IMG/VR virus record: IMGVR_UViG_3300043411_000921
Span: 177,400-241,399 of that record
DNA length: 64,000 nucleotides
Strand: one strand, 5' to 3'
In this document: piece by piece, positions 1 through 64,000 of the stretch
How the letters are laid out: each line of letters begins with the position of its first letter
How positions within the stretch are numbered: position 1 is the stretch's first letter
Made by a program: the position numbers and the translations under genes
The notes under the pieces: generated by a model
What the model was told of the DNA's origin: nothing
Seen by the model: the letters and a program-made list of their open reading frames with translations, nothing else
Databases searched by the model: none

Positions 1-1
1 T

Positions 2-397
2 CGTGGAGGTTACTACTTTTACAAGAGATCAGCACGTCCTGCGTCTGATTACAAGGGAACGTATCCAGTAAGAGTTAGAACCCGCATGTTTTACGAGGCT
101 TCCTTGGCTCTTGAAACAGCGCAGAACATTTTTGATCACACTGAGGCTTTGCCTGTCATTCACCTTGACGCATCTCCTCCAGGTGGAACAGAAGTGACTT
201 CTGCTTTCTCTGATCAGTTGAATGGTTACATTGTTGGTTCAGGTTTTGAGTGTGTTTTGAAGCCTTGGGCGTTTGTCGCAAGTGGAATTGCTGACAAACA
301 TAGCAAGTCTTCGTGCTGGGTTATTCCAAACACTTTGGACATCGGAAACCCAAGAGACAAAGGTAAAAACACGATTGCTAAGGAAATTCAAAAATGA
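2..397 (+). CDS. hypothetical protein, 5'-truncated by the window edge
   Basis: Frame 2 is open from position 2 through the ORF 86..397; stop overlaps the next start (ATGA). Confidence 0.6.
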   Translation, partial: RGGYYFYKRSARPASDYKGTYPVRVRTRMFYEASLALETAQNIFDHTEALPVIHLDASPPGGTEVTSAFSDQLNGYIVGSGFECVLKPWAFVASGIADKHSKSSCWVIPNTLDIGNPRDKGKNTIAKEIQK

Positions 398-726
398 GCA
401 AAGATGAACGCAGAGTAAAGCTTGATACCGCCATCGAAAGAAACATTCACCAACTGGTCAAAAACATCTCCGAAGGAATGTTTGACGCCGTTCAACTGAG
501 TTGTCGGAAGAACAACATTCCTGTCGAACCAGAAGTGCTAACGCATATTTTGAAGACAGCCCAGATTGTCATTTCTGGGCTGGAGCTTCAGAACCTCGAT
601 GCTTTTCACAGAAGCATCAAGACATTGCTGGATGATTATGCTGGAGAGGATGGGGAAGGCTCGCTTGCAAAACTTTCCGAGGCAACCGTTCTCCCAAAAT
701 CCCGTGGCAATCAAAAATCAGCTTGA
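394..726 (+). CDS. hypothetical protein
   Basis: 110-aa ORF, ATGA-coupled to the upstream gene. Confidence 0.7.
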   Translation: MSKDERRVKLDTAIERNIHQLVKNISEGMFDAVQLSCRKNNIPVEPEVLTHILKTAQIVISGLELQNLDAFHRSIKTLLDDYAGEDGEGSLAKLSEATVLPKSRGNQKSA

Positions 727-793
727 GCCTTCAAAAGCTTGAAAAGATTCCCTTCCTCTTGGCATTTCTTGCCATAGTTCTCTTTAGAAACGC

Positions 794-1279
794 ATGACAA
801 CTTCATCCTCTCCACTGGTCGAAGGTGTGAAACACCTCGTCACCTGTACCTGCACACTTCCACAGTTTGAATCGCTGGATCCGCCAGTCTTCCACAAATT
901 CATTGTGTTCTCGTTAATCAATGCAGACGGAAGCATTCAACCAAGCATTGCAAGATGTAACAACTGTGAAGGGTTGCATCGAGTAACAGAAGTTGGACTT
1001 TCTCAAAAACTCAAGAAAGAAACCTCTGCCGTTCTTCCCGATGTGGAGGAAATAAAAACAGGATTGCCTGAAAAACTCGTTCAACTCGTTGAACGCTACA
1101 AACTTGACCTGCCTTCCTGGCAAGAGATTCAGTTTGTTTTTGAGAATGAGAAATGGGGCAGACCAATCATTCTCACCAAAGAACAAGGAGACAATCCAGA
1201 TGATGTCTCTGGAAAATACCTCCTGATCTCCAGCAAATCTCTCTGGAGAATTCAAACCTTCTCAACGGAAAACCTATGA
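794..1279 (+). CDS. hypothetical protein with putative Zn-binding cysteines
   Basis: CTC...H...CNNC motifs; coupled to the next ORF. Confidence 0.7.
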   Translation: MTTSSSPLVEGVKHLVTCTCTLPQFESLDPPVFHKFIVFSLINADGSIQPSIARCNNCEGLHRVTEVGLSQKLKKETSAVLPDVEEIKTGLPEKLVQLVERYKLDLPSWQEIQFVFENEKWGRPIILTKEQGDNPDDVSGKYLLISSKSLWRIQTFSTENL

Positions 1280-1626
1280 CAACAGACAACAACAACATCC
1301 CAGAAACAGAAAAAGCCTCATTTCTTACAGACGAATCAGAAAAAGAGGAAGGTGTCTCTTACGTCGTTCCAAACTACATTGAAACCAAACTCACAAAAGC
1401 GAGCAAACAAAAGTGCCGTGGCATTGTGAGAACCATCAATGATTTCGGAATCTCTCAGAGAGAGAAACTATTCCTCATCTATCTCTTGAGTTTGGAACTT
1501 GAACACCGAGATTCGATGTTGAAAATTTCCAAAACAATTGGAGAATGTCAAGCTTCGATTGAAGCACCCAAGGTTATTGTCTCTGAGGACCAGCCACAGC
1601 AGAAAAAACAAATCCTGCTTGGTTGA
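1276..1626 (+). CDS. hypothetical protein
   Basis: 116-aa ORF, ATGA overlap. Confidence 0.7.
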   Translation: MTTDNNNIPETEKASFLTDESEKEEGVSYVVPNYIETKLTKASKQKCRGIVRTINDFGISQREKLFLIYLLSLELEHRDSMLKISKTIGECQASIEAPKVIVSEDQPQQKKQILLG

Positions 1627-1885
1627 CACCAATCTTCTCTGCCACTTGTAAATCAATTCTCGTTATCACTTTCCCGTTCTCTTCAATGGTAACAAACCTA
1701 GTCGTTACCTTCTCTGGAAGAATCCCAGTTCCCCTCGAAACATAACAAACCTCAGTAGATGTTTGGATCATCAGAATGGCACCTATAACCTTCGCCCAAA
1801 CAGGGCCTATACGCCTTATCTGTGACAGCAAATCATTTCGATGGCTCGGAGGACGTTGGAGAAATTTGGAGCCCGTATAAGGCAT
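1574..1885 (-). CDS. possible small hypothetical protein (start uncertain)
   Basis: Fills the gap downstream of the endolysin on the same strand; overlaps repeat element copy 1. Confidence 0.3.
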   Translation of the reverse strand: MPYTGSKFLQRPPSHRNDLLSQIRRIGPVWAKVIGAILMIQTSTEVCYVSRGTGILPEKVTTRFVTIEENGKVITRIDLQVAEKIGVNQAGFVFSAVAGPQRQ

Positions 1886-1901
1886 CCTGGAGCGATTTAG
1901 G
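1797..1901 (+). repeat. ~105-bp bipartite dispersed element (family A), copy 1
   Basis: TATACGCCTTAT at 1808 and TCCTGGAGCGATTTAG at 1885 (offset 77). Confidence 0.85.
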
Positions 1902-2718
1902 GGATGGTGATAAGTGTGTCGATGGTTCTTGGGACAATCATCCCATGTTTCTTACCAGATTGCAGAAGAAGTTTTGTCGTTTGCGGTCCTGGAACACCAT
2001 CACATTCTTCTGGTTTCAAACCGAGTTTTAGTTGTTCGGCTTTCCAAAAGGCTTTGTCTTCGTTTTTGTCGAAGTTGAAAGGAAGGTATCCAGCAGCTTT
2101 GAGTGCTGCTGGAAGCCAAGGACCACAATCTCCTGGACCTCGGTTTGATGTTTGGTTGCTGTGATTGTAAACACCAACGACATCTCTTCCCTTTCCATCC
2201 CCAGAAATACGATTAACCAACCTCAGCATTGGTTTGTCTTTCTCGGTGTCCCAGGGAATTTGTCGTTGGATGCCAAGAATGGCAGTTAAGAAGTCAATGA
2301 ACAACACTGCCTTTTGGATTTGATCTTCATACAGATCGCCATTGTCATGCTGAACCATTTCTAGTCCACAAGTGTGGGCATTGACTGCTCCCGCTTGCCA
2401 AGTGAAGAATTCCAATGGATCATTCTGGATGATCCAGTCGCCGCTGAAATCTTCAGTAAAATCCCAACTCACTTGTCTTTCCGTATTGGTTTGATATCTT
2501 GCATATCTTAAGTCCAAGTCTGTGTTTGGCCCATAGCCGGGAAGAAGCTTTCCCAGTTTTCCATGAACAGTGTGGCAAACGATGGATCGAATCCATGTTT
2601 TCCTGGGACTTTTATCTGTGACTTGTTTGATTTTGAGGGCAGGAGCTTCTGGATCGAGCCAGGATGTTGTTTTCAACCCTGGAATTCCCAGCTTTCTGCC
2701 TTTGATGATGATGGACAT
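1897..2718 (-). CDS. endolysin: N-acetylmuramoyl-L-alanine amidase (Amidase_2-like) with C-terminal peptidoglycan-binding motif
   Basis: IVCHT, VSWDF, WQAG.VN..TCGLEM, VYNH..PGDCG motifs; C-terminal DGVPGPQT. Confidence 0.8.
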   Translation of the reverse strand: MSIIIKGRKLGIPGLKTTSWLDPEAPALKIKQVTDKSPRKTWIRSIVCHTVHGKLGKLLPGYGPNTDLDLRYARYQTNTERQVSWDFTEDFSGDWIIQNDPLEFFTWQAGAVNAHTCGLEMVQHDNGDLYEDQIQKAVLFIDFLTAILGIQRQIPWDTEKDKPMLRLVNRISGDGKGRDVVGVYNHSNQTSNRGPGDCGPWLPAALKAAGYLPFNFDKNEDKAFWKAEQLKLGLKPEECDGVPGPQTTKLLLQSGKKHGMIVPRTIDTLITIP

Positions 2719-2726
2719 AAAAGAGA

Positions 2727-2756
2727 ATGCCTCCGGCTGTAAATAGCCGGAGGCAT
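2727..2756 (-). promoter_or_regulatory. hairpin covering the endolysin RBS, with a late-promoter motif in its loop
   Basis: Perfect 12-bp stem ATGCCTCCGGCT/AGCCGGAGGCAT; minus-strand TATTTA at the loop; GGAGG in the 3' arm 11 nt before the ATG. Confidence 0.7.
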
Positions 2757-2787
2757 CTCAGGGGTTTAGAATTGGTGTTGTGTTGGA

Positions 2788-3255
2788 TCAGGTGCCGCTG
2801 ATAACAACGGAACCGGAAGCGCCAATGACGAGGAAATTCTTTCCGTCAGACATCAAAGCAACGGAAGGTCCGCCGCCAGTTGTTGCACCAGCCAAACCAC
2901 CAACAGGGAAGGTCAACTTGGAGCCTTTTGTTGCACTGGAGCCGGAAGCAAGAAGGGCAAACACTCTTGTTCCTTCTGCTTCTTGTGAACCTGTCAGAGC
3001 GTGTGCGTGGTTGCTGAGTGTCCTGATCGCAAAGATTGCACCGGGGCATTCATCAGCTTTCGGCATCACGAGTGTCAGAGCTGTTGAGCCGGACACAGTG
3101 ATGACACCAGCTTCGGCTGGTGTGAGTGTCACTGCGGAGGTTTTTGCTTTGATGTTTGGAAGCTTGTATGGAGAGAAACCGGAACTGCCTGCTTGAGCAG
3201 TGTCCAGATCTGTCACAACACCGTTGTCGCCAATTGTTGTTTTAGTTGCTGGCAT
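2788..3255 (-). CDS. putative virion structural/decoration protein
   Basis: Gly/Ser/Thr/Ala-rich beta-type composition; late motif TATTTA upstream. Confidence 0.5.
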   Translation of the reverse strand: MPATKTTIGDNGVVTDLDTAQAGSSGFSPYKLPNIKAKTSAVTLTPAEAGVITVSGSTALTLVMPKADECPGAIFAIRTLSNHAHALTGSQEAEGTRVFALLASGSSATKGSKLTFPVGGLAGATTGGGPSVALMSDGKNFLVIGASGSVVISGT

Positions 3256-3316
3256 GATCGTCTATATCCTTCTACCCAAGTGGGCTGGGAATAAATATAC
3301 AGGTTTTGCTGGAAAA

Positions 3317-3583
3317 TCAGTCTGCTGAGGAAGATGAGGGTTCGGTTGTGGTAGTGGTGGCCGAAGTGTTCTTTTGCACTTGATTCTCATTCCAGCGTCT
3401 ACCGAAGTAGAGAGCAAGAAGAGGAGTAAGAAACCCAGTGGCAATTGTCACATCAAACGCACGAATGTGTGGCGTAGAGAAGATGTTGAGAATGAACCAG
3501 AGAAGGGTTGCGGCAAAGGAAGTGTAAACCATTGTAAAGCTCAAACTGTCCTTTCCTTGGCTGTTTTTGAGAAGAAGTTTCAT
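3317..3583 (-). CDS. holin-like small membrane protein
   Basis: 88 aa, two hydrophobic helices, hydrophilic tail, lysis-cassette context. Confidence 0.55.
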   Translation of the reverse strand: MKLLLKNSQGKDSLSFTMVYTSFAATLLWFILNIFSTPHIRAFDVTIATGFLTPLLALYFGRRWNENQVQKNTSATTTTTEPSSSSAD

Positions 3584-3591
3584 GTAGTCTC

Positions 3592-4221
3592 CTACTGGCT
3601 AAGTACAATAGCAGCGGAAACACCAACACCCAACAAAACCCCAGCACCAACCAATCCAACATAAACCCAAGGAGACCTTTGTCCTGTTCTCTCCAAAGCT
3701 TGGATTGTCCTCTCTGCACTCGTAAGTTCAATATCCCTTGAACGAACCTGGGCTTGATAAAAAGCTCTCATCAGCCTCATGTCCGAATTTAGAATGGAAA
3801 CGTCTCTGATTGCTGTGGTAGCAAGAGTAGCAATCGCAAGCCTGTGGTTTGCATCTATTGTCCTTGTGATTTCCCCCAGAGAAACAGTCAGGTGATTGAT
3901 GGCCGGTTCGTTCAAACAGATTCCATTCCAAGGACCATAAACTGTTTGGTCGGCTGGAGAGGTTTGTGGATTCCTGAGCATTGGGATAGCAAACGCTCCA
4001 GCATCCCTAGCCCTCTCTTCGTTGAAGATTTCTCTCAATGAAACAGAAGAGCCTGATTCTACTGAAGAATCGAGGATTTGTTGATAAGGTGTGAGATCAA
4101 CACTCGAATCTTCTTGAAGAAAAGAAGAGTCCGGGGAAGGCGTTGATATGACTGGAGTTGTTGAAACTGTGGAGGAGCAGCCGAGGGAGAGGAGGATTAG
4201 GATGGATGCGATTCGCTTCAT
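3592..4221 (-). CDS. lipoprotein with C-terminal TM helix (unimolecular-spanin-like architecture)
   Basis: Lipobox ILLSLG-C15; coiled coil; C-terminal WVYVGLVGAGVLLGVGVSAAIVL. Confidence 0.6.
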   Translation of the reverse strand: MKRIASILILLSLGCSSTVSTTPVISTPSPDSSFLQEDSSVDLTPYQQILDSSVESGSSVSLREIFNEERARDAGAFAIPMLRNPQTSPADQTVYGPWNGICLNEPAINHLTVSLGEITRTIDANHRLAIATLATTAIRDVSILNSDMRLMRAFYQAQVRSRDIELTSAERTIQALERTGQRSPWVYVGLVGAGVLLGVGVSAAIVLSQ

Positions 4222-4226
4222 GCGAA

Positions 4227-4655
4227 TCAGTTTTGTGGCTTGAAGAGAGGAATGCCGAAAACTTCATTGATGGTTTCAGCCATCTTCTCAGGATTGTCGT
4301 GGTGTTTCTCGACCAAAGCACGAATTTCTTTGCTTCGCAGAGAGGCAATCTCTTTCAAGGTTGCATCGTGTTGTTCACTGATCTGACGAACAATGTTAGC
4401 GTGCTCCCTTTCAATGTTTTGTCTTCGCTGGATTTCCTGTTCAACTTGTTGCTGAAGGACTTCCAAGTTTTTCTTGTGAGCTTCTCTTGTTTCTTTTTGC
4501 TGTTTGACAAGCGATTCAACAATATCATTGCGTTGTTTGACAAGAAGGATCGTGTAAACAAGAGCAGCACCAAGAAGAATCTCTGTTCCATAAAGTTTGA
4601 GAAATGACCAAACCTTCATGATGAAGGTTTTTGTTTTCAATAGGATTAATTCCAT
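4227..4655 (-). CDS. i-spanin-like protein (N-terminal TM plus coiled coil)
   Basis: ILLGAALVYTILLV followed by a long heptad region; directly upstream of the lipoprotein. Confidence 0.55.
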   Translation of the reverse strand: MELILLKTKTFIMKVWSFLKLYGTEILLGAALVYTILLVKQRNDIVESLVKQQKETREAHKKNLEVLQQQVEQEIQRRQNIEREHANIVRQISEQHDATLKEIASLRSKEIRALVEKHHDNPEKMAETINEVFGIPLFKPQN

Positions 4656-5032
4656 TTTTTACTTTCTTCGCTAAATGGAGTTGGGTTGATGTCAGCATCT
4701 GGATAATCACCATCAGCTTCATCGTCGATCAGACCAGACATCTCTTCCCCGAAAAAGTATTGAAGTTCTTGAATGGAAGTTGAGAGATCGTTCATCTGCC
4801 CAAGGATTTCTTCAAGGAGTTTCTTGTTTGCCATTTGTTGTTTGTTGGTGATAGTCACCATGCGTTCTAGGACTTTCAGTCTATCCAACAACACCTTGTT
4901 TTCAAACTCCCTCATTCTCTCCAGAAGCTCGGCTGCATTGATTGTGGTTGAATCAACAATCAGTTCATCGGCTTGTTCGTCTGGGGAAGGTGGTGGGGGA
5001 AGAATGACTTCGGTTCTTGGTTTTCTTGACAT
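4646..5032 (-). CDS. hypothetical coiled-coil protein
   Basis: 128-aa ORF in a minus-strand operon. Confidence 0.65.
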   Translation of the reverse strand: MSRKPRTEVILPPPPSPDEQADELIVDSTTINAAELLERMREFENKVLLDRLKVLERMVTITNKQQMANKKLLEEILGQMNDLSTSIQELQYFFGEEMSGLIDDEADGDYPDADINPTPFSEESKKWN

Positions 5033-5036
5033 GACA

Positions 5037-5333
5037 CTACTCCTTTGTTCTTGTTTTCAGGGGATCATCAGCTTCCATAGCTGCGTACAACGAAGCTGGA
5101 GTGCTGAACACATACGTTCTCTTCACATTGGCTATCTTATTCTTCTTCGCCTCCTCTATGACTGCTAGAATTTTCGGATCGTTCCTCTCCAACATCTCCA
5201 GCACCTGTGAAAACATTTCCTGAATGTTCAGTCCGTTCTTGTAAAGTAAACGTTTACAAGCAACGAAGCTCTCAATGGGAAGACCCACTTTCACGGATTG
5301 AAACACACGGCTGGAGAAGTTACGAATTTCCAT
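5037..5333 (-). CDS. hypothetical protein
   Basis: 98-aa ORF, tight operon spacing. Confidence 0.65.
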   Translation of the reverse strand: MEIRNFSSRVFQSVKVGLPIESFVACKRLLYKNGLNIQEMFSQVLEMLERNDPKILAVIEEAKKNKIANVKRTYVFSTPASLYAAMEADDPLKTRTKE

Positions 5334-5335
5334 TG

Positions 5336-6106
5336 TTAGCTCGTTGAGGATGATCCTACGCTACCACCACCAGAAGGAACACCGCCACCATTATCTGGAC
5401 CAGAGTTGCCAGCCCTTGGAGCAGCAGGATAATCACCTTCAACCTGCTTCTTCGTCTTGGCTGTAAGATCAAAGTCACGCTCCAAAATATTCACCATCTC
5501 TTTAGCAAGTCTTGGCGAGTAGTTCTTTGAAATGTAAAACATTGCTCGATTTAGAATCAAGGATTTTGGATCAATGAGTGTTTGATAGTTGTTCACAAGC
5601 CTAGCAACGCCTTCAGCAAACTTCCTGATGTTGATTTTTGGAACGGGAACAACTTCTGGGGGATTGCTTTCAGTGTCGTCTCCTCCATCGTCACCGCCAC
5701 CAAACGGATCATCTCCACCACCCATGTCCATATCACCAGCATCATCGACAGGTGGTTCTGGTGGAGCTTCTTGCTCAAACAAGAACTTTCCCATCGAGAA
5801 CAAACGTTTTCCTTTTTTCCTTTCGGTCAATGGGGGTGTTTGAATGTTGTCTTTGACTTGTGCAGGATCAACAGGAAGTGCCCCATCCGTTTCCGGCATA
5901 TCCAGAGGGACTGACTCTCTTTCAAACTGCATGAGATACTTGTCAATCTTCTGATCAACAGAAGCTTCTGTCTCTGACAAGGAATCAGAAACACTGGGAA
6001 GCTGAAGAATCTGTTCTGGGCTGGAGACATAGGGCTTTCCATCTCCACCACCCTCTTCCTGTTCTCTCAACAAGAACTCGCTGAAACGTTTCTTTCTCAT
6101 AATCAA
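5336..6106 (-). CDS. acidic low-complexity protein, putative internal head protein
   Basis: FLLREQ and FLFEQ protease-site-like motifs; Gly/Asp/Pro tracts. Confidence 0.6.
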   Translation of the reverse strand: MIMRKKRFSEFLLREQEEGGGDGKPYVSSPEQILQLPSVSDSLSETEASVDQKIDKYLMQFERESVPLDMPETDGALPVDPAQVKDNIQTPPLTERKKGKRLFSMGKFLFEQEAPPEPPVDDAGDMDMGGGDDPFGGGDDGGDDTESNPPEVVPVPKINIRKFAEGVARLVNNYQTLIDPKSLILNRAMFYISKNYSPRLAKEMVNILERDFDLTAKTKKQVEGDYPAAPRAGNSGPDNGGGVPSGGGSVGSSSTS

Positions 6107-6918
6107 AGGATCCTTCCACCAAGAACTTCAACTGGAGGAGATGATTGTGGCAATCCAACGCTCGTCTCCTTCTCATTTGAAACAACAGCTTGGACAGAGT
6201 AAAGCTGGTGGAGCTTCGCCATCTCAGCAATCAACATTCTCATTTCAACAACATTCCAATTGATTTCTCGCATGGAGCGATTGAGATATTCAAGCTTCTC
6301 TCCTGGGAAATCAAGGAACCAAGCGTGGTGCCATGTGTCAAGAACCAGCACTGGAATTGCCATCAATGGAAGATGAAGGGTATGACCTTCAACAAAAGTG
6401 TTGAAATAACGTTGTTTGAACGGATCGAAGTAACAAACAGCCCAACCTTCTCTGGACGCCATTCCGCAAGCTCTGAAATCCAATTGCCACTGGTCGAAGG
6501 TTCCCCAATCCCTTGAAAGACGCATAAAAGGAATGCTGTCAGCACGAATCTCGGAGTTCAAATCTCCCGTGTTGGTGAACAACAACTCGTGGAACTTCAC
6601 TCCGTTCATGTTGTGAGTCTCATCAATCTTCAACCTTCTGAACTCTGAATCGTTTGGGTTATCTGCATCTGTCTTTGGAACAGAATCCAGCTTCGCAGAA
6701 ATTTTGTTGTGACTTGTGACGTAGCTGTTATACAGCTTTTCGTGGTTTTCCTTTGTTGTGGGGGATGAAACATCGCCCTTCAAAATAAATGAACGAGGCA
6801 TCAACACAGCCGCTTCTGAAACAACAGCTTTTGCCGCTTGTGCTACCTTTCCATCCAAAACTGTTCCAACAGCTTCTCGAATGATCTTCTGGAGATCTTT
6901 TGCATTGAGGGTCGTCAT
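6103..6918 (-). CDS. Fe/Mn superoxide dismutase-like protein (ChrC/SodF-like) with N-terminal leader
   Basis: H(EKLY..YV), HELLF, WGTFDQW, GWAV, PVLVLDTWHHAW, INWNVVE. Confidence 0.85.
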   Translation of the reverse strand: MTTLNAKDLQKIIREAVGTVLDGKVAQAAKAVVSEAAVLMPRSFILKGDVSSPTTKENHEKLYNSYVTSHNKISAKLDSVPKTDADNPNDSEFRRLKIDETHNMNGVKFHELLFTNTGDLNSEIRADSIPFMRLSRDWGTFDQWQLDFRACGMASREGWAVCYFDPFKQRYFNTFVEGHTLHLPLMAIPVLVLDTWHHAWFLDFPGEKLEYLNRSMREINWNVVEMRMLIAEMAKLHQLYSVQAVVSNEKETSVGLPQSSPPVEVLGGRIL

Positions 6919-6924
6919 GTGTTC

Positions 6925-7953
6925 TTACTTCTTCTTCCTTGATCTTACAGTCTCTGTAAATAGACCAGAAAGGGGTGCATGAGCATCATCATCCAATCCA
7001 AGCCTGTCTGCAATGTTCAGCATTCCTCTATCTTCCGCAGCATCCCCAGCCCTTGAAACTCTTGTGTCTCCGAGGGAAGGGAACACCCCCTGATAACTCG
7101 GACCCGACTCCCCAAGAGGGAACAGGATTTCTCTTATTGATTCCCCTTTGGATCCCTCTTCTGGTAATGTTCCACTAGACAACATCCCTGACAACTTTCT
7201 CATCGGGTTTTCTCGTGTGTTCTCCAAGAAGACGTAAGCGAGGGCATCACACGTCACGGATCCTTTTGCGAGCACCTCTTGTTGATATTCGTAGGTGTCC
7301 TCCCCGACCTCCAGGTACTTCGCAGCCTCAAACATGTTGAAAAAGAAGCTGTTTTCCTCGGTCTTGCACCTTCCAAGGACAACAAATCCCTTGGGAATAT
7401 CACCTTCCATGCGAACCTGACCAAAAAGCTTGGGCATGGACTCTTCCCTCCTGGACCAACTGGTGATATTATTCCCGGCTCTAGGTGACATAATAGCGCC
7501 ACGAACGACTCCTTCCTTACCAGGAGTCGTCAAGCCTGTTAGACGCCTCAGATAATCCTCCTGGATGCCAAAGAGAACCCTCCAGGCATATCCCTCTCTC
7601 ACCTGAAAGAATTTCTTGTACCAACCCTGCTCCTTCATCTTCCACATCAGGTCAACCATTTTTTCCAGGCCATCCCTGTTGTTCCATGAATAGTAGTTGC
7701 CAAGAGCAGCAATCAACCTCTTTTCTTCGGGAGAATCCTCTTCCTGAATATTTTCCTCGTAAACGTTCTTCCTCATCCACCCAAAAAGATATTCCCCAAA
7801 AGGTGCGTCTTTCGGAGCTTCTGGTGGAGGAGAATCCTTCACAACAGCAACCTTCTTTTTTGGTTTGGGTGGCAGCCAAGGCTTGTCTGGATCAAACTCC
7901 CAATCATCCCATCCGTCACTTTCCCATAAAAACCTTGAAATTCTAGGCGTCAT
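6925..7953 (-). CDS. putative R-S-E clade ADP-ribosyltransferase-like protein
   Basis: AWRVL ... ITSWS ... YQQEVL in the order of the R, S-x-S and Q/E-x-E motifs. Confidence 0.45.
   Translation of the reverse strand: MTPRISRFLWESDGWDDWEFDPDKPWLPPKPKKKVAVVKDSPPPEAPKDAPFGEYLFGWMRKNVYEENIQEEDSPEEKRLIAALGNYYSWNNRDGLEKMVDLMWKMKEQGWYKKFFQVREGYAWRVLFGIQEDYLRRLTGLTTPGKEGVVRGAIMSPRAGNNITSWSRREESMPKLFGQVRMEGDIPKGFVVLGRCKTEENSFFFNMFEAAKYLEVGEDTYEYQQEVLAKGSVTCDALAYVFLENTRENPMRKLSGMLSSGTLPEEGSKGESIREILFPLGESGPSYQGVFPSLGDTRVSRAGDAAEDRGMLNIADRLGLDDDAHAPLSGLFTETVRSRKKK
7148..7175 (+). repeat. co-oriented motif (family B), copy 1
   Basis: TTGGATCCCTCTTCTGGTAATGTTCCAC. Confidence 0.8.
7471..7575 (+). repeat. 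family A element, copy 2 (inside the ART-like CDS)
   Basis: TAGGTGACATAATAGCGCC at 7482; GATAATCC-TCCTGGATG at 7559 (offset 77). Confidence 0.6.
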
Positions 7954-7958
7954 CGAAA

Positions 7959-7964
7959 TAACTA
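7959..7964 (-). promoter_or_regulatory. late promoter motif TAGTTA, probably leaderless
   Basis: 5 nt before the ATG at 7953. Confidence 0.6.
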
Positions 7965-7998
7965 GAATCCCTCAAATACCCACGCCACACTCGTTCCC

Positions 7999-9168
7999 AT
8001 GAAGTTGAAATACCAAAATCAGACAGTAGACATCGTTCTAGGAATGGCCTTCGGTGATGAAGGAAAGGGAAAAGTGGTTGACTATCTTGCTGAGAATTAT
8101 GACTATGTTGTTCGGTTCAATGGAGGGAACAACGCTGGGCACAGTTTGAAGGTTGGCAACTTCAAGACTTCCGTTCATGCACTTCCTTCCGGGGTTTTGC
8201 ATCCACACGTTTTCAACGTGATTGGGAACGGCTGTGTTGTGAACCCAAACCAATTGGCAGATGAGATTCAAAAGATTGGGGCTGGGAGTTTGCAAGGGAG
8301 AGTTTTTGTTTCAGATGCTGCTCATGTGATCACACCTCAGAATATTGAGGAAGATTGCAAAGGTGGAAGCAAAGAGAGGATTGGAACAACGGGAAGAGGG
8401 ATTGGTCCGACTTATGCAGCAAAGATGAATAGAACGGGACTGAGAATGGGAGACCTTCTCAAAGGGGAAGGGAGAGAACTCTTTTCCCAAGATGTTCTGG
8501 ATGTTGTTCTTCCTTTGATCACAAACACCACGAAGCTGCTAAGAACAGCTTGTGATTCTGATGCGAGGATTTTGTTGGAAGGAGCACAAGGTTGTGCTTT
8601 GGATATTGACCACGGGACTTATCCATACGTCACCAGCAGCAATTGTTCCGTTGCTGGAGCACTTTCTGGCACTGGGCTTTCTCACAAAAACATTCGACGT
8701 GTGATTGGAGTTACCAAAGCTTATTCAACAAGAGTTGGAGAAGGTCCATTCCTTTCTGAAATTTTTGGGGAAGAAGCAGAAAGACTTCGTGCTGCTGGAA
8801 ATGAGTACGGAACAACCACTGGAAGACCTCGTAGAGTTGGTTGGTTGGATGCCAAACAACTTCGTGAAGCTTGTCAAATGAATGGTGTTGATCAACTCGT
8901 TGTAACCAAACTTGATGTGCTTTCAGGATTGCCTTATGTTGAAATTGATCACGGTGGGCCAAAGGAAACGAAATCGGGGGCACTCGTTTTCAAAATGAAA
9001 AACCCACAATATTCTAGCTGGGTTTCTATCCCTGAAACCACAACGAAATACTCTGACCTTCCCAAAGAAGCACAGAACTTTGTTGATATCATTGAAAGTG
9101 CAGCATCAGTTCCAGTAACACACGTCTCCATCTCTCCAGATAGATCTGGAACTCTTCCCAGACCATGA
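7999..9168 (+). CDS. purA: adenylosuccinate synthetase
   Basis: GDEGKGK, GGNNAGH, IGTTGRGIGPTY, EGAQG..LDIDHGTYPYVTSS, GTTTGRPRRVGWLD, TKLDVL. Confidence 0.97.
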   Translation: MKLKYQNQTVDIVLGMAFGDEGKGKVVDYLAENYDYVVRFNGGNNAGHSLKVGNFKTSVHALPSGVLHPHVFNVIGNGCVVNPNQLADEIQKIGAGSLQGRVFVSDAAHVITPQNIEEDCKGGSKERIGTTGRGIGPTYAAKMNRTGLRMGDLLKGEGRELFSQDVLDVVLPLITNTTKLLRTACDSDARILLEGAQGCALDIDHGTYPYVTSSNCSVAGALSGTGLSHKNIRRVIGVTKAYSTRVGEGPFLSEIFGEEAERLRAAGNEYGTTTGRPRRVGWLDAKQLREACQMNGVDQLVVTKLDVLSGLPYVEIDHGGPKETKSGALVFKMKNPQYSSWVSIPETTTKYSDLPKEAQNFVDIIESAASVPVTHVSISPDRSGTLPRP

Positions 9169-9542
9169 CAACAACTGAAGATTGGTCATTCAAACCAGGA
9201 GACATTTTCATTATCCCCGCTTCGCATTCATCTGATTGGCAGAATCTATACGACAACATTGGTCGGTACTCTGGCAGCAAATACTTGCAGTTGACCTATC
9301 CTGCTGAGACTCGTCAACAGCCAATCCTTTCCGAAATTGAGATTGATGAACTTTGTTTCTTCTTCAACACCAGAACCCTTGGTCCGAATGGGAAAATCGT
9401 CTTTCTAGGCTTCTCACAGAAAAACCCAGAGACAATGGGTTTGTTCATCAACTCAGAAGGAGCAGTGATTGAAATTGAATTGCTGTTTTTCGAGGAAGAT
9501 GTTGTTGGATATCTCCAGAAAATAGAAGTGGAAAGTGATTAA
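9165..9542 (+). CDS. paralog family protein 1
   Basis: FKPGDIF ... KIVFLGFS..P.T.GLFINSEG..EIEL shared with neighbours. Confidence 0.75.
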   Translation: MTTTEDWSFKPGDIFIIPASHSSDWQNLYDNIGRYSGSKYLQLTYPAETRQQPILSEIEIDELCFFFNTRTLGPNGKIVFLGFSQKNPETMGLFINSEGAVIEIELLFFEEDVVGYLQKIEVESD

Positions 9543-9876
9543 GCCCGGAGATGTTTTCGTTGAGATCATCGGCAAACGCATACGAAAGTCGCAAAGAAAA
9601 CTGAGAGTTTCTTGGTCTGTCGAAATGAGAGACGATATGAGGGCATTCTATAACGTCATCGGACCAGTGATTCCCATTAATTTCCTTCACCCAGAAGGTT
9701 GTGAAAACAACAAAGTCGTTTTCTTGGGATTTAGTAAAACCAGACCCAAGACAACTGGCATGTTCATCAACTCTGAAGGTTCAATTGAGGAAATTGACTT
9801 AGAGTTCTTTGTTGAAGAGATCGTTGGCAAATTCATAACAAAGCTGGAAACAGAGGATAATGAAGATGTTGAATGA
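9535..9876 (+). CDS. paralog family protein 2
   Basis: IKPGDVF ... KVVFLGFS..P.T.GMFINSEG..EIDL. Confidence 0.75.
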   Translation: MIKPGDVFVEIIGKRIRKSQRKLRVSWSVEMRDDMRAFYNVIGPVIPINFLHPEGCENNKVVFLGFSKTRPKTTGMFINSEGSIEEIDLEFFVEEIVGKFITKLETEDNEDVE

Positions 9877-10222
9877 AAGCGAAGAATCGTTTCTTGGTGT
9901 TTTTGAATTGAATCCGCAAAGAAAGTTTGGTTTGGAAATTGGTGCGGCGGTCATGGTTGCGGTCATGGTTGTTGCTGACCAAGATGTTGTTGGAACAAGT
10001 CCAGAAGGATTTCCTCTTGTTTTGAGAAATCTACAAAGCGTTCAAATTCCAAGTCGGCTGATTGATTTTGTTCTTGGTTCTCCGATCACGGCCATCACAA
10101 AACATCCAACATACTACATTTGCATCAACAAAACTGGCGATACAATCGCCATTGAAAAACATCTTTGGGAAACCACGGTCAAACAGAAGTTGCAACGAGT
10201 GGCAGAAACAACGAGCGTATAG
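9860..10222 (+). CDS. hypothetical protein (possible distant family member)
   Basis: ICINKTGDTIAIE weakly echoes the family motif. Confidence 0.6.
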   Translation: MKMLNESEESFLGVFELNPQRKFGLEIGAAVMVAVMVVADQDVVGTSPEGFPLVLRNLQSVQIPSRLIDFVLGSPITAITKHPTYYICINKTGDTIAIEKHLWETTVKQKLQRVAETTSV

Positions 10223-10231
10223 AAAGAAAAA

Positions 10232-10567
10232 ATGGAAAACGAATACAATCTCACCCCTGGAAAAGTCTTTTCAGTCGAACCAAACATTTCAAAAAATCTA
10301 TTCAAAGCCTTTCATAAACCGGGAACGATGTCATGTGCCATCATGGCACATGCTCAATTGTCGCCACCTGGATTTGCTGAGAATCTTGTGAAAACTGGGA
10401 AGCTGTTGGGTGGAGCTGATGCGATTACCTTCCTTGGTTTTGTGGATGATTCATTCGAGAAAGGTTTGTTTGAAAATTCTCGTGGAGAAAGGGCAGAAGT
10501 TTTCTTGGGACCAGAGATTGACCCACACCTCGAACTTGTTTTAACGGACAAGGCAGAAACTCCTTGA
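10232..10567 (+). CDS. paralog family protein 3
   Basis: LTPGKVF ... ITFLGFV...GLFENSRG..EVFL. Confidence 0.7.
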   Translation: MENEYNLTPGKVFSVEPNISKNLFKAFHKPGTMSCAIMAHAQLSPPGFAENLVKTGKLLGGADAITFLGFVDDSFEKGLFENSRGERAEVFLGPEIDPHLELVLTDKAETP

Positions 10568-10592
10568 CCGGATCGTGGGAGTGTGGTAGAGT
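10564..10592 (+). promoter_or_regulatory. sigma70-type promoter, probably leaderless
   Basis: TTGACC-N17-TAGAGT with TG extension; ATG 6 nt downstream. Confidence 0.7.
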
Positions 10593-10598
10593 CCACAC

Positions 10599-10823
10599 AT
10601 GCCAGAGAAGATTCTAGGAACAGTAGTCTTCAACAAGGATTTTGACATCTACAAACAAGGTGACACGGTACAAATCACGAAGGCGATGTATTCTCCCTTT
10701 GGAGAGATGTACTTCAAAATCTCTGGGACAATCTGCTGGGTAAGCACCAAAGAAGTTACGAACATCGACGTTGTAGCCGCACGTCGTTGCCAGTACATCA
10801 ACATCTACAAAGACGCGGCTTAG
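10599..10823 (+). CDS. hypothetical protein
   Basis: 74-aa ORF directly after the promoter. Confidence 0.65.
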   Translation: MPEKILGTVVFNKDFDIYKQGDTVQITKAMYSPFGEMYFKISGTICWVSTKEVTNIDVVAARRCQYINIYKDAA

Positions 10824-10848
10824 TTCTCAAAGAAAGGTTTATTTCAAC

Positions 10849-11520
10849 ATGGAAAAGGTTATTCTTAAGTCGATTCTTGATCCTGAGTCCAAGCAGTATT
10901 GTGTCAAGGATGGCACTGCTGTTTCTCTGGAGTTTCATTCTCCCTTCAATGTTCTGGATGGTGATTACATTGTTACAGAATCCAAAGCCGGTCGTGGTCG
11001 TGGAGGCAGCCGCCTCCTCAAGATCACTTCTGTTTCTGATCCTGCAATGGTGATTGACACTCTCCAGGTGGAAGGTGAGCCCAAGGCACTCGGTACCCCG
11101 ACCAGTGAGTATTTCAAGTGTGTTGTTGTTGATGGCACTCGCTATGAGGGTGAGAACATTCAGACTCCTGCACCTTCACCCTTTCATCGTGAGCCAACTG
11201 GTTTTTTCCAGCGTTCAGATCAGCGTGTGAAGGCGGAAGCTCGTGTTGCTGGTGCCACTGTAACCAAGAGCCAACTTGCTACCAACGCTCTCCAGAAGAT
11301 TCTTTCTGAGAATCCGAATGCTCATATTCTTCTGGGCACGCACAGCAACAACAAGGCTCATCCCCTGAATGGAGAGTGGGTTGTCGAGAGTTCAACGGTA
11401 GAAGGCAATGCGATGGTGCTGAACCTCCGAGGACTCAACAACGCCAACCTCACCGCTGAGTTCGATGTCCAGCGAGACATTGGCCTGATTGATCGAATCG
11501 ACACCATTCGCTATTCGTAA
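10849..11520 (+). CDS. hypothetical protein
   Basis: 223-aa ORF with AAAGG RBS. Confidence 0.75.
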   Translation: MEKVILKSILDPESKQYCVKDGTAVSLEFHSPFNVLDGDYIVTESKAGRGRGGSRLLKITSVSDPAMVIDTLQVEGEPKALGTPTSEYFKCVVVDGTRYEGENIQTPAPSPFHREPTGFFQRSDQRVKAEARVAGATVTKSQLATNALQKILSENPNAHILLGTHSNNKAHPLNGEWVVESSTVEGNAMVLNLRGLNNANLTAEFDVQRDIGLIDRIDTIRYS

Positions 11521-11541
11521 TCCAGCCGCCTCATAATCCAC

Positions 11542-12210
11542 TCACCTAAACAAATCCTTCATCTTTTGCTTCAATGCCGAGGATGAAGGATTTTCCTTTT
11601 GTCCCACTTTCTCTTCCTTCTCAACAACAGCGGGAACATTCCACAGGGCATGTCTCACAAAATCTGCATCTAACTCTTCCAGGGTTATTTTTGGCTTGGT
11701 TGAAGCTGGCTGAATTGGCAGTGGGGCAATAACATCCAAAGCCATCTCAAGTTCTGGGTCGGCAGCAGCCAAATCTTGTTGGTTTGATTCGGAGGCGTTA
11801 TACGCCTCATTAGCGCCTTCCTTTTTCTCAACGTCCTCTGACCCGTCCAAACTTTTCTCGGGCTCTAATGAGGCTCCTGGAGCGATCTTGGTGGTCTTGA
11901 TAAAGGGAGTTATCAGTTGGGATGGAAGGATCAGTTCCATCTTGATGAGATATGACAAGTTGGGAGAGAAGATGCAGAGTTGATCTGGGAGAGTGAAGAA
12001 AAACTCAGAGAAGTTTTCTGGATTTAGGAATGCTGGGATAAGAACACCAAATCCAGCCTGATCAGAGATGCTCACACGACAAACAATCAGTTCTTTTTCT
12101 TCTTCTGGGAGAGAAAGAAGGAGAGAAGAAATCGTGTTTGGGATTGGGAATTGATATTCCTTGTCTGGTTCGATCAAAACCAAGTCAGGATCTGCTGGAG
12201 TGTTGGGCAT
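11542..12210 (-). CDS. hypothetical protein
   Basis: 222-aa ORF. Confidence 0.7.
   Translation of the reverse strand: MPNTPADPDLVLIEPDKEYQFPIPNTISSLLLSLPEEEKELIVCRVSISDQAGFGVLIPAFLNPENFSEFFFTLPDQLCIFSPNLSYLIKMELILPSQLITPFIKTTKIAPGASLEPEKSLDGSEDVEKKEGANEAYNASESNQQDLAAADPELEMALDVIAPLPIQPASTKPKITLEELDADFVRHALWNVPAVVEKEEKVGQKENPSSSALKQKMKDLFR
11788..11891 (+). repeat. family A element, copy 3
   Basis: TATACGCCTCAT at 11799; TCCTGGAGCGATCTT at 11875 (offset 76). Confidence 0.85.
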
Positions 12211-12216
12211 GTGATC

Positions 12217-12945
12217 TTATCCTTTGAGGAGGGTTCTGCCTTGTGGCTGGAACCTTCTATCATCAGTAAGAACGTTTCGTTGCTGTTGTTGTTGATGGTG
12301 GAACTGTTGTTGACCTTGGATGTTGATTGCTTCTCTTTGAACGAGCAACGTACCAATCCCAGACATTGGAGTTGAATGAATTTCAACAAGATTTGTTAGC
12401 AACCTTGGATTTTGTTGAATCTCCTGGATGTTCACTTGTGTTTGGTTAGGAGGAATGACATAAGCTTGGATTTGATTCCTTGCAACAAAAGGTTGAGAAG
12501 CCAACCCTCTATCAACAACACCAGCAACCCTCGCCAAAACAAAGGTGTTTCCAAACGCTTGTTGGATTCCTCTGTAAACAGGATAACCCTCCTTCAAAGA
12601 AACCGTTTGTTGCTGTTGGACTGGCTGATATTGTTGTTGTTGGTATTGAGGTTGTTGGGAAGCCCTGTTGTGAAGCATCCGGTCAATATCAATTTCTGTG
12701 ACAGTGCTTGGGTCTGGGACTCCTCCAGCTCTGGCAAGTAATGCTTGTTGCCTGGAAAAACCATCCAGATCAAAGTTTGAAACTGTCTTATCCAGAGGAA
12801 GAGGAGAAAAGTGTGGAGCTTGTTGTGTTTTGGCAACAAGATCTCGAATGAATGGATCTTTGATGGAAGAAGGGTCTTGAGGGGGTGGAGGCGGAACTCT
12901 GCGGTTGTTGTGTCTGTTCATAGCAGCTATGCTATGAAATATCAA
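12217..12945 (-). CDS. Gln/Pro-rich hypothetical protein
   Basis: 242 aa with polyQ tracts. Confidence 0.7.
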   Translation of the reverse strand: MIFHSIAAMNRHNNRRVPPPPPQDPSSIKDPFIRDLVAKTQQAPHFSPLPLDKTVSNFDLDGFSRQQALLARAGGVPDPSTVTEIDIDRMLHNRASQQPQYQQQQYQPVQQQQTVSLKEGYPVYRGIQQAFGNTFVLARVAGVVDRGLASQPFVARNQIQAYVIPPNQTQVNIQEIQQNPRLLTNLVEIHSTPMSGIGTLLVQREAINIQGQQQFHHQQQQQRNVLTDDRRFQPQGRTLLKG

Positions 12946-13238
12946 GCAAGTTTGATAAATCTGCGTCTGATCAAGACCTGCTCCAGCAGCCTTTCAGAAG
13001 AAGCAGGAGCATCAAACTGGAGTCTTGCAAGTGAAGCATCAATGTCTTCTTTGATCACTCTAACATCAGGAAGAACGGAGCGAAGTTCTTGCTGGAGAGC
13101 AATGAAGTCTCTATGGATGTCTTCTCTGCGAGCGTGACTTGGGTAATGCTTCTCAAAGAGATTCCCAGGTTTTTGTTGCTTTCTCTCTGATGGATCTGGA
13201 TGGAATTCAGACTGAAGTGGTTTCAGGTGTGATCTCAT
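12942..13238 (-). CDS. hypothetical protein
   Basis: ATGA-coupled ORF. Confidence 0.6.
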   Translation of the reverse strand: MRSHLKPLQSEFHPDPSERKQQKPGNLFEKHYPSHARREDIHRDFIALQQELRSVLPDVRVIKEDIDASLARLQFDAPASSERLLEQVLIRRRFIKLA

Positions 13239-13588
13239 TTGTTTTTCTTGCTTTCTCCGATAAGAGTTCTCAGCTTCATAACATTTCCAATCGTGTTTCT
13301 TGTGGTTCTGAGATAACCAATCAAAGTCAACACGAGCCGCTTCCTTTCTGAAGCAGCTTGGTTGTGAAGGAAGTTCTCAGTCAAAAGACTTTCCCCTTCA
13401 TCAGCAAGCTCATCTGCTGTTGCAAAGGTTTCATCAAGAAAGGTTTGAACCTTTTTGACAAATGCACTGAGTTTCTTGTCGCCGTCTTGAGCACCAGTCA
13501 ACAGAAACTCATCTGCATCCATTGCTTCAAGAAGGATTTTTTTCACCACAGCTTTTGTGAGTGGATTGGGTGTTGATTTATCGGTCAT
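13235..13588 (-). CDS. hypothetical protein with KKILLE leader motif
   Basis: ATGA-coupled ORF. Confidence 0.65.
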   Translation of the reverse strand: MTDKSTPNPLTKAVVKKILLEAMDADEFLLTGAQDGDKKLSAFVKKVQTFLDETFATADELADEGESLLTENFLHNQAASERKRLVLTLIGYLRTTRNTIGNVMKLRTLIGESKKNK

Positions 13589-13911
13589 GGCCGTAAATAT
13601 GGCCCGCGAACAACCATTGGATTATCCTCTGGCAACACCTTCCAATACTTCCTCTCCAAAGGAGGTTCTTCTCCCTTCTTGAAGAACATAAGCTTTCTTC
13701 CTGTTGGGGTTGTGCTGGAATAGACACCAATGATTGTTATGTCGCCAGAGTGAACAAGGTTGTGACAAGTCGCACAAAGAACAGCAAGGTTATTGCTGTG
13801 ATTCGTTGAACGACTATCGCATCTGGGGATTATGTGGTGGAGATGAAGGGCCGCTGGAATGTCATAAAGACAAACCTCACAGAATAACTTCTTTGGCTTT
13901 TTGGATGCCAT
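13585..13911 (-). CDS. HNH endonuclease
   Basis: CEVC ... HHII ... NLAVLCATCHNLVH. Confidence 0.85.
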   Translation of the reverse strand: MASKKPKKLFCEVCLYDIPAALHLHHIIPRCDSRSTNHSNNLAVLCATCHNLVHSGDITIIGVYSSTTPTGRKLMFFKKGEEPPLERKYWKVLPEDNPMVVRGPYLRP

Positions 13912-14016
13912 TTAATCGTCACAGGAGGTATTTTGCGTGACAGGCATTGAGTGTGTTGAGGTGAAGGTCCAACACCTTTTTCAGAGGCGTCTGATAACCT
14001 CCTGCGAGGTTCCAGA
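13911..14016 (+). repeat. family A element, copy 4 (3' end of the HDAC gene)
   Basis: CAGGAGGTATTTTGCGTGACAG at 13922; GATAACC-TCCTGC at 14000 (offset 78). Confidence 0.5.
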
Positions 14017-14788
14017 CGATGGGAAGAAAGAGCTTGTTGGCAACCTCAAAAACAATCTCATCGCGTCGTTTCATCTGTTCTGTGGTGAGATATCCTCCAT
14101 AAGGATCTTCAACATGAGGATCCGCACCAGCTTGATAAAACAACACATCACAAGTTGCAAATTGTTCTGCAAGGTCAACAGCAAGACCATCCAGCCAACG
14201 ATCAAAGTTCCGCCGCTTTCCAGCTCGCTCATCCTCATTGATCATCTGACCAAAAGTCAAGTGTTCAACGATCTCTCTTCCATTCGAGAACTTGTCAAGA
14301 ATATCATCCGTTCCATTCCCGTAATGACAATCAAAATCAATGATCCCAACGCGCTTCACCTTCTGCTGCTTCCACAACAGAAAAGCTGAAACCGCCAAAC
14401 CATTGAAAGTACAGAAGCCTTCACACTCCTTGAATCCAGCATGATGAAATCCACTTGTTGGACTGAAGGCTGCTGATTGATTTTCAACAGCGTACAAAGC
14501 AGCATTGTAAAAGCTTCCCTGGGTGTAAGGAAGACTTGCTGCTAGTTCGGGAGAATAATTCCCAAATCCATTCGCAATTTGCAAATCAAGAATACCATCT
14601 ACAAAGCTAGAATTGTGAGCAACTTTGATTTGTGGACGAGTGAGTGGCTCCCAATCCTGCTTCAACTCAATCAGTCCTGTTGGCTGGAAATATTCCACCA
14701 CTTCCTTCGGTTTGCGTGCAGAAGGGCTGAAAGAGTGCATGTTTGTAACGGTTTGTTCCGGCTTGTAAAATGTTGCTAGTTTTTTCAT
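13919..14788 (-). CDS. histone deacetylase family (Zn-dependent amidohydrolase, AcuC/APAH-like)
   Basis: GFHHA, GFCTFN, DFDCHYGNGT, YQAGADPH, AGGY. Confidence 0.92.
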   Translation of the reverse strand: MKKLATFYKPEQTVTNMHSFSPSARKPKEVVEYFQPTGLIELKQDWEPLTRPQIKVAHNSSFVDGILDLQIANGFGNYSPELAASLPYTQGSFYNAALYAVENQSAAFSPTSGFHHAGFKECEGFCTFNGLAVSAFLLWKQQKVKRVGIIDFDCHYGNGTDDILDKFSNGREIVEHLTFGQMINEDERAGKRRNFDRWLDGLAVDLAEQFATCDVLFYQAGADPHVEDPYGGYLTTEQMKRRDEIVFEVANKLFLPIVWNLAGGYQTPLKKVLDLHLNTLNACHAKYLL

Positions 14789-14791
14789 TTC

Positions 14792-15067
14792 TCACCACCA
14801 ATAAAGAACCGAAATGCACTCATCTTCATCAAAACCGCTTTCTGTGAAAACTTTCTTGAAGGCATTTAATGCCTCTTCAGCCTTTTCATCTCCCTCGCAG
14901 TCGTCATAGCATTCAACAAGAACGAAATTGACCAGAGAACCGTTGCTGGTCAAGTCTTTCGTGAAAGTGTCTTTGAACCATTCAACGTATTTTCTTCCAT
15001 TGGGAAGTTCCATCATAACCTTTTTTAGTTCTTGCCAATCAACATATTGGTATTTCGTCAGAGCCAT
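14792..15067 (-). CDS. hypothetical protein (start MALTKYQ)
   Basis: ATG at 15067 with AAAGG RBS downstream of a minus-strand sigma70 promoter. Confidence 0.65.
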   Translation of the reverse strand: MALTKYQYVDWQELKKVMMELPNGRKYVEWFKDTFTKDLTSNGSLVNFVLVECYDDCEGDEKAEEALNAFKKVFTESGFDEDECISVLYWW

Positions 15068-15087
15068 TAGTTTGCCTTTCTTGATAC

Positions 15088-15153
15088 AGACTACCACGGG
15101 CAACCGGCGTTTGTCAAGAATATCTTGACCTTTTCCTCATGGTGCCATAGGGT
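15088..15153. promoter_or_regulatory. back-to-back sigma70-type promoters
   Basis: Minus strand TTGACA(15117-15112)-N18-TAGTCT; plus strand TTGACC(15125)-N17-TAGGGT, ATG 6 nt later. Confidence 0.7.
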
Positions 15154-15159
15154 GTTGAT

Positions 15160-15405
15160 ATGGAACAGCAACGACGTTTTGCATTGGATGAGTCTGGAGA
15201 GAATGATGAAGTCTTGGCGGTTGTTGTCACAGAAGATTGGATTCGTGACAACTATTGGCCTTTCTGGTACGAAAAGATGGTTGAAAAACTTGGGAAGGAA
15301 AAGGCGGACACCTGCACCTTCCAAGATTGCTTGGATGATTGGGTTGTCGGACAGTGGGCTTGGGTTCTAGGAGAAGATGGAGAGTGGAAAGCTTACGGAG
15401 AATAG
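15160..15405 (+). CDS. hypothetical Trp-rich protein
   Basis: 81-aa ORF directly after the promoter. Confidence 0.65.
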   Translation: MEQQRRFALDESGENDEVLAVVVTEDWIRDNYWPFWYEKMVEKLGKEKADTCTFQDCLDDWVVGQWAWVLGEDGEWKAYGE

Positions 15406-15441
15406 AGGAAAACTCGGCGTGCTGTTTGTCTGTTTGTCGTG

Positions 15442-15933
15442 TTAAAATTGCATCACAATGTTATCCGCACGGATCGTCAAGGTGATATCCGCGGTTGCAG
15501 TGCCATCATCCATTGACAAATCTCCGAAAGCGGCTGTTGTCACGAATGCACCCTTGACATCCCAGAGTTGGACGACTGTTCCCACGGGATCCAACATCTT
15601 GATTTGGATGTCGCGTTTATAGAAGTCTGGATAACCCGCACGCCCAGAAACAGACTCGTAGCAAAGACGAATCCATTCCATGACTTGTTGAGCACCCGAA
15701 GGAGCAATCGCGTCATACAGCGTAACAGAAAGAGTTCCAAAGGTTGTCTTTCCGGCAATGTAACGTGTGGAGTTGATCCAGTTGAGTGCAACTTCTTCTG
15801 TTGAGACTTCTGGTCTTGCTGCGGTTTTGATAAGGAAGGCATCAATGCCTTCGATAGCAAACACGAAGCTTCTTTTCATCAGCGGAGTAAACTTCGCTGG
15901 GAGCATTTCTGAAACTGAGAGAGTTTGAGCCAT
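15442..15933 (-). CDS. tail tube protein (T4 gp19-like)
   Basis: IKTAARP, GKTTFGTLSVTLYD, VMEW, YKRDI...LDPVG...W..KGAF; follows the sheath genes. Confidence 0.9.
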   Translation of the reverse strand: MAQTLSVSEMLPAKFTPLMKRSFVFAIEGIDAFLIKTAARPEVSTEEVALNWINSTRYIAGKTTFGTLSVTLYDAIAPSGAQQVMEWIRLCYESVSGRAGYPDFYKRDIQIKMLDPVGTVVQLWDVKGAFVTTAAFGDLSMDDGTATADITLTIRADNIVMQF

Positions 15934-15986
15934 GATGTTGTTTCTTCTTTCCTCTATTTTCCGTAACTAGCTGTTTTTCTCAGGAT

Positions 15987-18900
15987 TTAGCCGCCCACGA
16001 AGTTGTCGCGGTTGGTAACAACGAAGTCGATAGCAAAGAACTCAAGACTTGTTGTAGGAATCAAGAAGATCTTGCCCTTCATTGTCTTGTTGTCGAGGTC
16101 AGCCTGGGTTGTGGTTGTTGTGTCGATAGCAACCTTGTATCTCTCGACACCACCAGCAGCTTGATATCTCGCCAGGATTGGTTGAACAGCAGCGTTGAAA
16201 GCAGCCAAGGTTGACTCTCTCGCTGGTTCAAACAAGAATCTTGTTGCGACTTGACGAACTTCCCTTCTAATCGTAATCAACAAACGACGAACGTTGACTC
16301 GGTTGAGCAAACTGTCCTTGTTGAGCAAAGTCTTTTGTCCCCAAACCACTGGGCCGACTCCTTGCTTGGACAAGAGAAGGTTCAGCCTTGCCACATAAAG
16401 GGCATCTGCGTTGGCTTGATTGAGTGCAACAGCAAAGTCTGTGACGTTGCTGAGAGTGCCCCTTGTAAAGCCAGCAGGAGCGTTAAATGGCTGTCCAACC
16501 GTATCGTTCTTGGCATAAACACCAAGCACTGCAACAGAAGGTGGAACCTTTTCAACAACTGTTCCATTGGGCAGAGCGATGTTTGTGTCTGGGAAGTAAG
16601 CTGCTGCAAAGGAGCTATTCACACCTCTGGAGACAAATGCTTGCGCGGTTTGAGACACATTCACAGATTCATAGCTTCCAGTGATAGAAATTCCGTTCAC
16701 ATCATATTGTTCTGGATCCATGATGTAGAAGCAGTCAAATCTATCTTGTTCCATTGCATTGACAACCGTGTCTGTGACGTAGCGAACACGGATACCAGGA
16801 ACAGTCAGAAGCTGGATGCTGACTTCGTTCACGTCAGAAACAATGTCGGTTGCTTTCAGGTAGCTTTGAACCGTTGGACCGTTTACCAGACCACGATCAG
16901 TCCTTGCAATTTCTTGAGCAACAGCGGCATTCTTGAGATAACGTGTGTCTTGGTTGAAGATCCTCACACCATCGAATCCTCTTTCAAGGTAGAAGGAGAA
17001 CTTGGCAAGAGATTGAACTGCGGCATTTTGGTTCAAGTCACTGACACGCAACGCCCTTGTTTTTGTTGTCTCGTCTGCTGAGATGTTTCCACCGCGAACA
17101 TAACTCCAGGACAAAAGAGAGGTGATAGAGGTGTCTGGACGATCTCCGCTTCCTGTAACAACCTTCACCTTCTCCAGAGAGAAAAGGTTCTTGTTGAAAA
17201 CGTCACAATCCAGAATGCCATTATCCACGGTTGAAGCTTCTCCTGTGTTGGCATAAACCGCAGGTTGCATGTTGGTTGCATCGCTGAAGCTTGGGAAGTA
17301 TTTGCTGTAACCAACGAGGCCAGAGTTAAACTGAGTGCTTCCGTTCGGATCAGTGAGACTTGTCACATTTTGAAACTGAACACCCCAGAAAAGAAATGTG
17401 TCAACACCAGAACTTGCATTGGACTTTTTCAAGTTCAACCGCATTGGAATTGGTGGTTGGGAGGCACTAAAAAGTGGAACCAAACCGATAGAAGATGTTG
17501 CGAAGTATGGATAACCAGGATCCAACAAATCTCCGTGGCCAAGGTTGTAAAGGCTGCTGCTTCCTTGTGTGACAAGGTGTTGTGGACCTCTAAAACCAAA
17601 TGGGATGGAAGAAGGATCCGCTTCACCTGAATCGACTGCATCAGACACTTCAACGCGAACGAACCTGGAGTTGACTGGATAATCCCCAGTTGTCACAACC
17701 TTCTGGGAATCGAGGTCTGTGTCGAAGTTAAAGAATGTGTGTTGCGTACCAATGATCTTGGCGATGTACCTTGGGTTGGTTGGATCCAATGAGAGATTTG
17801 TGTATGTCTCCAGAGCGCCTTCAGAATCCAAAGAGTTCATTCTCTTCACGAGAACGGTAAAGGTTCCGTAAGGCTGTGTAGAGTTTCCAGGTTGAATGTT
17901 GGTGATAGAGATTTTCACATCACCGTTTCCAGCTTCACCATCAGAAAGGTGATGAAACCTGAAAAGGTTAATTGGGTTTCCACCGAATCCTTGGGAAATA
18001 ACCCAAGGGGACAGAGCGGTGCTATAACGGTCAGCAAAGCCCTCAAAATTTGGAGTGATGGTAGACCCTACATTGGATGTATGCGTGGCGTTAGAACCCG
18101 ATCCTGGAACCAGGAATGCCACGTTTTCAACCGTTCCATAAGCCGAACCGGACTCGGGATGAATAATCCCAGAACCCGTTGGAACAGCCAAAGCAGAAAA
18201 TACATCAAAGTGAGCATAGAGCAAGTGCCCTGCCTGATCTGTTTTCAGAGGATCTGTGTTCAGAACACTGGGGAAGTAGTTGATGGCTTGTGGGTCAAAG
18301 CTGGCTGTGATGACGTTTGGATAGCGTGTGTCTGTCCCCTTGTGTCCATTCAGCAGCAAAACAAAGTTCTGTTGTCCGTTTGCAAGTTGGATCGAACCGG
18401 AGAAACCTCCATTGAAAGTTGACTCGGTTGCAACCAAACCGGATCCGGGTGCTGGGGAAGGTTGAGCAGCAGAGGACAAACGAAGAACAACGCCGGATGG
18501 GGCAAAAAGGACGCCACGAACAATTGGGGCTGCATTTGTTGAATTTTGCAGACCTGCATCAGAGAGAAATGTACTTCCAGCAGACTCGGACATAAAGGCA
18601 CCGAGCATGTAAACGCTTCCAGTGACTCCACCATAGTTCGCATAGATGTTGGCACCGATTGCTCCATCTGAACCACTGATTTGTTCAGCACCAACAACAA
18701 ACCCAGCTCTTGCCACGGTTCCATCGGCAGCACGGGCAGTACCATCTCCAGCACCGAGCACCCTGACCTGGATCATTGGAACAGAAGTATTTCCAAACCA
18801 TTCTCTCGCAGAGAGATACCCAAGAGGAGTGTTTGCGTTCATCCCACCGAAAACAGAAACATAATCGGAAAGGGTTGTTGTCAGAACGGGAACGAAGGCT

Positions 18901-19013
18901 GGTCCTTTTGTGGTTGGGGAAATTACGCAAGCAGGCACGCCGCTTGGTGTTCGGGTTGTTGGTTGACTAATGTCGAATTCTCTAGCTGAAACACCTGGGC
19001 TCAAAAGTGCCAT
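15987..19013 (-). CDS. tail sheath protein 2 (gp18-like)
   Basis: LSPGVSAREFD, KGPAFVP, APAGFTRG, WGQKTL, RVNVRRL, FLFEP. Confidence 0.92.
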   Translation of the reverse strand: MALLSPGVSAREFDISQPTTRTPSGVPACVISPTTKGPAFVPVLTTTLSDYVSVFGGMNANTPLGYLSAREWFGNTSVPMIQVRVLGAGDGTARAADGTVARAGFVVGAEQISGSDGAIGANIYANYGGVTGSVYMLGAFMSESAGSTFLSDAGLQNSTNAAPIVRGVLFAPSGVVLRLSSAAQPSPAPGSGLVATESTFNGGFSGSIQLANGQQNFVLLLNGHKGTDTRYPNVITASFDPQAINYFPSVLNTDPLKTDQAGHLLYAHFDVFSALAVPTGSGIIHPESGSAYGTVENVAFLVPGSGSNATHTSNVGSTITPNFEGFADRYSTALSPWVISQGFGGNPINLFRFHHLSDGEAGNGDVKISITNIQPGNSTQPYGTFTVLVKRMNSLDSEGALETYTNLSLDPTNPRYIAKIIGTQHTFFNFDTDLDSQKVVTTGDYPVNSRFVRVEVSDAVDSGEADPSSIPFGFRGPQHLVTQGSSSLYNLGHGDLLDPGYPYFATSSIGLVPLFSASQPPIPMRLNLKKSNASSGVDTFLFWGVQFQNVTSLTDPNGSTQFNSGLVGYSKYFPSFSDATNMQPAVYANTGEASTVDNGILDCDVFNKNLFSLEKVKVVTGSGDRPDTSITSLLSWSYVRGGNISADETTKTRALRVSDLNQNAAVQSLAKFSFYLERGFDGVRIFNQDTRYLKNAAVAQEIARTDRGLVNGPTVQSYLKATDIVSDVNEVSIQLLTVPGIRVRYVTDTVVNAMEQDRFDCFYIMDPEQYDVNGISITGSYESVNVSQTAQAFVSRGVNSSFAAAYFPDTNIALPNGTVVEKVPPSVAVLGVYAKNDTVGQPFNAPAGFTRGTLSNVTDFAVALNQANADALYVARLNLLLSKQGVGPVVWGQKTLLNKDSLLNRVNVRRLLITIRREVRQVATRFLFEPARESTLAAFNAAVQPILARYQAAGGVERYKVAIDTTTTTQADLDNKTMKGKIFLIPTTSLEFFAIDFVVTNRDNFVGG

Positions 19014-19051
19014 GTTGTTTATCTCCGTTTCGGTTGCTGATTAAATAGAAC

Positions 19052-19081
19052 AACCCAGGAAAACGACTGCTTTCCTGGGTT
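19052..19081 (-). terminator. hairpin between the sheath genes
   Basis: AACCCAGGAAA-N8-TTTCCTGGGTT; late motif TATTTA at 19042-19047 just downstream on the minus strand. Confidence 0.55.
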
Positions 19082-19120
19082 GCTGAGATGGTTTTGAACT
19101 ATGGTTCTAGTGTGTTTGGA

Positions 19121-22100
19121 CTATCCCAGAGTCACTCCCGAAGGAAGAAGCACAAAGTCCATTGTGATGTATTCTACTGCTCTCGTTGGAAGAACCCTGA
19201 TTTGAGCATTCATTCTGTTGCTGTTCACGTCGTCTGCGGTGTTGTTTCTTCCATCACAGATAACAGCGAATTGCTCGATGCCCTGTTGGAGTTGGATGGC
19301 AGAGAGAACCAAGCTGGCTTCGCTGACGAAACGTTGGCGAAGGGCTGGAGTGTTTTGTTCAAACAACATCCTGTTGGCGATCTGAACCACTTGACGCTTC
19401 AACTCAAGAATCATTCTCTTGACGTTGATGCTCTCCAGAGCACTCGTTGCTTGTTGCAGAGTGTTCTGAGAGAAGAAGACGTAGTTTGCGCCAGGGAATT
19501 TGACGATTGGGTTGATATTAGCATCAAACAGGGTGTTTCTATCTCCTTGATTGACTCTGACCGAAGTCAAGACAACGAAGGAAAGGGAGCCACGATCAAA
19601 TCCTGCTGGGGCGAACCAGGGGAATTTCACTCTGTCGTTGTAGCTCAAAGCGGCAACCGCAGCGATGCTTGCTGGGACTGTGACTCTGCGACGGTTCACT
19701 GAGTCATCCATCACAATGTTGGGGAAGTAAGCACCAGCGGCATTGTTGTCCAAAGCCCTTGTGATAAAGGCGTTTGCTGTGTTCTTGATAGAAGCGTGTC
19801 TTGTTGTTTCGCCATCAAAGATACGCAGGCTGTTTTGGTCGTATGGTTGAATATCCATTGGGTAGAAGGAAAGGCCATAAGCCAAGTTCTTTTCAAGGGC
19901 ATAGTTCGTGACCAACGGATCTCTTTGTCCTGGGATTGCCAAGATGTTGTTGTTGGCGATGTTCGGGTTGGTTGCAATGTCGATTGCGGTTCTGTATGCA
20001 ACCACACAACTGTTCGCTGTCGAAACCCCAGTATAGTTTCTTCCAGACACAACGGGGACCGTGCTAAAAAGTGCTCCTGGGCTAATGTAGTTGCTGTTGG
20101 CCACCCCATAGGTTCCCGCCAAGCCAACCTCTGTTGAGGTGGACCTGTCGGTAAATCTGGTTGCTTGTTTGTCGAAGATGTTGACACCATCCCAGCCACC
20201 TTGCATAAAGGTTGTGAACTTGGTGTATGGAGAGTAGTTGTTGAACACAACAGCACTCCCACTGTTCAGCAGAGAGGCAAAGGTCAAGCGGTCGCTGAAG
20301 TTCGTTGCTGCGTAGGTGTTTGAATCAATTGCTGCGTTGCGGAGATAAGCAGCCTCTCTCAGTAGCGTTGCGGGAGATCCAGTCGTCACATCGGTCATGC
20401 TTGTTACATTCAATGCAACCTTCGCAAGAGAGAATTTGTTGTTGTTCAACAGATCGGATTGAGAACCCGTTGTCAAAACTCCCTGTTTTTCAATTCCAGC
20501 AAACTTTGTATAGGAAGCGATCACTGGGTTGATTTCTGTGTTCGTGTTAACGTTCAAAACGTCGTTATTATTTCTTTCGAATTTGACACCCCAAAACAAT
20601 CTTCCATCAAACACGGTTTGAGATGATGGAGCACCGAACTCGGTACCTGAAGCTGTTAGTTGGTTTCTGGTCATCGTGAATCTAAAAGGGACAGGGGGAA
20701 CGATAGAACCAGAAAGCAATGCCCCTCCAGGAACCAAACTGGAGGAAACACCGGAAATCATTGAACGACTGCGAGAGACATTGTTGATTGCATCGGTGAG
20801 AGAAACGTTTGTCAGAGGCATTTGATGCCCGCGGAAACCAAATGGAAGAGCTTTTGCAGGAACTTCTCCAGCATCCAGTTGTGAGCTTGGGATGACACGA
20901 ATAAGGCGGCTACGATTCCCATACTTTCCTTCAACAACCAACCCCCTGTCGTCAGAATCAACCGCATCAAAGTTGAACTTGGTGCGTTTGTCTCCAATCA
21001 CCTTGATAATGTAATTGTCGCTGTTTGGATCCAAACTGAGGTTGCTGAACTGTTCAAGAATCTGTGGATCTGTGTCGGAATCATTGAAAGCACGAACCAT
21101 CAAAGAGAAGGTTCCATAGTTTGTTGATGGGTTTGTTGAAGCCAGCAAGTTTGCAATGCTGATCTTGTATTTGTCATTGGCATAAGCACCATCATCCCTA
21201 CTCTCAACCTGAAACAAATCATATTCAACATTGCCGAATGGTTGAGAAATGAAGAATGGAGTTTTCGGTGCTGTGTACCTTGTGTTAAACAGGCCAAAGG
21301 CTTCGCCAAAAGTGGTTCCAAATTGATTTGTGTATTGAGAGCCTGAGAGGAGAGCAACCGTTGCAGTTGAGTTGCTTGCTGACAAAGCAGCGACTTCGTT
21401 ATCAACGGCATAGTCCAAATACAGCAAGTGTTTCTTGGAATCGAAGTCGAGAGGGTTTGTGTTCAGGATCTTTCCAACATACTTCTCGCTGTTTGGATCA
21501 AGAGAAGCTGAGTAAATTCTCAACCCAGCAAAGCCATCATCAGAACCAAACGTGTTTCCAGCAGAGGAAGAAAGAACAAGCTTAAACAGCCCATTCATCA
21601 AGCCTTCTGTTCCGACTTGAGCAGCTTCCCCAGTGCCAAGACCGCTTGCGTAGGCAGAAGGATTGTAAACACCATTGGAATCAGAAGCACCACTCAAAAC
21701 CATAAACCTGGAATCAGGAGTTGTGAAAAGTGTTGCTCTGACAAGGTTTACTGTTTCACTAATTCCGGGAGTCAACCCCAAAACAGAATAACTGTCGTTG
21801 TTTGTGAACATCGGGAAACCAAAAGACTCGTTGGTTTGAACGTGGTGATTGGCAACAAGAAATTGAACACGACCTTGCAAAGCGCCAGATACAAATGTTG
21901 CCCCAGCACCAACCACTTTTGTTCCGGCGTTGACAACCGTTCCCTGTGTTTCAGTCAATGAAATGTCAACAGAACTACTATTTGCTCCGCAGCCCAAAAC
22001 GCGAACATAGTTTGCCGATGCAACTTCAGATCCTTTTCCTTCGAAGAACTTTTGAACGGCAAAGGTTGCTGGGTATTTTGCATCAACGGTACCGAACTTG

Positions 22101-22264
22101 TTTTCAAAGTCCAAGTAACTGCCGACGCTAATGGGGACGAATGCTGGGCCTTTTTCGGCAGGGCCAATAATTGTGGCTGGGGTGCCTCCAACGGGGGTTG
22201 TCCTCTCTGTAAGGTCGAACTCCCGGTCGAAGTAGTTTGGAGCCTTGAATACTGTTTCTGGCAT
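19121..22264 (-). CDS. tail sheath protein 1 (gp18-like)
   Basis: KGPAFVP, PWFAPAGFDRG, NINPIV, INVKRM, LFEQN. Confidence 0.92.
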   Translation of the reverse strand: MPETVFKAPNYFDREFDLTERTTPVGGTPATIIGPAEKGPAFVPISVGSYLDFENKFGTVDAKYPATFAVQKFFEGKGSEVASANYVRVLGCGANSSSVDISLTETQGTVVNAGTKVVGAGATFVSGALQGRVQFLVANHHVQTNESFGFPMFTNNDSYSVLGLTPGISETVNLVRATLFTTPDSRFMVLSGASDSNGVYNPSAYASGLGTGEAAQVGTEGLMNGLFKLVLSSSAGNTFGSDDGFAGLRIYSASLDPNSEKYVGKILNTNPLDFDSKKHLLYLDYAVDNEVAALSASNSTATVALLSGSQYTNQFGTTFGEAFGLFNTRYTAPKTPFFISQPFGNVEYDLFQVESRDDGAYANDKYKISIANLLASTNPSTNYGTFSLMVRAFNDSDTDPQILEQFSNLSLDPNSDNYIIKVIGDKRTKFNFDAVDSDDRGLVVEGKYGNRSRLIRVIPSSQLDAGEVPAKALPFGFRGHQMPLTNVSLTDAINNVSRSRSMISGVSSSLVPGGALLSGSIVPPVPFRFTMTRNQLTASGTEFGAPSSQTVFDGRLFWGVKFERNNNDVLNVNTNTEINPVIASYTKFAGIEKQGVLTTGSQSDLLNNNKFSLAKVALNVTSMTDVTTGSPATLLREAAYLRNAAIDSNTYAATNFSDRLTFASLLNSGSAVVFNNYSPYTKFTTFMQGGWDGVNIFDKQATRFTDRSTSTEVGLAGTYGVANSNYISPGALFSTVPVVSGRNYTGVSTANSCVVAYRTAIDIATNPNIANNNILAIPGQRDPLVTNYALEKNLAYGLSFYPMDIQPYDQNSLRIFDGETTRHASIKNTANAFITRALDNNAAGAYFPNIVMDDSVNRRRVTVPASIAAVAALSYNDRVKFPWFAPAGFDRGSLSFVVLTSVRVNQGDRNTLFDANINPIVKFPGANYVFFSQNTLQQATSALESINVKRMILELKRQVVQIANRMLFEQNTPALRQRFVSEASLVLSAIQLQQGIEQFAVICDGRNNTADDVNSNRMNAQIRVLPTRAVEYITMDFVLLPSGVTLG

Positions 22265-22335
22265 GATTTCCTCGCTTTTTGTTGTACGAAAACGTAAAAC
22301 CTAACTAGCGGAAGGAAATCGGAATACTGACCTGC

Positions 22336-23535
22336 TTAACCCTTGCTGTCTGCGAAGAAACGCAAAAGGGTTTCTTGATCACTCACGGTGTAAATAGTCT
22401 CACCCTGTTTTTGATCAATGTCGGTTTGTTTCACATACTTCGTCAAAGTGGCCCCAGTAACAGGATCCCTGAATTCCCGTTGAAAAACAACCTTCTGTTT
22501 ATCTGTTGGTTTTTGAGCGGTTGCTGGATCTGTTTCAATGTCTGTCAGCACAAAAGGATTCGTTGTTGTTGGATCCAGCTTGGTGCTGTTGTACTGTTCT
22601 TGATTTCTTGTCTCGAACACAGAACCTTGTGCCATATCCACTTCAAACGAAATGTTTACGTTTGACAAATACCTTTTGAATGGAACCTTTTGTCCAGGCG
22701 CAGATGAACCCAACAGATAACCCCGAACAGTCAAGTTGAAACTGTATTTGATCAAACGTTCCGCGTCCGTAATATCATCAGAGTTGTCTTGGGCTTGCAG
22801 CCCCGATTCCATGATAGCTGTAAACCAATAACCCTTGTCAGTTGTCAACTTGAAACCTTTTCCTGGGGCATTCTGAGCCCCGAGAAGAGTTTCCACCATG
22901 TAATTCATGTGTGCCGTGTACGAAGACCAAAAAACAATCTCATAAGTCGCTGTAAAAAACTGAGGAAATGGGATTGCGATGATCTCATAAATGTGGTTGG
23001 CCCTCTGAGGATCAAGGAGCATTCCAGCACGCACGCTAGGGCGTCTAGCAGCCCCATTAGCGCCTTCCCTTAATGTTGATGGGGGTGAGGGTGTTCCAGG
23101 TATTCCAAGGGCGCTGATAAGGCTCTGGTAGTCTTTATCGGATTCATCAAATCTTCTTTTGATCGTCAACTCTCCTGGAAACACATCCCCATGTTGCTGC
23201 TCAAGTCCAGTCCTTCTAATGGCAATAGCTGGAAGCAACAAGGCGCCTGTCTTCGTGTCTCTGAAAGGCTTGAGTCTTTTTGCAAGAGCAAACCTTTCAC
23301 CTGTTGCAAAGACAACGAAGGGCTTTTTGATGTTGATTTGTTTTTGTTGACCTGTGACTCCCTGGAACTCTCTGAAGGGGATTTGTTTATCAAACAGGGA
23401 ATGGACCGAGATGTCAACATCTTCCAGACCACAGGAAGGGATGTAGAAGGTTGATGGATCATTTCCTTTCAGATCATAACCCGTTGGAAGTTGTTCGACT
23501 CCTTCAAGTTCTGGGATGTTGTATCTTGTTGTCAT
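22336..23535 (-). CDS. tail terminator/sheath stabiliser-like protein (gp15-like)
   Basis: LPAIAIRRTG, P...TYEI.FW..Y..HMN, RLIKYSFNLTVRGYL; position between neck and sheath. Confidence 0.65.
   Translation of the reverse strand: MTTRYNIPELEGVEQLPTGYDLKGNDPSTFYIPSCGLEDVDISVHSLFDKQIPFREFQGVTGQQKQINIKKPFVVFATGERFALAKRLKPFRDTKTGALLLPAIAIRRTGLEQQHGDVFPGELTIKRRFDESDKDYQSLISALGIPGTPSPPSTLREGANGAARRPSVRAGMLLDPQRANHIYEIIAIPFPQFFTATYEIVFWSSYTAHMNYMVETLLGAQNAPGKGFKLTTDKGYWFTAIMESGLQAQDNSDDITDAERLIKYSFNLTVRGYLLGSSAPGQKVPFKRYLSNVNISFEVDMAQGSVFETRNQEQYNSTKLDPTTTNPFVLTDIETDPATAQKPTDKQKVVFQREFRDPVTGATLTKYVKQTDIDQKQGETIYTVSDQETLLRFFADSKG
23035..23140 (+). repeat. family A element, copy 5
   Basis: TAGCAGCCCCATTAGCGCCTTCC at 23046; GGGCGCTGATAAGGC-TCTGG at 23124 (offset 78). 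Confidence 0.65.
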
Positions 23536-23547
23536 GGTCTACCAACC

Positions 23548-24264
23548 TTATTCATCATAGATTCCGAGCTTTGGGGGAAGAGGGTCATTGTTGAAAGAAG
23601 CAGTTTCATCTCCGTTGACATTGTTGCTATCTGGAGATGGTTCAACTTTCTTGGCACCTGTTCCAAGGGCGATTGGAGCCATTTGGTTGTCCAAGCGTTC
23701 TCTCATGTCACGTTTGTCTCCAGTTGACTCACCTGTGCTTGTGACTGGCAAACCACGTTGTTGTTCGAAGGTGAGTTGTGTTCCTGCTGGAGCAGTTCTT
23801 GGAATGTTGATGTTTGGAACAGTGAATTGAGAAGCACGAACATTTCGTGCTGTCACTTTCCACGCAACATTGTGTTCGGCAAGACCAAAGACGTTCTTGT
23901 CTGCATTCACCAGTGTGAGAATCTCGTACAAGGTGTCGTCATAAGAGAACATATCTCCTTCACTTAGCGTAACACCTTTGTCTTGAAGATCTTTATACTG
24001 GAACAAAACATCTACCCTCGCTTCAATGTCAGGACCAAATGATGTTGTTTTACTGGAGAACTCCGGCATTCCTACAAGCGCGGGAATTTTGATTGGGTTC
24101 TCAAAGATCTTTTCAACAGCTTCGTTGTAAACATCATGCACAAGGCTTTTGACGTAGGAGATTGGGTAATAGTGAACAACCTGACCAACCACATCCTTGA
24201 TGAACTCCTTGGTTAGATCGTTCACAAAGTCAATTTCCTTCTGACCGATGAAAAGCCTTGCCAT
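23548..24264 (-). CDS. neck/head-closure protein (gp14-like)
   Basis: GQVVHYY, DVYNE..K.F, FG.D, EGD; synteny. Confidence 0.7.
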   Translation of the reverse strand: MARLFIGQKEIDFVNDLTKEFIKDVVGQVVHYYPISYVKSLVHDVYNEAVEKIFENPIKIPALVGMPEFSSKTTSFGPDIEARVDVLFQYKDLQDKGVTLSEGDMFSYDDTLYEILTLVNADKNVFGLAEHNVAWKVTARNVRASQFTVPNINIPRTAPAGTQLTFEQQRGLPVTSTGESTGDKRDMRERLDNQMAPIALGTGAKKVEPSPDSNNVNGDETASFNNDPLPPKLGIYDE

Positions 24265-24268
24265 GTTA

Positions 24269-24637
24269 TCAGTTCATTCTTCTTGTTCTTGCCGCTGGAA
24301 TAAATGGTGAGGAGGAAGCTTCTTTGTTTCCCTTCTCAAGGTTTGAAAAGAATTGATCAGTCTTTTCTTCTCCCTCTTTCCTCTCTTGGGCGAATACACC
24401 AGCAACTTTTTCAGCGGTTGTTGGTTCAACTCCCAGCTTGGCAATATCTTGTGGGGAAGGAGATTTCATTGCTGAAAGCAGGGCTGCTTTGATCTTCTCT
24501 CTCACATCTGGAGAGAGTTCGGGTGCGGCTTTCAAAGCTCTGTTGGCAGCAACCATTGTGTTGAACTTGAACAACTCAACAGGGTTGATTGCTCCCCTCA
24601 GTGCTTCTTTGATGATTTGTTTCAAAATTTTCTTCAT
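24269..24637 (-). CDS. hypothetical, putative internal head protein
   Basis: Leader MKKILKQIIKEAL. Confidence 0.65.
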   Translation of the reverse strand: MKKILKQIIKEALRGAINPVELFKFNTMVAANRALKAAPELSPDVREKIKAALLSAMKSPSPQDIAKLGVEPTTAEKVAGVFAQERKEGEEKTDQFFSNLEKGNKEASSSPFIPAARTRRMN

Positions 24638-24646
24638 TGTCTTCCC

Positions 24647-25906
24647 TTAGTAAATGCCAATCGCATACTTCGGAGGAACAGGAACATAAGAGAGTTGCTT
24701 CACCATCTGCTCTGCTTTGTTTGCATCTCTCTCAGCAACCTTGTCAAAAGTTAGGTTGTCCAGCGTCTCTTTCAAAGAAGTGAGAAGCTTGTCTGCATCT
24801 TCTCTTCCTTGAGAAATGAGGTCTTCACCATTCAAGGAAAGATCAGCACCTGGAATTGGGAGAGATTTGAATTTGGAACGAATCCTTCCAAGTTGAATGG
24901 TTGAAAGAGCCAATGTCATTTGAGCAATCCAGTTCCTGCTCCAGACGTTCAAAGAATTGTAGTTCAACGGACCAAATGGTGTGTTGAAAGGACCATTCAC
25001 TCCATAAATCTTGTCATCCTGATACGATCCAGAGACACCAGAGCCAACTGTGGAATAAGAAGAGCCGCTTGCAACGAGAGTGGAAGCAAGTGTTGGAAAG
25101 GGTTGTCTGCCGAACCTAACACGCATCCAAAGCCTGTTGTTGTAGGTCGGAACCATGTTGTTAGGCGTCGGGAAAATACGAATCTTCCTGCCAGAAATCC
25201 GATAGGAATAGTGTGATCTTCTAACCTTGCTGGCAGCTTCCAACATCCCAGCCCTCAACACATCTTCAAACAACGGAAGAACATAAAATCTTGTGTCTGG
25301 GATATAACTTTCAACTGGCAAACCAGAGGCAACGAAGTTGCTTGCGAGGTTGCTATTGAAAACGTATTGGACAGGAGCGTTGTGATAAACCTCCAGCACT
25401 TCCATTGATCCAACAGAGCCAGAAGGCTGCAAAGACCAAATTGTTGCTCCGTTGGAGTCAACAAGCTCCGTGTAGAGATCGTAGTCCTGCCTCCCAGAAA
25501 CCATCGGGATATATCCAGAATAAGTCTGCTCGTCCTGAGAATATCCAATCATTCCTGCATAAGGAGAAGCAAGTGCTCTCAGAAATTCCAGGTTTGGCTG
25601 GACGTACATGTCGGTGATGTTGATGTTGTTGACATTGTTTCCGTCCAAGGAACCTGTTGGCATTCCCATGAGAGAAGACAGGTTGCTCTTGTTTTGATAT
25701 TCAACCATCAGGGCATTCAACTCTCTGGTTGCCCTTTCGAAGTTGTCCCAGATCATTGGCTTTGTCAGTTCAACACCGAGAACATCTTCTCCCAACGCTC
25801 TGAGAACAAACGTGACCATGTTGTCTGCGTCTTGCTGGAATAACGTGTACTTGTCATATAAACCAAAAGAGGTTGGTCTGAGAGTCGTGTTGAAAGTCGA
25901 TGCCAT
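24647..25906 (-). CDS. neck/head-tail adaptor (gp13-like)
   Basis: LG..VL.VELT, W...TLAL....LGRIRSKF..PIPG..LSLNG. Confidence 0.8.
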   Translation of the reverse strand: MASTFNTTLRPTSFGLYDKYTLFQQDADNMVTFVLRALGEDVLGVELTKPMIWDNFERATRELNALMVEYQNKSNLSSLMGMPTGSLDGNNVNNINITDMYVQPNLEFLRALASPYAGMIGYSQDEQTYSGYIPMVSGRQDYDLYTELVDSNGATIWSLQPSGSVGSMEVLEVYHNAPVQYVFNSNLASNFVASGLPVESYIPDTRFYVLPLFEDVLRAGMLEAASKVRRSHYSYRISGRKIRIFPTPNNMVPTYNNRLWMRVRFGRQPFPTLASTLVASGSSYSTVGSGVSGSYQDDKIYGVNGPFNTPFGPLNYNSLNVWSRNWIAQMTLALSTIQLGRIRSKFKSLPIPGADLSLNGEDLISQGREDADKLLTSLKETLDNLTFDKVAERDANKAEQMVKQLSYVPVPPKYAIGIY

Positions 25907-25927
25907 GCCTTGTAACTAGAAAACAAG

Positions 25928-25960
25928 AAAGGGATGGAGTCCAGCCGACTCCATCCCTTT
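25928..25960. terminator. bidirectional-type intrinsic terminator
   Basis: AAAGGGATGGAGTC-CAGCC-GACTCCATCCCTTT. Confidence 0.7.
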
Positions 25961-25984
25961 CAGGGGTTTTGATTGTTGTAAGAC

Positions 25985-26239
25985 TTACTTCTTCTTGGCA
26001 GGAGCAGCGGGTTTTGCTGGGGCTGGCTTGGCAGCTTTGGCAGCAGCGGAACCACGACGATAACCTTCACGGAAAGCCGTCGCAACAGCTTCTTGGAGTT
26101 GTTCCTCCATCTTGGCATCACCACATTCTTCCACTGGTTCAACTGGGGAACCTTCGGTGACTGTGTGGTTCATCTCTGCCATTGCTTCTTCGGCTGCTTC
26201 CCGAATAAGAGTCTTCAACTGTTTGACTGTAATCTTCAT
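25985..26239 (-). CDS. small putative internal head protein with Ala/Lys/Pro-rich tail
   Basis: MKITVKQLKTLIREA leader; GGAGG RBS; TAGTTA at 26276-26281. Confidence 0.75.
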   Translation of the reverse strand: MKITVKQLKTLIREAAEEAMAEMNHTVTEGSPVEPVEECGDAKMEEQLQEAVATAFREGYRRGSAAAKAAKPAPAKPAAPAKKK

Positions 26240-26326
26240 GTTTGTTTTCCTCCGTGGCTTTATCGCCGTACCGGGTAACTATCACTTCCAGGGCTATTTA
26301 CACCCACAGGTAAGGAGAAACAAAAA

Positions 26327-26623
26327 ATGAAAGCAAAAGTAAGTGGTCAGTACCAAGGCTCAGGCGGCAAACAATCCATCGAGATTGATGGTTCTGTTGA
26401 AATCATTGGTCTCTCAGAACTCTTCGTCAGAGTGAAGTCCCTTGAAGAAACAGTTGTTGATTTGACAGCCAAGCTTCAAGCTTCAACATCGGCGCTAGAG
26501 GCTCTGGTGGCCCGTGTAGTCCTCTTGGAAAAAGAAGAGGAAAGAGAGTCCAAGGAAGAAGCTTCTGCCCAAGAAAAAGCTGCTGTTGACGCCAATAGCA
26601 AGAAACCCGCTAAGAAATCCTAA
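26327..26623 (+). CDS. hypothetical coiled-coil protein
   Basis: TAAGGAG RBS; TATTTA at 26295. Confidence 0.75.
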   Translation: MKAKVSGQYQGSGGKQSIEIDGSVEIIGLSELFVRVKSLEETVVDLTAKLQASTSALEALVARVVLLEKEEERESKEEASAQEKAAVDANSKKPAKKS

Positions 26624-26678
26624 TTCATCTTCCCGAAACAATAAAGCTGGGGAAGTGATCCTTTCCTAGTTATCCCAC

Positions 26679-26969
26679 ATGAGTTTCGGGGATGTCAAAA
26701 CAGAGATCGTTCCAAAGGGTGTTATCAGCACCCTCGGAGATGGAAGCCTCAGAATCACAGTCCCAACAACTTTTGAAAACTCTGTCACATCAACACATCT
26801 TAGCGGAGCACAACTCCCGATCGTCCGTCAAATCCCCACCTCAACGCTACGGCACTTATACGCCTTATTAGAGGCTTCAAATCATTCCAAGCCACTCTCA
26901 CCCAACCAAGATATTCTCGGGCGCTATAAAGCATCCTGGAGCGATTTAGGTTTGGAGGAATTCGCATAG
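26679..26969 (+). CDS. hypothetical protein (C-terminus formed by a family A element)
   Basis: TAGTTA at 26667, 6 nt before the ATG. Confidence 0.55.
   Translation: MSFGDVKTEIVPKGVISTLGDGSLRITVPTTFENSVTSTHLSGAQLPIVRQIPTSTLRHLYALLEASNHSKPLSPNQDILGRYKASWSDLGLEEFA
26846..26950 (+). repeat. family A element, copy 6
   Basis: AACGCTACGGCACTTATACGCCTTAT (core at 26857); TCCTGGAGCGATTTAGG at 26934 (offset 77). Confidence 0.88.
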
Positions 26970-26997
26970 TGCGGTCTTTGGGAGTTGGTGGAAGTTC

Positions 26998-27609
26998 TCA
27001 AGCCCGTCCCAATTTCTCTTTAAGCTCTTTGATTTTTTCTTGGTATCTGGATTCCAGTTTCAGCAAGATGTTTTCTTGAATATTTTTGATGATTCCTTGC
27101 ACGGATCGCCCCCAGGTTGCATCAACCCATTTGGGTGCGCTCAACGCTGCATGATTCAGTTGGGCTTTAAGACTATCAATCCCTTCTGTGTTCATCCCAA
27201 GCTTTCTTGCCAAATTCTGCAATGCAAGCATGTTGCCGTTACTAAAACCGCCAGCATCGTTTGAAAACGCTCCAAGCCATTTATTCCATTGACTCTCATT
27301 AAATTCCGATCTTGGCGTTTTTGCCAAGTTATAGGTAAGAACATTATACAACGAATTCAGGTTGAGAGCTTTGTTTTCTTCTCCGCTTTTTTCCTTGTAT
27401 TGTTGGTAGGCATATTCCAAGCTGGCCAATTCATCCTTTTCTTTTCCCCGCATACCAACACCAGCAGCCACCTTGTTCCCAAGGCTAGAAAAAATACCTT
27501 CATTGATGAATTCGCCTTGAAAACCAGCTTTCAAAAACTCCTTCATTTCCTGGCGAAAAATAGCAACCCTTAGACTTTCAGAAATTATTTGGTTCAAACT
27601 CTTTTTCAT
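26998..27609 (-). CDS. hypothetical, putative internal head protein
   Basis: MKKSLNQIISES and FINEG motifs; TACTTA upstream. Confidence 0.7.
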   Translation of the reverse strand: MKKSLNQIISESLRVAIFRQEMKEFLKAGFQGEFINEGIFSSLGNKVAAGVGMRGKEKDELASLEYAYQQYKEKSGEENKALNLNSLYNVLTYNLAKTPRSEFNESQWNKWLGAFSNDAGGFSNGNMLALQNLARKLGMNTEGIDSLKAQLNHAALSAPKWVDATWGRSVQGIIKNIQENILLKLESRYQEKIKELKEKLGRA

Positions 27610-27657
27610 TTTTCTCTACTCCAACTTTTAAGTATTTAGTTGATGGTTCCAAAATAG

Positions 27658-27695
27658 ACAAGGGGAAGGGCTGAAAATTCAGCCCTTCCCCTTGT
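27658..27695 (-). terminator. strong hairpin after the major capsid gene
   Basis: ACAAGGGGAAGGGCTGAA-AA-TTCAGCCCTTCCCCTTGT. Confidence 0.75.
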
Positions 27696-27738
27696 TTGTT
27701 GGTTCAAATCCTCTCTTTTAGAGGACCATTTTTCTAAC

Positions 27739-29706
27739 TTATAGGATTGACATGTCGAGAACTGTGACCGTTGCGTAGAAGTCGGAGCGAACCATCTTCT
27801 TTCCGTAACGGGTCATGATTCCCTTACGAGGAGTGAAGTCCTCTTGACCGTAGATCACAGGGGTCAGGATAAGAGGAACGTAAGGAGCGTAGATGTATCC
27901 AGACTCCAGGAAGGTTGAACCCTTGAGGCCCAGAAGAATCTTGTTCACTGGGAAGTAAGGGTCAATGAAGACCGAGTAACGACCGTTCACTGTTCCTGTG
28001 GCTTCTGCACCGATGCTCATGTTGTCACGAACTTGTCCATCGCTGTCGATTTTGTAGTTCGCACGGTAAGCAACTGTTGCTTCGAGGATTGTGCCGACTT
28101 CTGGAGAGCACACGATGAAGTTGCCAGATCCGCGAAGAGTCTTCTTGTGGATGACGTTTGCAGCGTCGGTGATGGTTCCGATAAGTGTCTCGTACCATTC
28201 ACGGGATGTTCCAGCGAATTGTGGACCTGGGTAAACAGTGCTTGTGCGAGCAACTTCTGTTCCGGTTTGCTTGTTAACAAAGCGGCCTGGAGCGCGGCTC
28301 CAGAAGTAGTTGGCAGCAGTTGCCTGAGTCAACAGGTCGTTCAAGATTTCACGGTCAATATCCAGAGTGATCATTTCACTGAGGATGTTTGTGAGTTCTG
28401 CTTCCACGTCGAGGGAGTAGAACGCTGTGAGGTCTTGAGCCATTTCTGGGGACCAACGAGCGCGCAGCTTCCTTGTGGTTGCAGTCACAGAAACGCTGTC
28501 AATCTTGATGTCAACGTCTGGGATCCTTGGGCTTGCATCAACCGCGAAGTTAGATTCGAAGCTTGGGATTGTCAGAGCGGAACCATCGGAGTTGACGGAG
28601 AGTTGGTCAGCAATTGGGCAAGAAGCTGTGATTGCGGAGAGACCACCACCGAGACCTGCGTTTGGAGTTGCACCCACTGGAGGTGTTCCACCTTGAGGCA
28701 GAGCCATCGCAAACATCAAGTGCGTTCCGTTAAATGGATCAGGAACGAAGGTAGAAGCTGTGCCGTTATCTGTCCAGTTACCACGCTTTGTAAAGCGGCG
28801 GAAGTTCAAAACTCCTTCACCTTGTTGGTAGGTTTGTGGAACGGAAGTGAAGTTGGAGCTAGAAGCACCCAAACCAACCACTGCGATTTGCTCAACGGAG
28901 TTGAGGTCGGCACCGTTAACGGCTGTTGTGAGAGCAGAAGCGGAAACCACCATGAAGGTGAAGTCCAGAGCGTTCACATCAACGTCTGTGGAGAGGGTAG
29001 GATCGTAGTCAACGAAACGTGCGTTGTAACCAACAAAGCCTGCGGAAGCGGACACGGAAGAACCGGAGAGCCAGGAAGTACCGCCGCTCCATGAACCCAG
29101 GATGACTTCATCTTGAGCAAGAACGCCACGAACGTGAACCTTGGAATAACCGGAACCAATCAGGTTATATTGACCACCAGCAGCAAGCGAACCGCTTGTG
29201 CGGATTGTGGAACCAGATGGGTTGGTGTAGATTGATTGGCCACGACCGTATGTCGCTGCGCCGGGATCAGAACCCACTGCAAATTGGTTTGCGCTTGCAC
29301 CGGCATCACCACCGACATAGGAGCCGTAGGTGTAGTCCAGATAGAAGAGCAGACCAGAAGGAAGGCTCATTGGCTGGACGGAGACAATTTCATTTGCAAC
29401 GAGGCCAGCAAACACTCTACGAACGATTGGGAATGCCACGTTCGTGAAACCAGCAACCTGACCAGAAGAGGCAAGGCCAGCTCCACCTGTGGACAGGGAG
29501 AGGCTTTCGTTCAACATTGAGCTTCCGCCCTTGAGAACTTCGACTGCTTGGTTTTCAAGCAGTCTTGCCATCTTTTGACGACCTGCAACGGACAGACCTT
29601 CGAGAAGACCTGTTTTGTTCCATTTGTTGACGATTCTTTCGTCTGCGGTGTTGGCTGTCCTTTGGATACCTTCTGCCAACTGTGAAAGTGTCAGATTTCT
29701 TGACAT
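27739..29706 (-). CDS. major capsid protein (T4 gp23-like) with large insertion
   Basis: KW.KTGLLEGL, LLENQ, PIVRRVF, VQPMSLPSGLLFYLD, TRKLRARWSPEMAQDL, YAPYVPL, FTPRKGIMTRY. Confidence 0.96.
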   Translation of the reverse strand: MSRNLTLSQLAEGIQRTANTADERIVNKWNKTGLLEGLSVAGRQKMARLLENQAVEVLKGGSSMLNESLSLSTGGAGLASSGQVAGFTNVAFPIVRRVFAGLVANEIVSVQPMSLPSGLLFYLDYTYGSYVGGDAGASANQFAVGSDPGAATYGRGQSIYTNPSGSTIRTSGSLAAGGQYNLIGSGYSKVHVRGVLAQDEVILGSWSGGTSWLSGSSVSASAGFVGYNARFVDYDPTLSTDVDVNALDFTFMVVSASALTTAVNGADLNSVEQIAVVGLGASSSNFTSVPQTYQQGEGVLNFRRFTKRGNWTDNGTASTFVPDPFNGTHLMFAMALPQGGTPPVGATPNAGLGGGLSAITASCPIADQLSVNSDGSALTIPSFESNFAVDASPRIPDVDIKIDSVSVTATTRKLRARWSPEMAQDLTAFYSLDVEAELTNILSEMITLDIDREILNDLLTQATAANYFWSRAPGRFVNKQTGTEVARTSTVYPGPQFAGTSREWYETLIGTITDAANVIHKKTLRGSGNFIVCSPEVGTILEATVAYRANYKIDSDGQVRDNMSIGAEATGTVNGRYSVFIDPYFPVNKILLGLKGSTFLESGYIYAPYVPLILTPVIYGQEDFTPRKGIMTRYGKKMVRSDFYATVTVLDMSIL

Positions 29707-29761
29707 TGTTTTATTACTCCCTTTGTTTCTTTCTGTAAATGCGTGTGAGCCTAACTATGGC

Positions 29762-31912
29762 TCATTTTGTGGACTTCTTCACACCAGCAAGCAATTGCCA
29801 GCGGGAAGTATCGAAGCTAGGTTCAGCCGCTTGTGCTCCGAGCATTCTGGAGCCTCTCTCAGCAGATTCGGACAGGGTTGTTGTGCCCTTGGCTTTGTCC
29901 AAAACTCTGGAGATGCGGTTGTAAACTTCCTTGGCTTCTTGGATTGTTTGGGCCTTGTCGAGGTACTCAACGATTTTGCGCTTTTGCGCCCCGGACAAAT
30001 TGTCACGCACAAACAGTTTGTTGACATACAGAGACCTTGCAGTCAGCACTTGGGTTTCAGCCAGTTGACCACGAAGGATCTTGTTTTCTTGCAATGCGGA
30101 AACAGCTTTTGGTGTTGCTTTGCCGTTCTTCTTGCCCTTGGCGGACTCAGCAAGCATTTCGTCGGATTCTGGTTCTTCACCTTCGCCGTGTTCGGAACCT
30201 TCTTCTCCACCCATGTCGAGATCAATGTCGTCCAGGCCACCTTCTGCACCAGTGGAATCCATTGGTTGACCATCGACAGAAACATTCACGTTTTCAACGC
30301 TGCCACCGTCAACACCATCAAGGTCAATGGTGAGAGAGAGATGATCAGCAATGTCACCTTCGGAATCATCCATTGAAACTTCTGCTTCCTCGCCACCAGG
30401 AGCTTCGACTTCTTCCTCGGCAGCAGCAGCAGCAGCAAGTTCGGCTTGTTCTTTGAGAGCCTTCAGGCGAGCACGAATCTTCTTGGCTTCAGCAACAACT
30501 TCTTCATCGGAGATTTCGAGCATCATGTCATCTCCATCAGAAATGACTTCTTCGCCCTCACCTTCTTCGCCCTCACCTTCTTCGCCGTCGTAACCCATCT
30601 CAGCCATCATTGCGGCAACTTCCTCTTCCAGTTGTTCCAGAAGAGATTCACCAGAAGGCTTGCCCGGCCAGTCTTTCTTTTCCTTGGTTGGGAAAGGAGC
30701 CTTCTCAGCTTCTGCCTTTACTCCGGCTGTGTTTCCAGAAGACTTCTTGGCGTGTTCGTCAGAACCACCTTCGGATTCACCCGCAGGGCTAACTTTGCCT
30801 ACGTTGTGCTCAAACCCTTCTGCCCCTTCGAAAAGTTGACGAAGCAGAGCTTTTACTGATGTGTTTTGTGTTGCCTTAGACATTGTTTTTGTACCCTTTA
30901 CAAGCGGAATTGCGAGATAACTATTGATAACAGCGAGGTTTTCCCGCAGAAGACCAATGCGGTGCTCCTCAAGACGAAAAGTGCTGTTGGAAATCAACTT
31001 CGCTTTGTTGAGACTTTCCAAACCTTCATAAAGACGGAACAACTCTTTTTCTTGAGCCTTCACTGCTCCTTCTGACAAAGGAGAATTTCCTGGTTTCCTA
31101 AGAGCCAAGATTTCTTCTTCCTTTGCTTCGAGCATTCCTTTCAAGGCTTCGTAAGCCTCACTCATCATCGGAGCTTGTTCCCCTGGAGCAGTGACATCTT
31201 CCGCATTTGCAGCAATCGGAGGTTTCGCTGCTTGTTCTTTGATGAACTTGGCAACAACCTTATGGATCTCTGCCAGAGGACTTGGGGCGGGAAGCTCTTC
31301 TTCGGGTGATGGAGGAGGAACGGCTGTGTCCATCCCTGGAACGGGTGGAGTTGCTGGGGGAGGCATTCCTTCTGTTGCAGCAGCCATAGGATCCGCAGCA
31401 GGAGGCGTTGCATCCATTCCTGTTGGTGGAACTTCCGAAGTTGCTGTCATTGCTGGATTGGTTTCTTTTTGGAAGAGAGCATCCACGGGAATGACAATTT
31501 GTTGTTCCCCAGCGGGACCAACGTCAATCTTTCCAAGAACGGGAGAACCAGGGGAAGCGATTGGAGGAGAAGCTGCTGAAACGGCTGGTGGCATGGAAGG
31601 CATTCCAGTTCCAGACATTGGAGGTGGAGGTGCAATTTCCGCAGAGGTTGGTGTTGGGGAAATTGGTCCTGTTGCACCAGCATCTGGGCTTGGGGCAGGA
31701 GGAGCGGGAGGAGGGAGTTCTTCTGCTGGGAGTGATTCCTCTTGTTCCAGAATGATCCCTGAAATTTCCTTGTCGATCATTTGTTTGATGACTGGGGCAA
31801 CGGCTTCAAGCACGGCTGCTTTTGCTTCTGCTGTTGCTGCCTCACGAAGTTTTCTCGCTTCAATCAAGGCTTCTTGAAACAGTGGGGTTGTTGTTGACAT
31901 CATGTTCTCCAA
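29762..31912 (-). CDS. prohead scaffold/core protein (gp22-like)
   Basis: Acidic and Pro-rich, coiled coils, many LxE sites, C-terminal RWQLLAG; directly upstream of the MCP. Confidence 0.75.
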   Translation of the reverse strand: MENMMSTTTPLFQEALIEARKLREAATAEAKAAVLEAVAPVIKQMIDKEISGIILEQEESLPAEELPPPAPPAPSPDAGATGPISPTPTSAEIAPPPPMSGTGMPSMPPAVSAASPPIASPGSPVLGKIDVGPAGEQQIVIPVDALFQKETNPAMTATSEVPPTGMDATPPAADPMAAATEGMPPPATPPVPGMDTAVPPPSPEEELPAPSPLAEIHKVVAKFIKEQAAKPPIAANAEDVTAPGEQAPMMSEAYEALKGMLEAKEEEILALRKPGNSPLSEGAVKAQEKELFRLYEGLESLNKAKLISNSTFRLEEHRIGLLRENLAVINSYLAIPLVKGTKTMSKATQNTSVKALLRQLFEGAEGFEHNVGKVSPAGESEGGSDEHAKKSSGNTAGVKAEAEKAPFPTKEKKDWPGKPSGESLLEQLEEEVAAMMAEMGYDGEEGEGEEGEGEEVISDGDDMMLEISDEEVVAEAKKIRARLKALKEQAELAAAAAAEEEVEAPGGEEAEVSMDDSEGDIADHLSLTIDLDGVDGGSVENVNVSVDGQPMDSTGAEGGLDDIDLDMGGEEGSEHGEGEEPESDEMLAESAKGKKNGKATPKAVSALQENKILRGQLAETQVLTARSLYVNKLFVRDNLSGAQKRKIVEYLDKAQTIQEAKEVYNRISRVLDKAKGTTTLSESAERGSRMLGAQAAEPSFDTSRWQLLAGVKKSTK

Positions 31913-31933
31913 AAACTAGGTATTTCTCAAAAC

Positions 31934-32566
31934 TCACACAGGACGTGGGAATTGACCTCTTGCACCTTCAGGAGAAGTCCCAGTTGTTGCACCTGAGCCA
32001 ACACCAATTCTAAAACGTCTAACAGCACCAACGTTTGTTACTCTGGTAAGGGCGTCAGTATTTCTGTGCGCCTCATTAGCAGGGTTATCCAGTGGCGCTG
32101 CCCCTTGCTCCAAAACCTGCAAAACCTGAGTGGACGTACTCAAAATGCCTCGTAGAGCGTTTGGATTTACACCATTTCCTTCTCCAGGAGAAGCGATGGT
32201 TGGAGTAAAAGCATTTCCGAGTTTCAACGTGTTTCTTTCTTCTTCAGTAAGAACAATTGGCTTCACTCTTGGATCTGTGTATTCTGGGCTTGTTGCTTGT
32301 GGACCTTTTGGAATAAAGTCTCTGGAGTATTGAGGGAAATCTGGGTTCTGACCTCCAGCACCAGGAGTTGCAAAGTCTTCTGGTCTAACCATCAGAGCAC
32401 GAGCATCTTCAAGCGCAACTCTTTGTTGTTCAGCAGTGATTGCTGAACCGATAAAAGCTGCTTGGAGGCTTGTTTGATTTCGGATGCCAAGAGTTCCAGC
32501 CGCTGGACCAGTGCCAAATGGCCTGGATGGAGGTGAAACGTTAGATTCGTATTTTGGTGGGGACAT
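31934..32566 (-). CDS. hypothetical virion-module protein
   Basis: 210 aa; AGGAG RBS; TAGTTA at 32594. Confidence 0.7.
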   Translation of the reverse strand: MSPPKYESNVSPPSRPFGTGPAAGTLGIRNQTSLQAAFIGSAITAEQQRVALEDARALMVRPEDFATPGAGGQNPDFPQYSRDFIPKGPQATSPEYTDPRVKPIVLTEEERNTLKLGNAFTPTIASPGEGNGVNPNALRGILSTSTQVLQVLEQGAAPLDNPANEAHRNTDALTRVTNVGAVRRFRIGVGSGATTGTSPEGARGQFPRPV

Positions 32567-32615
32567 GTGTCATAACTCCTTGTTTGTATGGAGTAACTAT
32601 GACAACAGGGTGGGA

Positions 32616-33266
32616 TTAGAAGGAATTGGTCTTGTTCATACCTGGGAGGCTTCCACCACCAGGAGCAAAGCCACCAGGAGGTCTGTTCACAATCGGCTTG
32701 TTGAAAGCCAACCGTGCCCAAGGTGAAGCCGCTGCTTCATTCAGCATTCCAGCAGGTTGAGGAGGTTGAAAGTTTGGATCCCTTGGAGGAAGAAGATTCC
32801 TTGGCACAGCTTGTTGCTGTGGTTGAAATGCTTGAGGCATTGGAACCTGTTGCTGTGGAAAACCAAAAGGTTGCTGTGTTGGAACCTGTTGTTGCAAGGG
32901 TTGCTGAAACATTGGGAATTGATTCAAGCTCACACCTTCCGCGATATGATTCTCTTGAGCATCTCTCTCAGGAATGGTTCTCATCATTGTGTCCATGAAA
33001 ATCTCATTCATCACAGATGCTTGTTTGGGGTTTCCTCTTGCAGCAGCAATGGCAGCAGCTTGAATTCTTGGATCAACAGCAGCCTGCATTTGTGGCGGCA
33101 TCATTCCCATCTGTTGTTGACTTTCCATGACAAGACTGCTAAACATGTTGTTGAAAGCACCTTCGGAAATCAGTTCTCTGAGACTTTCCTTGACAACGGC
33201 TTTGAATTCAGACCTTGAGATTTTCAGACCTTTGGTGTTGCTGGATGTTGGTTGGGCTGGTTTCAT
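32616..33266 (-). CDS. Gln/Pro/Met-rich prohead core-like protein
   Basis: KAVVKESLRELISE leader; adjacent to the protease. Confidence 0.7.
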   Translation of the reverse strand: MKPAQPTSSNTKGLKISRSEFKAVVKESLRELISEGAFNNMFSSLVMESQQQMGMMPPQMQAAVDPRIQAAAIAAARGNPKQASVMNEIFMDTMMRTIPERDAQENHIAEGVSLNQFPMFQQPLQQQVPTQQPFGFPQQQVPMPQAFQPQQQAVPRNLLPPRDPNFQPPQPAGMLNEAAASPWARLAFNKPIVNRPPGGFAPGGGSLPGMNKTNSF

Positions 33267-33267
33267 T

Positions 33268-33888
33268 TTATTTCTTCCTCATCGAGAGAATATCGTTTGC
33301 TACTCGATCTACCAAATCAGCTTTAGTGAAAACCTTTCGAACGACTGATGGGTCATACTCTTTTGCTTCAGCAAGATACATGAAGGCTTGCGGAGTCGAT
33401 GGTTCACTCACAAAGTCCCAGCAAATAATCTGAAGATCTTCTTGAACAACGTTGACGTTGTTTTCTTTCTGAAGAGAACCAAGTGCTCGGCTGGAGATTC
33501 CAGGTCTGCACTTTCTGCTGATAAGAGCTTCAATGATTTTGCCGGAAGGTGTTGGGAGGATTTCAACCTTTCCATAAACCACATCCCCTTCCATCCAGAT
33601 CTCTCTGATGACGTGTGAGATGTTTTTCATGTTAACGATTGGTTCGTTGGCATGATCCAGTTCCCCAAAGGCTCTGTCTTCTCTGATGAGCTTCTCGTAG
33701 TTCCGAACTTCACGCTGGAGGATGTCTCTTGGGTAGACTCTTCCGTTTTGGTTCAGGGTGTTTGCCTTTTGAAGAATACCCTTGAGAATGAGTGGTTTGC
33801 CTTCAACGTAACTGTTGACTGCTTCGTCGTCATATTCAAAACTTGCAACTTCTTTCAAGAGAAGAGTTTTGTTGTTTGGGGTTGTCAT
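33268..33888 (-). CDS. prohead core protease (T4 gp21-like)
   Basis: NQNGRVYP, GELDH, SH, TPSGKI, GISSRALGS, DFVSEPSTPQA. Confidence 0.95.
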   Translation of the reverse strand: MTTPNNKTLLLKEVASFEYDDEAVNSYVEGKPLILKGILQKANTLNQNGRVYPRDILQREVRNYEKLIREDRAFGELDHANEPIVNMKNISHVIREIWMEGDVVYGKVEILPTPSGKIIEALISRKCRPGISSRALGSLQKENNVNVVQEDLQIICWDFVSEPSTPQAFMYLAEAKEYDPSVVRKVFTKADLVDRVANDILSMRKK

Positions 33889-33891
33889 GAT

Positions 33892-34785
33892 TTACTGTTT
33901 CTCCTTGAGTTCTGATTCCAGCTTGGAAAGACCAAGGTAGAAACCAACCGCTTCTTCAGAAAGAAGATCGGTGTTGCTATATTCCTTCATCAACAGACCG
34001 TTGATCGTGTTGAGTTTCTCAGTGAGAATCTTATCGTTTGAGAATTCATGAAGGTTCGCAGCCAAAGTTCTTGAAAACCTTGTTTTCACAGCGGAAAGAC
34101 TTTCGGACAAGGCACGTCTGGAACTTTCATCCTCTTTTGCGAACACAAACAGGTTGATGATATTTTTCTGTTCTGGGCTTAGATGAGCGTACTTCGCATT
34201 CACCTTTTCAGTCATGATACTAACAACAAGTCTGTCAACATCCCCTTCTGTCATGTTTGTTGCGGTTGCTTCTGTCAGAGTTTTTGTTGTCTGCTTGTTT
34301 GATTCCAGCATCCACTCAACTAAGCGATTTTCCAACTCAACCGTTTCAGCAACCAAGGAAACAGATTCTGTGAGAACTTGATCTCTCCAAGTGTTCAGAA
34401 GCACTTGGATGGTTGCTAGCTTCTTGTACTCAGTGATGTTCTCATCAAAGAAGTTGGGACAGTTGAGTTTGTTTGTTACCTCAAGCACAAGTGCTGTCTT
34501 CTCCAAATCAAGTCGAGCTTGGCTTTGGTATTTGACAGAGCCTCTAACCCTTTCAATCAAGTGATAAGCTTGTTCGGGGGTTTTTACATTTGCTTCTGAC
34601 AGTGCTTTGACCAGCTTCAATTCTTTGAAGATGTCGGTGGATGGGTTGAAACTTTTCTTCAACAGCAGCTTGGCTTTTTGAAGATCAGAGTCCCTCCCAT
34701 CCAGCACAGCCTTTCCAATGTATCGAACAAAGAACTCATACAAGAGTCCAGTGTTCCGCTTCTTATTGTGCTTGAGTTTTTGCAT
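33892..34785 (-). CDS. hypothetical head-module protein
   Basis: 297 aa between portal and protease; TAGTTA at 34800. Confidence 0.75.
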   Translation of the reverse strand: MQKLKHNKKRNTGLLYEFFVRYIGKAVLDGRDSDLQKAKLLLKKSFNPSTDIFKELKLVKALSEANVKTPEQAYHLIERVRGSVKYQSQARLDLEKTALVLEVTNKLNCPNFFDENITEYKKLATIQVLLNTWRDQVLTESVSLVAETVELENRLVEWMLESNKQTTKTLTEATATNMTEGDVDRLVVSIMTEKVNAKYAHLSPEQKNIINLFVFAKEDESSRRALSESLSAVKTRFSRTLAANLHEFSNDKILTEKLNTINGLLMKEYSNTDLLSEEAVGFYLGLSKLESELKEKQ

Positions 34786-34808
34786 GGTCTAAATGCGGAT
34801 AACTAGAA

Positions 34809-36893
34809 CTATTCGCTTGAATTCGTAGGATCCTGTTCCCCAGCCAACCCAAGCAACTCGTTCAACATATTCTCTTCTTCTGTTCCCTCTCTTTGGATCC
34901 CTTTCTGGTTATCCTCCACACCCTCAGACATAATCACCTCATTCCCAGGGGTTTTAACACTGAGAACTTCCGCCAAACCCCTCAAGGAAGACTGCAACTC
35001 TTTTGGAAGGCGCCTTCCGATTCTCCTGGCTCTTGCTTCCTCTTGTTCCAACATGAATTTCCGGGTTCCAGCAATGTCGTAGGGATCCTTGGAATATCTG
35101 TTGCCAGTAATATCCAACATGCTCTTGAAATCAGGAAGAGAGAGAGCACGACTGCCGGTGAATTCTTTACTACCCCCTCTATCGCGCTTAAATGCCTTAT
35201 CCAGGCTGGGCGTTGGGTTGAACCTAATTGGGGTGCTTCCACCCTTTTGAGCGCCCTGGATAATCCCCTGGGTGCCTTTACGGGCCTCCTCCCTTGCCTT
35301 GGCAATTGCCGCTTGGTGTTTCCTCTCCATCTCCTCATTCTCAATTTCCAAACTCCTGACTTCTTTTTTGTCGGGAGCAAAAGGAGAGGTTGGGACTTCA
35401 TAGTTCGCCTTGTCGAAAATATCAACGCTGCTTTCCATACTCTTGTCAAACACCGGATTCTCCAGGATCATCTTCAATTCAGCAATCCTGAGTTGGTCTT
35501 GTTTGGCTTCTTGCCAGATGGTGTTGATCTCTTCTGGACGAAGACCAAGAATCTCTCTCTGAATCCAAGGGAAGGAAATGATTCCGGTTTCTTTTCCAAT
35601 ATCAAGAGCCTTGGAGGCTGTTTCAATCTTGCTGGAGATGAGGGCAAGCTTTTGTTGGACGGCAACCGTGGAAGGGTTGGAGAATTTCAGTTCAAAGTTG
35701 AGGAGGTCATCTCCACTGAAACCAAGAGAATAGAGATGGATCATTGCGAGCTTGTCGAGTTCGGCAACGATGATTTTTTGAAGGTGAGAGATGGTTCTGG
35801 AGAAGCGAATATCTTCTTGGGCGAGTGTTGCTTTACTAGAGATGGCTTCGTCGTATGTCAGATAAGCTCTTGGAACCATCAAAGCGGCAATGAGTTTTTT
35901 GTGGATGAACTCGACATCCTCGATTGCCGTTGCGTTTGTAGCTCCTGCCAAAGATTCAATTTTTGTCAAACTGTTTGGTCTTGCTGGGAGGTAGTAGTCC
36001 TCATCAATTGCAAGAGGGTTGTAACGAAAGTCTTGTCTGCCTTGTTGCTGTTCAATGACAGAAGCACCTTTCATTCCCTCTTTGACAGCTTCCATATAAG
36101 AAGGAATGTCGTTCGGGTGAACAGCAGAAACATCAACGTAGAAGACTCTTCGTTCTGGTGATCGAACAAGTCGATAAACCAACATGGAGTCTTCTAACAT
36201 AACGAGCTGACGGAATGGCCTCCTGGCACTCTCCAGGAAGCTTGTTCCATAAGGAAGGAACAAGTCATTTCCCAGAATTCTAAAGTGAAGCATCTGCCAG
36301 TTTTCGAGATACTTCCCTCCTCTGGAGATGAGTCTAAACCTCACGGCATAAGGATCGTTTCGATCAAACCCTTCTTCTCTTTCCACTTCATTGACAGGAA
36401 GAGGTTCGCAGTTGATTACTCCATAATTCGGAACAACTTCAACATACATGAAGTAGTCGCCGTTCTTGACAAGGTTCCTGATCATTCTTCTTCCATTGAA
36501 CTCAATGTTCATCACGTCATAGAAGAGTTCTTCCAGGGCTTTTTGAACCTGTTGGTTGTCACTGTAAATGTGAAAGGTGTTTCCGTTTTCATCGGAGGCA
36601 CAGCTTTCATCGGCATAGATGTTTAGTGCGGTTGCGATGTCTGGGAAACTCTCCATTTCAGCAAACTCGGCATATCGACTCATGCGATCAAGAACGCCGT
36701 AAGCGCCAAGAACAGAGAATGGCGAAGCTTCTTTTTTGAATCCAGACGCACCGTAATAACCAAGGTTGTTTTGGACGACTTGGTTGTCGTAGTAGTTTTT
36801 GTAGTCTTGTCCTTTTACTTTACGTCTGATTGCTGGACCTGATCGAAAGAGTCTTGTGAGACGTTGGTAGAAGGTTTTTTCTTGCTTTGCCAT
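34809..36893 (-). CDS. portal protein (T4 gp20-like)
   Basis: YGTSFLE.AR...QL.MLED.MLVYRLVRSPERRVFYVDV, EDYYLP, LAQEDIRFSR. Confidence 0.95.
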   Translation of the reverse strand: MAKQEKTFYQRLTRLFRSGPAIRRKVKGQDYKNYYDNQVVQNNLGYYGASGFKKEASPFSVLGAYGVLDRMSRYAEFAEMESFPDIATALNIYADESCASDENGNTFHIYSDNQQVQKALEELFYDVMNIEFNGRRMIRNLVKNGDYFMYVEVVPNYGVINCEPLPVNEVEREEGFDRNDPYAVRFRLISRGGKYLENWQMLHFRILGNDLFLPYGTSFLESARRPFRQLVMLEDSMLVYRLVRSPERRVFYVDVSAVHPNDIPSYMEAVKEGMKGASVIEQQQGRQDFRYNPLAIDEDYYLPARPNSLTKIESLAGATNATAIEDVEFIHKKLIAALMVPRAYLTYDEAISSKATLAQEDIRFSRTISHLQKIIVAELDKLAMIHLYSLGFSGDDLLNFELKFSNPSTVAVQQKLALISSKIETASKALDIGKETGIISFPWIQREILGLRPEEINTIWQEAKQDQLRIAELKMILENPVFDKSMESSVDIFDKANYEVPTSPFAPDKKEVRSLEIENEEMERKHQAAIAKAREEARKGTQGIIQGAQKGGSTPIRFNPTPSLDKAFKRDRGGSKEFTGSRALSLPDFKSMLDITGNRYSKDPYDIAGTRKFMLEQEEARARRIGRRLPKELQSSLRGLAEVLSVKTPGNEVIMSEGVEDNQKGIQREGTEEENMLNELLGLAGEQDPTNSSE
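34893..34919 (+). repeat. family B motif, copy 2 (inside the portal 3' end)
   Basis: TTGGATCCCTTTCTGGTTATCCTCCAC. Confidence 0.8.
35178..35282 (+). repeat. family A element, copy 7 (inside portal)
   Basis: TAAATGCCTTAT at 35189; GGATAATC-CCCTGGGTGCCTTTA at 35266 (offset 77). Confidence 0.65.
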
Positions 36894-36910
36894 GCTGTTT
36901 ACTTATCCGT

Positions 36911-37279
36911 ATGCCTTTATCAGAACTGGCAAAAGACAGAATTGCATACGTTGCTGCGTATGTGCAGGATTCTATTACCGACTGGTTTGTTTTGAAGATT
37001 GAGATTCTAAGAGCATTCGGAAGGTTTGACAGGAAGAAGTTGGGAATGAGCAGGAGACATCCAAGCACGGAGAAGCTGTTTGTCAACGAGGCAGACAGAG
37101 AAATCATGGAGTATTGGGAGCTACTTACGGGGATCAAACCCTTTGTAGACGAGACAAAACTGCATGATCCCAACTGGGTTTACAGGCCATCGGGATGGAG
37201 ACTAGCGGAGATCAATGAAAAACGTAAAGCAGAGCGGGAAGCAGCCAAGTCTTCAAAAAATCATTCTGGAACAGGATGA
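36911..37279 (+). CDS. hypothetical protein divergent from portal
   Basis: ATG at 36911, 5 nt after TACTTA (36900-36905). Confidence 0.6.
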   Translation: MPLSELAKDRIAYVAAYVQDSITDWFVLKIEILRAFGRFDRKKLGMSRRHPSTEKLFVNEADREIMEYWELLTGIKPFVDETKLHDPNWVYRPSGWRLAEINEKRKAEREAAKSSKNHSGTG

Positions 37280-38327
37280 CTACGACTTTGGAGATTATAG
37301 CGATTACGGTTCTGGTTACGGTGGAAGCTATACTGACTCTTCCACACAAGGCTCTGGAAAAGGTCTTGCAAGAATAACAAGCAGAGAAGCTCTCCCAGGA
37401 CTTCTCATGTCTCCAGTTGTTGATGTTGCCAACGCCTTCAAAAAGTTCGGAGCAAAGGTGGGAATAAAGGCTGCTGGAATTGTCGTTTCAACTCTGACTC
37501 AAGCAATTGCTGCTGTTATGCCATTCAACAACCCTCTGTCCGTCGATTATGTGGACAGAAAGTTCCGATTCTGGGACACAAAAGCCCTTGGTTTCATTGA
37601 AAAGCAGTTTGAAAAGGAAACTGCTTTGATGAGGCAGGGCTGGGAAACGTTCAAAACAGATTTCTGGGGCTTGGGATTTGTTGCGTCACCTTATGATATG
37701 ATTGCCGCTGCCATCACCGCAGAAAAAGGAATAGATGCCAGTTTGTCGGTGCTGAACGTCATCACTGGTGGATACGTTGACAAGATGATTGCAAAGGTCT
37801 TGAGGGCGAAGGGTGATCCTGGAACCTTGAAAGGTTATATCCAACGCCACAGTTGGGGACAACGGGCTCAAGAGTTTTCTGATAGCACCTATTACTCTGA
37901 TGATGACTATAACCCCTTCATCAGAGAATCCTCCAGCCAAGACAACTTTGACTCCATGTCTCTTCCAGACAAGATCAATCTCTTGAAAAAAGAATTGGGA
38001 GAAGAGGAAGCCAACAAAGTTTTTGGTGCTGTTGCCAATGATGTGATGAAGAGCCCAGAGGGAGAGGAAGCAGAAAAGAAATGGGTCTCCAGGAACCTGC
38101 CATTGGTCGCTGGGGGGCTTTTTACGGCCCTCGACAAAGATTTGAAGGCAGGAGTAGTTCCAGGTGTTTCTCTGCCACAGATAAAGCTCTGGAAGCGATC
38201 TGCGGGGTCTTTGGCAGAGAAGGCAGTAACAGATGTCATTGCCAAGTCAAAAGTGAAGATTACTCCTCCAGACGGTGCTCTTGAGGCCGTAAAAACCTTT
38301 GTGGACAGGACTGTAACCAAACCATAA
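37215..38327 (+). CDS. hypothetical, putative internal head protein
   Basis: SLQKIILEQ leader; 370 aa. Confidence 0.7.
   Translation: MKNVKQSGKQPSLQKIILEQDDYDFGDYSDYGSGYGGSYTDSSTQGSGKGLARITSREALPGLLMSPVVDVANAFKKFGAKVGIKAAGIVVSTLTQAIAAVMPFNNPLSVDYVDRKFRFWDTKALGFIEKQFEKETALMRQGWETFKTDFWGLGFVASPYDMIAAAITAEKGIDASLSVLNVITGGYVDKMIAKVLRAKGDPGTLKGYIQRHSWGQRAQEFSDSTYYSDDDYNPFIRESSSQDNFDSMSLPDKINLLKKELGEEEANKVFGAVANDVMKSPEGEEAEKKWVSRNLPLVAGGLFTALDKDLKAGVVPGVSLPQIKLWKRSAGSLAEKAVTDVIAKSKVKITPPDGALEAVKTFVDRTVTKP
38100..38204 (+). repeat. family A element, copy 8
   Basis: TGGGGGGCTTTT at 38111; GATAAAGC-TCTGGAAGCGATCT at 38188 (offset 77). Confidence 0.65.
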
Positions 38328-38363
38328 GCTATACAACGTTTTTTCTGTCTTTCTACCATAGGC

Positions 38364-38699
38364 ATGAACATTCCCGGTCAAAACACTGGGAAAAGAGGAT
38401 TTATGCCAAAACGAAGCAAGAAACAAAACGAAGACGTAGCGAATGAGATGCCTGAGAACATTGGGGATCTTAAACCCATTGTAGATGAATTTGTTTCCAG
38501 GATGAAGAATCTGGAGAACGAGGAACAGCTTCTCAAGGAATCAAAGAAAGAGTTGATTGAGGAGTATTCAACCAAGCTGGATACCAAGACTTTGAAGATG
38601 GCTCTTAGGGTTGTTGACGTGAAGTCGAAGGTGCAGCACAAGCATTATTTTGATTTGTTCCTTCGTGTTCTTGAAGGAGATGTGGACGAACAATCATGA
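38364..38699 (+). CDS. GapR (DUF2312)/T4 DsbA-like DNA-binding protein
   Basis: LKPIVDEFVSRMKNLENEEQLLKESKKELIEEY..KLDTKTLKMALRV resembles the DUF2312 pattern. Confidence 0.65.
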   Translation: MNIPGQNTGKRGFMPKRSKKQNEDVANEMPENIGDLKPIVDEFVSRMKNLENEEQLLKESKKELIEEYSTKLDTKTLKMALRVVDVKSKVQHKHYFDLFLRVLEGDVDEQS

Positions 38700-39187
38700 A
38701 GAAGCAGCTTAGGAAGTTGAGTTACATCCCTGAGATTCTTTATGAGGCTCCAAGCCGTCCTGGGGAGAAGGTATCACCTATTCCTTATGTGGTAATTCCG
38801 AAAGACAAGGACATGCCAGCAGGCATCTACATCATGCGTTATTCTCAAACAGGAGAGCGTGAAGTGGGTGATGATGGAAAACCTGAAGAGATCATGGATG
38901 GTCCTTATCCTCACATGTTTGTTGACTTCGCAATCCTTGAAGAAGTTATCCATGAAGAATTCCCAGCCACAAGCTCAGTTGATTCAAGAAAGTTGATTGA
39001 TGCCATTCGCGTTGGTCTTGGATTGCTCCCAGCAGCCAAAGCCAAAAAGGAAGGTGAAGCAATGCTGGATCGTGTTGTTCAAGCAGCAAACAAGATCGTG
39101 GAAGAAAAGATGGCAACTCAACAAGAGCGCAAAGAGTTGTATGAAAAAGTCATTCTTCAGAATGACCAGGAGAAGAAGGGCCAATGA
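38696..39187 (+). CDS. hypothetical protein
   Basis: ATGA-coupled. Confidence 0.7.
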   Translation: MKKQLRKLSYIPEILYEAPSRPGEKVSPIPYVVIPKDKDMPAGIYIMRYSQTGEREVGDDGKPEEIMDGPYPHMFVDFAILEEVIHEEFPATSSVDSRKLIDAIRVGLGLLPAAKAKKEGEAMLDRVVQAANKIVEEKMATQQERKELYEKVILQNDQEKKGQ

Positions 39188-39600
39188 GGTTTCATCCGTC
39201 TGTTGTTGAAAGCATTATCCTTGCTTGCAGGAACTTTGGGGGACATGCTTCCGAAAAGAAGCTCAGGGATGTGCTTTCTGCCAAGAGATATGCCGCATAT
39301 TCTGGTGAACGTTCCGACGTTGTTCTTGTCGATGCCGCAGAATACATGAAGGCGGTAGTTCAGCAAGGAAGAGGTATCAATGGAATTGTTCCAATGTCAC
39401 TTCATACCAATGCGTTTGAAAAGATCATGTACCTGTTTGATCTTTATTCTGGGTATGACAACGAGCAGAAACTAAGGAATGCTTTGGTTGTTTTGGACTT
39501 GACTCCTTATGAGAAGAAGACTGGGCTTGGCAGTGGTGAAACGATTCTTGTTTTGACAGAAGAATACAACCGTGTTCTTCAAGGAGCACCAAAGCGATGA
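39184..39600 (+). CDS. hypothetical protein
   Basis: ATGA-coupled. Confidence 0.7.
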   Translation: MRFHPSVVESIILACRNFGGHASEKKLRDVLSAKRYAAYSGERSDVVLVDAAEYMKAVVQQGRGINGIVPMSLHTNAFEKIMYLFDLYSGYDNEQKLRNALVVLDLTPYEKKTGLGSGETILVLTEEYNRVLQGAPKR

Positions 39601-40142
39601 GTTACTCCATAGGCCAAATCATCTATGTTTTGTCTGAAAAGACCCAAGTGGTTCTACCAGGAATAGTTTGTGAAGAAATCAATCACAAAACACTGGATGG
39701 AATCAAAACGTCTTACCGCGTTGCTATTGGCCCAGCAAACAAACAACGGGTTGTTGATCTTACGACGGTTGATGGTGAGGTCTATGGAGATTTGCAAGAA
39801 GTCAGGAATGTTCTCATTGGACGCTTGACAGCTTTCGTTGACAACCTTTGCAACACCACAAACGAACGTGTTCAGCAATGGTATGGACAAAACAACGGAC
39901 AAAAATCTCAGCCTGCAACGCCAAATGGCAAGCTGGATCCAAGTGATCTCATCAATGAAGTCGATTCCAGCCCGGCACAACCACAACAACAGCAATCTGT
40001 TCAGCAGCCGCGAACTGTCCCAGCACATCATGCGAATGCAGCGGGAAGGTACGCAGATCCAGAACTCTTTTCAAGGGAGTTTGTGGACAATGATGGCGTC
40101 GTGAAGAAAATTCAAATCAACGTTCCAGGATTCCAAGAGTAA
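39597..40142 (+). CDS. hypothetical protein
   Basis: ATGA-coupled; SH3-like start YSIGQIIYV. Confidence 0.7.
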   Translation: MSYSIGQIIYVLSEKTQVVLPGIVCEEINHKTLDGIKTSYRVAIGPANKQRVVDLTTVDGEVYGDLQEVRNVLIGRLTAFVDNLCNTTNERVQQWYGQNNGQKSQPATPNGKLDPSDLINEVDSSPAQPQQQQSVQQPRTVPAHHANAAGRYADPELFSREFVDNDGVVKKIQINVPGFQE

Positions 40143-41881
40143 TGTCAACATCAACAACAGCAACACCTGAAACCTTTCCAGTGATGGAAGTTACGTTTGG
40201 GCAAGAAGGTTTGAAACAGATTCTTGAAGGAGCAGAAGTTCTTTACAAGGCTGTGAAATCGACAATGGGGCCTTCAGGCAACAACGTCATCATTGACAAC
40301 GGACAGACAGCCCCTTTCATAACAAAAGACGGTGTAACTGTCGCAAAAAGCATTCGTCTTCGTTCAAAGATTCCCAGCATTGGTGCTGAACTCATCAAAG
40401 AGATTGCTGGGAAAACAAACGAAAACGTCGGGGACGGAACCACGACTTCTGTGGTTTTAGGTTATTCCCTTCTCTTCCAAGGCAACAAGGTTATTTCCGC
40501 TGGACACTCTGCTGTTGAAGTGAAACGTGGAATGGATCTTGCAACCGCAAAGGTTATTGAATGGTTGAAGGAGCACGCAACTCAAGTCAACGACCCAGAA
40601 CAAATTGTAAATGTTGGAACCATTTCAGCAAATGGTGATCGCTCTATTGGGGAACTTCTTTCCGAAGCAATCTCAAAGGTTGGACAGGATGGCATCATCA
40701 CCATTGAACCAGCTAAATCCGTTAAGACAACTTTGGATGTTGTTGAAGGTTTGCAGTTTGAGTCTGGATTCGTCTCCCCTTACTTCGTCACAAACCAAGA
40801 AAAGCTCACCGCTGAACTAAATGATCCTTTTGTGTTGATCACCAACAGGAAGATTTCCTCTCTCCAAGAAATCCTCCCAGTGCTGGAGTTGACAGCAAAC
40901 ACCAATAAACCCCTGTTGATTATTGCTGACGAGATTGAAGGGGAAGCTCTTCATACGTTGCTTGTAAACAAAATGAAGGGAGTTGTTTTCTCCTGTGCGG
41001 TCAAAGCTCCTTCTTATGGAGAAAACCGAACAGATATTCTCTCAGACATTGCTTTGGTGACTGGAGGGAAGGTCTTTGACTCTTCTTCTGAAAAACAAAT
41101 TCGTCAAGCAAACCTTCACGACCTTGGAAAATGCAAGAAGGTTATTGTTTCGAAGGGAACAACAACACTTGTTGTGGATAACAAGGAGAAGAAGAAAGAG
41201 ATTGATGAGCGTGCAGAACAACTTAGGGCTCTTCTGAATTCTCATGCTGGATTGGATGAACTCAAGAGAGACAACACGAAGAAAAGACTTGCCAAACTTT
41301 CTGGTGGTATTGCCGTCATCAAGGTTGGTGGTTCAACCGAAGTCGAAATCTTTGAGAAGAAAGATCGTGTTGATGACGCTTTGAACGCAACGGTTGCTGC
41401 CGTTCAAGAAGGTATTCTTCCAGGAGGAGGAACAGCATTGTTCTATGCTGCTGAATGGCTCCAGAAAGAAATGACAACAAACGAAGATTTCTTGAAGTTG
41501 ACCGATGATGAATTGGCTGGAGTTAGAGTGGTGATTGAAGCTGCTCGGCAACCCCTGAAAGTTATCGTTGAGAACACAGGAAAAAGCCCAGACGTTGTTA
41601 TGAATGAACTTCGGAACTATGACAACCGCAAGGCAACAAAGCTTCTTGAAGAGATTTCTGGAAAGACTTCAAAATCAATTGAGGTTGTGGATGTTTCGAT
41701 CAAGGAGTCTTTGGCTGGAAGGTTGCGTCAGGGATATGATGCTTACAACCACGTCTATGGAGACATGATTGAAAAAGGCATCATTGATCCTTTAAAGGTT
41801 GAAAGAAGTGCGTTGGAGTATGCTTGTTCGGTTGTGGGACTTCTTCTGACAACGAACGCGATTGTTGTAACTGATCAATGA
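40142..41881 (+). CDS. groEL: chaperonin GroEL
   Basis: TMGPSG, ITKDGVTVAK, GDGTTTS, KAPSYG, RLAKLSGGIAVIKVG, GILPGGG, GIIDPLKV. Confidence 0.97.
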   Translation: MSTSTTATPETFPVMEVTFGQEGLKQILEGAEVLYKAVKSTMGPSGNNVIIDNGQTAPFITKDGVTVAKSIRLRSKIPSIGAELIKEIAGKTNENVGDGTTTSVVLGYSLLFQGNKVISAGHSAVEVKRGMDLATAKVIEWLKEHATQVNDPEQIVNVGTISANGDRSIGELLSEAISKVGQDGIITIEPAKSVKTTLDVVEGLQFESGFVSPYFVTNQEKLTAELNDPFVLITNRKISSLQEILPVLELTANTNKPLLIIADEIEGEALHTLLVNKMKGVVFSCAVKAPSYGENRTDILSDIALVTGGKVFDSSSEKQIRQANLHDLGKCKKVIVSKGTTTLVVDNKEKKKEIDERAEQLRALLNSHAGLDELKRDNTKKRLAKLSGGIAVIKVGGSTEVEIFEKKDRVDDALNATVAAVQEGILPGGGTALFYAAEWLQKEMTTNEDFLKLTDDELAGVRVVIEAARQPLKVIVENTGKSPDVVMNELRNYDNRKATKLLEEISGKTSKSIEVVDVSIKESLAGRLRQGYDAYNHVYGDMIEKGIIDPLKVERSALEYACSVVGLLLTTNAIVVTDQ

Positions 41882-41890
41882 GGAAAAGCT

Positions 41891-42244
41891 GTGGCTATTG
41901 GTGACATTGTAAAAATTGGTTTCGGAAGTGCAATTCATGGGATTGCACCAGACAACGTTCCTGTCTATGATTTGGAAAGAGATCCAGGTGGAAACGTTCG
42001 CTTTGATATGAATGATTGTGCTTTTCCTCGCCCTGTTGGTGGAGTGAAAGGTGGATCTGATGGAAGAATTACTGGAATGCCGATCAGGGTTCAACGCTCT
42101 TACGTTGAACGTATGTCGGGGAATGTGAAGCCTTTGGGTGGTGTTGATTACATCCTTCTCTTCCCTGTTCACATCCTCCAGTACCAACGAGATGCTTATG
42201 TCCAGCAAGATCACGTTCATCTTTTTCAAGGAAGGCAGCAGTAA
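41891..42244 (+). CDS. hypothetical protein
   Basis: GTG start with GAGG RBS. Confidence 0.65.
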   Translation: MAIGDIVKIGFGSAIHGIAPDNVPVYDLERDPGGNVRFDMNDCAFPRPVGGVKGGSDGRITGMPIRVQRSYVERMSGNVKPLGGVDYILLFPVHILQYQRDAYVQQDHVHLFQGRQQ

Positions 42245-42246
42245 TC

Positions 42247-42522
42247 ATGAAGAGTTGCAGCTTTTGTAGGATATTCCCGACCTTGTTTTACTTGGCTGCT
42301 GATGCTTTCCTCTGGTCCACCAATGCACTGTCAACCAGAACAAATCTAGGACTTTCCATCCTGCTTGCTGCTTATGGGTTTGCATACTATGCGAAAACCC
42401 AAGGGGAACAAGAGGAAACAGACCTGACAATTAAATTTGTTCGGGAATTGACCTTTGCCCTTGGGTGCTTGACCTCTGTTCGGGTCATGATCCTCATAAG
42501 CACACTCACCAATATCTCTTAG
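42247..42522 (+). CDS. small membrane protein
   Basis: About three hydrophobic segments. Confidence 0.55.
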   Translation: MKSCSFCRIFPTLFYLAADAFLWSTNALSTRTNLGLSILLAAYGFAYYAKTQGEQEETDLTIKFVRELTFALGCLTSVRVMILISTLTNIS

Positions 42523-42540
42523 TTCCCTTACAATCCTTCC

Positions 42541-42568
42541 TTGGATCCCTCTTCTGGTTATCCTCCAC
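42541..42568 (+). repeat. family B motif, copy 3 (intergenic)
   Basis: TTGGATCCCTCTTCTGGTTATCCTCCAC. Confidence 0.85.
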
Positions 42569-42595
42569 AACCGGGCATCACACCAACGAGAAAAC

Positions 42596-42865
42596 ATGCT
42601 GAAACCAATCACCGAGCAAGAGCGAGCAGCCTTCACCCTCAAATTCCAGTTCCAAAAAGCTGTTGAAGAACTTCTTCTTGAAGCGATTGATGCTGGATAC
42701 CAGGGCTATCTCGATGTTTGGCCTGAGATTTCCAAGTCCAAATCCTCAGAGGTCTGCATGGAAGTCAAATCCAAAAAGATCCCATCTGCTGTCTCCTCCA
42801 AATCCCACCCGGATTGTGCTCGTTATCACGTTGTTCCCAGCAAGGGATACAAGCGAATCTCCTAA
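42596..42865 (+). CDS. hypothetical protein
   Basis: 89-aa ORF. Confidence 0.6.
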   Translation: MLKPITEQERAAFTLKFQFQKAVEELLLEAIDAGYQGYLDVWPEISKSKSSEVCMEVKSKKIPSAVSSKSHPDCARYHVVPSKGYKRIS

Positions 42866-42904
42866 CCCCTTGATCCCAGCCAAAACCGATGCTAGCCACC
42901 TGGA

Positions 42905-43930
42905 GTGAATATGCACACCCAAGGGCAAGCCATCGCATTCATTGAAAGACTTTTTGGTCCAGCCAAGCTGACCAACAATGGTCTCAATGCCAATGTTCAT
43001 TGCCCCATCTGTGCCGATCCAGACCCAAACAAAAAGAAGTTGGCAATCAGGACGGATTGCTGGCTCACCCGATGCTGGGTTTGCAATTTTAAGTCCAAGA
43101 CAATTTATCCTCTCATTCGGCGCTACAAGCCCGAATACGGCGAGGAATTTCTCGTAACGCTAAATGGTGCCTCCTTGGTCTCGGAAGCCGAGGATAATGC
43201 CTCCAGGCTCGATTACGGGGCATCCATTTCACTCCCCGTTGGCTTCCAACTTCTTGCTGAATGGTATGACCAAAAAGGCACCAAGGCAACCGACGTTCCT
43301 CTTCATGTTCGTCAAGCCTTGAGATATCTGACCTCCGAGAGAAAACTTTCAGAACGTGATCTTTGGTACTTCAAATTGGGAGTTACAGTTGTTGACGAAG
43401 ACTACAAAAACAGAATCATCATTCCTTCTCACGACCAAGAAGGAAACCTGAACTTCTTCACGGCAAGGGGCTACAAGACTTTTGTCAAGCCGAAATACTT
43501 TAATCCACTTTTTAGAAGAGAAACGGCTGTGTTTAACGAACTCAACATTGATTGGGAAGACGAACTCACAATTGTTGAAGGTCCATTTGACTTGTTCAAG
43601 GTCAATGACAATGCGACCTGTTTACTGGGGAAGGAATTGACGATTCAGTGTGCTCTCTTCCGACAGATCGTCAAGCATAACACAAGAGTTCTTTTGTGTT
43701 TGGATAATGATGCGGTGAAGCAGACGCTAGAGGTGGCGAAGCTGCTTTATTCGTATGGTATCTCTGTCAGAGTGCTGGAGTTGCCAGATGGTCTGAAGGA
43801 TCCTGGTGACTTGAATTCAAGAGAAGAGTTTCAATCGCTGATTGAAACCAATGCCGTTGAATACAACGAGATGTATTCGTTGAGAAAGAAAGTAGACAAC
43901 ACAAATGCCAAAAATCGCCTTTTTGTCTGA
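42905..43930 (+). CDS. DNA primase (Zn finger plus TOPRIM, gp61/DnaG-like)
   Basis: CPIC..CWVC, YL..R, RIIIP, PKYFNP, VEGPFD, LDND, KDPGD. Confidence 0.9.
   Translation: MNMHTQGQAIAFIERLFGPAKLTNNGLNANVHCPICADPDPNKKKLAIRTDCWLTRCWVCNFKSKTIYPLIRRYKPEYGEEFLVTLNGASLVSEAEDNASRLDYGASISLPVGFQLLAEWYDQKGTKATDVPLHVRQALRYLTSERKLSERDLWYFKLGVTVVDEDYKNRIIIPSHDQEGNLNFFTARGYKTFVKPKYFNPLFRRETAVFNELNIDWEDELTIVEGPFDLFKVNDNATCLLGKELTIQCALFRQIVKHNTRVLLCLDNDAVKQTLEVAKLLYSYGISVRVLELPDGLKDPGDLNSREEFQSLIETNAVEYNEMYSLRKKVDNTNAKNRLFV
43113..43218 (+). repeat. family A element, copy 9 (inside primase)
   Basis: CGGCGC-TACAAGCCCGAA at 43124; GATAATGCC-TCCAGGCTCGATTA at 43202 (offset 78). Confidence 0.55.
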
Positions 43931-46900
43931 TATTCATTGGCGCGGAGTAACGAGGCATGAAGAATATCGTCAGGTATTTTCTCGTGTGTTTGAGACTCTG
44001 AAGACAGAGATCAAGCCTGATTACATCATGATCGGTGGAGATATTTTTCACACCAAGACTCAATCAATCACACCAGAAGTCATTGATTGCATCACCTGGA
44101 TGTTTAGAAGTCTTGCTGAAGTTGCTCCGGTTTACTCCATCCTGGGAAACCACGATGGAAACCTGACCAATGAAAACAGACAAGACACAATCAGCCCAAT
44201 CATCTCAGCAATGAACAATCCCAGAGTCACTCTCTTCAAGAAGAGTGGAAATCACATCATCCCAGGAACCAATATTAACCTGTGTGTGTTTTCTCCGTTC
44301 GACGAAGCTGGCTGGAATATTGTTTCCCCAGATGAAGACCTGATTAACGTCGTGATGTTTCACGGCGCTGTAAAAGGCTGCAAGACCGATTCTGATTGGG
44401 TTATGGCCTCGGGTGAAGTGGAACTCTCAATGTTCCAACCATATGATTTTGCTCTCCTTGGAGACATCCACAAGAATCAATTTTTGGATTATCGGAGCCA
44501 CTCTGGGCCAACAAGGGACATGAAGCCCTGGATTGGTTATCCTGGTTCCCTTATCCAGCAGAATTATGGAGAAGACAGAACGAAGGGGTTTCAGGTTTGG
44601 GATATTCGGTCTAAAACTGATTGGGACGTTTCCTTTCATCCAGTTTCCAACGACTATCAATTTATCACGGTTCCTTGGACAGGGGATGTTGAATCGACTC
44701 TGGGGGAAGCCCTGATTCTTGTTGATGATAACCTGAAAAACAAACGAGTCAGAGTCTCTGGTGGTTCTTCAACCATTTTTCCTTTGCAGAAGAAACAACT
44801 TGCCGATCTTTTCAAAGAGAAGCATGGTGCTGCTGAAATCTTCTTTTCCCCAGACCCCAAGAAGGAAGCAGAGCAAGATGAAAAAAGGATTCAGAGCAAG
44901 ACAACGAGTTTGAGGAATGACCCAGAAGAACTTTGCAGGCTTTATGACACCTTCACTGAAGCAGACACCAAGTCTTCTTCTTTAAGGGAAGATCAGAAGC
45001 AAGCAGCGAAGAAATTCATTCGCTCAACACTGACGAAGGTGAGGAACCAAGAAGAATTGGAAGAGGGAGCGTCCAGGGATATTGTTTGGAGTATCAAGGG
45101 ATTGGAATGGGAGAACCTGTACCGTTATGGAGAAGACGACAACCAAATCAACTTCTCCAGACTGAATGGAATTACAGGGATCTTTTCTCCAAACAGGACT
45201 GGAAAGAGTTCTATTGTTGGAGCGTTGATGTTTGCTCTTTACAACACGACTGATCGTGGTCCTGTGAAGAGTGCTTACCTCATCAACAAAAACAAGAGCA
45301 GTGGTTCTGCCAAGGTTGTTTTCAACGTTGCTGGAGTCGATTATGAACTTGAAAGAACAGTCACAAAATCAATCAAGCGCGGCGGAGTTGTTGATGAAGA
45401 AAAAGCAGCAACAAAACTTTCTCTGAATCGAATTGACAGAGAAGGAAACAAGACCGAGTTGGTATCAGAAAATGCCGATTCCAGAACGGACACGGATAAA
45501 GTTGTTCGCAAACTCATTGGAACATCCCAAGACTTCTTGATGACTGCCTTTGCTTCTCAAGGAGGAATGAATCGCTTCATCGAAGAAGGTTCAACCCAAA
45601 GGAAAGCAATCCTCAATAGATTCTTGGACCTGGATATTTTTGAGAAGCTTCACAAGATTGCAAACGAAGAACTCCAAGCCTGCAACACCAAAGCTTCAAG
45701 TTTTTCTGGTTCTCCAAAAGATATTGAAGCTTTGGAGGAAAAAATTCATCAACTGAATGTGGAGGTAGAGCACGCACAGAGTAAGCTGGATGATAGTAAG
45801 CCAAGGAGGGACTCAGTACGTTTGTGGTTGAAAGCTCATGGATATGAGAAGCGTCTTGAGTTGAAAACCAAGATCAAGCAACTGAATTCTCTTATTCCTT
45901 CACTGGAAAGGAGTTTGGAGTTGGGGAGGGTGGAATATCAACGGCTTCTCTCCTCGCAAGACAGAGTTGCTGCCGAAATGACCTCTCTTGAGAACTCTTT
46001 GTCTTTGGTGGAGGCGGAAACTGTTCTTGCTGAGAAACTGAAAACTCTTAGACATGAGACTTCTGTACTCACTCAATTTCTTGGAGAGTTGACAGCAGCA
46101 CAAAAAGAGTTGGTAAGAAAGGAAGGTAACATCAAAAAGTTGAGTGTTGTTCCTTGTGGAACTTCCTTCCCTTCCTGCCATTACATCAAGGATGCTCACG
46201 AAGATCAAGCAACCATTCAAAAACAAAAACTGCTGGTCGATGAAGAATCCCAAGCCTATGAAACTCAAAAGGCTTTGGTCGAATCCTTGAAAAAGGAGAA
46301 CGCTGAAAAACTCTTGGAGGAGATCAAACAGAAGAAAGGAAGACTCCAGCAAATTGAAATGGAGCAAGTCAGAGTTGAAGCTGCTATCAGTAAAACCAAC
46401 TCAGAAATCTCTGCCCAAGAAATCAAACTCACTTCCTTGAAAGAAGAACTGAAACAGGTTCAAAGTGTTTTGAACAACCAAGAAGACTTGGATGAGAAGA
46501 TTGCCGAAGAGCAAGAACTGGAACAAGAGTGCAAGGTTTGTGAGGACAAACTCAAAACACTCTGGCTCCAGCTTGGAGCAGCTACGAACAAACTAGAGCA
46601 CGCCAAACAAGATGCAACCAAAATTGCTGAGATTCTGGAAGAGCAGCTTGTTTATGACAGCATTGTTCGAGCCTTCTCCAAAACAGGAATCCCAGCCTTT
46701 GTGCTGAAAAACAAACTTCCAGCGATCAATGTCCAGTTGGATGGGATTTTGGGAGGAGTGGTCCCTTTCAGGCTTCAACTGGAAACTGAAATCGGGAGCA
46801 ATGCCTTGGATGTTTTCATAGAGGACAAGGACAGCAGGAGGGTTATTGAGCTTGCTTCGGGCATGGAGAAGATGATTGCCTCTCTTGCTCTTAGAGTGGC

Positions 46901-47129
46901 ACTGATAAACCTCTCAAGCCTGCCAAGGCCCGATCTGTTTATCATCGACGAATCGTTTGGTTCTCTGGACTCTGAAAACTGTGCAAGGGTCATCGAACTG
47001 CTCCAGTCAATCAAAAGCAGATTCAAAACTGTTCTCATTATCACTCACGTTGACGAAATCAAGGAAGCAGCAACCACGATTTTGACAATCAACAACAACG
47101 GAGCAACAAGTTCTATTTCCTTCCCGTGA
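43905..47129 (+). CDS. fused SbcD-SbcC (Mre11-Rad50; gp47-gp46) nuclease/ATPase
   Basis: SDIH, GGDIFH, GNHD, GDIH, YPGS; Walker A PNRTGKSS; coiled coil; ASGME, IIDE.FGSLD, ITH. Confidence 0.93.
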   Translation: MPKIAFLSDIHWRGVTRHEEYRQVFSRVFETLKTEIKPDYIMIGGDIFHTKTQSITPEVIDCITWMFRSLAEVAPVYSILGNHDGNLTNENRQDTISPIISAMNNPRVTLFKKSGNHIIPGTNINLCVFSPFDEAGWNIVSPDEDLINVVMFHGAVKGCKTDSDWVMASGEVELSMFQPYDFALLGDIHKNQFLDYRSHSGPTRDMKPWIGYPGSLIQQNYGEDRTKGFQVWDIRSKTDWDVSFHPVSNDYQFITVPWTGDVESTLGEALILVDDNLKNKRVRVSGGSSTIFPLQKKQLADLFKEKHGAAEIFFSPDPKKEAEQDEKRIQSKTTSLRNDPEELCRLYDTFTEADTKSSSLREDQKQAAKKFIRSTLTKVRNQEELEEGASRDIVWSIKGLEWENLYRYGEDDNQINFSRLNGITGIFSPNRTGKSSIVGALMFALYNTTDRGPVKSAYLINKNKSSGSAKVVFNVAGVDYELERTVTKSIKRGGVVDEEKAATKLSLNRIDREGNKTELVSENADSRTDTDKVVRKLIGTSQDFLMTAFASQGGMNRFIEEGSTQRKAILNRFLDLDIFEKLHKIANEELQACNTKASSFSGSPKDIEALEEKIHQLNVEVEHAQSKLDDSKPRRDSVRLWLKAHGYEKRLELKTKIKQLNSLIPSLERSLELGRVEYQRLLSSQDRVAAEMTSLENSLSLVEAETVLAEKLKTLRHETSVLTQFLGELTAAQKELVRKEGNIKKLSVVPCGTSFPSCHYIKDAHEDQATIQKQKLLVDEESQAYETQKALVESLKKENAEKLLEEIKQKKGRLQQIEMEQVRVEAAISKTNSEISAQEIKLTSLKEELKQVQSVLNNQEDLDEKIAEEQELEQECKVCEDKLKTLWLQLGAATNKLEHAKQDATKIAEILEEQLVYDSIVRAFSKTGIPAFVLKNKLPAINVQLDGILGGVVPFRLQLETEIGSNALDVFIEDKDSRRVIELASGMEKMIASLALRVALINLSSLPRPDLFIIDESFGSLDSENCARVIELLQSIKSRFKTVLIITHVDEIKEAATTILTINNNGATSSISFP
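46824..46928 (+). repeat. family A element, copy 10 (weak; inside SbcC part)
   Basis: CAGGAGGGTTAT at 46835; GCACTGATAAACC-TCTC at 46912 (offset 77). Confidence 0.4.
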
Positions 47130-47138
47130 AGAAACTCC

Positions 47139-47167
47139 TTGACCGAGAATATCTGCCCTGGTAGGGT
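47139..47167 (+). promoter_or_regulatory. sigma70-type promoter
   Basis: TTGACC-N17-TAGGGT with TG extension. Confidence 0.65.
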
Positions 47168-47216
47168 TCAAGGTGTCTCGGTCACTTCAACTCCTACAAA
47201 AAGGAACAGAAACAAA

Positions 47217-47486
47217 ATGGCAGTGAATGGTAAGCAGAATCTCGTGGAGCAGGTATATCGTTTTGTCGTCCGTGCATCCCAATCTCACTGGGACTCGAAC
47301 GATCACTTCAACGATCTTGAGGCAGTCAATCTTCTCAAGACCTTTGCTGATCAGTTGACGGCAAGGGAATACCAATCCCTTATGCTCGGATGGTCTCAGA
47401 TCCGAAATGATGAGGGCGATGCAACCATGAGAGATGCTCTCGACGCTATCACAGAGCGTCTGCAAAACGGCTACGCCACCAACTGA
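47217..47486 (+). CDS. hypothetical protein (start MAVNGKQ)
   Basis: AAGGA RBS after the promoter. Confidence 0.65.
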   Translation: MAVNGKQNLVEQVYRFVVRASQSHWDSNDHFNDLEAVNLLKTFADQLTAREYQSLMLGWSQIRNDEGDATMRDALDAITERLQNGYATN

Positions 47487-47595
47487 TATTCCCGTCCCCA
47501 CTAAACCCTAACCCAAAACATATAAAAGGACAAGAATCCTCTTCTTGATCCTGTTTTGGCATTTCCGATAACATCAACAGAAAGAAGAAAAGAAA

Positions 47596-48075
47596 ATGCT
47601 TGAATTGGTTCTGGCCTTGATTACCCTGTTTCCTCATTCCCCATCCAGGGATTGTTTGATTGCACGTCGCTATCAAATTGCTTCTGTGTTGGAAGCATCC
47701 CAAGAGAGATTTCCTGAAATGCCACCAGAACTTGTTTTGGCGGTTGGCTTCATGGAAACACACAACGGATGTGATCGAAATGAGGGAGGAAATTGGGGTG
47801 CTCCCATTTCCAATCAACAACGTCACACAGCAGGAAGACCGATCCAGGCTGCTGCGTCTCTGTGGACATCTTATCAACGTTGCAATCATTCGTGGGAAGC
47901 TGCAACTCGACGATTTCGCACTGGACTTTGTTCTCCGTCTGCGGTAGGAACTCCTTATTCCAGGACTGCTACCAGACTCGCCAGTCGTATCCAAGCCGAA
48001 GTCATTCGCAATCAAGAAAACTCTTCTCTTGTTTGTCGCATTGATCCATCGCTTGAACGCTGTCATGCCTGTTAG
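47596..48075 (+). CDS. exported lytic transglycosylase (SLT)-like protein
   Basis: Hydrophobic N-terminus; PPELVLAVGFMETH resembles the SLT catalytic-Glu motif; many Cys. Confidence 0.5.
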   Translation: MLELVLALITLFPHSPSRDCLIARRYQIASVLEASQERFPEMPPELVLAVGFMETHNGCDRNEGGNWGAPISNQQRHTAGRPIQAAASLWTSYQRCNHSWEAATRRFRTGLCSPSAVGTPYSRTATRLASRIQAEVIRNQENSSLVCRIDPSLERCHAC

Positions 48076-48116
48076 TATTCCTCACTAACAACTTCTTCCC
48101 TCCAAAGGACAAAGCC

Positions 48117-49046
48117 ATGACTCTTGGTCTTTGTTGCCACTTCCTCGAACAGCACGGTTCCTCTTACCAAAACTCCATCAATGAAAAGTCGATGCAGCTT
48201 GGTAGGTTCCGTGCTGGTGCCTATTCCCAATCCCATATTCACAACCTCTATACCAATAACCTCCAAGAAATCATTCGGCTGCTCCCAAAGCTCATCTCCA
48301 ACAACATCAAGTGTTTCAGAATCTCCAGCAGCACCTTTCCGCTGTTCGAGTTCAACAAGACTTTGATTGAGAACAGCAAGGATATTAGAGACCTTCTTAA
48401 TCGAGCGGGAAGGGGTTATCTGGGCGCTGGAATTAGGATGACTACCCATCCTGGTCAGTTTACCGTTCTAAGCTCAGATAAGCCTCCTACGGTCACGGCG
48501 GCTATCACCGAGTTGGATTTCCACGGTTGGGTATTTGACGCTATGGGATTTCCTCAAACTCCCGAATATGCCATCAATGTCCACGGTGGAAAATCTGATC
48601 GTCACCAACAACTCGTTGGTGGGATTTCCCGGTTGTCTGCCGGTGCCAGGAAGCGTTTAACGCTTGAGAATGATGAGAGTTCTTACAGTGTTCGCAAATT
48701 GCTTGCTGTTTCTGAGGAGACTGATGTTCCAGTTTGCTTTGACAGTCACCATCACACCTTTAATGAAGATGGGTTGAGTATGGAGGATGCTTATGGTCTT
48801 TCTGTTTTGACGTGGAAACGTCGTGGCTGCAAACCTCTCCAGCACATCAGCAACTCAACTCCAAATCTTCCACAGACAAGCTCGTTCCAGGACAAGAGAA
48901 AACACAGTGATTTCATTCACCACATTCCCAAGTGTCAGTTGGATGGCTTGCTAAAGGAGGAGGTTGATGTGGAAGTGGAAGCCAAGATGAAAAACTTGGC
49001 TTTGTTGAAGATGCGGGAGATGCTGCTAAAACATTCCGATGTTTAG
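48117..49046 (+). CDS. uvsE: UV DNA damage endonuclease
   Basis: LGLCC, FRISS..FP, HPGQF.VL.S, INVHGG, LENDE, FDSHHH, HIS, KHSD, EAKMK. Confidence 0.93.
   Translation: MTLGLCCHFLEQHGSSYQNSINEKSMQLGRFRAGAYSQSHIHNLYTNNLQEIIRLLPKLISNNIKCFRISSSTFPLFEFNKTLIENSKDIRDLLNRAGRGYLGAGIRMTTHPGQFTVLSSDKPPTVTAAITELDFHGWVFDAMGFPQTPEYAINVHGGKSDRHQQLVGGISRLSAGARKRLTLENDESSYSVRKLLAVSEETDVPVCFDSHHHTFNEDGLSMEDAYGLSVLTWKRRGCKPLQHISNSTPNLPQTSSFQDKRKHSDFIHHIPKCQLDGLLKEEVDVEVEAKMKNLALLKMREMLLKHSDV
48397..48501 (+). repeat. family A element, copy 11 (inside uvsE)
   Basis: TTAATCGAGCG-GGAAGGGGTTAT at 48408; CTCAGATAAGCC-TCCTAC at 48485 (offset 77). Confidence 0.55.
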
Positions 49047-50231
49047 CTGTTGAGACAAGACTCCACCTCTTGTGTTCCTTACTTCAACAAGGAATTTGGA
49101 AGTGGTTGTTGTGATGTGAACACTGAGTTGCTTAGATGATTGCTTGTCATTGGTGTAGTAAGGATACAGCACCCTGACAGATACAACATCTCCAACCAAC
49201 TCAAGTGTCTTTTCTGGAGAAGAGAGATCAACAACCCTAAGATCATTTCCAGAGAGTTGCTTGACGTAATAAAACCCAAATCCAACCTGAGCAGCCAAGA
49301 AACTTGCAACAGTGTTGGAATCAAACTGTGGACTTGGATCCAGCCGTTCCATTCCAGAAGATACCTTGTTCACATAGTCAGTAAGACCTTGTGCAACCTT
49401 TTCCTTGGAAACTCCCAAAGCAAAAACAAACTCATCCGTCGCTGGAAACTGTCTTGAAGGTTTTTCTTCCACTGTTCTTGTTGAAGGATTCCAGACAAAG
49501 GCATCTGAGTATCCAGTGTTTGCAAAGGTGCTGCCTCTCAAACCTTTGACACTAAGAAACACTCTTTTGCCATTTTTCAGTTCAATGCCAAAGTCAGCCA
49601 CAGAAGATCCAATGTTGGAAATGGATTTTCTGAAAGGATTGATTCCTTTTGGCATGGCTGGAGAAACTCTGTCAACACGCACAATCTCTTCTTGAGCAAT
49701 TCCCAGTTTTGCAATCAAGGAGTCCCACAATTTTCCTGACCTAGAAATGGTTGAGGTTGATAGATCATTCTCAAAGTCGTGCCCTCTATTCCCCCCAGCA
49801 CCAAACACAACAGGAATGATTTCCCCTCTTTTCTTCGGAGAATGAATCAGGTAGGTGTTGTATTTTCCACTGGATGATTTGGGCGCTCCTGGAGGAATAA
49901 CCTCAGCATCCAACCCTTCCAGTGCTTGCTTCATTAAACCAGAGATGTTTTCTTTGTTCTCTGGGGAAGTGAGGAGGAGTCGATAAGCTCCTTTTCTTTT
50001 CTGGGGGGCAAGCCTGAAACTTCCATTGGTTTTTGAGATGATTGATTGAAGAACAGAAGACCTGGAAGAGTTTGAAAGCTGTTCTGGTGTTTCTGTGTTT
50101 GAGTCTGTTCCTGTTTCCAGAGGAGTCATTCCTTTGAGTGTCAGCATGATTTTTTCTGCATCCATCTCAACGCTACGTTCCTCCTTGAGAAACAGAATCT
50201 CAAGCAACCGCACGGAGGAATCAGTATTCAT
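49026..50231 (-). CDS. PD-(D/E)xK-fold nuclease-like protein, possibly virion cargo
   Basis: G..FE ... VADFGIEL...FLSVK; leader LLEILFLKEE. Confidence 0.45.
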   Translation of the reverse strand: MNTDSSVRLLEILFLKEERSVEMDAEKIMLTLKGMTPLETGTDSNTETPEQLSNSSRSSVLQSIISKTNGSFRLAPQKRKGAYRLLLTSPENKENISGLMKQALEGLDAEVIPPGAPKSSSGKYNTYLIHSPKKRGEIIPVVFGAGGNRGHDFENDLSTSTISRSGKLWDSLIAKLGIAQEEIVRVDRVSPAMPKGINPFRKSISNIGSSVADFGIELKNGKRVFLSVKGLRGSTFANTGYSDAFVWNPSTRTVEEKPSRQFPATDEFVFALGVSKEKVAQGLTDYVNKVSSGMERLDPSPQFDSNTVASFLAAQVGFGFYYVKQLSGNDLRVVDLSSPEKTLELVGDVVSVRVLYPYYTNDKQSSKQLSVHITTTTSKFLVEVRNTRGGVLSQQLNIGMF

Positions 50232-50260
50232 TGGTTTCCACCTGGAACATATCATTAGGT

Positions 50261-50533
50261 ATGAAAACCGATAAACACATAGATGTGCTGGAAAATGGCA
50301 AAGTTGTTGTCATCAAACCAGCAGACCTTGACAAAATCATCGTTCCCTTCTTCTGCCCCTCATGTGAATACCCAATGAAAACCGCCGAAGACGCTTCATC
50401 TTTCAGAAGGAGCAGCAAGTGTGAGATGTGTGAGTTGTGTCAGCCGCCAAGTGAAAACAAGACAGATCCGAGATGGATTTCTTACATGGAGAGAAGGCAC
50501 AGAGCTTTCCTGCCTACCTTGACGATGAAATGA
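50261..50533 (+). CDS. small Zn-finger protein
   Basis: CPSC ... CEMC. Confidence 0.65.
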   Translation: MKTDKHIDVLENGKVVVIKPADLDKIIVPFFCPSCEYPMKTAEDASSFRRSSKCEMCELCQPPSENKTDPRWISYMERRHRAFLPTLTMK

Positions 50534-50555
50534 TCCATAGTTACCCAGCAAAACT

Positions 50556-51017
50556 ATGCCGATTCAACAAAAAGCACGTTATAGAATCTTGGCTGGGTTG
50601 CTGGATACTTCCTTCGGCAGAGCCTCAGAAAAACACCCTCAGTCCAACCATTTTCTCAAAATGACAATGCCACTCGAAAACACCATCGAGTGCAAAGCAC
50701 AAATCATTGTGAACATGGGTGACTCAACCAACATGTACGTCGCTCTCAGAAAGAAATTCCGAGAAGAACTCCTTGACCTCATCAAGAAGAGATTGGAGAA
50801 GGTCTCAGAAGAATATGCAGAGGCAGTGAAGCAATCCAACAACAAAGACTTGCTGTCCTACCGCAAGCAGCCTCATGAAAAACCTGCTGAGAAATCTGTG
50901 ACCCTAAAAGTGGATAACAACACCATCCAAGAGTGGCTTGAGCATGTTTCTATGAGTGCTTACCGAACCAACAAAACCTGCATCTATCACCTCAACTGCC
51001 TCGTAACCATCTCCTAA
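50556..51017 (+). CDS. hypothetical protein
   Basis: TAGTTA at 50538; upstream of terminase. Confidence 0.7.
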   Translation: MPIQQKARYRILAGLLDTSFGRASEKHPQSNHFLKMTMPLENTIECKAQIIVNMGDSTNMYVALRKKFREELLDLIKKRLEKVSEEYAEAVKQSNNKDLLSYRKQPHEKPAEKSVTLKVDNNTIQEWLEHVSMSAYRTNKTCIYHLNCLVTIS

Positions 51018-51039
51018 AGCCGTTTGCCTATTTACAGGC

Positions 51040-52683
51040 ATGGCTCTTACAAAAAAAGAACAAGTAGAAGAAGTTTTGAAGTGTGGGAAGGATCCCATCT
51101 ACTTCATCAAGAACTACCTTTACATCCAACATCCGACCAAAGGAAGGCTTCCCTTCCGTCTCTACCCATTCCAAGAAGAGTGTATTGAATCCTTCCTGGA
51201 CTACAAATACAACATCGTTTTGAAGTCCAGACAGCTCGGTTTATCCACAACAACAGCAGCTTATTGTCTCTGGATGGCTCTCTTCCGACAAGATGCCAAC
51301 ATCCTTCTCATGGCAACAAAACTGGAAGTTGGAAAGGGAATGATCGAGAAGATCAGAACCGCTTTCAAAATGCTTCCAGCTTGGATGTTGAACCTGCTGG
51401 AGTTGAAGGTTCCTGATGCCGAGTCCGTGAAATATATCAAGTTCACAAACGGATCAAAAATCACCGCGATTCCAACCGCAAAAGATGCTGCTCGCGGAGA
51501 AGCTGTAACCCTGCTTGTTATTGACGAAGCAGCGCACATCGAAAATCTCGAAGAATTATGGATGGGTCTTTGGTCCACCGTTTCGACTGGAGGAAGGGCG
51601 ATTGTGTTCTCAACACCTAAAGGAAGAAACTACTTCCAGCAACTTTGGGTTGGGGCAGAAGTACCAGAATTGGAACCAAACAAGGTTGGACAAATTTGTA
51701 AAGGTGTTGGCAGGAACGGATTCCACGGCATCAAACTCCCCTGGTTCGTTCACCCAGAAAGAGATGATGAATGGTTTGATGCTCAGTCGAGAGCACTGGA
51801 CGCAAGAGGTGTTGCACAAGAACTTCTGTGCAGTTTTGAAGGATCCAGCCTCACCTTCTTCTCACAAACATCAATCGACTACGTTCGCAACCTCTCTTTT
51901 CCTCCTGTTGCTTTCACTGGGCCAGAAGGAAAGGGATTGGACTTGCAAATTTGGAAGAACGCTGAGGAAGGACATCAATATGTTTTGTCAGCAGACGTGG
52001 CTAGAGGCGACGCAGAGGATTATAGCGCCTTCCATGTCTTCGACATAACCAAGTCTGAGGTTGTGGCTGAATACCTTGGTAAAATTCCTCCTGATCGGTT
52101 TGGAGAGTGGCTAATCGAGGTTGGTAAGAAATACAACATGGCTCTGATCGTTGCTGAAAAGAACACGGTTGGAATTGCCACAGCAATCAAGCTTCGTGAT
52201 TCTGGGTACCCAAACCTTTACTACGACCAGGAATTGGCCAACAAGATGTTGACCATGACTCCAGACGAGAAAAAGGATTGTCTTCCAGGGTTTACAATCA
52301 CTCCCAAGAACAGAGAAAAGATTCTGGAGAACCTGGAACAAGTCATCAGGAACAATCACTTGAGGCTTTATTCCACAAGGTTTGTTTCAGAGATGGAATC
52401 ATTTATCTGGAATGGTAAGCGTGGGCAAGCACTCAAGAAACGACACGATGACTTGATCATGGCAATGGCCATTGGCTTGCAAGTTTTCACTCCCAATGCA
52501 GAGCAACAGAATTACTTTGATGTTTTGGCAGCAAACCAAGGATTGGCGAAGGCTATGCTAGCTGGGATGTCGAGAGGCGGTGGAAGTGGAAAGCTTGGTG
52601 GGAAGAAGGTTCCAAGTTTCGTGAACAAGGAGACTGTTCAACTGGAGATGCAATTCAGAAAAGAGTTCGGTTGGCTGTATTGA
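51040..52683 (+). CDS. terminase large subunit (T4 gp17-like)
   Basis: KC.KDPIYF, LYPFQ, KSRQLGLST, ARG, LVIDEAA, STPKG, DVARG..DYSA, EKN, HDDLIMA. Confidence 0.96.
   Translation: MALTKKEQVEEVLKCGKDPIYFIKNYLYIQHPTKGRLPFRLYPFQEECIESFLDYKYNIVLKSRQLGLSTTTAAYCLWMALFRQDANILLMATKLEVGKGMIEKIRTAFKMLPAWMLNLLELKVPDAESVKYIKFTNGSKITAIPTAKDAARGEAVTLLVIDEAAHIENLEELWMGLWSTVSTGGRAIVFSTPKGRNYFQQLWVGAEVPELEPNKVGQICKGVGRNGFHGIKLPWFVHPERDDEWFDAQSRALDARGVAQELLCSFEGSSLTFFSQTSIDYVRNLSFPPVAFTGPEGKGLDLQIWKNAEEGHQYVLSADVARGDAEDYSAFHVFDITKSEVVAEYLGKIPPDRFGEWLIEVGKKYNMALIVAEKNTVGIATAIKLRDSGYPNLYYDQELANKMLTMTPDEKKDCLPGFTITPKNREKILENLEQVIRNNHLRLYSTRFVSEMESFIWNGKRGQALKKRHDDLIMAMAIGLQVFTPNAEQQNYFDVLAANQGLAKAMLAGMSRGGGSGKLGGKKVPSFVNKETVQLEMQFRKEFGWLY
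52001..52105 (+). repeat. family A element, copy 12 (inside terminase)
   Basis: GCAGAGGATTAT-AGCGCCTTCC at 52012; AAAATTCC-TCCTGATCGGTTTGG at 52089 (offset 77). Confidence 0.5.
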
Positions 52684-52695
52684 CCCGCAGCCCTA

Positions 52696-53970
52696 TCAAG
52701 GGACAGCTATCATTTTTCTAGTGGCTAGGTCAAAACCCTTTGGCAATTTTGTCTTAGCGTCGAATGTTGCTTCACGCAGCCCAATCGCATCTTCCAGGTT
52801 GCTCCCAGTAAAATCAACATCGTAAAACGCAGCACCAAAAAAATCAACATCCTGCAAATAAGCATTTCTCATGTGAACTCCTGAAAAACTTGAATGTTTC
52901 AAACTTGTGGCAAACAAGTCAACAGAGTTAAGAACACATTGAACGAAGCCACAAGCGTCCATTTTTGCTTCCCTAATCTTGGCACCCCCAAGTTGGCAGC
53001 GTGTGAACAAGCCTTTGAAAAGCTGGATTTTTGAAAGGTTTGCCTTTGCGAACCTGCAATTTATGAAGTTTATCCTTTGAAGGTTGGCGCCTGTGAAATC
53101 TGATCCTGAGAAATCCACGTCTTCAATGATCATGTTTTTTTCACTGAGGCCAATGGTTTTCAAGATTTGCTTGTTTTCCATGTTGCGGAAATCTGATCCC
53201 TGAAAGTCAAGAAGCTTTTTATCTTTCTCGAACAGAGAGGTGATGTGGCCCTTTGGAGCATCAAGAATGCTTGGTTTGTTATTCTTCTCCACGACACTTA
53301 CAATTTCGACTTGGGCTGTGTTGAAGAACACGGCTTGGTTTGGTTCGAGGTGATGGATAATTTGAAAACCATCATCAACAACCCCATCATATCCAAGCAC
53401 CTTCCAGAGAAGGTAAGACCATTTTCCGGTTGGGCCGCCACCACGATCTTTCTTCTGTTCGGGTTGAAAATCTGGATCAGCAGAATCGGCACCCGCCAAC
53501 AATCTTGTAATGTTCCAGATCATTGAACCGTGAAGATTTTGATTGTCTCTTGCCCCTCTTCTTGCATACTCAATCGCTTTTTGTGAAAATCCCCAAGCGA
53601 CAAGTTTTTCTACATCTTGCTTGAGGTTTTCCGCGGAATGAGTCGTGAAATCCAGCAATCTCGCTGTTGGTTTTGGTCTGATTACAACAGCATAAGGTCT
53701 GTTGATCGCAAACCTCATCATCTTCTTTCGATCAAGGAAGTAAGCATAGAAGCCAATAGGTGTCTTGTACTGATTCTTGAGATACAAACCCATCCTGGGA
53801 TAATCTGAGAAGTGAACAAACAAGTTCTTGTCTGTCTTGTTTTGCTGTTCAAGTGCAGCAAGTTGTTCTTGCCAAGGAGTTGGTTTCACTCCCAGTTCCC
53901 TCATGTGCCTGGAGATTTCAAGAAGAGTGAGAGACCTGATAAGAGGGGAAAGAGAATTGCTGCTGCTCAT
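52696..53970 (-). CDS. ART-like N-terminal domain fused to pentapeptide repeats
   Basis: FVHFS..PIGFYAY..GYDGVVD..EPNQAVFF; C-terminal VDFSG/SDFTG/ANLQR/ANLSK repeats. Confidence 0.7.
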   Translation of the reverse strand: MSSSNSLSPLIRSLTLLEISRHMRELGVKPTPWQEQLAALEQQNKTDKNLFVHFSDYPRMGLYLKNQYKTPIGFYAYFLDRKKMMRFAINRPYAVVIRPKPTARLLDFTTHSAENLKQDVEKLVAWGFSQKAIEYARRGARDNQNLHGSMIWNITRLLAGADSADPDFQPEQKKDRGGGPTGKWSYLLWKVLGYDGVVDDGFQIIHHLEPNQAVFFNTAQVEIVSVVEKNNKPSILDAPKGHITSLFEKDKKLLDFQGSDFRNMENKQILKTIGLSEKNMIIEDVDFSGSDFTGANLQRINFINCRFAKANLSKIQLFKGLFTRCQLGGAKIREAKMDACGFVQCVLNSVDLFATSLKHSSFSGVHMRNAYLQDVDFFGAAFYDVDFTGSNLEDAIGLREATFDAKTKLPKGFDLATRKMIAVP

Positions 53971-54038
53971 GGGAGATAAGTAAATTCATCCTTGAGAGGA
54001 AGATAAAAGTCAAGAAGACATATAAGAAGTCTTCCCTC

Positions 54039-54061
54039 TCCCTCTTCTGGTTATGTTCCAC
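54039..54061 (+). repeat. family B motif, copy 4 (intergenic)
   Basis: TCCCTCTTCTGGTTATGTTCCAC. Confidence 0.75.
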
Positions 54062-54082
54062 TCGTCCTTTGTTATCAAGGAG

Positions 54083-55714
54083 TTACGCGACACCCCCAAC
54101 TTTCCAAGAATTCAATGCCGAGATCAAATTGGGAAGTTCATCGTTCAGTTTTTTCAAAGCGCCTCTGAGATTTTCAATACTCGTTTTGAGAAGCTCGGCT
54201 TGTGCAGTTGGAGCGCCGCTGGCGCGACCCAATGGAGAATGACTTGAAACGTTTGTTCCTCTAAGAACGTTTTGCATAGCAGGGCTCACATCCTTTCCCG
54301 AAACCACTGCTTGAGTACCTCGATTGCTGGGCACTTGTCCGGGTGCTGCGGAAATGGAACTGGTCTCCACATTCTCCAAAAGATCAACGTTCGTTCCACT
54401 TTTGGGGACAACACTATTCAATGTCTGGAGAGCGGAAGCAAGGGCCTTCGTGCCATCCTGCAACGCAACAATCGCATTCTTTTTTGCGTTTCCGATAGCG
54501 TTGAGACCGTCTTTTAATTGCTTGGAATTACGCTGGGACAGGTTTCCACTTGGTCCGTAAGCAACCTCGGATGCCCCAGAAAGGACTTGCAAGTTGTCGT
54601 TGATGGTCTTGGTGGTATACCTTGGGGTTTGACTCCCTGGCCCTTCCCAGTATCTTCCACCTTCAGCAAACACAAACTTTTTTGCAGCCCAAGCAACCAA
54701 AGCAGCAAGCCCAGCCAAAATTGCTCCAATCAAGAACTGTTCATCCAACCTTCTTTGGGAAGTTGTTGCTTCTGCTACGAGTTCTCTGTTTGTTCCTGTG
54801 AGACGAGTTGTGAGTTGCTGGAGAGATCCGACTTCTGTCACAAGGATTTCACCAAAGTTGTTGATGTCCTGAATAACCTTGGCAAGTGCGGCACGGTTTT
54901 CTTCAACCTTATTTTTTCCCGCTTCATTGGGAGCAACACCTGGAACAGGAGCAACACCTGGAACAGGAGCAACACCTGGAACAGGTGGCAGCGTGGCTGT
55001 TGACACCGGCCCGCTCGTTTCACCGATAAAACGTTGCTGATACCTTTCAAAGTCACCTTCGGTCAGAATTCCGTTCTCAACCAAACTTTTCAAGCTTGAG
55101 AGAAGATTCAACACTTCGCTAACAGCCGACTGGGGTTGTGCTGATACTGGTTGAGTTCGTGCTCGTGCCAGAGTACCAGGAGAAGACGACACTTGTGCGC
55201 CAACGAGTGACTCAGTATCTTTGAGTGCCTTGGAAAGTGTTTTTGCTGAATCAACAACACCTGTGTTGCTTGAGTTAAAGAACAAAGGAAGAACCTTAGC
55301 ACATGCAGAAGCAACAATACCAGCTTGCCTTTTTTGCTCTGCTCTCCAGTTATCAGCAGCTTTTTCTACCGCTTTGAATTCTTTGGTTGGGGCAATCTTG
55401 TCAAAAATGGCCTTGGCTTCTTTTGTTCTTTGACCTTCGAAAGCATCAAGGAACCAAGCCAGGAACCAGATGGGAGTTTCTTTGTCGATGCGGGCGGAGT
55501 TTTCCCTCAACTCTACCAAGGCAGCTTGAATTTGCTGTGTCTTTTGACCTTCGTCCGTTGTTTGTTTTCCAACAGCGGACTTGAGTTTGTCACCCAGGGA
55601 GAGTTTGATCAGTTTGGCAACGTTGTTGTCTGAGAACAGAACGTTTGCCATTGCACTGAAGGCGCCTGCTGGGCCGATGACATCAGGGCCATTGAATGTG
55701 ATTTTGACTGCCAT
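54083..55714 (-). CDS. Ala-rich helical protein with one hydrophobic segment, putative ejected/internal protein
   Basis: 543 aa; ILTE and LDE sites; FLIGAILAGLAALVAWAA; TACTTA at 55727. Confidence 0.7.
   Translation of the reverse strand: MAVKITFNGPDVIGPAGAFSAMANVLFSDNNVAKLIKLSLGDKLKSAVGKQTTDEGQKTQQIQAALVELRENSARIDKETPIWFLAWFLDAFEGQRTKEAKAIFDKIAPTKEFKAVEKAADNWRAEQKRQAGIVASACAKVLPLFFNSSNTGVVDSAKTLSKALKDTESLVGAQVSSSPGTLARARTQPVSAQPQSAVSEVLNLLSSLKSLVENGILTEGDFERYQQRFIGETSGPVSTATLPPVPGVAPVPGVAPVPGVAPNEAGKNKVEENRAALAKVIQDINNFGEILVTEVGSLQQLTTRLTGTNRELVAEATTSQRRLDEQFLIGAILAGLAALVAWAAKKFVFAEGGRYWEGPGSQTPRYTTKTINDNLQVLSGASEVAYGPSGNLSQRNSKQLKDGLNAIGNAKKNAIVALQDGTKALASALQTLNSVVPKSGTNVDLLENVETSSISAAPGQVPSNRGTQAVVSGKDVSPAMQNVLRGTNVSSHSPLGRASGAPTAQAELLKTSIENLRGALKKLNDELPNLISALNSWKVGGVA
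54930..54985. repeat. 3 x 18-bp tandem repeat encoding PVPGVA
   Basis: GGAGCAACACCTGGAACA x3. Confidence 0.9.
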
Positions 55715-55725
55715 ATTGTTGCAGC

Positions 55726-56079
55726 CTAAGTATTATCCTTCACCTCCCGCATGAAACGATAAATCCCAGCTTTCTTTACATCTGTGGTTGCTGGATTCAC
55801 AATCCCGGTAAAAACCCAGCCAATCATCTGAGTCTCACAGACTAACACCTTCAAATAACTCAAGGTCTTCTTGGGAACTTCAACCAAAACAAACAGTTGT
55901 TTTGGTTTGAGGTAAACGACCATACTCCAGCGTTGATGTGGAAGACCTACAACCCTTCTTCCATGACGCGAACAAAGAAGAGGCCGTGCCGTGTCAGAGA
56001 CAAACTCATACAATCCACCAACCCGAACATCTACTTCTGGAATCTGAACCTTTTTACGAATCCGCTTGTTGTTTGACAT
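55726..56079 (-). CDS. hypothetical protein (SH3-like)
   Basis: ORF divergent from the sigma gene; start chosen at MSNNKR. Confidence 0.55.
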   Translation of the reverse strand: MSNNKRIRKKVQIPEVDVRVGGLYEFVSDTARPLLCSRHGRRVVGLPHQRWSMVVYLKPKQLFVLVEVPKKTLSYLKVLVCETQMIGWVFTGIVNPATTDVKKAGIYRFMREVKDNT

Positions 56080-56143
56080 TTCTCTTCTCAATGACTTGAA
56101 ACAATCTTATACAATGCTTACAGTTGCTTCTGGAGCAAGAATT

Positions 56144-56953
56144 ATGTCAATCCAGAGACGCAGAACCAAGAGATATCCAAACACCCCCAGGCCCAACAAC
56201 AAGGAAGATCATGAACTGTTTCTGAAATATCAAGGAACCAAAGTTCACAATGAGAATGGTAAACTCATCTCCTCAGACTTGAAGCTGAGGAATCAGCTAG
56301 CAGATCGTAATGCGAGGCTTGTGACTTTTATGGTCAACAAGTTTTACAGCCGCAAGAAGAAGCATCTCGAACTCAGAGACGATCTTCTTCAAGAAGGTCA
56401 CATTGGTTTGGTCCATGCTGTTGAAGGTTTCAAGCCTGAAATGGGAATCATGTTCAGCACTTATGCTGGAATTTGGATTCGGCAAGCTATCAAGACCTAC
56501 CTTCTGGAACACGATCCATTCATGCCCATTCCAGGACACGTCAGAACAGCCAACAACAAACTCGTTAAGCATTGCAAAGAAGTCGGCAAACCCACCGACA
56601 ATTTCTTCATTTTGACTGATGAGGAATTGGCAACCCTTGAAATCACAAAGAACATGGTTGATTGTGTTGAAGCAGCAAGAAAAACCGCAAAGACAAAAAC
56701 CGTGTTTGTTGATTTCTTCCAAGACCTGAGACCAAACTCGGAAGTTTCTGAAACGAGTTTTCTGAAAGGACTCCCAGCCGAGCAAGATGATCGGTTTATC
56801 AACAAGCGTCTTTTGCTGGCAGCGAAGAAGGCATTTACCCAACTTACTCTGAGAGAGCGTTGTGTTCTTCTGGAGAGGTATGGAATTGATTCCAGGCCAT
56901 ATTGGAATGGCGAAACAGTTTTGAGTGAAGAGGATAACGAGGTGACAAAATGA
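56144..56953 (+). CDS. sigma70-family RNA polymerase sigma factor lacking region 4.2
   Basis: RNQL...NARLV, DDLLQEG.IGL..AVE.F.PE.G..FSTYA.IWIRQAI, IPGH, LT.RER.VL..RYG. Confidence 0.88.
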   Translation: MSIQRRRTKRYPNTPRPNNKEDHELFLKYQGTKVHNENGKLISSDLKLRNQLADRNARLVTFMVNKFYSRKKKHLELRDDLLQEGHIGLVHAVEGFKPEMGIMFSTYAGIWIRQAIKTYLLEHDPFMPIPGHVRTANNKLVKHCKEVGKPTDNFFILTDEELATLEITKNMVDCVEAARKTAKTKTVFVDFFQDLRPNSEVSETSFLKGLPAEQDDRFINKRLLLAAKKAFTQLTLRERCVLLERYGIDSRPYWNGETVLSEEDNEVTK

Positions 56954-57237
56954 GTGCATCAACAGGCAAGTACATCACGATTGAAGAAGGTGAAGATTTC
57001 AGGTCCATTGCTACCAAGATGAAGAGCCTTGGTTCCAAAATGAACCATGCAACAGCAAGAAATGTTACTTTGCTGGGAATGCAGAAGTTTCTTGGGAATC
57101 TTGCTCGTGAGTTGAACTGTCCAGTGGACGATGAGACTTGTAAGAGACTTACTCAACAACAACATATTCATGAGTTGATTGGGGAAATTCTTCCCTTGAT
57201 TTGTGATGACATGAAAGAAGTGAAGGAGAAACAATAA
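56950..57237 (+). CDS. sigma region-4.2-like HTH protein
   Basis: GEDFRSIATKM...MNHATARN....GMQKF; ATGA-coupled to the sigma gene. Confidence 0.55.
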   Translation: MSASTGKYITIEEGEDFRSIATKMKSLGSKMNHATARNVTLLGMQKFLGNLARELNCPVDDETCKRLTQQQHIHELIGEILPLICDDMKEVKEKQ

Positions 57238-57572
57238 TGCCCGGTGGAAATCTAAACCAACAACAGCAACAAACAGACCTCAGAGGGTTTCTTGGAAGAA
57301 GGAGAGCAACCCTGCAACAGTGGATGGAAGCAAACAATATCATCGACGCAGAGGGCCTTGGGAGGCTTATTGGTGACAGCAAATGGTATATTGATCCCGA
57401 ACTACTGTCCGAAGCTCAGAGCCTCCTAAAAAAGCCCACAGAGCCTTCTACGGCCATTCCCATTTTGACCACCGTTTCCGAAGAATCCGAACGAAAAAAT
57501 GTGACTGCCGTTTCCGAAGAGGAGAAGGTTGTTTCTGCTGTGATTCCAGCAAAAAGAAAAAAGGGTGTCTAG
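57237..57572 (+). CDS. hypothetical protein
   Basis: TAATG-coupled, AAGGAG RBS. Confidence 0.7.
   Translation: MPGGNLNQQQQQTDLRGFLGRRRATLQQWMEANNIIDAEGLGRLIGDSKWYIDPELLSEAQSLLKKPTEPSTAIPILTTVSEESERKNVTAVSEEEKVVSAVIPAKRKKGV
57348..57452 (+). repeat. family A element, copy 13
   Basis: GGGCCT-TGGGAGGCTTAT-TGGTGACAGCAAAT (57359), closely like copy 1; CCACAGAGCCTTCTA at 57436 (offset 77). Confidence 0.6.
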
Positions 57573-57588
57573 GTAGCTCTAGGAGACA

Positions 57589-57816
57589 ATGAGTTCCCGC
57601 TACCAAAAAGAAAAGCGTTTTCGTCCTCGCAACGACCCTTACCAAAGAACACAATTCAACGCCGGGAAGTATACCCGAATTGAAAGAGTTGTGGTTCTCC
57701 CTCCAAAACAACACCAACAAGATCTTCAACAGCATCAAGAGCCAGATGAGAATAGTGACATGATTCTCTCTGGTTCTGTTGATATTGCTGAAAATCAAAC
57801 TGAAACAGTGGGTTGA
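57589..57816 (+). CDS. hypothetical protein
   Basis: AGGAG RBS. Confidence 0.6.
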   Translation: MSSRYQKEKRFRPRNDPYQRTQFNAGKYTRIERVVVLPPKQHQQDLQQHQEPDENSDMILSGSVDIAENQTETVG

Positions 57817-57836
57817 ATAGTTACCGCTCATAGATC

Positions 57837-58541
57837 ATGAGCATGGGAGAAAGAATCGGTTTGGGGGACTTCGGCAAACTCGCAAGGCCGAAAACTCTCA
57901 CCGATGTTTTTCTTCTGAACCCATCTGCAACTCCAGACCTCGAAGACTGGTGGATTGAAAACAGAAAACTTTCCTACTCCTCAACAACATTCAACAAAGA
58001 TATGTTGGCTGGGACTTATGGGATGAACCTAGATGTTCTCTTTTCAGATCTTTCTATTGATTCCTACCACTGCCAAATAACCTCATTCCTTGTTCTTGTT
58101 TCCAGCGAGTATAAACTCCTGACGACACTAGAACAGATTGAGTTCTACAAGACAAGGAAGCCAAAAGCCAAGGTAAAAGCTGTTGGTGTTACCATCTTCA
58201 AAAACTCACAAGAGGTTTGGAACCCAAATGATTCGGGATTGGTTTGGTTGTTCAGGCCAAGATGTTTGGTGAGGCTGGAAGATGTGAAATTGTTTGAGGA
58301 AGTTGAAACAGGAGATGTTCTTCAGTTTCAAAAGACGAATGGAATGGTGATGAGGGTGTTGAAGGTTCGCCGCAAAAGATTCTACCTGAGCACCTCTTGG
58401 ACAAATCGTTCAATCACTTATTTGACTGGAACCACAGGAAAACTTCTTCAGTTGAATCCAGATAGACCTTTCAAACTTATCAAACTCTCTTCGTCTCAAT
58501 CCTCAACACCGCCATCTTCGTCTTCTTCATCATCAACTTGA
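57837..58541 (+). CDS. hypothetical protein
   Basis: 234 aa; TAGTTA at 57818. Confidence 0.7.
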   Translation: MSMGERIGLGDFGKLARPKTLTDVFLLNPSATPDLEDWWIENRKLSYSSTTFNKDMLAGTYGMNLDVLFSDLSIDSYHCQITSFLVLVSSEYKLLTTLEQIEFYKTRKPKAKVKAVGVTIFKNSQEVWNPNDSGLVWLFRPRCLVRLEDVKLFEEVETGDVLQFQKTNGMVMRVLKVRRKRFYLSTSWTNRSITYLTGTTGKLLQLNPDRPFKLIKLSSSQSSTPPSSSSSSST

Positions 58542-58681
58542 GAGTCTTTTACTTTCTCAACGACACCGATTGCATCTTCGATGATTGCAACTTCGTCTGC
58601 GTCGAGATCGTGCTTGTACTCATCAACAAACTCTTCAAGGCGTTCAGACAGTCGATTCAGAATCTTGGCTCTTGTTTGCAT
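58496..58681 (-). CDS. small acidic protein
   Basis: 61-aa ORF. Confidence 0.55.
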   Translation of the reverse strand: MQTRAKILNRLSERLEEFVDEYKHDLDADEVAIIEDAIGVVEKVKDSQVDDEEDEDGGVED

Positions 58682-59024
58682 TGTGTGTTTGGTCCGTTTC
58701 TTCTGGAAGGGGAGTTACCTGGAAGTTCTTGTCTTTGACAATCCAACCCGTTCGAGTATCCCCATATAGACAGTTGTAATAGAAATGACCATAAGAATCC
58801 ACCACTTCCCTCAACAACACAAAAACTTCCGAGAATCCCTTCAATCCCCACGGTTGCACTGCCCCAGTGAGCGCGGTTCCAAATTCCGTCGTCGTTGAAA
58901 TTATGGTTTCATTTTTCTTCAAACGCGATTCCAGCAAAAGTTCCAAATCAGGATAAACAGCAACAAACACTGGCTTCCTCGTGTTTCTTCTGTTTTTCAG
59001 TGTGCAAATGGATCCTGGTTTCAT
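58644..59024 (-). CDS. hypothetical protein (SH3-like)
   Basis: MKPGSIC ... CLYGDTRTGWI. Confidence 0.6.
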   Translation of the reverse strand: MKPGSICTLKNRRNTRKPVFVAVYPDLELLLESRLKKNETIISTTTEFGTALTGAVQPWGLKGFSEVFVLLREVVDSYGHFYYNCLYGDTRTGWIVKDKNFQVTPLPEETDQTHNANKSQDSESTV

Positions 59025-59044
59025 GTTCCCTAGCTAGACTCATC

Positions 59045-59290
59045 ATGTTCGTTGCTGAATCTCAGAGATACTATGACCACACCTTCCAGGAAAGCAAGAC
59101 GATCCTAAGAACCCAATATGACTCCCTTCTTTGCTCTCTTCTGGTTATCTTCCACAACGGCTCCCAATACCTCTATTTTTCAGTACCTCCAGAGGTTCAC
59201 CAGTCCCTCCTCGATTCCCCAAGCCCAGGAAAATTCTTCCACTCCAACATCCGAGGAAAATTCAGGCACGAACGTCAAACCAATATCTAA
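59045..59290 (+). CDS. KTSC domain protein
   Basis: S..I....YD....LLVIFHNGSQYLYFSVPPEVH..LL.SPSPGKFFH.NIRG. Confidence 0.85.
   Translation: MFVAESQRYYDHTFQESKTILRTQYDSLLCSLLVIFHNGSQYLYFSVPPEVHQSLLDSPSPGKFFHSNIRGKFRHERQTNI
59134..59155 (+). repeat. family B motif, copy 5 (inside KTSC gene)
   Basis: CTCTCTTCTGGTTATCTTCCAC. Confidence 0.7.
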
Positions 59291-59294
59291 CCCC

Positions 59295-59888
59295 ATGAAA
59301 CTAAGCCAAATCCTCTTCACCAACGAAAATTCTGGTGACTTTTCAGGGGCTGGAACCTTCCAAGGTGGACCATTCGGCTTTGGAAACAAACATCAACTCG
59401 CTGCACATGAACCCTGGGAAGGTCTCGAAGATCAGGAAGAAACAGATGAAGTCTTTCTCAAAGAAAGAAGTCCGTCCGACATCTTGTACCGCGATCTCCC
59501 AGGATTTCCCAGGATGAACACCTTGGCAAAACCCGTAGACCACATTCCCCATTCTCCATCAGACGAAGAGAGATACAACATCCCAGATCTCATTCCCCCA
59601 GGAAGAGATGGAGAAGCTGGAGAACACTTCGGCTTTGGACCTCTTGAAGAAGATCCAGCCGTTCTTGCTCGCCACACCGATTGGATCAAAAAAGAAACCG
59701 AGTCGGAGCACGCTGGATATACCTCCAGTGAAATTGCAACCAACTCAGTTCCAACTCATGGTGGAAGCATGGGAGTTATTGCCAAACCCATCAAGCACAC
59801 TCCTGGTCCCGTTGACATCTACAAAAAAGGTTCCGGTCCCGGTTATTCCCTCGGAGAATCTCTTCTCCTCAGCAACCTCCTCTTCTAG
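59295..59888 (+). CDS. hypothetical, putative internal head protein
   Basis: Leader MKLSQILFTNE; FLKE and LEE sites. Confidence 0.65.
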   Translation: MKLSQILFTNENSGDFSGAGTFQGGPFGFGNKHQLAAHEPWEGLEDQEETDEVFLKERSPSDILYRDLPGFPRMNTLAKPVDHIPHSPSDEERYNIPDLIPPGRDGEAGEHFGFGPLEEDPAVLARHTDWIKKETESEHAGYTSSEIATNSVPTHGGSMGVIAKPIKHTPGPVDIYKKGSGPGYSLGESLLLSNLLF

Positions 59889-59904
59889 CCTCCACACCAT
59901 AAAC

Positions 59905-60009
59905 GCTACGGCACTTATACGCCTTATCCGTGCCACCAAATGGTTCAGACGGGTGAGAGTGCGTCAAAACAATTCGGGAGCCTTAAAAAGGCTCCTGGAG
60001 CGATTTGAA
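59905..60009 (+). repeat. family A element, copy 14 (intergenic)
   Basis: AACGCTACGGCACTTATACGCCTTAT identical to copy 6 (core at 59916); TCCTGGAGCGATTTG at 59993 (offset 77). Confidence 0.88.
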
Positions 60010-60066
60010 GTCCAAGGCTGCTTTCTCTCACTGAGACAAGAAAAAACTTGGGTGTGACGAATGTTG

Positions 60067-60096
60067 TTGACGGGAGATTTGTGGTCGTGGTAGACA
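60067..60096 (+). promoter_or_regulatory. sigma70-type promoter
   Basis: TTGACG-N18-TAGACA with TG extension. Confidence 0.5.
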
Positions 60097-60125
60097 TGGT
60101 TCATCCTCAAGGAAAGGAGATAACG

Positions 60126-60431
60126 ATGACGACCGAAGGAAAGATGCGTGAGGTTTTTGTTCAGATGTGGGAAGAGAGTGAGAGAGGTTGGGGCTGCCGA
60201 CCCGATGGCTTTTCCCTCCATCTCAACCAAGAAGATCTTGAGAAGTACGTCAAGGCTTATTGGGATCGAATGCCCGCTGTGGCTCCTGATGAGTACAGTC
60301 GCCCCGATGGCAAACCTTTCAAAGCTCTTGTCTCTGAAGAATGTTACCAGCAACTCATTGAAGCCTCACCACAGAAGTTTGGACTGAGATACTGGAACAG
60401 CGATAAAAGGTTGTTCGCCAAGATTTCGTGA
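60126..60431 (+). CDS. hypothetical phage protein
   Basis: AAGGAG RBS; WEESERGWGCRPDG.SLH. Confidence 0.75.
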   Translation: MTTEGKMREVFVQMWEESERGWGCRPDGFSLHLNQEDLEKYVKAYWDRMPAVAPDEYSRPDGKPFKALVSEECYQQLIEASPQKFGLRYWNSDKRLFAKIS

Positions 60432-60444
60432 TAAGGAGAAAAAC

Positions 60445-60744
60445 ATGTTGACTATTGGAATGGTTTGTGAGATCAATGCCCCCACGGAAAGCCCAGCTTT
60501 CAAAATCAAACAATCCTGGGAACGATTCCAGCCTCCAAAAATCGTGAAGTTGGTTTCCAAGGGAACCGACTTGAGCCCACCTTCTTATTGGGAAGTCCAA
60601 GCTGTGGAGGGCGATGACGAAACGGTTTTTGCAGTCTACGATGCTTGGTTGGTGGAAGCTGGAAGCTGTTTGAGGTTCTTTCCCAAGTGTCCCCGGAGGA
60701 TTCGTGCTGGTTGGTACCGTGAATACGGCGGCACTTGTTCTTGA
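60445..60744 (+). CDS. hypothetical protein
   Basis: TAAGGAG RBS. Confidence 0.7.
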   Translation: MLTIGMVCEINAPTESPAFKIKQSWERFQPPKIVKLVSKGTDLSPPSYWEVQAVEGDDETVFAVYDAWLVEAGSCLRFFPKCPRRIRAGWYREYGGTCS

Positions 60745-61004
60745 ACTCTGAACTTCTCAAACAAACACTTGAAAAACTTTCTCTTCGTGAGATGGTTGTG
60801 AAAGTGAAAATGACTCAAAGAAAGTTTGTTGCCAGAGTCATTTCCCCTGAATACGAAAATCAGGAAGATTGGGAAAGGCAACAAGCGGTTTGGTCTTTGT
60901 TGCTTGGTGAATTGACTGAAGATCAGTGTGAGATGGTTGCATTTGTGTTTACCGACACACCAGAGGAGTACAAAAAGTTTCGGTCGGAGATCGAAAGTGG
61001 TTGA
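60741..61004 (+). CDS. BolA-like protein
   Basis: KFVARVISPEYE......RQQAVW.LL...T.TPEE resembles the BolA fold pattern. Confidence 0.55.
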   Translation: MNSELLKQTLEKLSLREMVVKVKMTQRKFVARVISPEYENQEDWERQQAVWSLLLGELTEDQCEMVAFVFTDTPEEYKKFRSEIESG

Positions 61005-61044
61005 CTAGATAAAAGAGAGGTGTTACAAGGAAGCATCTCTCGCT

Positions 61045-61129
61045 GGAAGAGTATCCTAATGGTAAGGAAACGGTTTGCTAAACCGTCGAGGGCTAACCCC
61101 TCTTGCGAGTTCGACTCTCGTCTCTTCCT
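61045..61129 (+). tRNA. tRNA-Ser(GCT)
   Basis: ACGGT-TTGCTAA-ACCGT, long variable arm, TTCGA. Confidence 0.9.
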
Positions 61130-61279
61130 CCGATGTTTTGTGTGTGGCTGTAAAATGGAACAGTTTCGCAACCCAACTGTAATGTGGGGTGTTGAAAATG
61201 TGGGCAGGAATAATAACTAAACCAACCCACCACACGAAATATCTCTCTGTCCCGGTATGCCGCCTCGTGTTTCTACATT

Positions 61280-61353
61280 CTCTCCATCGTCTAACTGGAT
61301 AAGGCTCTTGCCTTCTAAGCAAGTAATTGGGGGTTCGAATCCCTCTGGGGAGG
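61280..61353 (+). tRNA. tRNA-Arg(TCT)
   Basis: CTTGC-CTTCTAA-GCAAG; TTCGAAT. Confidence 0.9.
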
Positions 61354-61396
61354 CTAGCAACAAAGTTCTTGACAAGGAAAAAGTGACAGGGTAAAA

Positions 61397-61483
61397 GAGA
61401 AAGTGTCCCGAGTGGAAAGGGAGCAGCCTGCAAAGCTGAAGAGGATAAAATCCTCACCAAGAGTTCGATTCTCTTCTTTCTCT
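61397..61483 (+). tRNA. tRNA-Cys(GCA) with a long variable arm
   Basis: GCAGC-CTGCAAA-GCTGA; variable stem GAGGAT/ATCCTC; U73. Confidence 0.8.
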
Positions 61484-61488
61484 CTGAC

Positions 61489-61562
61489 AGTAGTATAGCT
61501 TATGGGTAAAGCCTCCCACCGATAATGGGAAGAAGAAGTTTCAAGCACTTCTACTACTACCA
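61489..61562 (+). tRNA. tRNA-Ile(GAT), C33
   Basis: TCCCA-CCGATAA-TGGGA; encoded CCA. Confidence 0.8.
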
Positions 61563-61564
61563 AC

Positions 61565-61635
61565 AACACCATAACTCAATGGTAGAGTTTCTGCTCGACG
61601 CGCAGAATATATCAGTTCGATTCTGATTGGTGTTA
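61565..61635 (+). tRNA. tRNA-Val(GAC), C33
   Basis: TCTGC-TCGACGC-GCAGA. Confidence 0.8.
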
Positions 61636-61675
61636 TCGTTTCTTCTGAATTTGCTTCATACATAAGCCTTACAAC

Positions 61676-61756
61676 GCCACTGTGGTGGAATGGCAGACAC
61701 CCCGGCTTCAAATCCCGGCGCTTTCGAGCATGTCGGTTCGACTCCGACCAGTGGCA
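61676..61756 (+). tRNA. tRNA-Leu(CAA)
   Basis: CCGGC-TTCAAAT-CCCGG (31-39 mismatch); Leu-type D arm, A73. Confidence 0.85.
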
Positions 61757-61814
61757 CTCAACAACAACAAAAGTGTTGACAGATAGAAAGAGTTAAGTTA
61801 AAGAGCAGACAGAC

Positions 61815-61902
61815 GGGATCGTGGTGGAACGGCAGACACGGCTGATTTAAGGTCAGAAGCATCATTATGATGCACTTGGGGGTTCGAGTCCCTCCGGTCC
61901 TA
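61815..61902 (+). tRNA. tRNA-Leu(TAA)
   Basis: GCTGA-TTTAAGG-TCAGA, long variable arm. Confidence 0.88.
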
Positions 61903-61936
61903 CTCAAGAAAGTCCTTGACAGACAAAACAAAAGAT

Positions 61937-62010
61937 GGCACAGTAGCCCAATCGGCAGAGGCAATGGTTCGAGAAGCCATCTAGTGAGAGTTCAAATCTC
62001 TTCTGAACCA
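61937..62010 (+). tRNA. tRNA-Leu(GAG), short variable loop, C33, acceptor mismatches
   Basis: ATGGT-TCGAGAA-GCCAT. Confidence 0.65.
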
Positions 62011-62063
62011 CTGATAGAAACAAAGATAGAAGAAGGTAGTTAGAATAGTAACGGTAGTATCAT

Positions 62064-62141
62064 CGGGGATCGGACTCAAGGCGGGTCGCCTGTTTTGGAA
62101 ACAGGACATTCAGGCAGGTTCAATTCCTGCATCCCCGACCA
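62064..62141 (+). tRNA. tRNA-Pro(TGG), A37
   Basis: CCTGT-TTTGGAA-ACAGG; CGGGGAT/ATCCCCG; ACCA. Confidence 0.85.
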
Positions 62142-62196
62142 AACTTCTCACAGCGCCTCAGTTGTGAATCGTTCTTTGAAAACTTGTGTTGAATTA

Positions 62197-62283
62197 GGAA
62201 GGGCAAGCCGATGGGCGACGGCGCCGGTCTTGAAAACCGTGTGACCAGTAATGGTCTTGTGAGTTCGACTCTCACCCCTTCCG
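62197..62283 (+). tRNA. tRNA-Ser(TGA)
   Basis: CGGT-CTTGAAA-ACCG, long variable arm, G73. Confidence 0.9.
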
Positions 62284-62284
62284 C

Positions 62285-62357
62285 CGCGGGATCGTCTAAC
62301 GGTTTAGGACACAGGGCTCATACCCCTGAAATCTTGGTTCGATTCCTTGTCCCGCGA
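62285..62357 (+). tRNA. tRNA-Met(CAT), initiator-like anticodon stem
   Basis: CAGGG-CTCATAC-CCCTG; C1-G72 paired; T-stem mismatches. Confidence 0.75.
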
Positions 62358-62360
62358 TCT

Positions 62361-62446
62361 GGATCGTCTGTTCTATGGTAGAACAGTTGACTGTAAATCA
62401 ACCGGCCCAACAGGCTAAGCAAGTTCGATTCTTGTCTGATCCACCA
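62361..62446 (+). tRNA. tRNA-Tyr(GTA)
   Basis: GTTGA-CTGTAAA-TCAAC, variable arm, ACCA. Confidence 0.85.
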
Positions 62447-62448
62447 GA

Positions 62449-62521
62449 CACTCTTGTATCTTCACCGGCAGAAGACGCGCTTGCCGCGCAGGGGTAGTTG
62501 GTTCAATTCCAACCAGAGTGT
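62449..62521 (+). pseudogene. degenerate tRNA-Gly(GCC)-like gene
   Basis: Good T arm and D stem; anticodon stem poorly paired; bulged acceptor stem. Confidence 0.5.
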
Positions 62522-62666
62522 CTTTTGATAATCCAACAGGAGGAGTTGCAACTTGTTCAATCCGCAAATAGGGTTGACTTTGCGATGGAGAGGAGTAGCT
62601 AACCTCAAACCTCCAGGAAACTATCCTCATACCAGGACGCTGGACGAAGGAACAGTTTCCGATTTT

Positions 62667-62742
62667 GCCCACTTAGCTCAATTGGCAGAGCACCTGACCT
62701 GTAATCAGGCGGTTGTCCGTTCAACTCGGATAGTGGGCTCCA
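62667..62742 (+). tRNA. tRNA-Thr(TGT), C33
   Basis: CCTGA-CCTGTAA-TCAGG; TCCA end. Confidence 0.85.
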
Positions 62743-62743
62743 C

Positions 62744-62814
62744 AGGTCGGTAGTGCAAAGGCAGCACACTGGTTTCCAACTCCAGAAATAAAGGTTCGAG
62801 TCCTTTCCTTCCTG
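62744..62814 (+). tRNA. tRNA-Trp(CCA)
   Basis: CTGGT-TTCCAAC-TCCAG; G73; acceptor mismatches. Confidence 0.75.
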
Positions 62815-62933
62815 CCGTCTCTCGATGAACACAACGAGGTAAAACTTGTTGGTGAGTGGAGGTTGCAAACTCCTAAAAGTTCATGAAAACACACAGTCCC
62901 GGCAAAGATCTGTGCAATGGTATGTGTGTATTT

Positions 62934-63005
62934 GGTCCCATCGTCCAGTGGTTAGGACACTTGATTTTCAATCAAGGAATATGAGTTCAATTCTCATTGG
63001 GATCA
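62934..63005 (+). tRNA. tRNA-Glu(TTC)
   Basis: CTTGA-TTTTCAA-TCAAG. Confidence 0.88.
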
Positions 63006-63018
63006 TAAGTTTGAAAAT

Positions 63019-63091
63019 GTCTGTTGAGGCTGTCGGATAAAACCGCTGGGCTACGAACCCGGAATGCGTGGTTCAACTCCACGAACAGACG
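63019..63091 (+). tRNA. tRNA-Arg(ACG)
   Basis: CTGGG-CTACGAA-CCCGG; atypical D arm. Confidence 0.75.
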
Positions 63092-63100
63092 TTAGTTTTT

Positions 63101-63171
63101 GCCCTCATCGTTCAATGGTAGGACAGCAGATTGTCGATCTGCATACAGGAGTTCCATTCTCCTTGGGGGCG
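63101..63171 (+). tRNA. tRNA-Asp(GTC)
   Basis: GCAGA-TTGTCGA-TCTGC; G73. Confidence 0.85.
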
Positions 63172-63198
63172 CTTAGGTTTCTTCTGGTTGGAATGGTA

Positions 63199-63498
63199 GT
63201 CGTAGGGCAATTTCCTAGTAGTCACCCCAAAACATCCGAAACACTTGTTTCGAGTTATGCAAGGGGCACGAAAAGAAAAACGGGTAGCCCCCTCAAATCC
63301 ACTTATTTGTGGGCTGTTTGAGAGAACAGAGAAAAGTGTGAGATGAAACTTCTCATCTTGAACAAAGCACCTTTTTCGAATGGTGTTGAAACACACGCAA
63401 GTTTGTTTCGCAAGCGGTGTAGGGGATATGGCCTGAAAACCATTTTGAAACCCGAGCACATTCTCCAGGTGCAGGTTCGAATCCTGCCGATGACTCCA
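63199..63498 (+). ncRNA. candidate structured RNA ending in a tRNA-like T arm and CCA
   Basis: GCAGG-TTCGAAT-CCTGC-CGATGAC-T-CCA at 63471-63498; possible 5' partner GTCGTAG at 63199; internal hairpins. Confidence 0.35.
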
Positions 63499-63513
63499 GC
63501 CAGAAGAAATCTC

Positions 63514-63542
63514 TTGACTGTCTTTTCTTGGTGTGGTAGCTT
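63514..63542 (+). promoter_or_regulatory. sigma70-type promoter for the next tRNA block
   Basis: TTGACT-N17-TAGCTT with TG extension. Confidence 0.65.
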
Positions 63543-63564
63543 AGGTCTTGTCAGTGAGTGAGAT

Positions 63565-63638
63565 TCGGGATTAGCTCAATGGTAGAGCGATCGGCTTTGA
63601 CCCGGTTGACGTAGGTTCGATTCCTTCATCCCGAACCA
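63565..63638 (+). tRNA. tRNA-Gln(TTG)
   Basis: ATCGG-CTTTGAC-CCGGT; ACCA. Confidence 0.88.
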
Positions 63639-63639
63639 T

Positions 63640-63712
63640 GAATCCATAGCTCAATTGGCAGAGCATGACTCTCTTAAAGTCGAGGTTTCGAGTTCGACTC
63701 TCGATGGATTCA
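63640..63712 (+). tRNA. tRNA-Lys(CTT)
   Basis: TGACT-CTCTTAA-AGTCG. Confidence 0.9.
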
Positions 63713-63734
63713 CTTGATAGTTGTTTGTATGAAT

Positions 63735-63807
63735 GGAACCATAGCTCAGTTGGTAGAGCGTTGGCCTGAAGAGCCAAGCGTCGAAGGTTCGACCCCTTCT
63801 GGTTCCA
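63735..63807 (+). tRNA. tRNA-Phe(GAA)
   Basis: TTGGC-CTGAAGA-GCCAA. Confidence 0.92.
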
Positions 63808-63815
63808 CTTTGTTT

Positions 63816-63890
63816 GCAGCAATAGCTCAATGGTAGAGTTCCTCTTTTCCAAAGAGGGTGTTGTGGGTTCGAATCCCATTTGCTGCTCCA
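63816..63890 (+). tRNA. tRNA-Gly(TCC)
   Basis: CCTCT-TTTCCAA-AGAGG; U73-CCA. Confidence 0.92.
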
Positions 63891-63893
63891 TGA

Positions 63894-63962
63894 TAAGCCA
63901 TAGCTCAATGGTAGAGTTCCGCCGCGAAGGCGGAGATACGGGTTCGAATCCCGTTGGTTTTA
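63894..63962 (+). tRNA. tRNA-like gene with a 5-nt anticodon loop (identity undetermined)
   Basis: Canonical D and T arms; CCGCC-GCGAA-GGCGG. Confidence 0.65.
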
Positions 63963-63978
63963 TCATTTGATTGTTTGC

Positions 63979-64000
63979 GGGGTCATAACTCAGCGTTGGC
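63979..64000 (+). tRNA. 5' fragment of a tRNA (Ala-like), cut by the window end
   Basis: GGGGTCA-TA-ACTCAG start. Confidence 0.5.

What the first reader, a model, noticed from the sequence alone, without database searches (positions are those of the whole stretch)
1797..60009. Dispersed ~105-bp bipartite, fixed-spacing DNA element written into coding sequence about every 4 kb
Seen in sequence: a left arm (TATACGCCTTAT or CAGGAGGCTTAT-like) and a right arm (ATAAGCC-TCCTGGAGCGATTT-like) recur 76-78 bp apart (77 in 10 of 14 copies), with a variable centre. Left-arm starts: 1808, 7482, 11799, 13922, 23046, 26857, 35189, 38111, 43124, 46835, 48408, 52012, 57359, 59916. Weaker candidates lie near 17801 and 32065-32160. 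The arms are imperfect inverted repeats of each other, and GC and TA steps recur at roughly 10-bp intervals within them. Copies 6 and 14 share 26 identical bases, and the four best copies have the same asymmetric orientation on +. Most copies lie inside unrelated genes on both strands (portal, terminase, primase, uvsE, SbcCD, gp15-like, HDAC) without breaking frames, so the constraint appears to be on the DNA. Inference: a genome-wide set of sites for a dimeric, DNA-wrapping factor. Possible analogies are strong gyrase sites with periodic arms, genome-organisation or packaging/ejection marks, or repeated replication-initiation sites. I know of no named phage system matching this.
Basis: partly seen in the sequence, partly recalled or inferred. 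Interest (0 to 1): 0.92.

Follow-up and report, generated by a model that had tools for sequence, protein, structure and literature searches.

The report
Dispersed 100-bp repeat in jumbo phage
Four copies (not fourteen) of a roughly 105-base non-coding DNA repeat with conserved ends and a fixed length are scattered through this T4-like jumbo phage genome; selection keeps them, but what they do is unproven.

Summary
The window is part of a 241-kb freshwater T4-like jumbo phage. The other ten match no better than thousands of chance arm pairs. One of them (38111) is an ordinary conserved protein segment.

The real family has at least 18 non-orthologous members. About 11 loci lie in this phage lineage and at least 9 in a phage with an unrelated terminase. 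I found none in 788 kb from 80 more distant relatives, in cultured phages, or in representative bacterial genomes.

Each copy has side-specific end boxes: left type A or B, and a right box around ATCCTGGAGCGATT. The interior is weakly symmetric and occurs in both orientations. Length is fixed at 97-98 bp. There is no common reading frame, no Rfam hit and no hairpin covariation.

The ends are under strong constraint: 5% substitutions against 18% in other intergenic DNA and 38% at four-fold sites.

Three copies are intergenic or at gene ends, and three of the four lie near convergent gene junctions. One sits in frame in a protein linker.

Best reading: a MITE/BIME-like repeat retained as a protein-recognised DNA site. 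The process it serves is unknown.

The parts
1798..1904 (+). Copy c1. Left box (type A) about 1806-1819, interior 1820-1876 in the 'core minus' orientation, right box 1877-1898.
   Evidence: nhmmer E = 3e-24. No coding signal in any frame. It lies between the minus-strand genes 1574-1771 and 1897-2718. The TAA stop of the latter (1897-1899) lies in the end of the right box. Orthologues in L010, L012, L170, L171 and L186 keep the same orientation.
11794..11894 (+). Copy c2. Left box 11799-11810, right box 11868-11888, interior 'core plus'. It lies in frame, antisense, inside gene 11542-12210(-), where it encodes a linker of about 33 residues.
   Evidence: nhmmer E = 1e-18. The coding score drops to about 0 across the element while the frame stays open. 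All five homologues carry it. The element part has 0 synonymous-only codons against about half in the flanks. Arms differ from relatives at 1/38 to 3/38 positions, against 33-42% at four-fold sites.
26844..26952 (+). Copy c3. Extended left box about 26843-26868, right box 26926-26947, interior 'core plus'. It lies in the gap between convergent genes and is overlapped by the 3' tail of the small ORF 26679-26969(+).
   Evidence: nhmmer E = 4e-27. The coding score falls inside the element. In relative L174 the same ORF stops inside the element. The surrounding four small genes are absent from relatives with 59-86% capsid identity, so this is a variable region.
59903..60011 (+). Copy c4. Extended left box about 59902-59927, right box 59986-60006, interior 'core minus'. 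It is intergenic, between genes 59118-59888(+) and 60048-60431(+), about 1 kb upstream of the tRNA array.
   Evidence: nhmmer E = 3e-26. Non-coding. Orthologues in L002, L009, L175, L179 and L188 keep the same orientation. Arms differ from L009 at 4/52 positions, against 36.5% at four-fold sites.

Best explanation
**What it is.** The element is a lineage-specific interspersed DNA repeat of about 105-115 bp. In kind it is closest to bacterial mosaic or miniature repeats (BIME/REP, MITE).

**How it most likely works.**
- A weakly palindromic unit was copied to many unrelated places in these phage genomes, and into a second phage.
- The copies are now retained as double-stranded DNA sites.
- A sequence-specific protein or protein pair reads two different end boxes held a fixed distance apart. 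The left box is type A or B. The right box is centred on ATCCTGGAGCGATT.
- The roughly 65-85 bp between the boxes acts as a spacer that is bent or wrapped. This would explain why its length is fixed and why it works in either orientation.
- The copies sit at gene-module boundaries, often where genes converge.

**Shown.**
- The family and its anatomy.
- The absence of a protein or RNA-structure reading.
- The length constraint.
- Purifying selection on the ends.
- The narrow distribution.
- The stability of orthologous copies.

**Inferred.**
- That a protein binds.
- That the DNA is bent.
- How the copies spread.
- Which process is served. My guess is DNA topology or architecture at transcription-unit ends, ahead of packaging or replication.
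For: - **Real family.** Four strong copies in the window. There are 26 distinct sequences, 18 of them non-orthologous, in relatives and in a second phage.
- **Not protein.** Stops occur in every frame in some copy, and one-base length differences occur between copies.
- **Not structured RNA.** No Rfam hit. No consensus fold on either strand. Arm complementarity is the same within and between copies, 21.3 against 21.2 of 58 pairs.
- **Side-specific ends, reversible interior**.
- **Fixed length.** 97-98 bp in 18 non-orthologous copies.
- **Selection.** Arms 13/244 changed, against 422/2393 in other intergenic DNA (p = 6e-8) and 3138/8314 at four-fold sites. The centre is 45/312. Synonymous sites are frozen in c2.
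- **Orientation does not follow genes.** Element orientation is independent of flanking gene orientation but uniform within a genome neighbourhood: 4/4 in the window, 6/6 in L001, 3/3 in L105.
- **Position.** Three of four window copies lie within 320 nt of a convergent junction (P = 0.003, threshold chosen post hoc).
- **Phasing.** GC/TA phasing at about 10 bp in window-type copies.
- **Spread to a second phage.** That phage's large terminase is only 26% identical over a short stretch.
Against: - No binding protein is identified.
- No transposase, recombinase or nucleoid-protein gene was recognised among the window genes scanned.
- The 10-bp phasing rests largely on the shared, homologous arms, so it amounts to roughly one ancestral sequence. 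It is absent from type-B copies.
- Other alignable intergenic DNA is also well conserved (18%), and the element's centre is no better than that.
- Conservation of the arms could partly reflect short-patch gene conversion between copies rather than selection for binding.
- The convergent-junction and GC-skew associations rest on very few independent loci.
Confidence: 0.42

Rival explanations
1. A purely selfish, non-autonomous transposable element (MITE) mobilised in trans. It would have no function for the phage and would survive only because it lands where it does little harm.
For: - It is small, non-coding, multi-copy and at unrelated loci.
- Type-B and R/R copies have imperfect terminal inverted repeats of 10-14 nt or more.
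- It is present in a phage with an unrelated terminase.
- Degenerate copies exist, such as the one in the part of L006 left of the window.
- One copy is tolerated in frame in a gene.
- MITEs are known, though rare, in phages (PMC11602168).
Against: - No target-site duplication is visible at any copy (by eye on the alignment).
- There is no presence/absence or orientation polymorphism among orthologous copies in relatives from about 83% to 99% nucleotide identity.
- The ends evolve three times more slowly than other intergenic DNA and seven times more slowly than four-fold sites.
- The strict length constraint has no ready explanation under this model.
- No transposase was recognised in the window.
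- The 18-mer is absent from one genome each of 185,579 bacterial and archaeal species.
Confidence: 0.2
2. A PeSL-like regulatory cassette of T4-type phages. It would be a promoter and/or terminator unit whose repeated copies also serve as joints for homologous exchange of gene modules.
For: - The phage is T4-like: gp23 capsid and gp20 portal.
- Copies are intergenic, and c3 lies in a variable region next to the capsid gene.
- In L001, direct copies bracket single genes: the large terminase between two copies, and a 1023-aa gene between two others.
- The phage encodes its own sigma-like protein.
- PeSLs are described in PMC2839356 and PMC4122927.
Against: - Orientation does not follow the flanking genes. 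Counts are 5 antisense, 5-6 sense, 2 convergent and 1 divergent.
- No sigma-70-type promoter or stem-loop terminator falls in the copies.
- There is no conserved hairpin.
- The phage's evident terminators are ordinary GC hairpins located elsewhere.
Confidence: 0.14
3. A site-specific recombination or inversion site, either an inverton or an attC-like cassette boundary. Its interior would be flipped, or its flanked genes excised, by a recombinase.
For: - The interior is found in both orientations relative to fixed outer ends.
- Short inverted repeats bound the interior.
- Arrays in direct orientation bracket genes in L001.
Against: - No orthologous set differs in interior orientation. This covers c1 in 6 genomes, c2 in 8, c3 in 3 and c4 in 6.
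- No recombinase was recognised in the window.
- An interior of 65-85 bp is very short for synapsis (general knowledge).
- attC-type hairpin complementarity is not maintained.
Confidence: 0.08
4. A small RNA gene or an mRNA-processing or stability element, for example an RNase III-type hairpin, transcribed across the repeat.
For: - It is intergenic, about 100 nt long and has conserved ends.
- Copy c4 alone folds well, with z = -4.2.
Against: - No Rfam family matches.
- There is no consensus structure on either strand with 4 or 14 sequences.
- Fold energies of c1-c3 are ordinary.
- There is no compensatory pairing.
- The interior is reverse-complemented between copies, which would change any RNA completely.
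- Orientation is unrelated to the flanking transcription units.
Confidence: 0.07
5. One reading: about 14 or more sites, one every 4 kb or so, embedded in coding sequence genome-wide.
For: - There is a modest excess of weak arm pairs over codon-order shuffles at one intermediate threshold: 31 against 15.9, p = 0.005.
- The left part of 57359 resembles c1 at 16 of 20 bases.
Against: - Profile searches do not find ten of the 14 at a significant level.
- Thresholds loose enough to include them admit about 2000 pairs in both real and shuffled sequence.
- 38111 is a normal conserved protein segment.
Confidence: 0.03

Closest known systems
REP / BIME (bacterial interspersed mosaic elements) and REPINs of enterobacteria and pseudomonads
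   Same: - About 100 bp, extragenic and multi-copy.
- Built as a mosaic of a few alternative end motifs around a palindromic unit that occurs in both orientations.
- Often at 3' ends and between convergent genes.
- Known to bind gyrase and IHF (general knowledge).
   Different: - REP units are true hairpins. Here complementarity is weak and not maintained.
- This family is in virulent-type phage genomes, not chromosomes.
- No RAYT-type gene was seen.
- The sequences are unrelated.
MITEs (for example the Correia, ERIC and RUP elements; viral MITEs in PMC11602168)
   Same: - Small and non-coding.
- Imperfect terminal inverted repeats in some copies.
- Dispersed, and shared between two different phages.
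   Different: - No target-site duplication.
- No insertion polymorphism.
- Two different, side-specific ends in most copies.
- Strong constraint on the ends and on length.
PeSL promoter-terminator cassettes of T4-type phages (PMC2839356, PMC4122927)
   Same: - Repeated intergenic units in T4-like genomes.
- Enriched at variable regions and flanking small gene modules.
- Plausible joints for modular exchange.
   Different: - PeSLs are a sigma-70-type early promoter plus a stem-loop, oriented with the genes.
- Neither feature is present here.
Rickettsia palindromic elements (RPE)
   Same: One copy (c2) is carried in frame inside a protein-coding gene as an extra linker segment and is inherited by all relatives.
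   Different: - Only one of the real copies is in a gene.
- No gene version lacking the segment was found, so insertion is inferred rather than shown.
Composite protein-wrapped DNA sites: P1 parS, lambda cosB, the Mu strong gyrase site
   Same: - Two arm boxes at a fixed distance across a bent spacer.
- About 100 bp in size.
- Helical phasing of sequence signals.
   Different: - Those sites occur once per replicon and have known binding proteins.
- This element is multi-copy and no binder is known.
- The resemblance is by analogy only.

Membership tests
MITE | Terminal inverted repeats of at least 10-15 bp | tested here: inconclusive
   Type-B/R and R/R copies have imperfect terminal inverted repeats, for example 10 nt at 90% in L105:954-1040. 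The four window copies (type A/R) share only a core of about 7 nt. The tool reported a 14-nt inverted repeat in c2 and none in c1 or c3.
MITE | Target-site duplication flanking each copy | tested here: not met
   Flanks of 26 aligned copies show no direct duplication (by eye on the alignment).
MITE | Presence/absence polymorphism or an autonomous partner with the same ends | tested here: not met
   Every orthologous site examined is occupied. No transposase was recognised in the window. No match in representative bacterial genomes. The other 177 kb of the genome was not scanned for proteins.
REP/BIME/REPIN | Palindromic units that form hairpins, with complementarity maintained | tested here: not met
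   Within-copy complementarity is 21.3 of 58 pairs, equal to the between-copy value of 21.2. Fold energies are ordinary for c1-c3.
REP/BIME/REPIN | Mosaic of alternative flanking motifs around a unit found in both orientations; extragenic, at 3' ends | tested here: met
   End types A, B and R occur in several combinations, with the interior in either orientation. Three of four window copies lie near convergent junctions.
REP/BIME/REPIN | Cognate RAYT (Y1 transposase) gene | not testable with these tools
   None among the window proteins scanned. The rest of the genome and the host are not available.
PeSL (T4-type promoter-early stem-loop) | Sigma-70-type promoter plus stem-loop terminator, co-oriented with genes | tested here: not met
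   No promoter-like or terminator-like site falls in the six L001 copies. Orientation is unrelated to the genes. No hairpin.
PeSL (T4-type promoter-early stem-loop) | Intergenic position in variable regions of a T4-like genome, flanking small modules | tested here: met
   The phage has a T4-like capsid and portal. c3 lies in a variable region. L001 copies bracket single genes.
Integron attC | Conserved R''/R' boxes (RYYYAAC / GTTRRRY) and a folded bottom-strand hairpin; integrase nearby | tested here: not met
   The end boxes do not fit the consensus (by eye on the sequence). No maintained hairpin. No integrase was recognised in the window.
Inverton (invertible switch) | Both orientations of the same locus within a population or among close relatives | tested here: not met
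   All orthologues of c1, c2, c3 and c4 have the window's orientation.
Any Rfam RNA family | Match to a covariance model | tested here: not met
   Only tRNAs reach the gathering score in the window. Nothing plausible at E <= 5 in L001, which has six copies.
Strong topoisomerase/gyrase site | Enzyme-dependent cleavage at a defined position; phased flexible arms | not testable with these tools
   Only the phasing could be examined. It is present in type-A copies and not in type-B copies.

The most novel reading that the evidence does not exclude
The repeats are a new kind of phage cis-element: fixed-length, helically phased sites with different left and right boxes. A phage or host DNA-handling machine would wrap them, for example a topoisomerase at converging transcription units, or a replication or packaging factor that gives them a genome-wide polarity. 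They would disperse like a mobile repeat, would be shared between unrelated phages of one host, and would be tolerated even inside a coding region.
Probability: 0.18. Interest if true: 0.75.

Novelty: new variant of a known kind. Interest (0 to 1): 0.5.

Why it matters
- Interspersed repeats under selection are well known in bacterial chromosomes but hardly described in virulent-type phages, where every base is under pressure.
- A 100-bp repeat with fixed length, two different ends and a reversible interior, shared by two phages with unrelated terminases, would give a handle on one of two things. One is a DNA-level process in uncultured jumbo phages: topology, replication, packaging or module exchange. 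The other is a repeat-spreading mechanism that leaves no target duplication.
- The family also links uncultured phages that probably share a host.
- For the scan itself, this case shows how a real four-copy family can be inflated by eye into a genome-wide pattern.

Tried and rejected
- **Protein-coding reading.** I translated six frames for all copies. No shared open frame was found. An apparent start and ORF in L001 copies did not hold up.
- **tRNA or other known RNA.** ARAGORN and Rfam gave nothing.
- **Consensus RNA structure.** Tested with 4 and 14 sequences on both strands, with no result.
- **Free-end pairwise arm alignment.** It was too noisy. I replaced it with a column-based test.
- **Sigma-70 promoter and terminator scan of L001.** Nothing fell in the copies. 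By-eye checks for Bacteroidota-type and T4 late-type promoter motifs in the arms were unconvincing.
- **Homologue test of the 38111 candidate.** It is not an insertion.
- **Empty site for c3.** The relatives have different genes there, so no comparison was possible.
- **Wider searches.** 80 more distant T4-like relatives gave one weak hit. Cultured phages gave none. Bacterial genomes gave chance hits only. The metagenome scan returned only close relatives plus chance hits.
- **Whole-element conservation rank along the genome.** Unremarkable when arms and centre are pooled.
- **Link to the second motif.** I suspected the 19-25 nt 'D3' motif was an extension of the element. It is a separate motif.

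Full report
**What the window is.** The window is part of the viral contig IMGVR_UViG_3300043411_000921 (241 kb), because four fetched loci from that contig are identical to it.
- It encodes a T4-type major capsid protein, portal, prohead protease, two sheath-like proteins, a large terminase, a chaperonin and a primase. It also carries a 22-gene tRNA array.
- It has no nucleotide match among cultured phages. The nearest cultured capsid proteins are only 33-42% identical: Flavobacterium phage immuto and a Microcystis phage.
- It is therefore an uncultured freshwater T4-like jumbo myovirus.

**Checking the observation.**
- The two arm motifs are each far above chance only because of these four loci.
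- I built a profile from 14 family members collected in the window and in related contigs. It scores the four at E = 1e-18 to 4e-27. It gives only marginal values for 38111 (0.004-0.055), 23046 (0.12) and 57359 (0.23, left part only). It does not report the other seven at E <= 1.
- In a direct arm-pair count, strict criteria give 4 pairs in the window and none in dinucleotide shuffles.
- The ten weak copies have 1-6 left and 6-12 right mismatches. At the loosest cutoff counted (at most 6 and 11) the window holds 2133 such pairs against 1955 +/- 66 in shuffles.
- Codon-order shuffles leave a modest excess at one intermediate threshold: 31 against 15.9 +/- 3.6. I could not attach this to any convincing extra locus.
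- The best marginal candidate, 38111, encodes a segment that aligns residue for residue, without insertion, to homologues of 30% identity. It is ordinary coding sequence.
The 14-copy, every-4-kb, inside-genes picture is not.

**Where the four copies lie.** I used a codon-usage score trained on the long genes of the window.
- c1 (1798-1904) lies between two minus-strand genes. The stop codon of the amidase-like gene 1897-2718 sits in the end of the right box.
- An ORF that seemed to start inside c1 is broken by a stop in the orthologues. The true downstream gene starts at 1771.
- c3 (26844-26952) fills a convergent gap. It is overlapped by the tail of a small ORF that ends at a different place in a 95%-identical relative.
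- c4 (59903-60011) is intergenic.
- c2 (11794-11894) is in frame, antisense, inside gene 11542-12210. The coding score falls to zero over the element while the frame stays open.

**Not a protein and not a structured RNA.**
- No frame is shared. Every frame has a stop in some copy, and copies differ by single-base indels.
- Rfam finds only the tRNAs and nothing in a locus with six copies.
- Neither strand gives a consensus fold. Only c4 folds better than its shuffles.
- Around the best dyad axis, 37% of mirrored positions are complementary. The number is the same whether the two arms come from one copy or from different copies: 21.3 against 21.2 of 58.
- The inverted-repeat character is therefore a weak property of the family consensus and not a maintained hairpin.

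**The family and its anatomy.** Pattern scans and profile searches recovered 26 distinct sequences, 18 of them non-orthologous.
- About 11 loci are in the window phage's lineage. These include one on the opposite strand elsewhere in the same genome (L134) and a degenerate one 1.7 kb left of the window (in L006).
- At least 9 are in a second phage (L001, L105, L140). Its large terminase is a bona fide terminase but only 26% identical over a short stretch to the window's.
- Aligned, the copies show a nearly invariant right box, and a left box that is either type A (the window type, 26 nt shared by c3 and c4) or type B.
- Type B is an imperfect inverted copy of the right box, differing at about four positions.
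- Between the boxes lies a weakly symmetric interior with an asymmetric core of about 19 nt.
- The interior occurs in both orientations relative to the fixed ends. c2 and c3 carry one orientation, and c1 and c4 the other. In the second phage, one copy's left half plus core is about 90% the reverse complement of another copy's right half plus core.
- Other end combinations also occur: A with inverted B, and R with inverted R.
- The distance between fixed end columns is 97 or 98 bp in all 18 non-orthologous copies, although their interiors are strongly diverged.

**Distribution.**
- The family is absent from 788 kb around the capsid gene of 80 more distant relatives, apart from one weak hit.
- It is absent from cultured phages.
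- Its most conserved 18-mer is absent as a real copy from one genome for each of 185,579 bacterial and archaeal species.
- The metagenome scan returned only close relatives of the two phages plus chance hits.

**Evidence for selection.** I compared the window with four relatives that differ at 33-42% of four-fold degenerate sites.
- The arms differ at 13 of 244 positions and the centres at 45 of 312.
- Other alignable intergenic DNA differs at 422 of 2393 positions.
- The arms are significantly better conserved than that (p = 6e-8). The centres are not (p = 0.18).
- In c2, five orthologous genes of about 76% protein identity show no codon with a purely synonymous change across the roughly 33 element codons, while about half of the flanking codons do. 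All changes inside the element alter the protein.
- Every orthologous site examined is occupied, and every orthologue has the same interior orientation as the window: c1 in 6 genomes, c2 in 8, c3 in 3 and c4 in 6.
- The copies are therefore old, stable and constrained at their ends. They are not recent insertions or active switches.

**Context and polarity.**
- Element orientation bears no relation to the flanking genes, yet it is uniform locally: 4 of 4 in the window, 6 of 6 in L001 and 3 of 3 in L105.
- Element orientation has the sign of the local GC skew in every locus checked, including the opposite-strand copy in L134. Few of these loci are independent.
- Three of the four window copies lie within 320 nt of a convergent gene junction, while 9% of the window does (P = 0.003, threshold chosen after the fact).
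- In the second phage, direct copies bracket single genes, including the terminase.

- GC steps conserved in at least half the copies fall at alignment columns 12, 23, 41, 71, 81 and 91. TA steps lie about 5 bp out of phase.
- The combined signal beats column permutations overall (p = 0.006) and strongly in the window lineage (p < 0.0003). It does not in the type-B copies (p = 0.07).
- The signal sits mostly in arms that are homologous between copies, so it counts as roughly one observation.

**Interpretation.**
- The long alignable similarity at unrelated loci and in two phages requires copying of an ancestral unit. In origin this is therefore a dispersed repeat of the MITE/BIME kind.
- The features that argue the copies are now kept as double-stranded DNA sites are:
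  - the lack of target duplications and of polymorphism;
  - the two different, strongly conserved ends;
  - the fixed length;
  - the indifference to interior orientation and to gene orientation.
- On this reading, protein(s) read both ends across a bent or wrapped spacer.
- I prefer this reading (0.42) over the four rivals:
  - a purely selfish MITE (0.20);
  - a PeSL-like promoter/terminator cassette (0.14);
  - a recombination or inversion site (0.08);
  - an RNA element (0.07).
- Which process is served is not shown. DNA topology or architecture at converging transcription units is my first guess, followed by replication or packaging polarity.
- No candidate binding protein or mobilising enzyme was recognised among the window's genes.

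**Limits.**
- Only 64 kb of the 241 kb genome, plus fragments, was available.
- Gene calls are my own codon-usage calls.
- The association statistics rest on few independent loci.
- Conservation of the arms could in part reflect gene conversion between copies.

Noticed in passing
window 7148-7175, 34886-34923, 42535-42572, 54034-54061, 59128-59155 (all + strand): A second dispersed motif of 19-25 nt (core TCTTCTGGTTATCCTCCAC). There are 5 copies against 0.013 expected. All are on + whatever the gene strand. Two fall within called genes (342-aa gene 6925-7953, portal gene 3' end) and a third (59128) overlaps the called start of gene 59118-59888. It is conserved in orthologues, also present in the second (unrelated-terminase) phage, and present elsewhere in this genome on the minus strand. 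Function unknown. It could be a strand-specific DNA mark or a phage promoter.
   Followed up: partly
window, upstream of genes starting at 29706, 32566, 25906, 22264, 15933, 26239 (all - strand), 26679 (+ strand): A CTAGTTA(C/T)-like or CATAGTTA-like motif recurs 20-50 nt upstream of structural genes. It is a candidate phage-specific promoter, possibly read by the sigma-like protein at 56066-56953.
   Followed up: no
window 52696-53970 (-): A 424-aa pentapeptide-repeat protein. Some pentapeptide-repeat proteins mimic DNA and act on gyrase (general knowledge). That could matter if the repeats are topoisomerase sites.
   Followed up: no
window 15987-19013 and 19121-22264 (-): Two adjacent paralogues of about 1000 aa, both matching the tail-sheath C-terminal domain. 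Each is unusually long for a sheath protein.
   Followed up: no
window 43905-47129 (+): A single 1074-aa protein combining an SbcD-like phosphoesterase domain with an SbcC/Rad50-like ATPase. These are usually two separate genes.
   Followed up: no
window 61045-63962 (+): An array of 22 tRNA genes at the end of the window. Copy c4 lies about 1 kb upstream of it.
   Followed up: no
window 54930-54985: A perfect 18-nt unit repeated in tandem, with three overlapping 20-nt matches, inside gene 54083-55714 (family D7). It encodes a short peptide repeat.
   Followed up: no
window 9165-9542 and 9535-9876 (+): Neighbouring small genes share a 79-nt stretch at 71% identity (family D4). They look like a tandem gene duplication.
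   Followed up: no
window 6103-6918, 7999-9168, 13919-14788, 40142-41881, 48117-49046: Auxiliary genes unusual for a phage: a superoxide-dismutase-like protein, adenylosuccinate synthetase, a histone-deacetylase-family protein, a GroEL-type chaperonin and the UV endonuclease UvdE.
   Followed up: no
L154:5968-6263 versus L134:~960: Two 97%-identical relatives of another part of this genome differ by an indel of about 295 nt that is not at a repeat copy.
   Followed up: no

What the first reader, a model, noticed from the sequence alone, without database searches (positions are those of the whole stretch)
2716..2756. Endolysin translational lock: RBS hidden in a hairpin with a late promoter in the loop
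Seen: a perfect 12-bp stem whose 3' arm contains the GGAGG RBS of the amidase, with the late motif TATTTA at the loop. A read-through transcript would fold and hide the RBS, or terminate at the following U-rich tract. A transcript starting from the loop promoter would lack the 5' arm. Established: T4 lysozyme gene e is controlled this way. Here the same logic is applied to an unrelated amidase and a different promoter consensus.
Basis: partly seen in the sequence, partly recalled or inferred. Interest (0 to 1): 0.6.

Follow-up and report, generated by a model that had tools for sequence, protein, structure and literature searches.

The report
Terminator hairpin hiding endolysin ribosome site
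In an uncultured freshwater/wastewater huge phage, one 30-base hairpin upstream of the endolysin gene looks like a transcription terminator, carries a promoter-like motif at its tip and buries the gene's ribosome-binding site, a conserved variant of the phage T4 lysozyme "translational lock".

Summary
On the minus strand, 2756-2727 forms a perfect 12-bp stem with a 6-nt loop. TATTTA sits at the tip, GGAGG lies in the descending arm, and a T-rich tract runs into the ATG at 2718. The gene it precedes is a genuine Amidase_2 enzyme.

TA[C/G/T]TTA is a real signal in this 241-kb T4-like phage record. Of 65 copies, 75% lie 45 nt or less upstream of an ORF start in the sense direction, against 19% for random positions. 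Genes preceded by it include the capsid, sheath and terminase genes.

Amidase homologues were fetched without regard to the hairpin. Twenty-one of 42 distinct upstream regions keep the same design: the stem is held by compensatory changes, the motif is invariant at the tip, and the ribosome site stays in the 3' arm. Some relatives have no T-tract. Others use a different hairpin that hides the AUG itself.

Predicted cost of opening the ribosome site is 16.4 kcal/mol in read-through RNA and 2.8 kcal/mol in RNA started at the tip.

Best reading: a nested terminator, promoter and translational lock that makes amidase expression depend on its own promoter. No transcript start, transcript end or translation data exist. 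An early-versus-late role is not shown, because the upstream genes carry the same motif. This is a new variant of a known kind.

The parts
2745..2756 (-). 5' arm of the hairpin (ATGCCTCCGGCT); contains the anti-SD CCTCC
   Evidence: the arm covaries with the 3' arm in relatives
2740..2745 (-). TATTTA, a copy of the promoter-like motif TA[C/G/T]TTA, at the tip of the hairpin
   Evidence: 49 of 65 copies lie 45 nt or less upstream of ORF starts in sense orientation; no -35; kept at the tip in 20 of 21 aligned relatives
2739..2744 (-). 6-nt loop ATTTAC
2727..2738 (-). 3' arm of the hairpin (AGCCGGAGGCAT)
2730..2734 (-). GGAGG Shine-Dalgarno of the amidase gene. G2734 is the 6th base after the motif, the start predicted if the geometry is as in T4 late promoters
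   Evidence: (A)GGAG(G) is invariant in the 3' arm of 21 relatives; opening cost 16.4 vs 2.8 kcal/mol; the TSS position is inferred, not measured
2719..2726 (-). T-rich tract TCTCTTTT directly after the stem (terminator tail and SD-AUG spacer)
   Evidence: a T-rich tail is present in most relatives but absent in L023, L024 and L036
1897..2718 (-). Amidase_2-type N-acetylmuramoyl-L-alanine amidase, 273 aa, putative endolysin
2788..3255 (-). Upstream co-directional gene (155 aa, unknown function, phage-only family); its transcript would end at or read into the hairpin. Stop codon TGA at 2790-2788
   Evidence: syntenic in L003, L008, L011, L015 and L018
3292..3297 (-). TATTTA copy 36 nt upstream of the 155-aa gene, so the likely source of read-through RNA carries the same motif
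3317..3583 (-). 88-aa protein with two hydrophobic segments (holin-like), with TACTTA 16 nt upstream at 3605-3600
   Evidence: holin role inferred from sequence only

Best explanation
The 30-nt hairpin is a nested stop-restart-and-lock element between two co-directional genes of a lysis-like cassette.

(a) RNA arriving from the 155-aa gene upstream folds the GC-rich stem. Most of it ends at the T-rich tract just before the amidase AUG, as at an intrinsic terminator.

(b) RNA that reads through keeps the amidase Shine-Dalgarno paired with the CCTCC of the 5' arm and is poorly translated.

(c) RNA polymerase using the -10-like TATTTA at the tip starts about 6 nt downstream, near G2734. That RNA lacks the 5' arm. 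It neither terminates nor hides its ribosome site, so it is the translated amidase mRNA.

The net effect is that amidase output depends only on its own promoter and is insulated from upstream transcription.

Shown here: the structure, its conservation with covariation, the motif's genome-wide link to gene starts, the enzyme's identity, and the computed energies. Inferred: that the motif is a promoter, where the start lies, that termination occurs, and that translation differs between the two RNAs.
For: Structure and statistics.

Motif: 65 copies, 75% lying 45 nt or less upstream of an ATG-ORF in the sense direction, versus 19% for random positions and 25% for the antisense orientation. There is no -35 element. 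A is enriched at the 6th base after the motif. Copies precede the MCP, both sheath genes, TerL and an adaptor-like gene.

Relatives, retrieved through the amidase protein and so blind to the hairpin: 21 of 42 distinct upstream regions have the motif inside a hairpin that raises the opening cost of the translation start by 10-19 kcal/mol.

Alignment A2: 89% of cells paired versus 36-57% when partners are slid. Seven of 13 pairs carry double changes. Covariation is 0.276 versus 0.148, reached by 0 of 500 shuffles.

In the core stem, non-Watson-Crick cells are G-U (16) rather than A-C (2, both alignment shifts). This points to pairing in the sense RNA.

The motif varies only at its degenerate position (TATTTA in the window, TAGTTA in L008 at 85% identity), while the rest of the loop varies freely.

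L023, L024 and L036 keep the hairpin, motif and SD without a T-tract. L017, L010 and L041 place TAYTTA 5 nt before the ATG inside a stem that pairs the AUG itself.

Where the upstream gene is divergent (L012, L013) there is no hairpin.

Two other genes of the same record have a motif-containing hairpin that hides the AUG (0 of 100 shuffles each).

The other strong terminators in the window are followed by the motif in tandem, so terminator plus restart is this phage's habit.

T4 precedent: PMC3014915.
Against: There is no 5'-end, 3'-end or translation measurement. The four RNA runs hold only sparse short contigs.

If termination is efficient, the lock has little left to act on and could be a by-product of packing a terminator against a start codon.

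The upstream genes carry the same motif (3297, 3605), so there is no evident temporal contrast as in T4.

A start at G2734 would put the SD at the very 5' end of the mRNA, which may or may not bind ribosomes well.

L034 keeps the hairpin, SD and T-tract but has TATCTA at the tip, so either the motif tolerates this change or that amidase is expressed another way.

The gp55-like sigma candidate is weak (E 1e-4 to 1.6e-3). The record is only about 66% complete and the host is unknown.

Relatives are phylogenetically related, and the 21 aligned sequences were those that have the hairpin.
Confidence: 0.6

Rival explanations
1. It is simply the intrinsic terminator of the 155-aa gene. The SD lies in the stem and TATTTA in the loop only because the intergenic space is short. 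The amidase is made from whatever RNA escapes termination or from a promoter elsewhere.
For: It is the top terminator-like site, with a GC-rich stem followed by 6 T in 8. It sits 28-32 nt after a stop codon. This phage puts similar hairpins after the capsid and sheath genes. No hairpin is present where the upstream gene is divergent.
Against: A terminator loop is free to drift, yet the motif is kept at the tip in 20 of 21 relatives while the other loop bases vary. L023, L024 and L036 keep the hairpin without a T-tract. L017 and L010 have a non-terminator hairpin (its 3' arm runs into the coding sequence) that again joins the motif with the start codon. Read-through RNA would have its SD locked at 16.4 kcal/mol, so some unlocked RNA is needed to make the enzyme.
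Confidence: 0.22
2. It is a purely temporal lock exactly as in T4 gene e. Early or middle transcripts run through the lysis region and must not yield endolysin; only late transcripts from the tip promoter are translated. Termination is irrelevant.
For: The T4 e, soc, 49 and I-TevI precedent (PMC3014915). The phage is T4-like in capsid, portal and terminase. Relatives exist without a T-tract.
Against: Every recognisable promoter-like site upstream on this strand up to the divergence point at 7954-7998 is of the same TA[C/G/T]TTA kind (3297, 3605, 6962, 7964). Sigma-70-like matches are no more frequent than in shuffles. The amidase has no signal or SAR-like N-terminus, so early synthesis would not obviously be harmful (sequence).
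Confidence: 0.1
3. The inverted repeat acts at the DNA level, either as an operator for a dimeric regulator overlapping the promoter or as an extruded hairpin promoter like those of phage N4 virion RNA polymerase.
For: A perfect 12-bp inverted repeat with a 6-bp spacer centred on a promoter-like motif. A few other motif copies have short flanking palindromes.
Against: Stems of 6 bp or more flank only 3 of 65 motif copies, versus 1.4% of random positions, which is not significant. Half-site sequences are not conserved but covary. Mismatches are G-U on the sense strand (16) rather than A-C (2), as expected for RNA and not DNA.
Confidence: 0.05

Closest known systems
Phage T4 gene e (lysozyme) translational lock; also T4 soc, 49 and I-TevI (McPheeters et al. 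1986, as reviewed in PMC3014915)
   Same: In long transcripts a hairpin sequesters the ribosome-binding site of a lysis enzyme gene. A -10-only late-type promoter lies in the DNA that encodes the 5' strand, so its own transcripts cannot form the hairpin and are translated. The design is conserved among relatives. The phage here is T4-like in its capsid, portal and terminase.
   Different: The enzyme is unrelated (Amidase_2, not a T4-lysozyme-type muramidase). The promoter word is different (TA[C/G/T]TTA; TATAAATA has 0 copies in the record). Here the hairpin is followed by a T-tract and sits after a stop codon, so it also looks like a terminator. The upstream transcripts appear to be of the same promoter class, so the contrast may be one of dosage or insulation rather than early versus late. 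Nothing has been measured.
Rho-independent (intrinsic) terminators of bacteria and phages
   Same: A GC-rich 12-15 bp stem, a short loop, a T-rich tail, and a position about 30 nt after a stop codon. Other such sites follow the capsid and sheath genes in this window.
   Different: It carries a conserved promoter-like word at its tip and the next gene's SD in its descending arm. Some relatives have lost the T-tract but kept everything else.
Tandem terminator-promoter junctions between phage late genes (seen in this window at 19084-19042, 25961-25913 and 27695-27629)
   Same: The same two signals (hairpin with T-tail, then TA[C/G/T]TTA) reset transcription between co-directional genes.
   Different: At those sites the promoter word follows the T-tail and the next gene's start region is not paired. 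At the amidase the promoter is nested inside the hairpin, which creates the lock.

Membership tests
T4 gene e-type translational lock | A stable RNA helix sequesters the SD and/or AUG in transcripts that start upstream | tested here: met
   12-bp perfect stem with GGAGG in the 3' arm. Opening the SD costs 16.4 kcal/mol in read-through RNA. Covariation in 21 relatives. Computed, not probed.
T4 gene e-type translational lock | A promoter lies within or after the DNA for the 5' strand, so that its transcripts lack that strand | tested here: inconclusive
   TATTTA at the tip belongs to a motif with strong positional and orientation bias toward gene starts and is conserved at the tip. No TSS data exist.
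T4 gene e-type translational lock | Upstream transcripts of an earlier temporal class read into the gene | tested here: inconclusive
   The upstream promoter-like sites on this strand are of the same motif class. There is no expression time course.
T4 gene e-type translational lock | Measured difference in translation between long and short transcripts | not testable with these tools
   Needs reporter fusions or toeprinting.
Intrinsic (Rho-independent) terminator | GC-rich stem-loop immediately followed by a U-rich tract, downstream of a co-directional gene | tested here: met
   13 pairs (8 GC), loop of 6, tail with 6 T in 8. Top hit of the scan. Stop codon at 2790-2788. The T-tract is absent in L023, L024 and L036.
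Intrinsic (Rho-independent) terminator | RNA 3' ends at the U-tract | not testable with these tools
   Only assembled RNA contigs were available, and they cannot show ends.
Amidase_2 (PF01510) peptidoglycan amidase / endolysin | PGRP/AmpD/T7-lysozyme fold | tested here: met
   AlphaFold model with pLDDT 96.2. Foldseek hits to AmpD, XlyA, LysC, PlyL, AmiA and PGRPs at probability 1.00. PF01510 is recorded on many homologues. Profile hit to XlyA, E 1.4e-4. The window protein itself misses Pfam's threshold.
Amidase_2 (PF01510) peptidoglycan amidase / endolysin | Conserved zinc-binding and catalytic residues | tested here: met
   H49, E120, H186 and D197 are invariant in 44 homologues down to 31% identity. 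Assigning them to the His-His-Asp zinc site and the catalytic Glu is by analogy with AmpD, from my own knowledge.
Amidase_2 (PF01510) peptidoglycan amidase / endolysin | Acts as the phage's lysis enzyme | not testable with these tools
   Context only. Upstream on the same strand lie a two-TM holin-like gene, a lipoprotein gene with a lipobox, and a TM-plus-coiled-coil gene with a weak Rz-like hit.
T4-type late promoter (gp55-dependent) | Consensus TATAAATA | tested here: not met
   TATAAATA has 0 copies in the record. The word found is TA[C/G/T]TTA(C/T).
T4-type late promoter (gp55-dependent) | A -10-only element, no -35, upstream of virion genes | tested here: met
   No information content upstream of the motif. 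Copies precede the MCP, sheath, TerL and adaptor-like genes.
T4-type late promoter (gp55-dependent) | Phage encodes a gp55-like sigma factor | tested here: inconclusive
   A 264-aa ORF at G000:C1:86203-86997 hits phrog_234 at E 1e-4 and 1.6e-3 only. No gp45 C-terminal domain and no phage RNA polymerase were found in the 66%-complete record.
N4-type hairpin promoter | The promoter word is generally presented in a short DNA hairpin | tested here: not met
   Only 3 of 65 motif copies have flanking stems of 6 bp or more.

The most novel reading that the evidence does not exclude
A clade of uncultured freshwater and wastewater huge T4-like phages uses a previously undescribed -10-only promoter word, TA[C/G/T]TTA. 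It is often placed 5-6 nt before the ATG, which would give leaderless late mRNAs. The clade has repeatedly nested this word inside RNA hairpins that hide the downstream translation start. At the endolysin the hairpin is also the upstream gene's terminator, so one 30-nt element would stop transcription, restart it and license translation.
Probability: 0.45. Interest if true: 0.6.

Novelty: new variant of a known kind. Interest (0 to 1): 0.5.

Why it matters
If confirmed, the T4 gene e strategy would not be a peculiarity of T-even coliphages. It would be a recurring solution for lysis genes in very distant, uncultivated huge phages, rebuilt with another enzyme, another promoter word and several different hairpin designs.

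It also gives a practical annotation key for this clade: a promoter word, probable leaderless starts, and terminator-promoter junctions.

Finally, it offers a compact natural part that combines terminator, promoter and ribosome-site gating in 30 nt, which can be tested directly with reporters.

Tried and rejected
- blastn of 1500-5500 against the phage collection found nothing. tblastn of the amidase found one unannotated 485-kb uncultured phage.
- Rfam has no family at the site.
- RNA evidence: four metatranscriptome runs hold only sparse 150-350-nt contigs. One (2734-2884) crosses the 5' arm and loop, but contigs cannot show ends or strand, and such libraries may contain DNA. I treat this as uninformative.
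- The idea that the motif is generally presented in DNA hairpins (N4-like) was rejected.
- A DNA operator reading was rejected on G-U versus A-C counts.
- The holin-like gene's weaker hairpin around TACTTA (3605) is not beyond shuffles: 13 of 100 reach it.
- A PHROG scan of ten large motif-preceded genes outside the window gave no functions, so it could not support or weaken the 'late' label.
- A search with the 155-aa upstream protein found one non-syntenic relative only. Its function stays unknown.
- T4 gp55 protein, phrog_12791, RNA polymerase families and the gp45 C-terminal domain gave nothing in the incomplete record. DNA_pol_B was also absent.
- Literature searches for this promoter word, or for such an element in huge phages, found nothing relevant.

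Full report
WHAT IS THERE. The window is bases 177400-241399 of a 241,399-base IMG/VR virus record judged about 66% complete. It carries a T4-type major capsid protein (27739-29706, PF07068, E 1e-75), a T4-type portal, a large terminase, two tandem tail-sheath paralogues of about 1000 aa, and 22 tRNA genes. Near-identical DNA occurs in freshwater and wastewater metagenomes from 11 studies.

The finding lies on the minus strand, between a 155-aa gene (2788-3255) and a 273-aa gene (1897-2718). Read 5' to 3' on that strand, the elements run as follows:
- stop codon TGA at 2790-2788;
- about 30 nt of spacer;
- 5' arm ATGCCTCCGGCT (2756-2745);
- loop ATTTAC (2744-2739);
- 3' arm AGCCGGAGGCAT (2738-2727);
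- TCTCTTTT (2726-2719);
- ATG (2718-2716).

GGAGG occupies 2734-2730 inside the 3' arm. TATTTA occupies 2745-2740 at the tip.

IS IT MORE THAN CHANCE. The 111-nt context folds at -31.6 kcal/mol, against -19.4 +/- 2.8 for shuffles (z = -4.4, 0 of 200 as good). The site is the best terminator-like match in the first 20 kb. The whole record has five perfect hairpins with stems of 12 bp or more, where I estimate about 0.09 by chance. Three of the other four lie in the window: between the two sheath genes (19051-19082), after the capsid gene (27658-27695), and just upstream of the 24647-25906 gene (25927-25961). All three have T-rich tails on the minus strand.

THE GENE. Pfam does not reach threshold on the window protein, and PHROGs gives only a weak amidase hit. 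However:
- 113 homologues were found, many with PF01510 on record and one with PF01471.
- A five-sequence profile hits the XlyA amidase (E 1.4e-4).
- H49, E120, H186 and D197 are invariant in 44 homologues.
- An AlphaFold model (pLDDT 96.2) matches AmpD, XlyA, LysC, PlyL, AmiA and PGRPs.
- The start codon at 2718 is conserved across the family.

Upstream on the same strand lie a two-TM 88-aa protein (3317-3583), a lipoprotein with a lipobox (3592-4221), and a TM-plus-coiled-coil protein with a weak Rz-like hit (4227-4655). A lysis cassette is therefore a reasonable inference, but it is not shown.

THE MOTIF. TA[C/G/T]TTA occurs 65 times on both strands; TAATTA never occurs. Forty-nine copies (75%) lie 45 nt or less upstream of an ATG that opens an ORF of 50 aa or more, in the sense direction. 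The figure is 19% for random positions and 25% for the reverse orientation.

There is no conserved element upstream of the motif. C or T is preferred just after it. A is enriched at the sixth base after it. Distances from the motif to the ATG cluster at:
- 5-6 nt (11 sites);
- 10-14 nt (16 sites);
- 16-45 nt (often with an AGGAG-like word).

In T4, the late promoter TATAAATA ends 5 nt before the start site (established knowledge). With that geometry the 5-nt class would give leaderless mRNAs, and the amidase transcript would start at G2734, the first G of GGAGG.

The motif precedes the capsid gene, both sheath genes, the terminase and an adaptor-like gene, which supports a late-type role. That label stays an inference, for two reasons. 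A DnaB-like helicase gene also has a copy 70 nt upstream. And the only sigma candidate is a weak gp55-like hit. No phage RNA polymerase was found in the incomplete record.

COMPARATIVE TEST. Amidase homologues were fetched by protein similarity from IMG/VR, from assemblies behind the protein database and from metagenome contigs. This is blind to the upstream DNA and gave 42 distinct upstream regions.

Twenty-seven have the motif within 50 nt of the start. In 21 of them it sits inside a hairpin that raises the cost of opening the translation start by 10-19 kcal/mol compared with an RNA begun 6 nt after the motif. Four designs appear:
- Design A (window, L021, L008, L009, L025-L028, L031, L032, L042, L011, L015, L037, L038): CCTCC-containing 5' arm, motif at the tip, (A)GGAG(G) in the 3' arm, T-rich tail, then ATG.
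- Design A' (L033, L018): the motif itself pairs with AACTA.
- Design B (L023, L024, L036): the same hairpin but no T-rich tail, plus an outer helix that also pairs the AUG.
- Design C (L017, L010, L041): TAYTTA 5 nt before the ATG, inside a 6-9-bp stem whose 3' arm is the start codon and the second codon. This cannot be a terminator.

In an alignment of 21 sequences of designs A, A' and B plus L034:
- 89% of cells are paired, versus 36-57% when partners are slid.
- Seven of 13 pairs carry changes on both sides.
- The covariation score is 0.276 versus 0.148 in shuffles, reached by 0 of 500.
- In the eight core pairs, the non-Watson-Crick cells are 16 G-U against 2 A-C (both alignment shifts), as expected for pairing in the sense RNA.

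The motif is kept in 20 of 21. It differs only at its degenerate position between the window (TATTTA) and its 85%-identical relative L008 (TAGTTA), while the remaining loop bases vary.

Where the upstream gene is divergent (L012, L013) there is neither hairpin nor motif. L034 is an exception: it has the hairpin, SD and T-tail but TATCTA at the tip.

Two caveats apply. The aligned set was chosen because it has the hairpin. And the sequences are related, so cells are not independent events.

ENERGETICS. In RNA that starts upstream, keeping GGAGG unpaired costs 16.4 kcal/mol. In RNA starting at 2736, 2734 or 2732 it costs 3.9, 2.8 or 2.3.

Over all 49 motif-to-gene sites of the record, the amidase ranks second for this difference and first for absolute cost. 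The first-ranked site (G000:C1 about 171100-171140, an 800-aa gene) and the third (about 87420-87470, a 591-aa gene) are further hairpins that contain the motif and hide the AUG. For each of the three sites, 0 of 100 upstream shuffles reach the observed value.

INTERPRETATION. Elsewhere in the window, strong terminators are followed in tandem by the motif (19084-19042, 25961-25913, 27695-27629). At the amidase the two signals are nested, which puts the next gene's SD into the terminator stem.

The simplest account of all the observations is a stop-restart-lock element:
- upstream RNA mostly ends at the T-tract;
- what reads through is translationally silent;
- RNA begun at the tip cannot form the stem, so it neither terminates nor hides its SD.

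This works like the T4 e, soc, 49 and I-TevI hairpins (PMC3014915, section 29). I do not claim the T4 temporal logic, because the upstream genes carry the same motif (3297, 3605, 6962, 7964). Insulation of endolysin dosage from an upstream, possibly abundant, transcript is the more economical purpose.

A pure-terminator reading explains the window alone. It does not explain the conserved motif at the tip, the T-tract-less relatives, or design C.

WHAT IS NOT KNOWN. The following are all unmeasured: transcript starts and ends, termination efficiency, translation, the polymerase or sigma that reads the motif, timing, and the host. The only RNA data available were sparse assembled contigs, which cannot speak to any of these.

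VERDICT. The element is best described as a new variant of a known kind of control. Confidence in the composite mechanism is 0.6.

Noticed in passing
whole record G000:C1 (window included): Extreme avoidance of six-base palindromes. Twenty of 64 are absent and 29 have one copy or fewer (for example CTGCAG 0 vs 37 expected, CCATGG 0 vs 39). Of only 22 hexamers absent from the + strand, 20 are palindromes. This looks like restriction-site avoidance.
   Followed up: partly
window-wide; e.g. 51029-51042 (+), 25918-25904 (-), 7964-7951 (-), 13599-13586 (-), 53982-53968 (-): Eleven copies of TA[C/G/T]TTA lie exactly 5-6 nt before an ATG, and 16 lie 10-14 nt before one with no Shine-Dalgarno. This suggests leaderless or very short-leader late mRNAs, terminase included.
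   Followed up: partly
G000:C1 about 171100-171140 (minus; outside the window) and about 87420-87470 (plus): Two more hairpins hold the motif in the 5' arm and the start codon in the 3' arm: a 12-bp stem before an 800-aa gene and nested helices before a 591-aa gene. Both are beyond shuffles, with 0 of 100 reaching the observed value.
   Followed up: partly
19084-19042, 25961-25913, 27695-27629 (minus strand): Strong hairpins of 12-17 bp with T-rich tails are each followed at once by a TA[C/G/T]TTA copy and the next gene. These look like tandem terminator-promoter junctions among the head and tail genes: between the sheath paralogues, after the capsid gene, and before the 24647-25906 gene.
   Followed up: partly
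G000:C1:86203-86997 (+), locus L077:1366-2160: A 264-aa ORF whose only family hit is the T4 gp55 late sigma family (phrog_234, E 1e-4 and 1.6e-3). It is a candidate reader of the motif, next to a glycosyltransferase gene.
   Followed up: partly
6103-6918 (-): A 271-aa phage protein with an iron/manganese superoxide dismutase C-terminal domain (PF02777, E 1e-14), preceded by TATTTA 38 nt upstream.
   Followed up: no
15987-19013 and 19121-22264 (-): Two adjacent tail-sheath paralogues of about 1000 aa. The sheath domains are only in the C-terminal third; the N-terminal 650-700 residues are unassigned.
   Followed up: no
61045-63962 (+): An array of 22 tRNA genes in 3 kb at the end of the window.
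   Followed up: no
52696-53970 (-) and G000:C1:53493-54944 (-): Two pentapeptide-repeat-type proteins, both preceded by the motif.
   Followed up: no
L004:2950-3003 and L050:850-903: In a more distant amidase lineage (56-58% identity) a 10-bp hairpin ends exactly at the ATG, with no TA[C/G/T]TTA and no T-tract. AGTAAAC lies upstream, and related words are also enriched before genes in the window's genome.
   Followed up: no

Follow-up and report, generated by a model that had tools for sequence, protein, structure and literature searches.

In bacteriophage T4, small internal proteins carry short N-terminal capsid-targeting leaders (CTS) (PMC3012670, PMC9026906). The T4 record gives these and related N-termini as MKTYQEFIAE↓A for ipII/ipIII, MLKEQLIAE↓A for gp22, MAKINELLRE↓S for gp24, MELITELFDE↓D for Alt and MNEPQLLIE↓T for gp21, where the arrow marks the junction after Glu. 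In the giant phages phiKZ, 201phi2-1 and SPN3US, many head proteins, ejection and inner-body proteins among them, bear N-terminal propeptides that gp21-related proteases cut after Glu at a short motif, sometimes at redundant sites of a single propeptide (PMC9026906). The chlorovirus PBCV-1 protein A245R is a Cu/Zn superoxide dismutase (SOD) that is expressed late, is packaged in the virion and has a supposed role in reducing superoxide at an early stage of infection (PMC7019647).

The DNA analysed here belongs to an uncultured freshwater myovirus, a jumbo phage with a 241-kb genome that is a distant relative of T4, and the window (the whole analysed stretch of 64,000 nt) is the structural end of that genome. 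A SOD-like enzyme, an ADP-ribosyltransferase (ART)-like enzyme and several small, fast-evolving proteins carry N-terminal leaders that end in hydrophobic-hydrophobic-x-Glu (hh.E), and these are most likely the phage's own counterpart of the T4 signal for capsid loading and trimming. The head assembly genes are the following.

33268..33888, minus strand: prohead core protease of the T4 gp21 type, 206 aa (Pfam Peptidase_S77, E 8.8e-26)
27739..29706, minus strand: major capsid protein of the gp23 type, 655 aa (Pfam Gp23, E 1.4e-75)
34809..36893, minus strand: portal protein of the gp20 type, 694 aa (Pfam Portal_T4, E 1.1e-64; PHROG portal)
29762..31903, minus strand: candidate main scaffold, 713 aa, directly upstream of the capsid gene

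The protease matches T4 gp21 (PDB 5JBL) with E 4.8e-15, the motifs GELxH (His79) and PGxSSRxLGSL (Ser132/133) are kept in the alignment of the two, and all 29 orthologues compared keep His79, Ser132 and Ser133. At its own N-terminus the protease has the sequence MTTPNNKTLLLKE↓V, with LLLKE aligned to LLIE of T4. The capsid protein is predicted to undergo a maturation cut after Glu67 (MLNE↓SLSLSTGG, codon 29506-29508), a residue in hh.E↓S context that, in an N-terminal alignment of relatives and T4 gp23, is conserved (at least 80%) and falls on the T4 cleavage site LTE↓AEIGG. The 713-aa protein is acidic, helical and of low complexity, contains many h.E sites, begins MMSTTTPLFQE↓ALIE↓A and gave no family match in Pfam and PHROG searches. 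Of 80 related loci (1.07 Mb in total), 74 encode it, and its N-terminal h-Y/F-x-E-A is conserved among them. Its position and composition suggest that it is probably the main scaffold. A Cpn60 chaperonin is also encoded nearby by the phage. The window revealed no genes for inner-body proteins or a virion RNA polymerase.

A preliminary description of this DNA had used (I/L)-x-E as the mark of the leaders and had quoted 12 N-terminal examples. All 12 strings are present in the sequence, two of them hanging on doubtful starts, and a stricter leader proved real, but the bare motif is not more frequent at N-termini than expected by chance. Among this genome's proteins, [LI]xE occurs in 30.6% of first-30-residue windows vs 15–30% of later windows, and hh.E in 20.1% vs 15–22%. 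The N-terminus of a DNA primase, MPSSIKQIILEN, carries the motif too, and plain (I/L)xE cannot discriminate. The stricter pattern hh.E[ASGQN] is enriched about 2-fold at N-termini (11.1% vs ~5.5%). A generic leader profile made from the ART family found no significant match in the proteome (E ≥ 0.09).

Clustering of N-termini and profile searches identified a strict leader, with the consensus MK-h-T-K-x-x-L-K-x-h-h-K/R-E-A/S, on six of the proteins encoded by the 241-kb genome. The window holds five of them, namely the SOD-like enzyme (below), the core protein encoded just downstream of the protease gene and three small proteins adjacent to the capsid and neck genes.

32616..33266, minus strand: core-type protein, 216 aa, immediately after the protease gene; leader …RSEFKAVVKE↓SLRELISEG (Glu27)
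26998..27609, minus strand: 203-aa protein, just downstream of the capsid gene; leader MKKSLNQIISE↓S
25985..26239, minus strand: 84-aa protein with a basic Ala/Pro/Lys-rich C-terminal tail; leader MKITVKQLKTLIRE↓A
24269..24637, minus strand: basic 122-aa protein, after the neck gene; leader MKKILKQIIKE↓A

The unsupervised clustering, a graph that linked N-termini by their best 9-mer similarity after removal of paralogues, joined W24269-24637, W26998-27609, W32616-33266, the SOD gene W6103-6918 and G136510-136803, and also pulled in three leaderless proteins (G29383, G79201 and G68546). Leader pairs are among the most identical over residues 2–11 out of all 58,653 protein pairs. With a profile built from relatives, the top six matches have E 2e-8, 6e-7, 7e-7, 3.5e-5, 0.005 and 0.28, and the next 1.4; this profile is not fully independent, because the matrix that gathered the relatives' leaders had been seeded with the six found here. 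When all six frames of the genome (338,448 residues) were scanned, no additional credible match appeared; the same six are among the top eight, the weakest (i-E 2.5) standing alongside two chance matches at 1.1 and 2.6. Identical residues share the same codon at 41 of 68 positions and the rest differ synonymously, so selection acts on the peptide. The leader is predicted to be an amphipathic, Lys-rich helix of about 11–15 residues (27 to the Glu in this genome's core protein) with hydrophobic residues spaced at i, i+3 and i+4.

The 84-aa protein is the top match to the profile (E 2.2e-8); the core protein (E 6.9e-7 with relatives only) and the 122-aa protein (E 3.5e-5; mature pI 9.6) score lower. 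The leader of the 203-aa protein is the weakest of the six, ranking sixth with E 0.28 in the relatives-only profile and 3e-4 when this genome's own sequences are included, and it shares 7 of 10 residues with the leader of W24269. Neither the 203-aa nor the 122-aa protein has an orthologue in the 80 related loci, and the 84-aa protein, whose gene is preceded at 43 nt by a promoter-like ATAGTTA, has a single one, in L001. In related loci, 28 orthologues of the core protein occupy the corresponding position and start MKLTKSELKAIVKE↓CLVEILAEG; the residue after the Glu is Cys in most of them, and Cys is absent from this position in the T4 examples compared.

In the related loci the leader is restricted to N-termini: of 53 matrix hits, 43 are preceded by an in-frame ATG at a distance of no more than 5 residues, where 10% would be expected (P ~1e-33). 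Core-protein orthologues account for 28 of the hits, and the others fall in about 18 unrelated clusters of small proteins, at least one of them a spurious opposite-strand ORF. In the relatives, the leader genes form arrays that separate either the protease from the core-protein genes or the capsid from the neck genes. For this genome's small leader genes, 0–1 orthologues were found in the 80 loci, vs 18–80 for the structural genes that flank them. The leader thus occurs on otherwise unrelated, poorly conserved small proteins grouped in the head-neck module, which outside it resemble neither one another nor the core protein.

The two enzymes are encoded in one operon.

7959..7965, minus strand: promoter-like motif CTAGTTA, 12 nt upstream of the operon
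6925..7953, minus strand: ART-like protein, 342 aa, first gene of the operon; N-terminus MTPRISRFLWE↓SDGWDD
6103..6918, minus strand: Fe/Mn SOD-like protein, 271 aa (Pfam Sod_Fe_C, E 1.1e-14)
5336..6100, minus strand: 254-aa protein, downstream of the SOD gene; N-terminus MRKKRFSEFLLRE↓QEEGGG

The motif HTAGTTA occurs 13 times in the window vs 4.6±2.2 expected (0 of 100 shuffles reach 13), and of its 22 sites in the genome, 14 are at most 100 nt upstream of the start of a gene on the same strand, in most cases a structural gene. It also precedes the capsid, sheath, tube, neck and core genes, and we infer that it is a promoter.

Residues 50–228 of the SOD-like protein match the Fe-SOD structure 1COJ (E 3.7e-23), and the metal ligands His59, His110, Asp194 and His198 are 99–100% conserved among ~115 aligned full-length homologues. 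The strict leader (profile E 0.005) belongs to a 35-residue N-terminal extension with two hh.E↓A sites (IIRE15↓A and VVSE35↓A). Across the family, the Glu of a near-invariant hh.E↓A stands 6 residues before the domain anchor in 101 of 104 sequences, with Ala next in 94 of 104. In the AF2 model residues 1–45 form low-confidence helices outside the fold. SOD and a T4-type head module occur together on three of five related contigs.

The ART assignment is weaker. Among 117 relatives Tyr112, Arg125 and Glu226 are invariant and Trp166 nearly so (pattern AYR…SWT…ExE), and the top Foldseek/VIA-align matches of the AF2 model (pLDDT 79) are almost all ADP-ribosyltransferases, but weak ones (E 6e-3, Z 5.5). 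No sequence match to any Pfam ART family or solved ART was found, and these fold matches, with the conserved R/S-x-T/E-x-E pattern, suggest an ART tentatively. In this family, hh.E is present in the short stretch before the domain in 63 of 78 relatives vs 20.6±3.6 in shuffles. The 254-aa family (96 homologue clusters) has it within the first 30 aa in 84 of 93 vs 17.2±3.7 in shuffles, FLLEQD and LLREQD being the commonest contexts.

Further examples outside the strict set are these.

13235..13588, minus strand: 117-aa protein; N-terminus …KAVVKKILLE↓AMDAD
37215..38327, plus strand: 370-aa protein, divergent from the portal gene; N-terminus …SLQKIILE↓QDDYDFGDY
59295..59888, plus strand: 197-aa protein with a second leader type, MKLSQILFTNE↓NSGDFSG
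49026..50255, minus strand: ORF described earlier as nuclease-like (EILFLKEE); leader unsupported, gene call starting at 50165
52696..53970, minus strand: pentapeptide-repeat protein (RSLTLLEI; Pfam Pentapeptide, E 1.4e-16, residues 284–395)

The 117-aa protein scores insignificantly with the strict profile (E 1.6–4.2), and hh.E↓A/G stands at the aligned place in four of four orthologues, one of which reads MSKFKSLKQLVKE↓A. Three homologues of the 370-aa protein, which found no match in family searches, keep h-(h/x)-E-Q (LIEQ, VNEQ, LVEQ) before an Asp/Gly/Tyr-rich stretch. The 197-aa protein shares 8 of 10 N-terminal residues with an unrelated ART paralogue at genome 62080-62661 (MKLSEILFPNE), a likeness of N-termini that is equalled but not surpassed elsewhere in the genome, and two orthologues keep its Glu before [ND]xGD[FY]SG; we regard this leader as weakly indicated. 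The gene for that paralogue is surrounded by small early-looking genes, and HTAGTTA was not found near it.

Five of the twelve quoted examples (6918, 24637, 26239, 27609 and 33266) therefore carry the strict leader, and five (7953, 6106, 13588, 37215 and, more weakly, 59295) a different N-terminal hh.E kept within their own families, family conservation being what argues for these. The other two are unsupported. EILFLKEE (50231) is present only with the longest start of an ORF without a Pfam match, whose single orthologue aligns only from residue 28, and the proposed packaged nuclease is likewise unsupported. RSLTLLEI requires an uncertain ATG at 53970 in a protein whose N-terminus is covered by no orthologue and which gave no Atlas lead. 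Of the two ART-like enzymes proposed, one is encoded in the window; the second, leader-bearing, lies outside it at genome 62080-62661. The T4-style reading put forward with these examples keeps the gp21-type protease, the T4-type portal and capsid and the family-wide hh.E, and loses the nuclease-like cargo, the second ART in the window and the (I/L)xE criterion.

Compared with the T4 CTS of IPI, IPII and IPIII, which is cut by gp21, the putative phage leaders are likewise short N-terminal peptides that end in hh-x-Glu followed by Ala or Ser and are carried by otherwise unrelated, poorly conserved small and often basic proteins. This genome also has a gp21-family protease with gp20/gp23-type head genes, and sites of the same format on protease, scaffold and capsid proteins. 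The likeness is one of format without detectable homology: no similarity to MKTYQEFIAE is detectable in the consensus MK-h-T-K-x-x-L-K-x-h-h-K-E-A, and T4's own CTS and propeptides gave no scoring match to the leader profile (E > 0.5). Other features also differ from T4. The leader is longer, at 11–15 residues (27 in the core protein) against 10, and occurs in at least two or three types, the main one of which also forms the N-terminus of the conserved core protein. The genes that carry it are gathered within the head-neck module, whereas those of T4 are scattered. The ART-like protein, a late-operon enzyme with an N-terminal hh-x-Glu, recalls Alt, the head-packaged ADP-ribosyltransferase of T4 that is trimmed by gp21 and injected (MTPRISRFLWE↓S vs MELITELFDE↓D), and shows the Arg / Ser-x-Thr / Glu-x-Glu pattern that is conserved in that ART clade; it is shorter (342 aa vs 682 aa), and both its weak fold matches and its want of ART sequence matches set it apart. 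This phage shares with phiKZ, 201phi2-1 and SPN3US the jumbo myovirus type, and the two sites of the SOD extension resemble their redundant propeptide sites. The motifs of those phages, however, are S/A/G-x-E or AQE-type and their protease is much more diverged, whereas this phage has a clear S77 protease with T4-type capsid and portal.

These comparisons suggest that the leaders are probably a propeptide for capsid targeting and processing of the T4 type, in a distant clade. A gp20-like portal would nucleate a protein core around which a gp23-like shell forms, and the leader may cause its protein to assemble together with the core, which would bring that protein inside the prohead. There, the gp21-like serine protease would cut core and shell proteins after Glu in the hh-x-Glu context and remove the leader at its terminal Glu; the SOD-like enzyme has a second, better conserved site directly before the enzyme domain. 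We infer from T4 that the mature proteins would be retained alongside the DNA in the filled head and exit with it at infection; mere core parts would instead be degraded and expelled.

That second fate belongs to a rather unlikely alternative, in which the small leader proteins are diverged paralogues or accessory parts of the scaffold-core, expelled rather than carried, with the enzymes as the only possible passengers and the shared helix as the piece that binds core, portal or shell. The conserved core protein does begin with the leader, the small genes lie inside the head module, several of their products have many internal h.E sites like T4 gp22, gp67 and gp68, and most T4 core proteins are cut up and leave the head (PMC9026906). 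Beyond the leader, however, the proteins lack similarity to each other and to the core protein, and they turn over far faster than structural genes, as expected for proteins of host interaction; two are basic (pI 9.3–9.6) and the C-terminal tail is basic in two, as in DNA-associated internal proteins, and the leader also precedes an entire SOD domain whose metal ligands are intact. It is quite improbable that the leader is a retained amphipathic helix with a job unrelated to the protease, for instance in oligomerisation, in binding to the membrane where assembly takes place or in recognition by Cpn60. The predicted helix and its spacing, the chaperonin encoded nearby and the targeting of fusion proteins to GroEL by the T4 gp23 N-terminus (PMC3012670) would fit such a role, but the leader always ends in hh.E plus a small residue, the context of the T4-equivalent capsid site and of the protease's own N-terminus, the best conserved element of the SOD family is the E↓A junction rather than the helix, and the hydrophobic core is too short for a signal peptide or membrane anchor. 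Chance combined with N-terminal composition (Lys-rich second codons favouring translation, common hydrophobic-x-Glu) is scarcely credible and already disfavoured for the strict set: it fits the motif counts, the primase, the failed ART-family profile and the two doubtful starts, but not strict leaders that stand apart from all other sequence by at least four orders of magnitude in E for five of six, their confinement to N-termini in relatives, hh.E at 11–18 standard deviations over shuffles in two independent families (ART-like and 254-aa), or a near-invariant E↓A at a fixed distance from the SOD domain.

Under T4-type targeting and processing, the SOD-like enzyme would be comparable to A245R of PBCV-1, likewise a virus-encoded SOD, for which carriage in the particle has been shown. 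That virus is a eukaryotic giant virus without a leader-and-protease loading route, and its Cu/Zn enzyme is unrelated to the Fe/Mn type of the phage. By analogy with A245R, the phage enzyme may serve to lower superoxide early in infection.

Six proteins of this genome carry, at or near the N-terminus, the peptide MK-h-T-K-x-x-L-K-x-h-h-K/R-E-A/S (h, hydrophobic; x, any residue), here called the strict leader, which ends in two hydrophobic residues, any residue and Glu (hh.E). Coordinates are those of the window unless marked as genome coordinates. The window (G+C ~45%) forms the last quarter of a single viral contig of 241,399 bp, in which our gene call gave 343 genes; 22 tRNA genes lie within 3 kb (61045-63962) at the contig end. 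Near-identical sequence was seen in freshwater, wastewater and estuary metagenomes, and the contig is therefore taken as the genome of an uncultured phage. The closest cultured phages have a capsid identity of only 33-42%, at least 598 related capsid genes are found in IMG/VR, and the sheath region gave no megablast match among phage records. The structural module was found by family searches to be of T4 type and to lie on the minus strand:

15442-15933, minus strand, gp19-like tube protein (family searches)
15987-19013 and 19121-22264, minus strand, tandem tail sheath paralogues of ~1000 aa each (family searches)
24647-25906, minus strand, neck-like protein of 419 aa (family searches)
27739-29706, minus strand, gp23-type capsid protein (Gp23 match)
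33268-33888, minus strand, Peptidase_S77 prohead protease (Pfam, E 8.8e-26)
34809-36893, minus strand, gp20-type portal (Portal_T4 match)

Both sheath paralogues are roughly 50% longer than T4 gp18, which has 659 aa. A full-length chaperonin of the Cpn60/GroEL type is encoded at 40142-41881 (Pfam, E 2.3e-64); T4 has only the co-chaperonin gp31 for folding its capsid protein. Also in the window are genes for an adenylosuccinate synthetase (7999-9168), a histone-deacetylase-domain protein (13919-14788), a single polypeptide with Mre11-like phosphoesterase and Rad50/SbcC-like ATPase parts (43986-47129), a UvdE UV endonuclease (48117-49046) and a sigma-70 region 2 protein (56144-56953).

The protease belongs to Peptidase_S77, the family of T4 gp21, and it matches the solved T4 gp21 structure 5JBL with E 4.8e-15. 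Pairwise alignment with gp21 from the T4 record shows that the GELxH histidine and the serines of PGxSSRxLGSL are kept; His79 and Ser132/133 are aligned with T4 gp21 and invariant in 29 orthologues, and the protease's own N-terminus, LLLKE, aligns with LLIE of T4. In an N-terminal alignment of the capsid proteins, the conserved Glu of the clade (Glu67, MLNE↓SLSLSTGG, where the arrow marks the predicted prohead-protease cut) aligns with the T4 gp23 site LTE↓AEIGG, and we therefore infer a cleavage context of hh.E followed by a small residue. The leaders end in the same context. Besides the capsid protein, the predicted cuts fall after Glu15 and Glu35 of the SOD (superoxide dismutase)-like protein, Glu11 of the ADP-ribosyltransferase-like protein, Glu13 of the 254-aa protein, Glu27 of the core protein, and Glu11, Glu14 and Glu11 of the three small leader proteins of the window.

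The preliminary description had proposed that many unrelated ORFs share a leader ending in (I/L)-x-E. All twelve of the strings it quoted were found in the sequence. As a marker the plain pattern [LI]xE is non-discriminating, with 30.6% of first-30-residue windows containing it versus 15-30% of later windows (20.1% versus 15-22% for hh.E), and bare regex counts gave no N-terminal enrichment of [LI]xE. Motif discovery on the ORF N-termini by EM search, one of the checks suggested, converged not on the leader but on PGxLYRL, a property of a family of small paralogous proteins. This P-G-x-L-Y-R-L motif is common to the N-termini of at least 15 small ORFs (~90-125 aa; window 9165-9542, genome 18230-64813), proteins unrelated to the leader, and gave both the strongest EM motif and the largest N-terminal similarity cluster. 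A more discriminating form, the strict leader, was recovered by unsupervised clustering. For this clustering the best ungapped 9-mer score between the N-terminal 30 residues was taken for all proteins, and pairs similar past residue 35 were dropped. High-scoring N-terminal pairs were ~3x those of internal or shuffled windows, and two clusters were prominent, the PGxLYRL family and the leader, the latter taking in three leaderless proteins and the following:

24269-24637, MKKILKQIIKEA
26998-27609, MKKSLNQIISES
6103-6918, the superoxide dismutase (SOD)-like gene, …DLQKIIREA
32616-33266, …EFKAVVKES
genome 136510-136803, outside the window, MRLTVKKLKEMIREA

The 84-aa product of 25985-26239 (MKITVKQLKTLIREA) is too short for 9-mer clustering, yet is the best leader match overall. 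When identity in residues 2-11 was compared over all 58,653 protein pairs, the leader pairs came near the top, and the mature parts of the strict-leader proteins are unrelated to each other. The strict-leader gene outside the window (97 aa) adjoins a baseplate-hub homologue (genome 135150-136052, PHROG E 2.6e-21) and not the head module.

The six leaders were made into a matrix, which gave 53 matches at a threshold of at least 14 bits in 1.07 Mb from 80 related loci (822,194 positions). An in-frame ATG lies no more than five residues upstream in 43 of them, versus 10.1% expected (binomial P ~1e-33). With a profile made from relatives only, the top six ranks went to the leader proteins of this genome (E 2e-8, 6e-7, 7e-7, 3.5e-5, 0.005 and 0.28, with noise from 1.4). 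Since the relatives had been gathered by means of a matrix derived from this same genome, the profile is not fully independent; independence holds for the position statistic and for the unsupervised clustering. No further credible match was found in a six-frame scan of the genome with the leader profile. Chance is excluded as an explanation of the strict set.

Orthologues of the core protein, the 216-aa product encoded just after the protease gene (32616-33266, minus strand), account for 28 of the 53 matches, and in most relatives this protein opens directly with MKLTKSELKAIVKE-CLVEILAEG. For the 216-aa protein itself, an internal start that would put the leader at the extreme N-terminus was rejected, the codon being CTG. 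Strong Gln/Pro-rich low-complexity stretches occur in the core protein, and also in a 234-aa protein (12217-12921). The other matches fall into ~18 clusters without similarity past the leader, at least one of which is a spurious opposite-strand ORF. In relatives, leader genes form arrays in one of two places: between the protease and core protein genes (three to four genes in the related loci L007 and L008, for example) and between those for the capsid and neck proteins (loci L001 and L010). The genes at 26998, 25985 and 24269 occupy the same slots, where relatives carry different leader genes. For these three genes, 0-1 orthologues were found in the 80 loci, versus 18-80 for the flanking structural genes. 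Among identical leader residues, 41 of 68 have the same codon; the many synonymous differences therefore indicate that the leader peptide is kept by selection and is not a recent duplication, as read from the codons.

Two further features of these loci were observed. A 417-aa open frame at L008:4059-5312 begins with a leader and contains, around residue 190 and in the same frame, another leader-like segment (MKVNKRQLQEMVRLA); it could represent two fused leader modules or a wrongly joined gene pair. Three proteins from L007:12714-13633 and 18291-18860 have another N-terminal string in common (…RFQKLAGILKE↓S, …RFQKLAGILVE↓G and …RLQKLAGI…), which suggests further leader types in the clade.

The SOD-like protein is encoded together with an ADP-ribosyltransferase (ART)-like protein and a 254-aa protein:

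6925-7953, minus strand, ART-like protein
6103-6918, minus strand, SOD-like protein
5336-6100, minus strand, 254-aa protein

The Pfam match of the SOD-like protein is to Sod_Fe_C only; by phmmer its residues 50-228 align with residues 19-197 of the Aquifex Fe-SOD 1COJ (E 3.7e-23), a span that would cover both SOD domains. The family is large: 162 matches reached E ≤ 1e-5 (best 120 clusters listed), on contigs of up to 290 kb, and on three of five related contigs the gene occurs alongside a T4-type head module. The four metal ligands of the Fe/Mn SOD fold, His59, His110, Asp194 and His198, are 99-100% kept in an alignment of ~115 full-length homologues, the first ligand being assigned by invariance, as the pairwise alignment is one residue off there. 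Every SOD-like member among the matches listed has an N-terminal extension; cellular SODs are without one. Exactly six residues before the enzyme domain, 101 of 104 members have a Glu, in the context hh.E followed by Ala in 94 of the 104. In 64 members a first hh.E↓A site is found at residues 12-18, and the stretch joining the two sites varies. Residues 1-45 of the AlphaFold model (pLDDT 84.6) are low-confidence helices outside the fold, the second of which ends at Glu35. Metatranscriptome contigs over 4200-8100 comprise three short pieces from one activated-sludge RNA run, two of which overlie the SOD gene, too few to address transcription or timing.

For the ART-like protein an exhaustive search gave 117 relatives; a word-based search gave its own cluster only. 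In 40 relatives Arg125 and Glu226 never vary, and Trp166 of the S-W-T motif is nearly invariant. ARTs of the R-S-E (cholera-toxin-like) class have an Arg on strand 1, Ser-x-Ser/Thr on strand 2 and Gln/Glu-x-Glu before strand 5. In the predicted model (pLDDT 79) the conserved motifs fall on strands 122-130, 163-167 and 226-230, the strands that carry R, S-x-S/T and E-x-E in ADP-ribosyltransferases. Structural matches are weak: the top 50 from Foldseek are mostly of the ART superfamily (best E 6.4e-3, TM at most 0.47), those from VIA-align entirely so (Z 5.5), and an Atlas feature search also lists ART families. No Pfam or PHROG match to a curated ART family was obtained for the protein or its 40 relatives, and the protein has no PDB profile match. 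The short N-terminal piece contains hh.E in 63 of the 78 relatives whose domain begins within the first 80 residues, versus 20.6±3.6 in shuffles, and some carry strict-type leaders (MRITESQLRRIVR…); a generic profile from the family's N-termini was too degenerate to score the proteome. Two ART-like genes had been proposed, and only one lies in the window. The second, at genome 62080-62661 (profile E 1.8e-18, VYRG…SWTT…EREV), starts with MKLSEILFPNE.

The 254-aa protein has 96 homologue clusters, and hh.E occurs in the first 30 residues of 84 of 93 usable members, versus 17.2±3.7 in shuffles, the usual context being FLLxEQ and then acidic residues. At 13235, hh.E↓A/G is kept in four of four orthologues, one of which opens with MSKFKSLKQLVKEA; at 37215, h-(h/x)-E-Q before an Asp/Gly/Tyr-rich stretch is kept in three homologues. 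The 197-aa protein at 59295-59888 starts with MKLSQILFTNE, identical at 8/10 positions to the unrelated second ART-like protein, and a 232-aa protein at genome 152872 opens with MKLYQFLFEN; together these starts look like a second leader type. For two other suggested carriers, the nuclease-like ORF at 49026-50255 and the pentapeptide-repeat protein at 52696-53970, the start is uncertain and the orthologues are uninformative, so that neither leader could be upheld; the nuclease-like ORF also found no match in PHROGs or Pfam. These databases likewise gave nothing for the small leader proteins or the 254-aa, 370-aa, 197-aa and 117-aa proteins, and neither the 370-aa protein nor the pentapeptide-repeat protein's N-terminal domain yielded a lead in Atlas. 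Elsewhere in the genome, a DNA primase opens with MPSSIKQIILEN, which shows the loose motif arising by chance as well.

The genome lacks the T4 late promoter TATAAATA. For HTAGTTA, the window has 13 sites versus 4.6 expected, among them those at 7959-7965, 15964-15970, 22302-22308, 25913-25919, 26276-26282, 29752-29758, 32594-32600, 34800-34806 and 50537-50543. These lie 12-77 nt upstream of structural gene starts, just before the capsid, sheath, tube, neck and core genes, the 84-aa leader gene and the ART-SOD-254 operon. HTAGTTA is thus a candidate late promoter, and its placement fits co-expression of the operon with structural genes, which packaging would require.

In T4 IPIII the first ten residues suffice for encapsidation; of these, positions 4 and 7 are important in targeting and positions 8 and 10 in processing. 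The diverse internal proteins of T-even phages have only this N-terminal sequence in common (PMC9026906, PMC3012670). The T4 record gives N-termini of the same format: MKTYQEFIAE↓A for ipII and ipIII, MLKEQLIAE↓A for gp22, MAKINELLRE↓S for gp24, MELITELFDE↓D for Alt and MNEPQLLIE↓T for gp21. Like the T4 capsid targeting system, this genome has a gp21-family protease, a gp20/gp23 head module and a predicted capsid propeptide Glu, and here too a short N-terminal peptide ending in (L/I)-x-Glu is borne by unrelated carriers, with hypervariable leader genes. The likeness is in format only: the T4 sequence MKTYQEFIAE shows no detectable sequence similarity to the leader of this phage, and the leader profile gave E >0.5 against T4 ipI, ipII, ipIII, gp22, gp24, gp67, gp68 and Alt. 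Most probably the leaders are, in a distant clade, propeptides of the T4 type that serve targeting and processing. The main alternative is that the small leader proteins are expendable parts of the core and not delivered cargo; we consider this unlikely. Were the leaders core-assembly helices only, they would be an ordinary feature of head morphogenesis.

Taken as propeptides, the leaders would allow a further and more tentative proposal, to which we give somewhat less credence than to its negation: that an uncultured clade of T4-like jumbo phages packs an Fe/Mn SOD and an Alt-like ART by means of cleavable leaders and injects both with its DNA. The clade would be widespread in freshwater and wastewater, and its SOD is predicted to be metal-competent. 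What is new here is the leader consensus, the several coexisting leader types and the putative SOD-like and ART-like passengers. The proteins that phages inject are their first means of attack on host defences, yet only a few cultured phages have known ones. If the proposal holds, two enzyme cargoes, SOD and ART, are gained, and the phage would bring along antioxidant and host-modifying enzymes of its own. In the literature searched, no bacteriophage was reported to package a SOD in its capsid; virion SOD is documented for the chlorovirus PBCV-1 (PMC7019647), and the enzyme described here would be the first equivalent in a phage. Another possible use of the leaders is as natural tags to load foreign proteins into non-T4 capsids. 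More broadly, they would extend the principle of capsid targeting known from T4 to an uncultured clade that is very distant and abundant in the environment. If the leaders work as in T4, the packaged proteins of this clade would be listable from sequence alone, and leader profiles could reveal all the proteins that uncultured T4-like phages eject.
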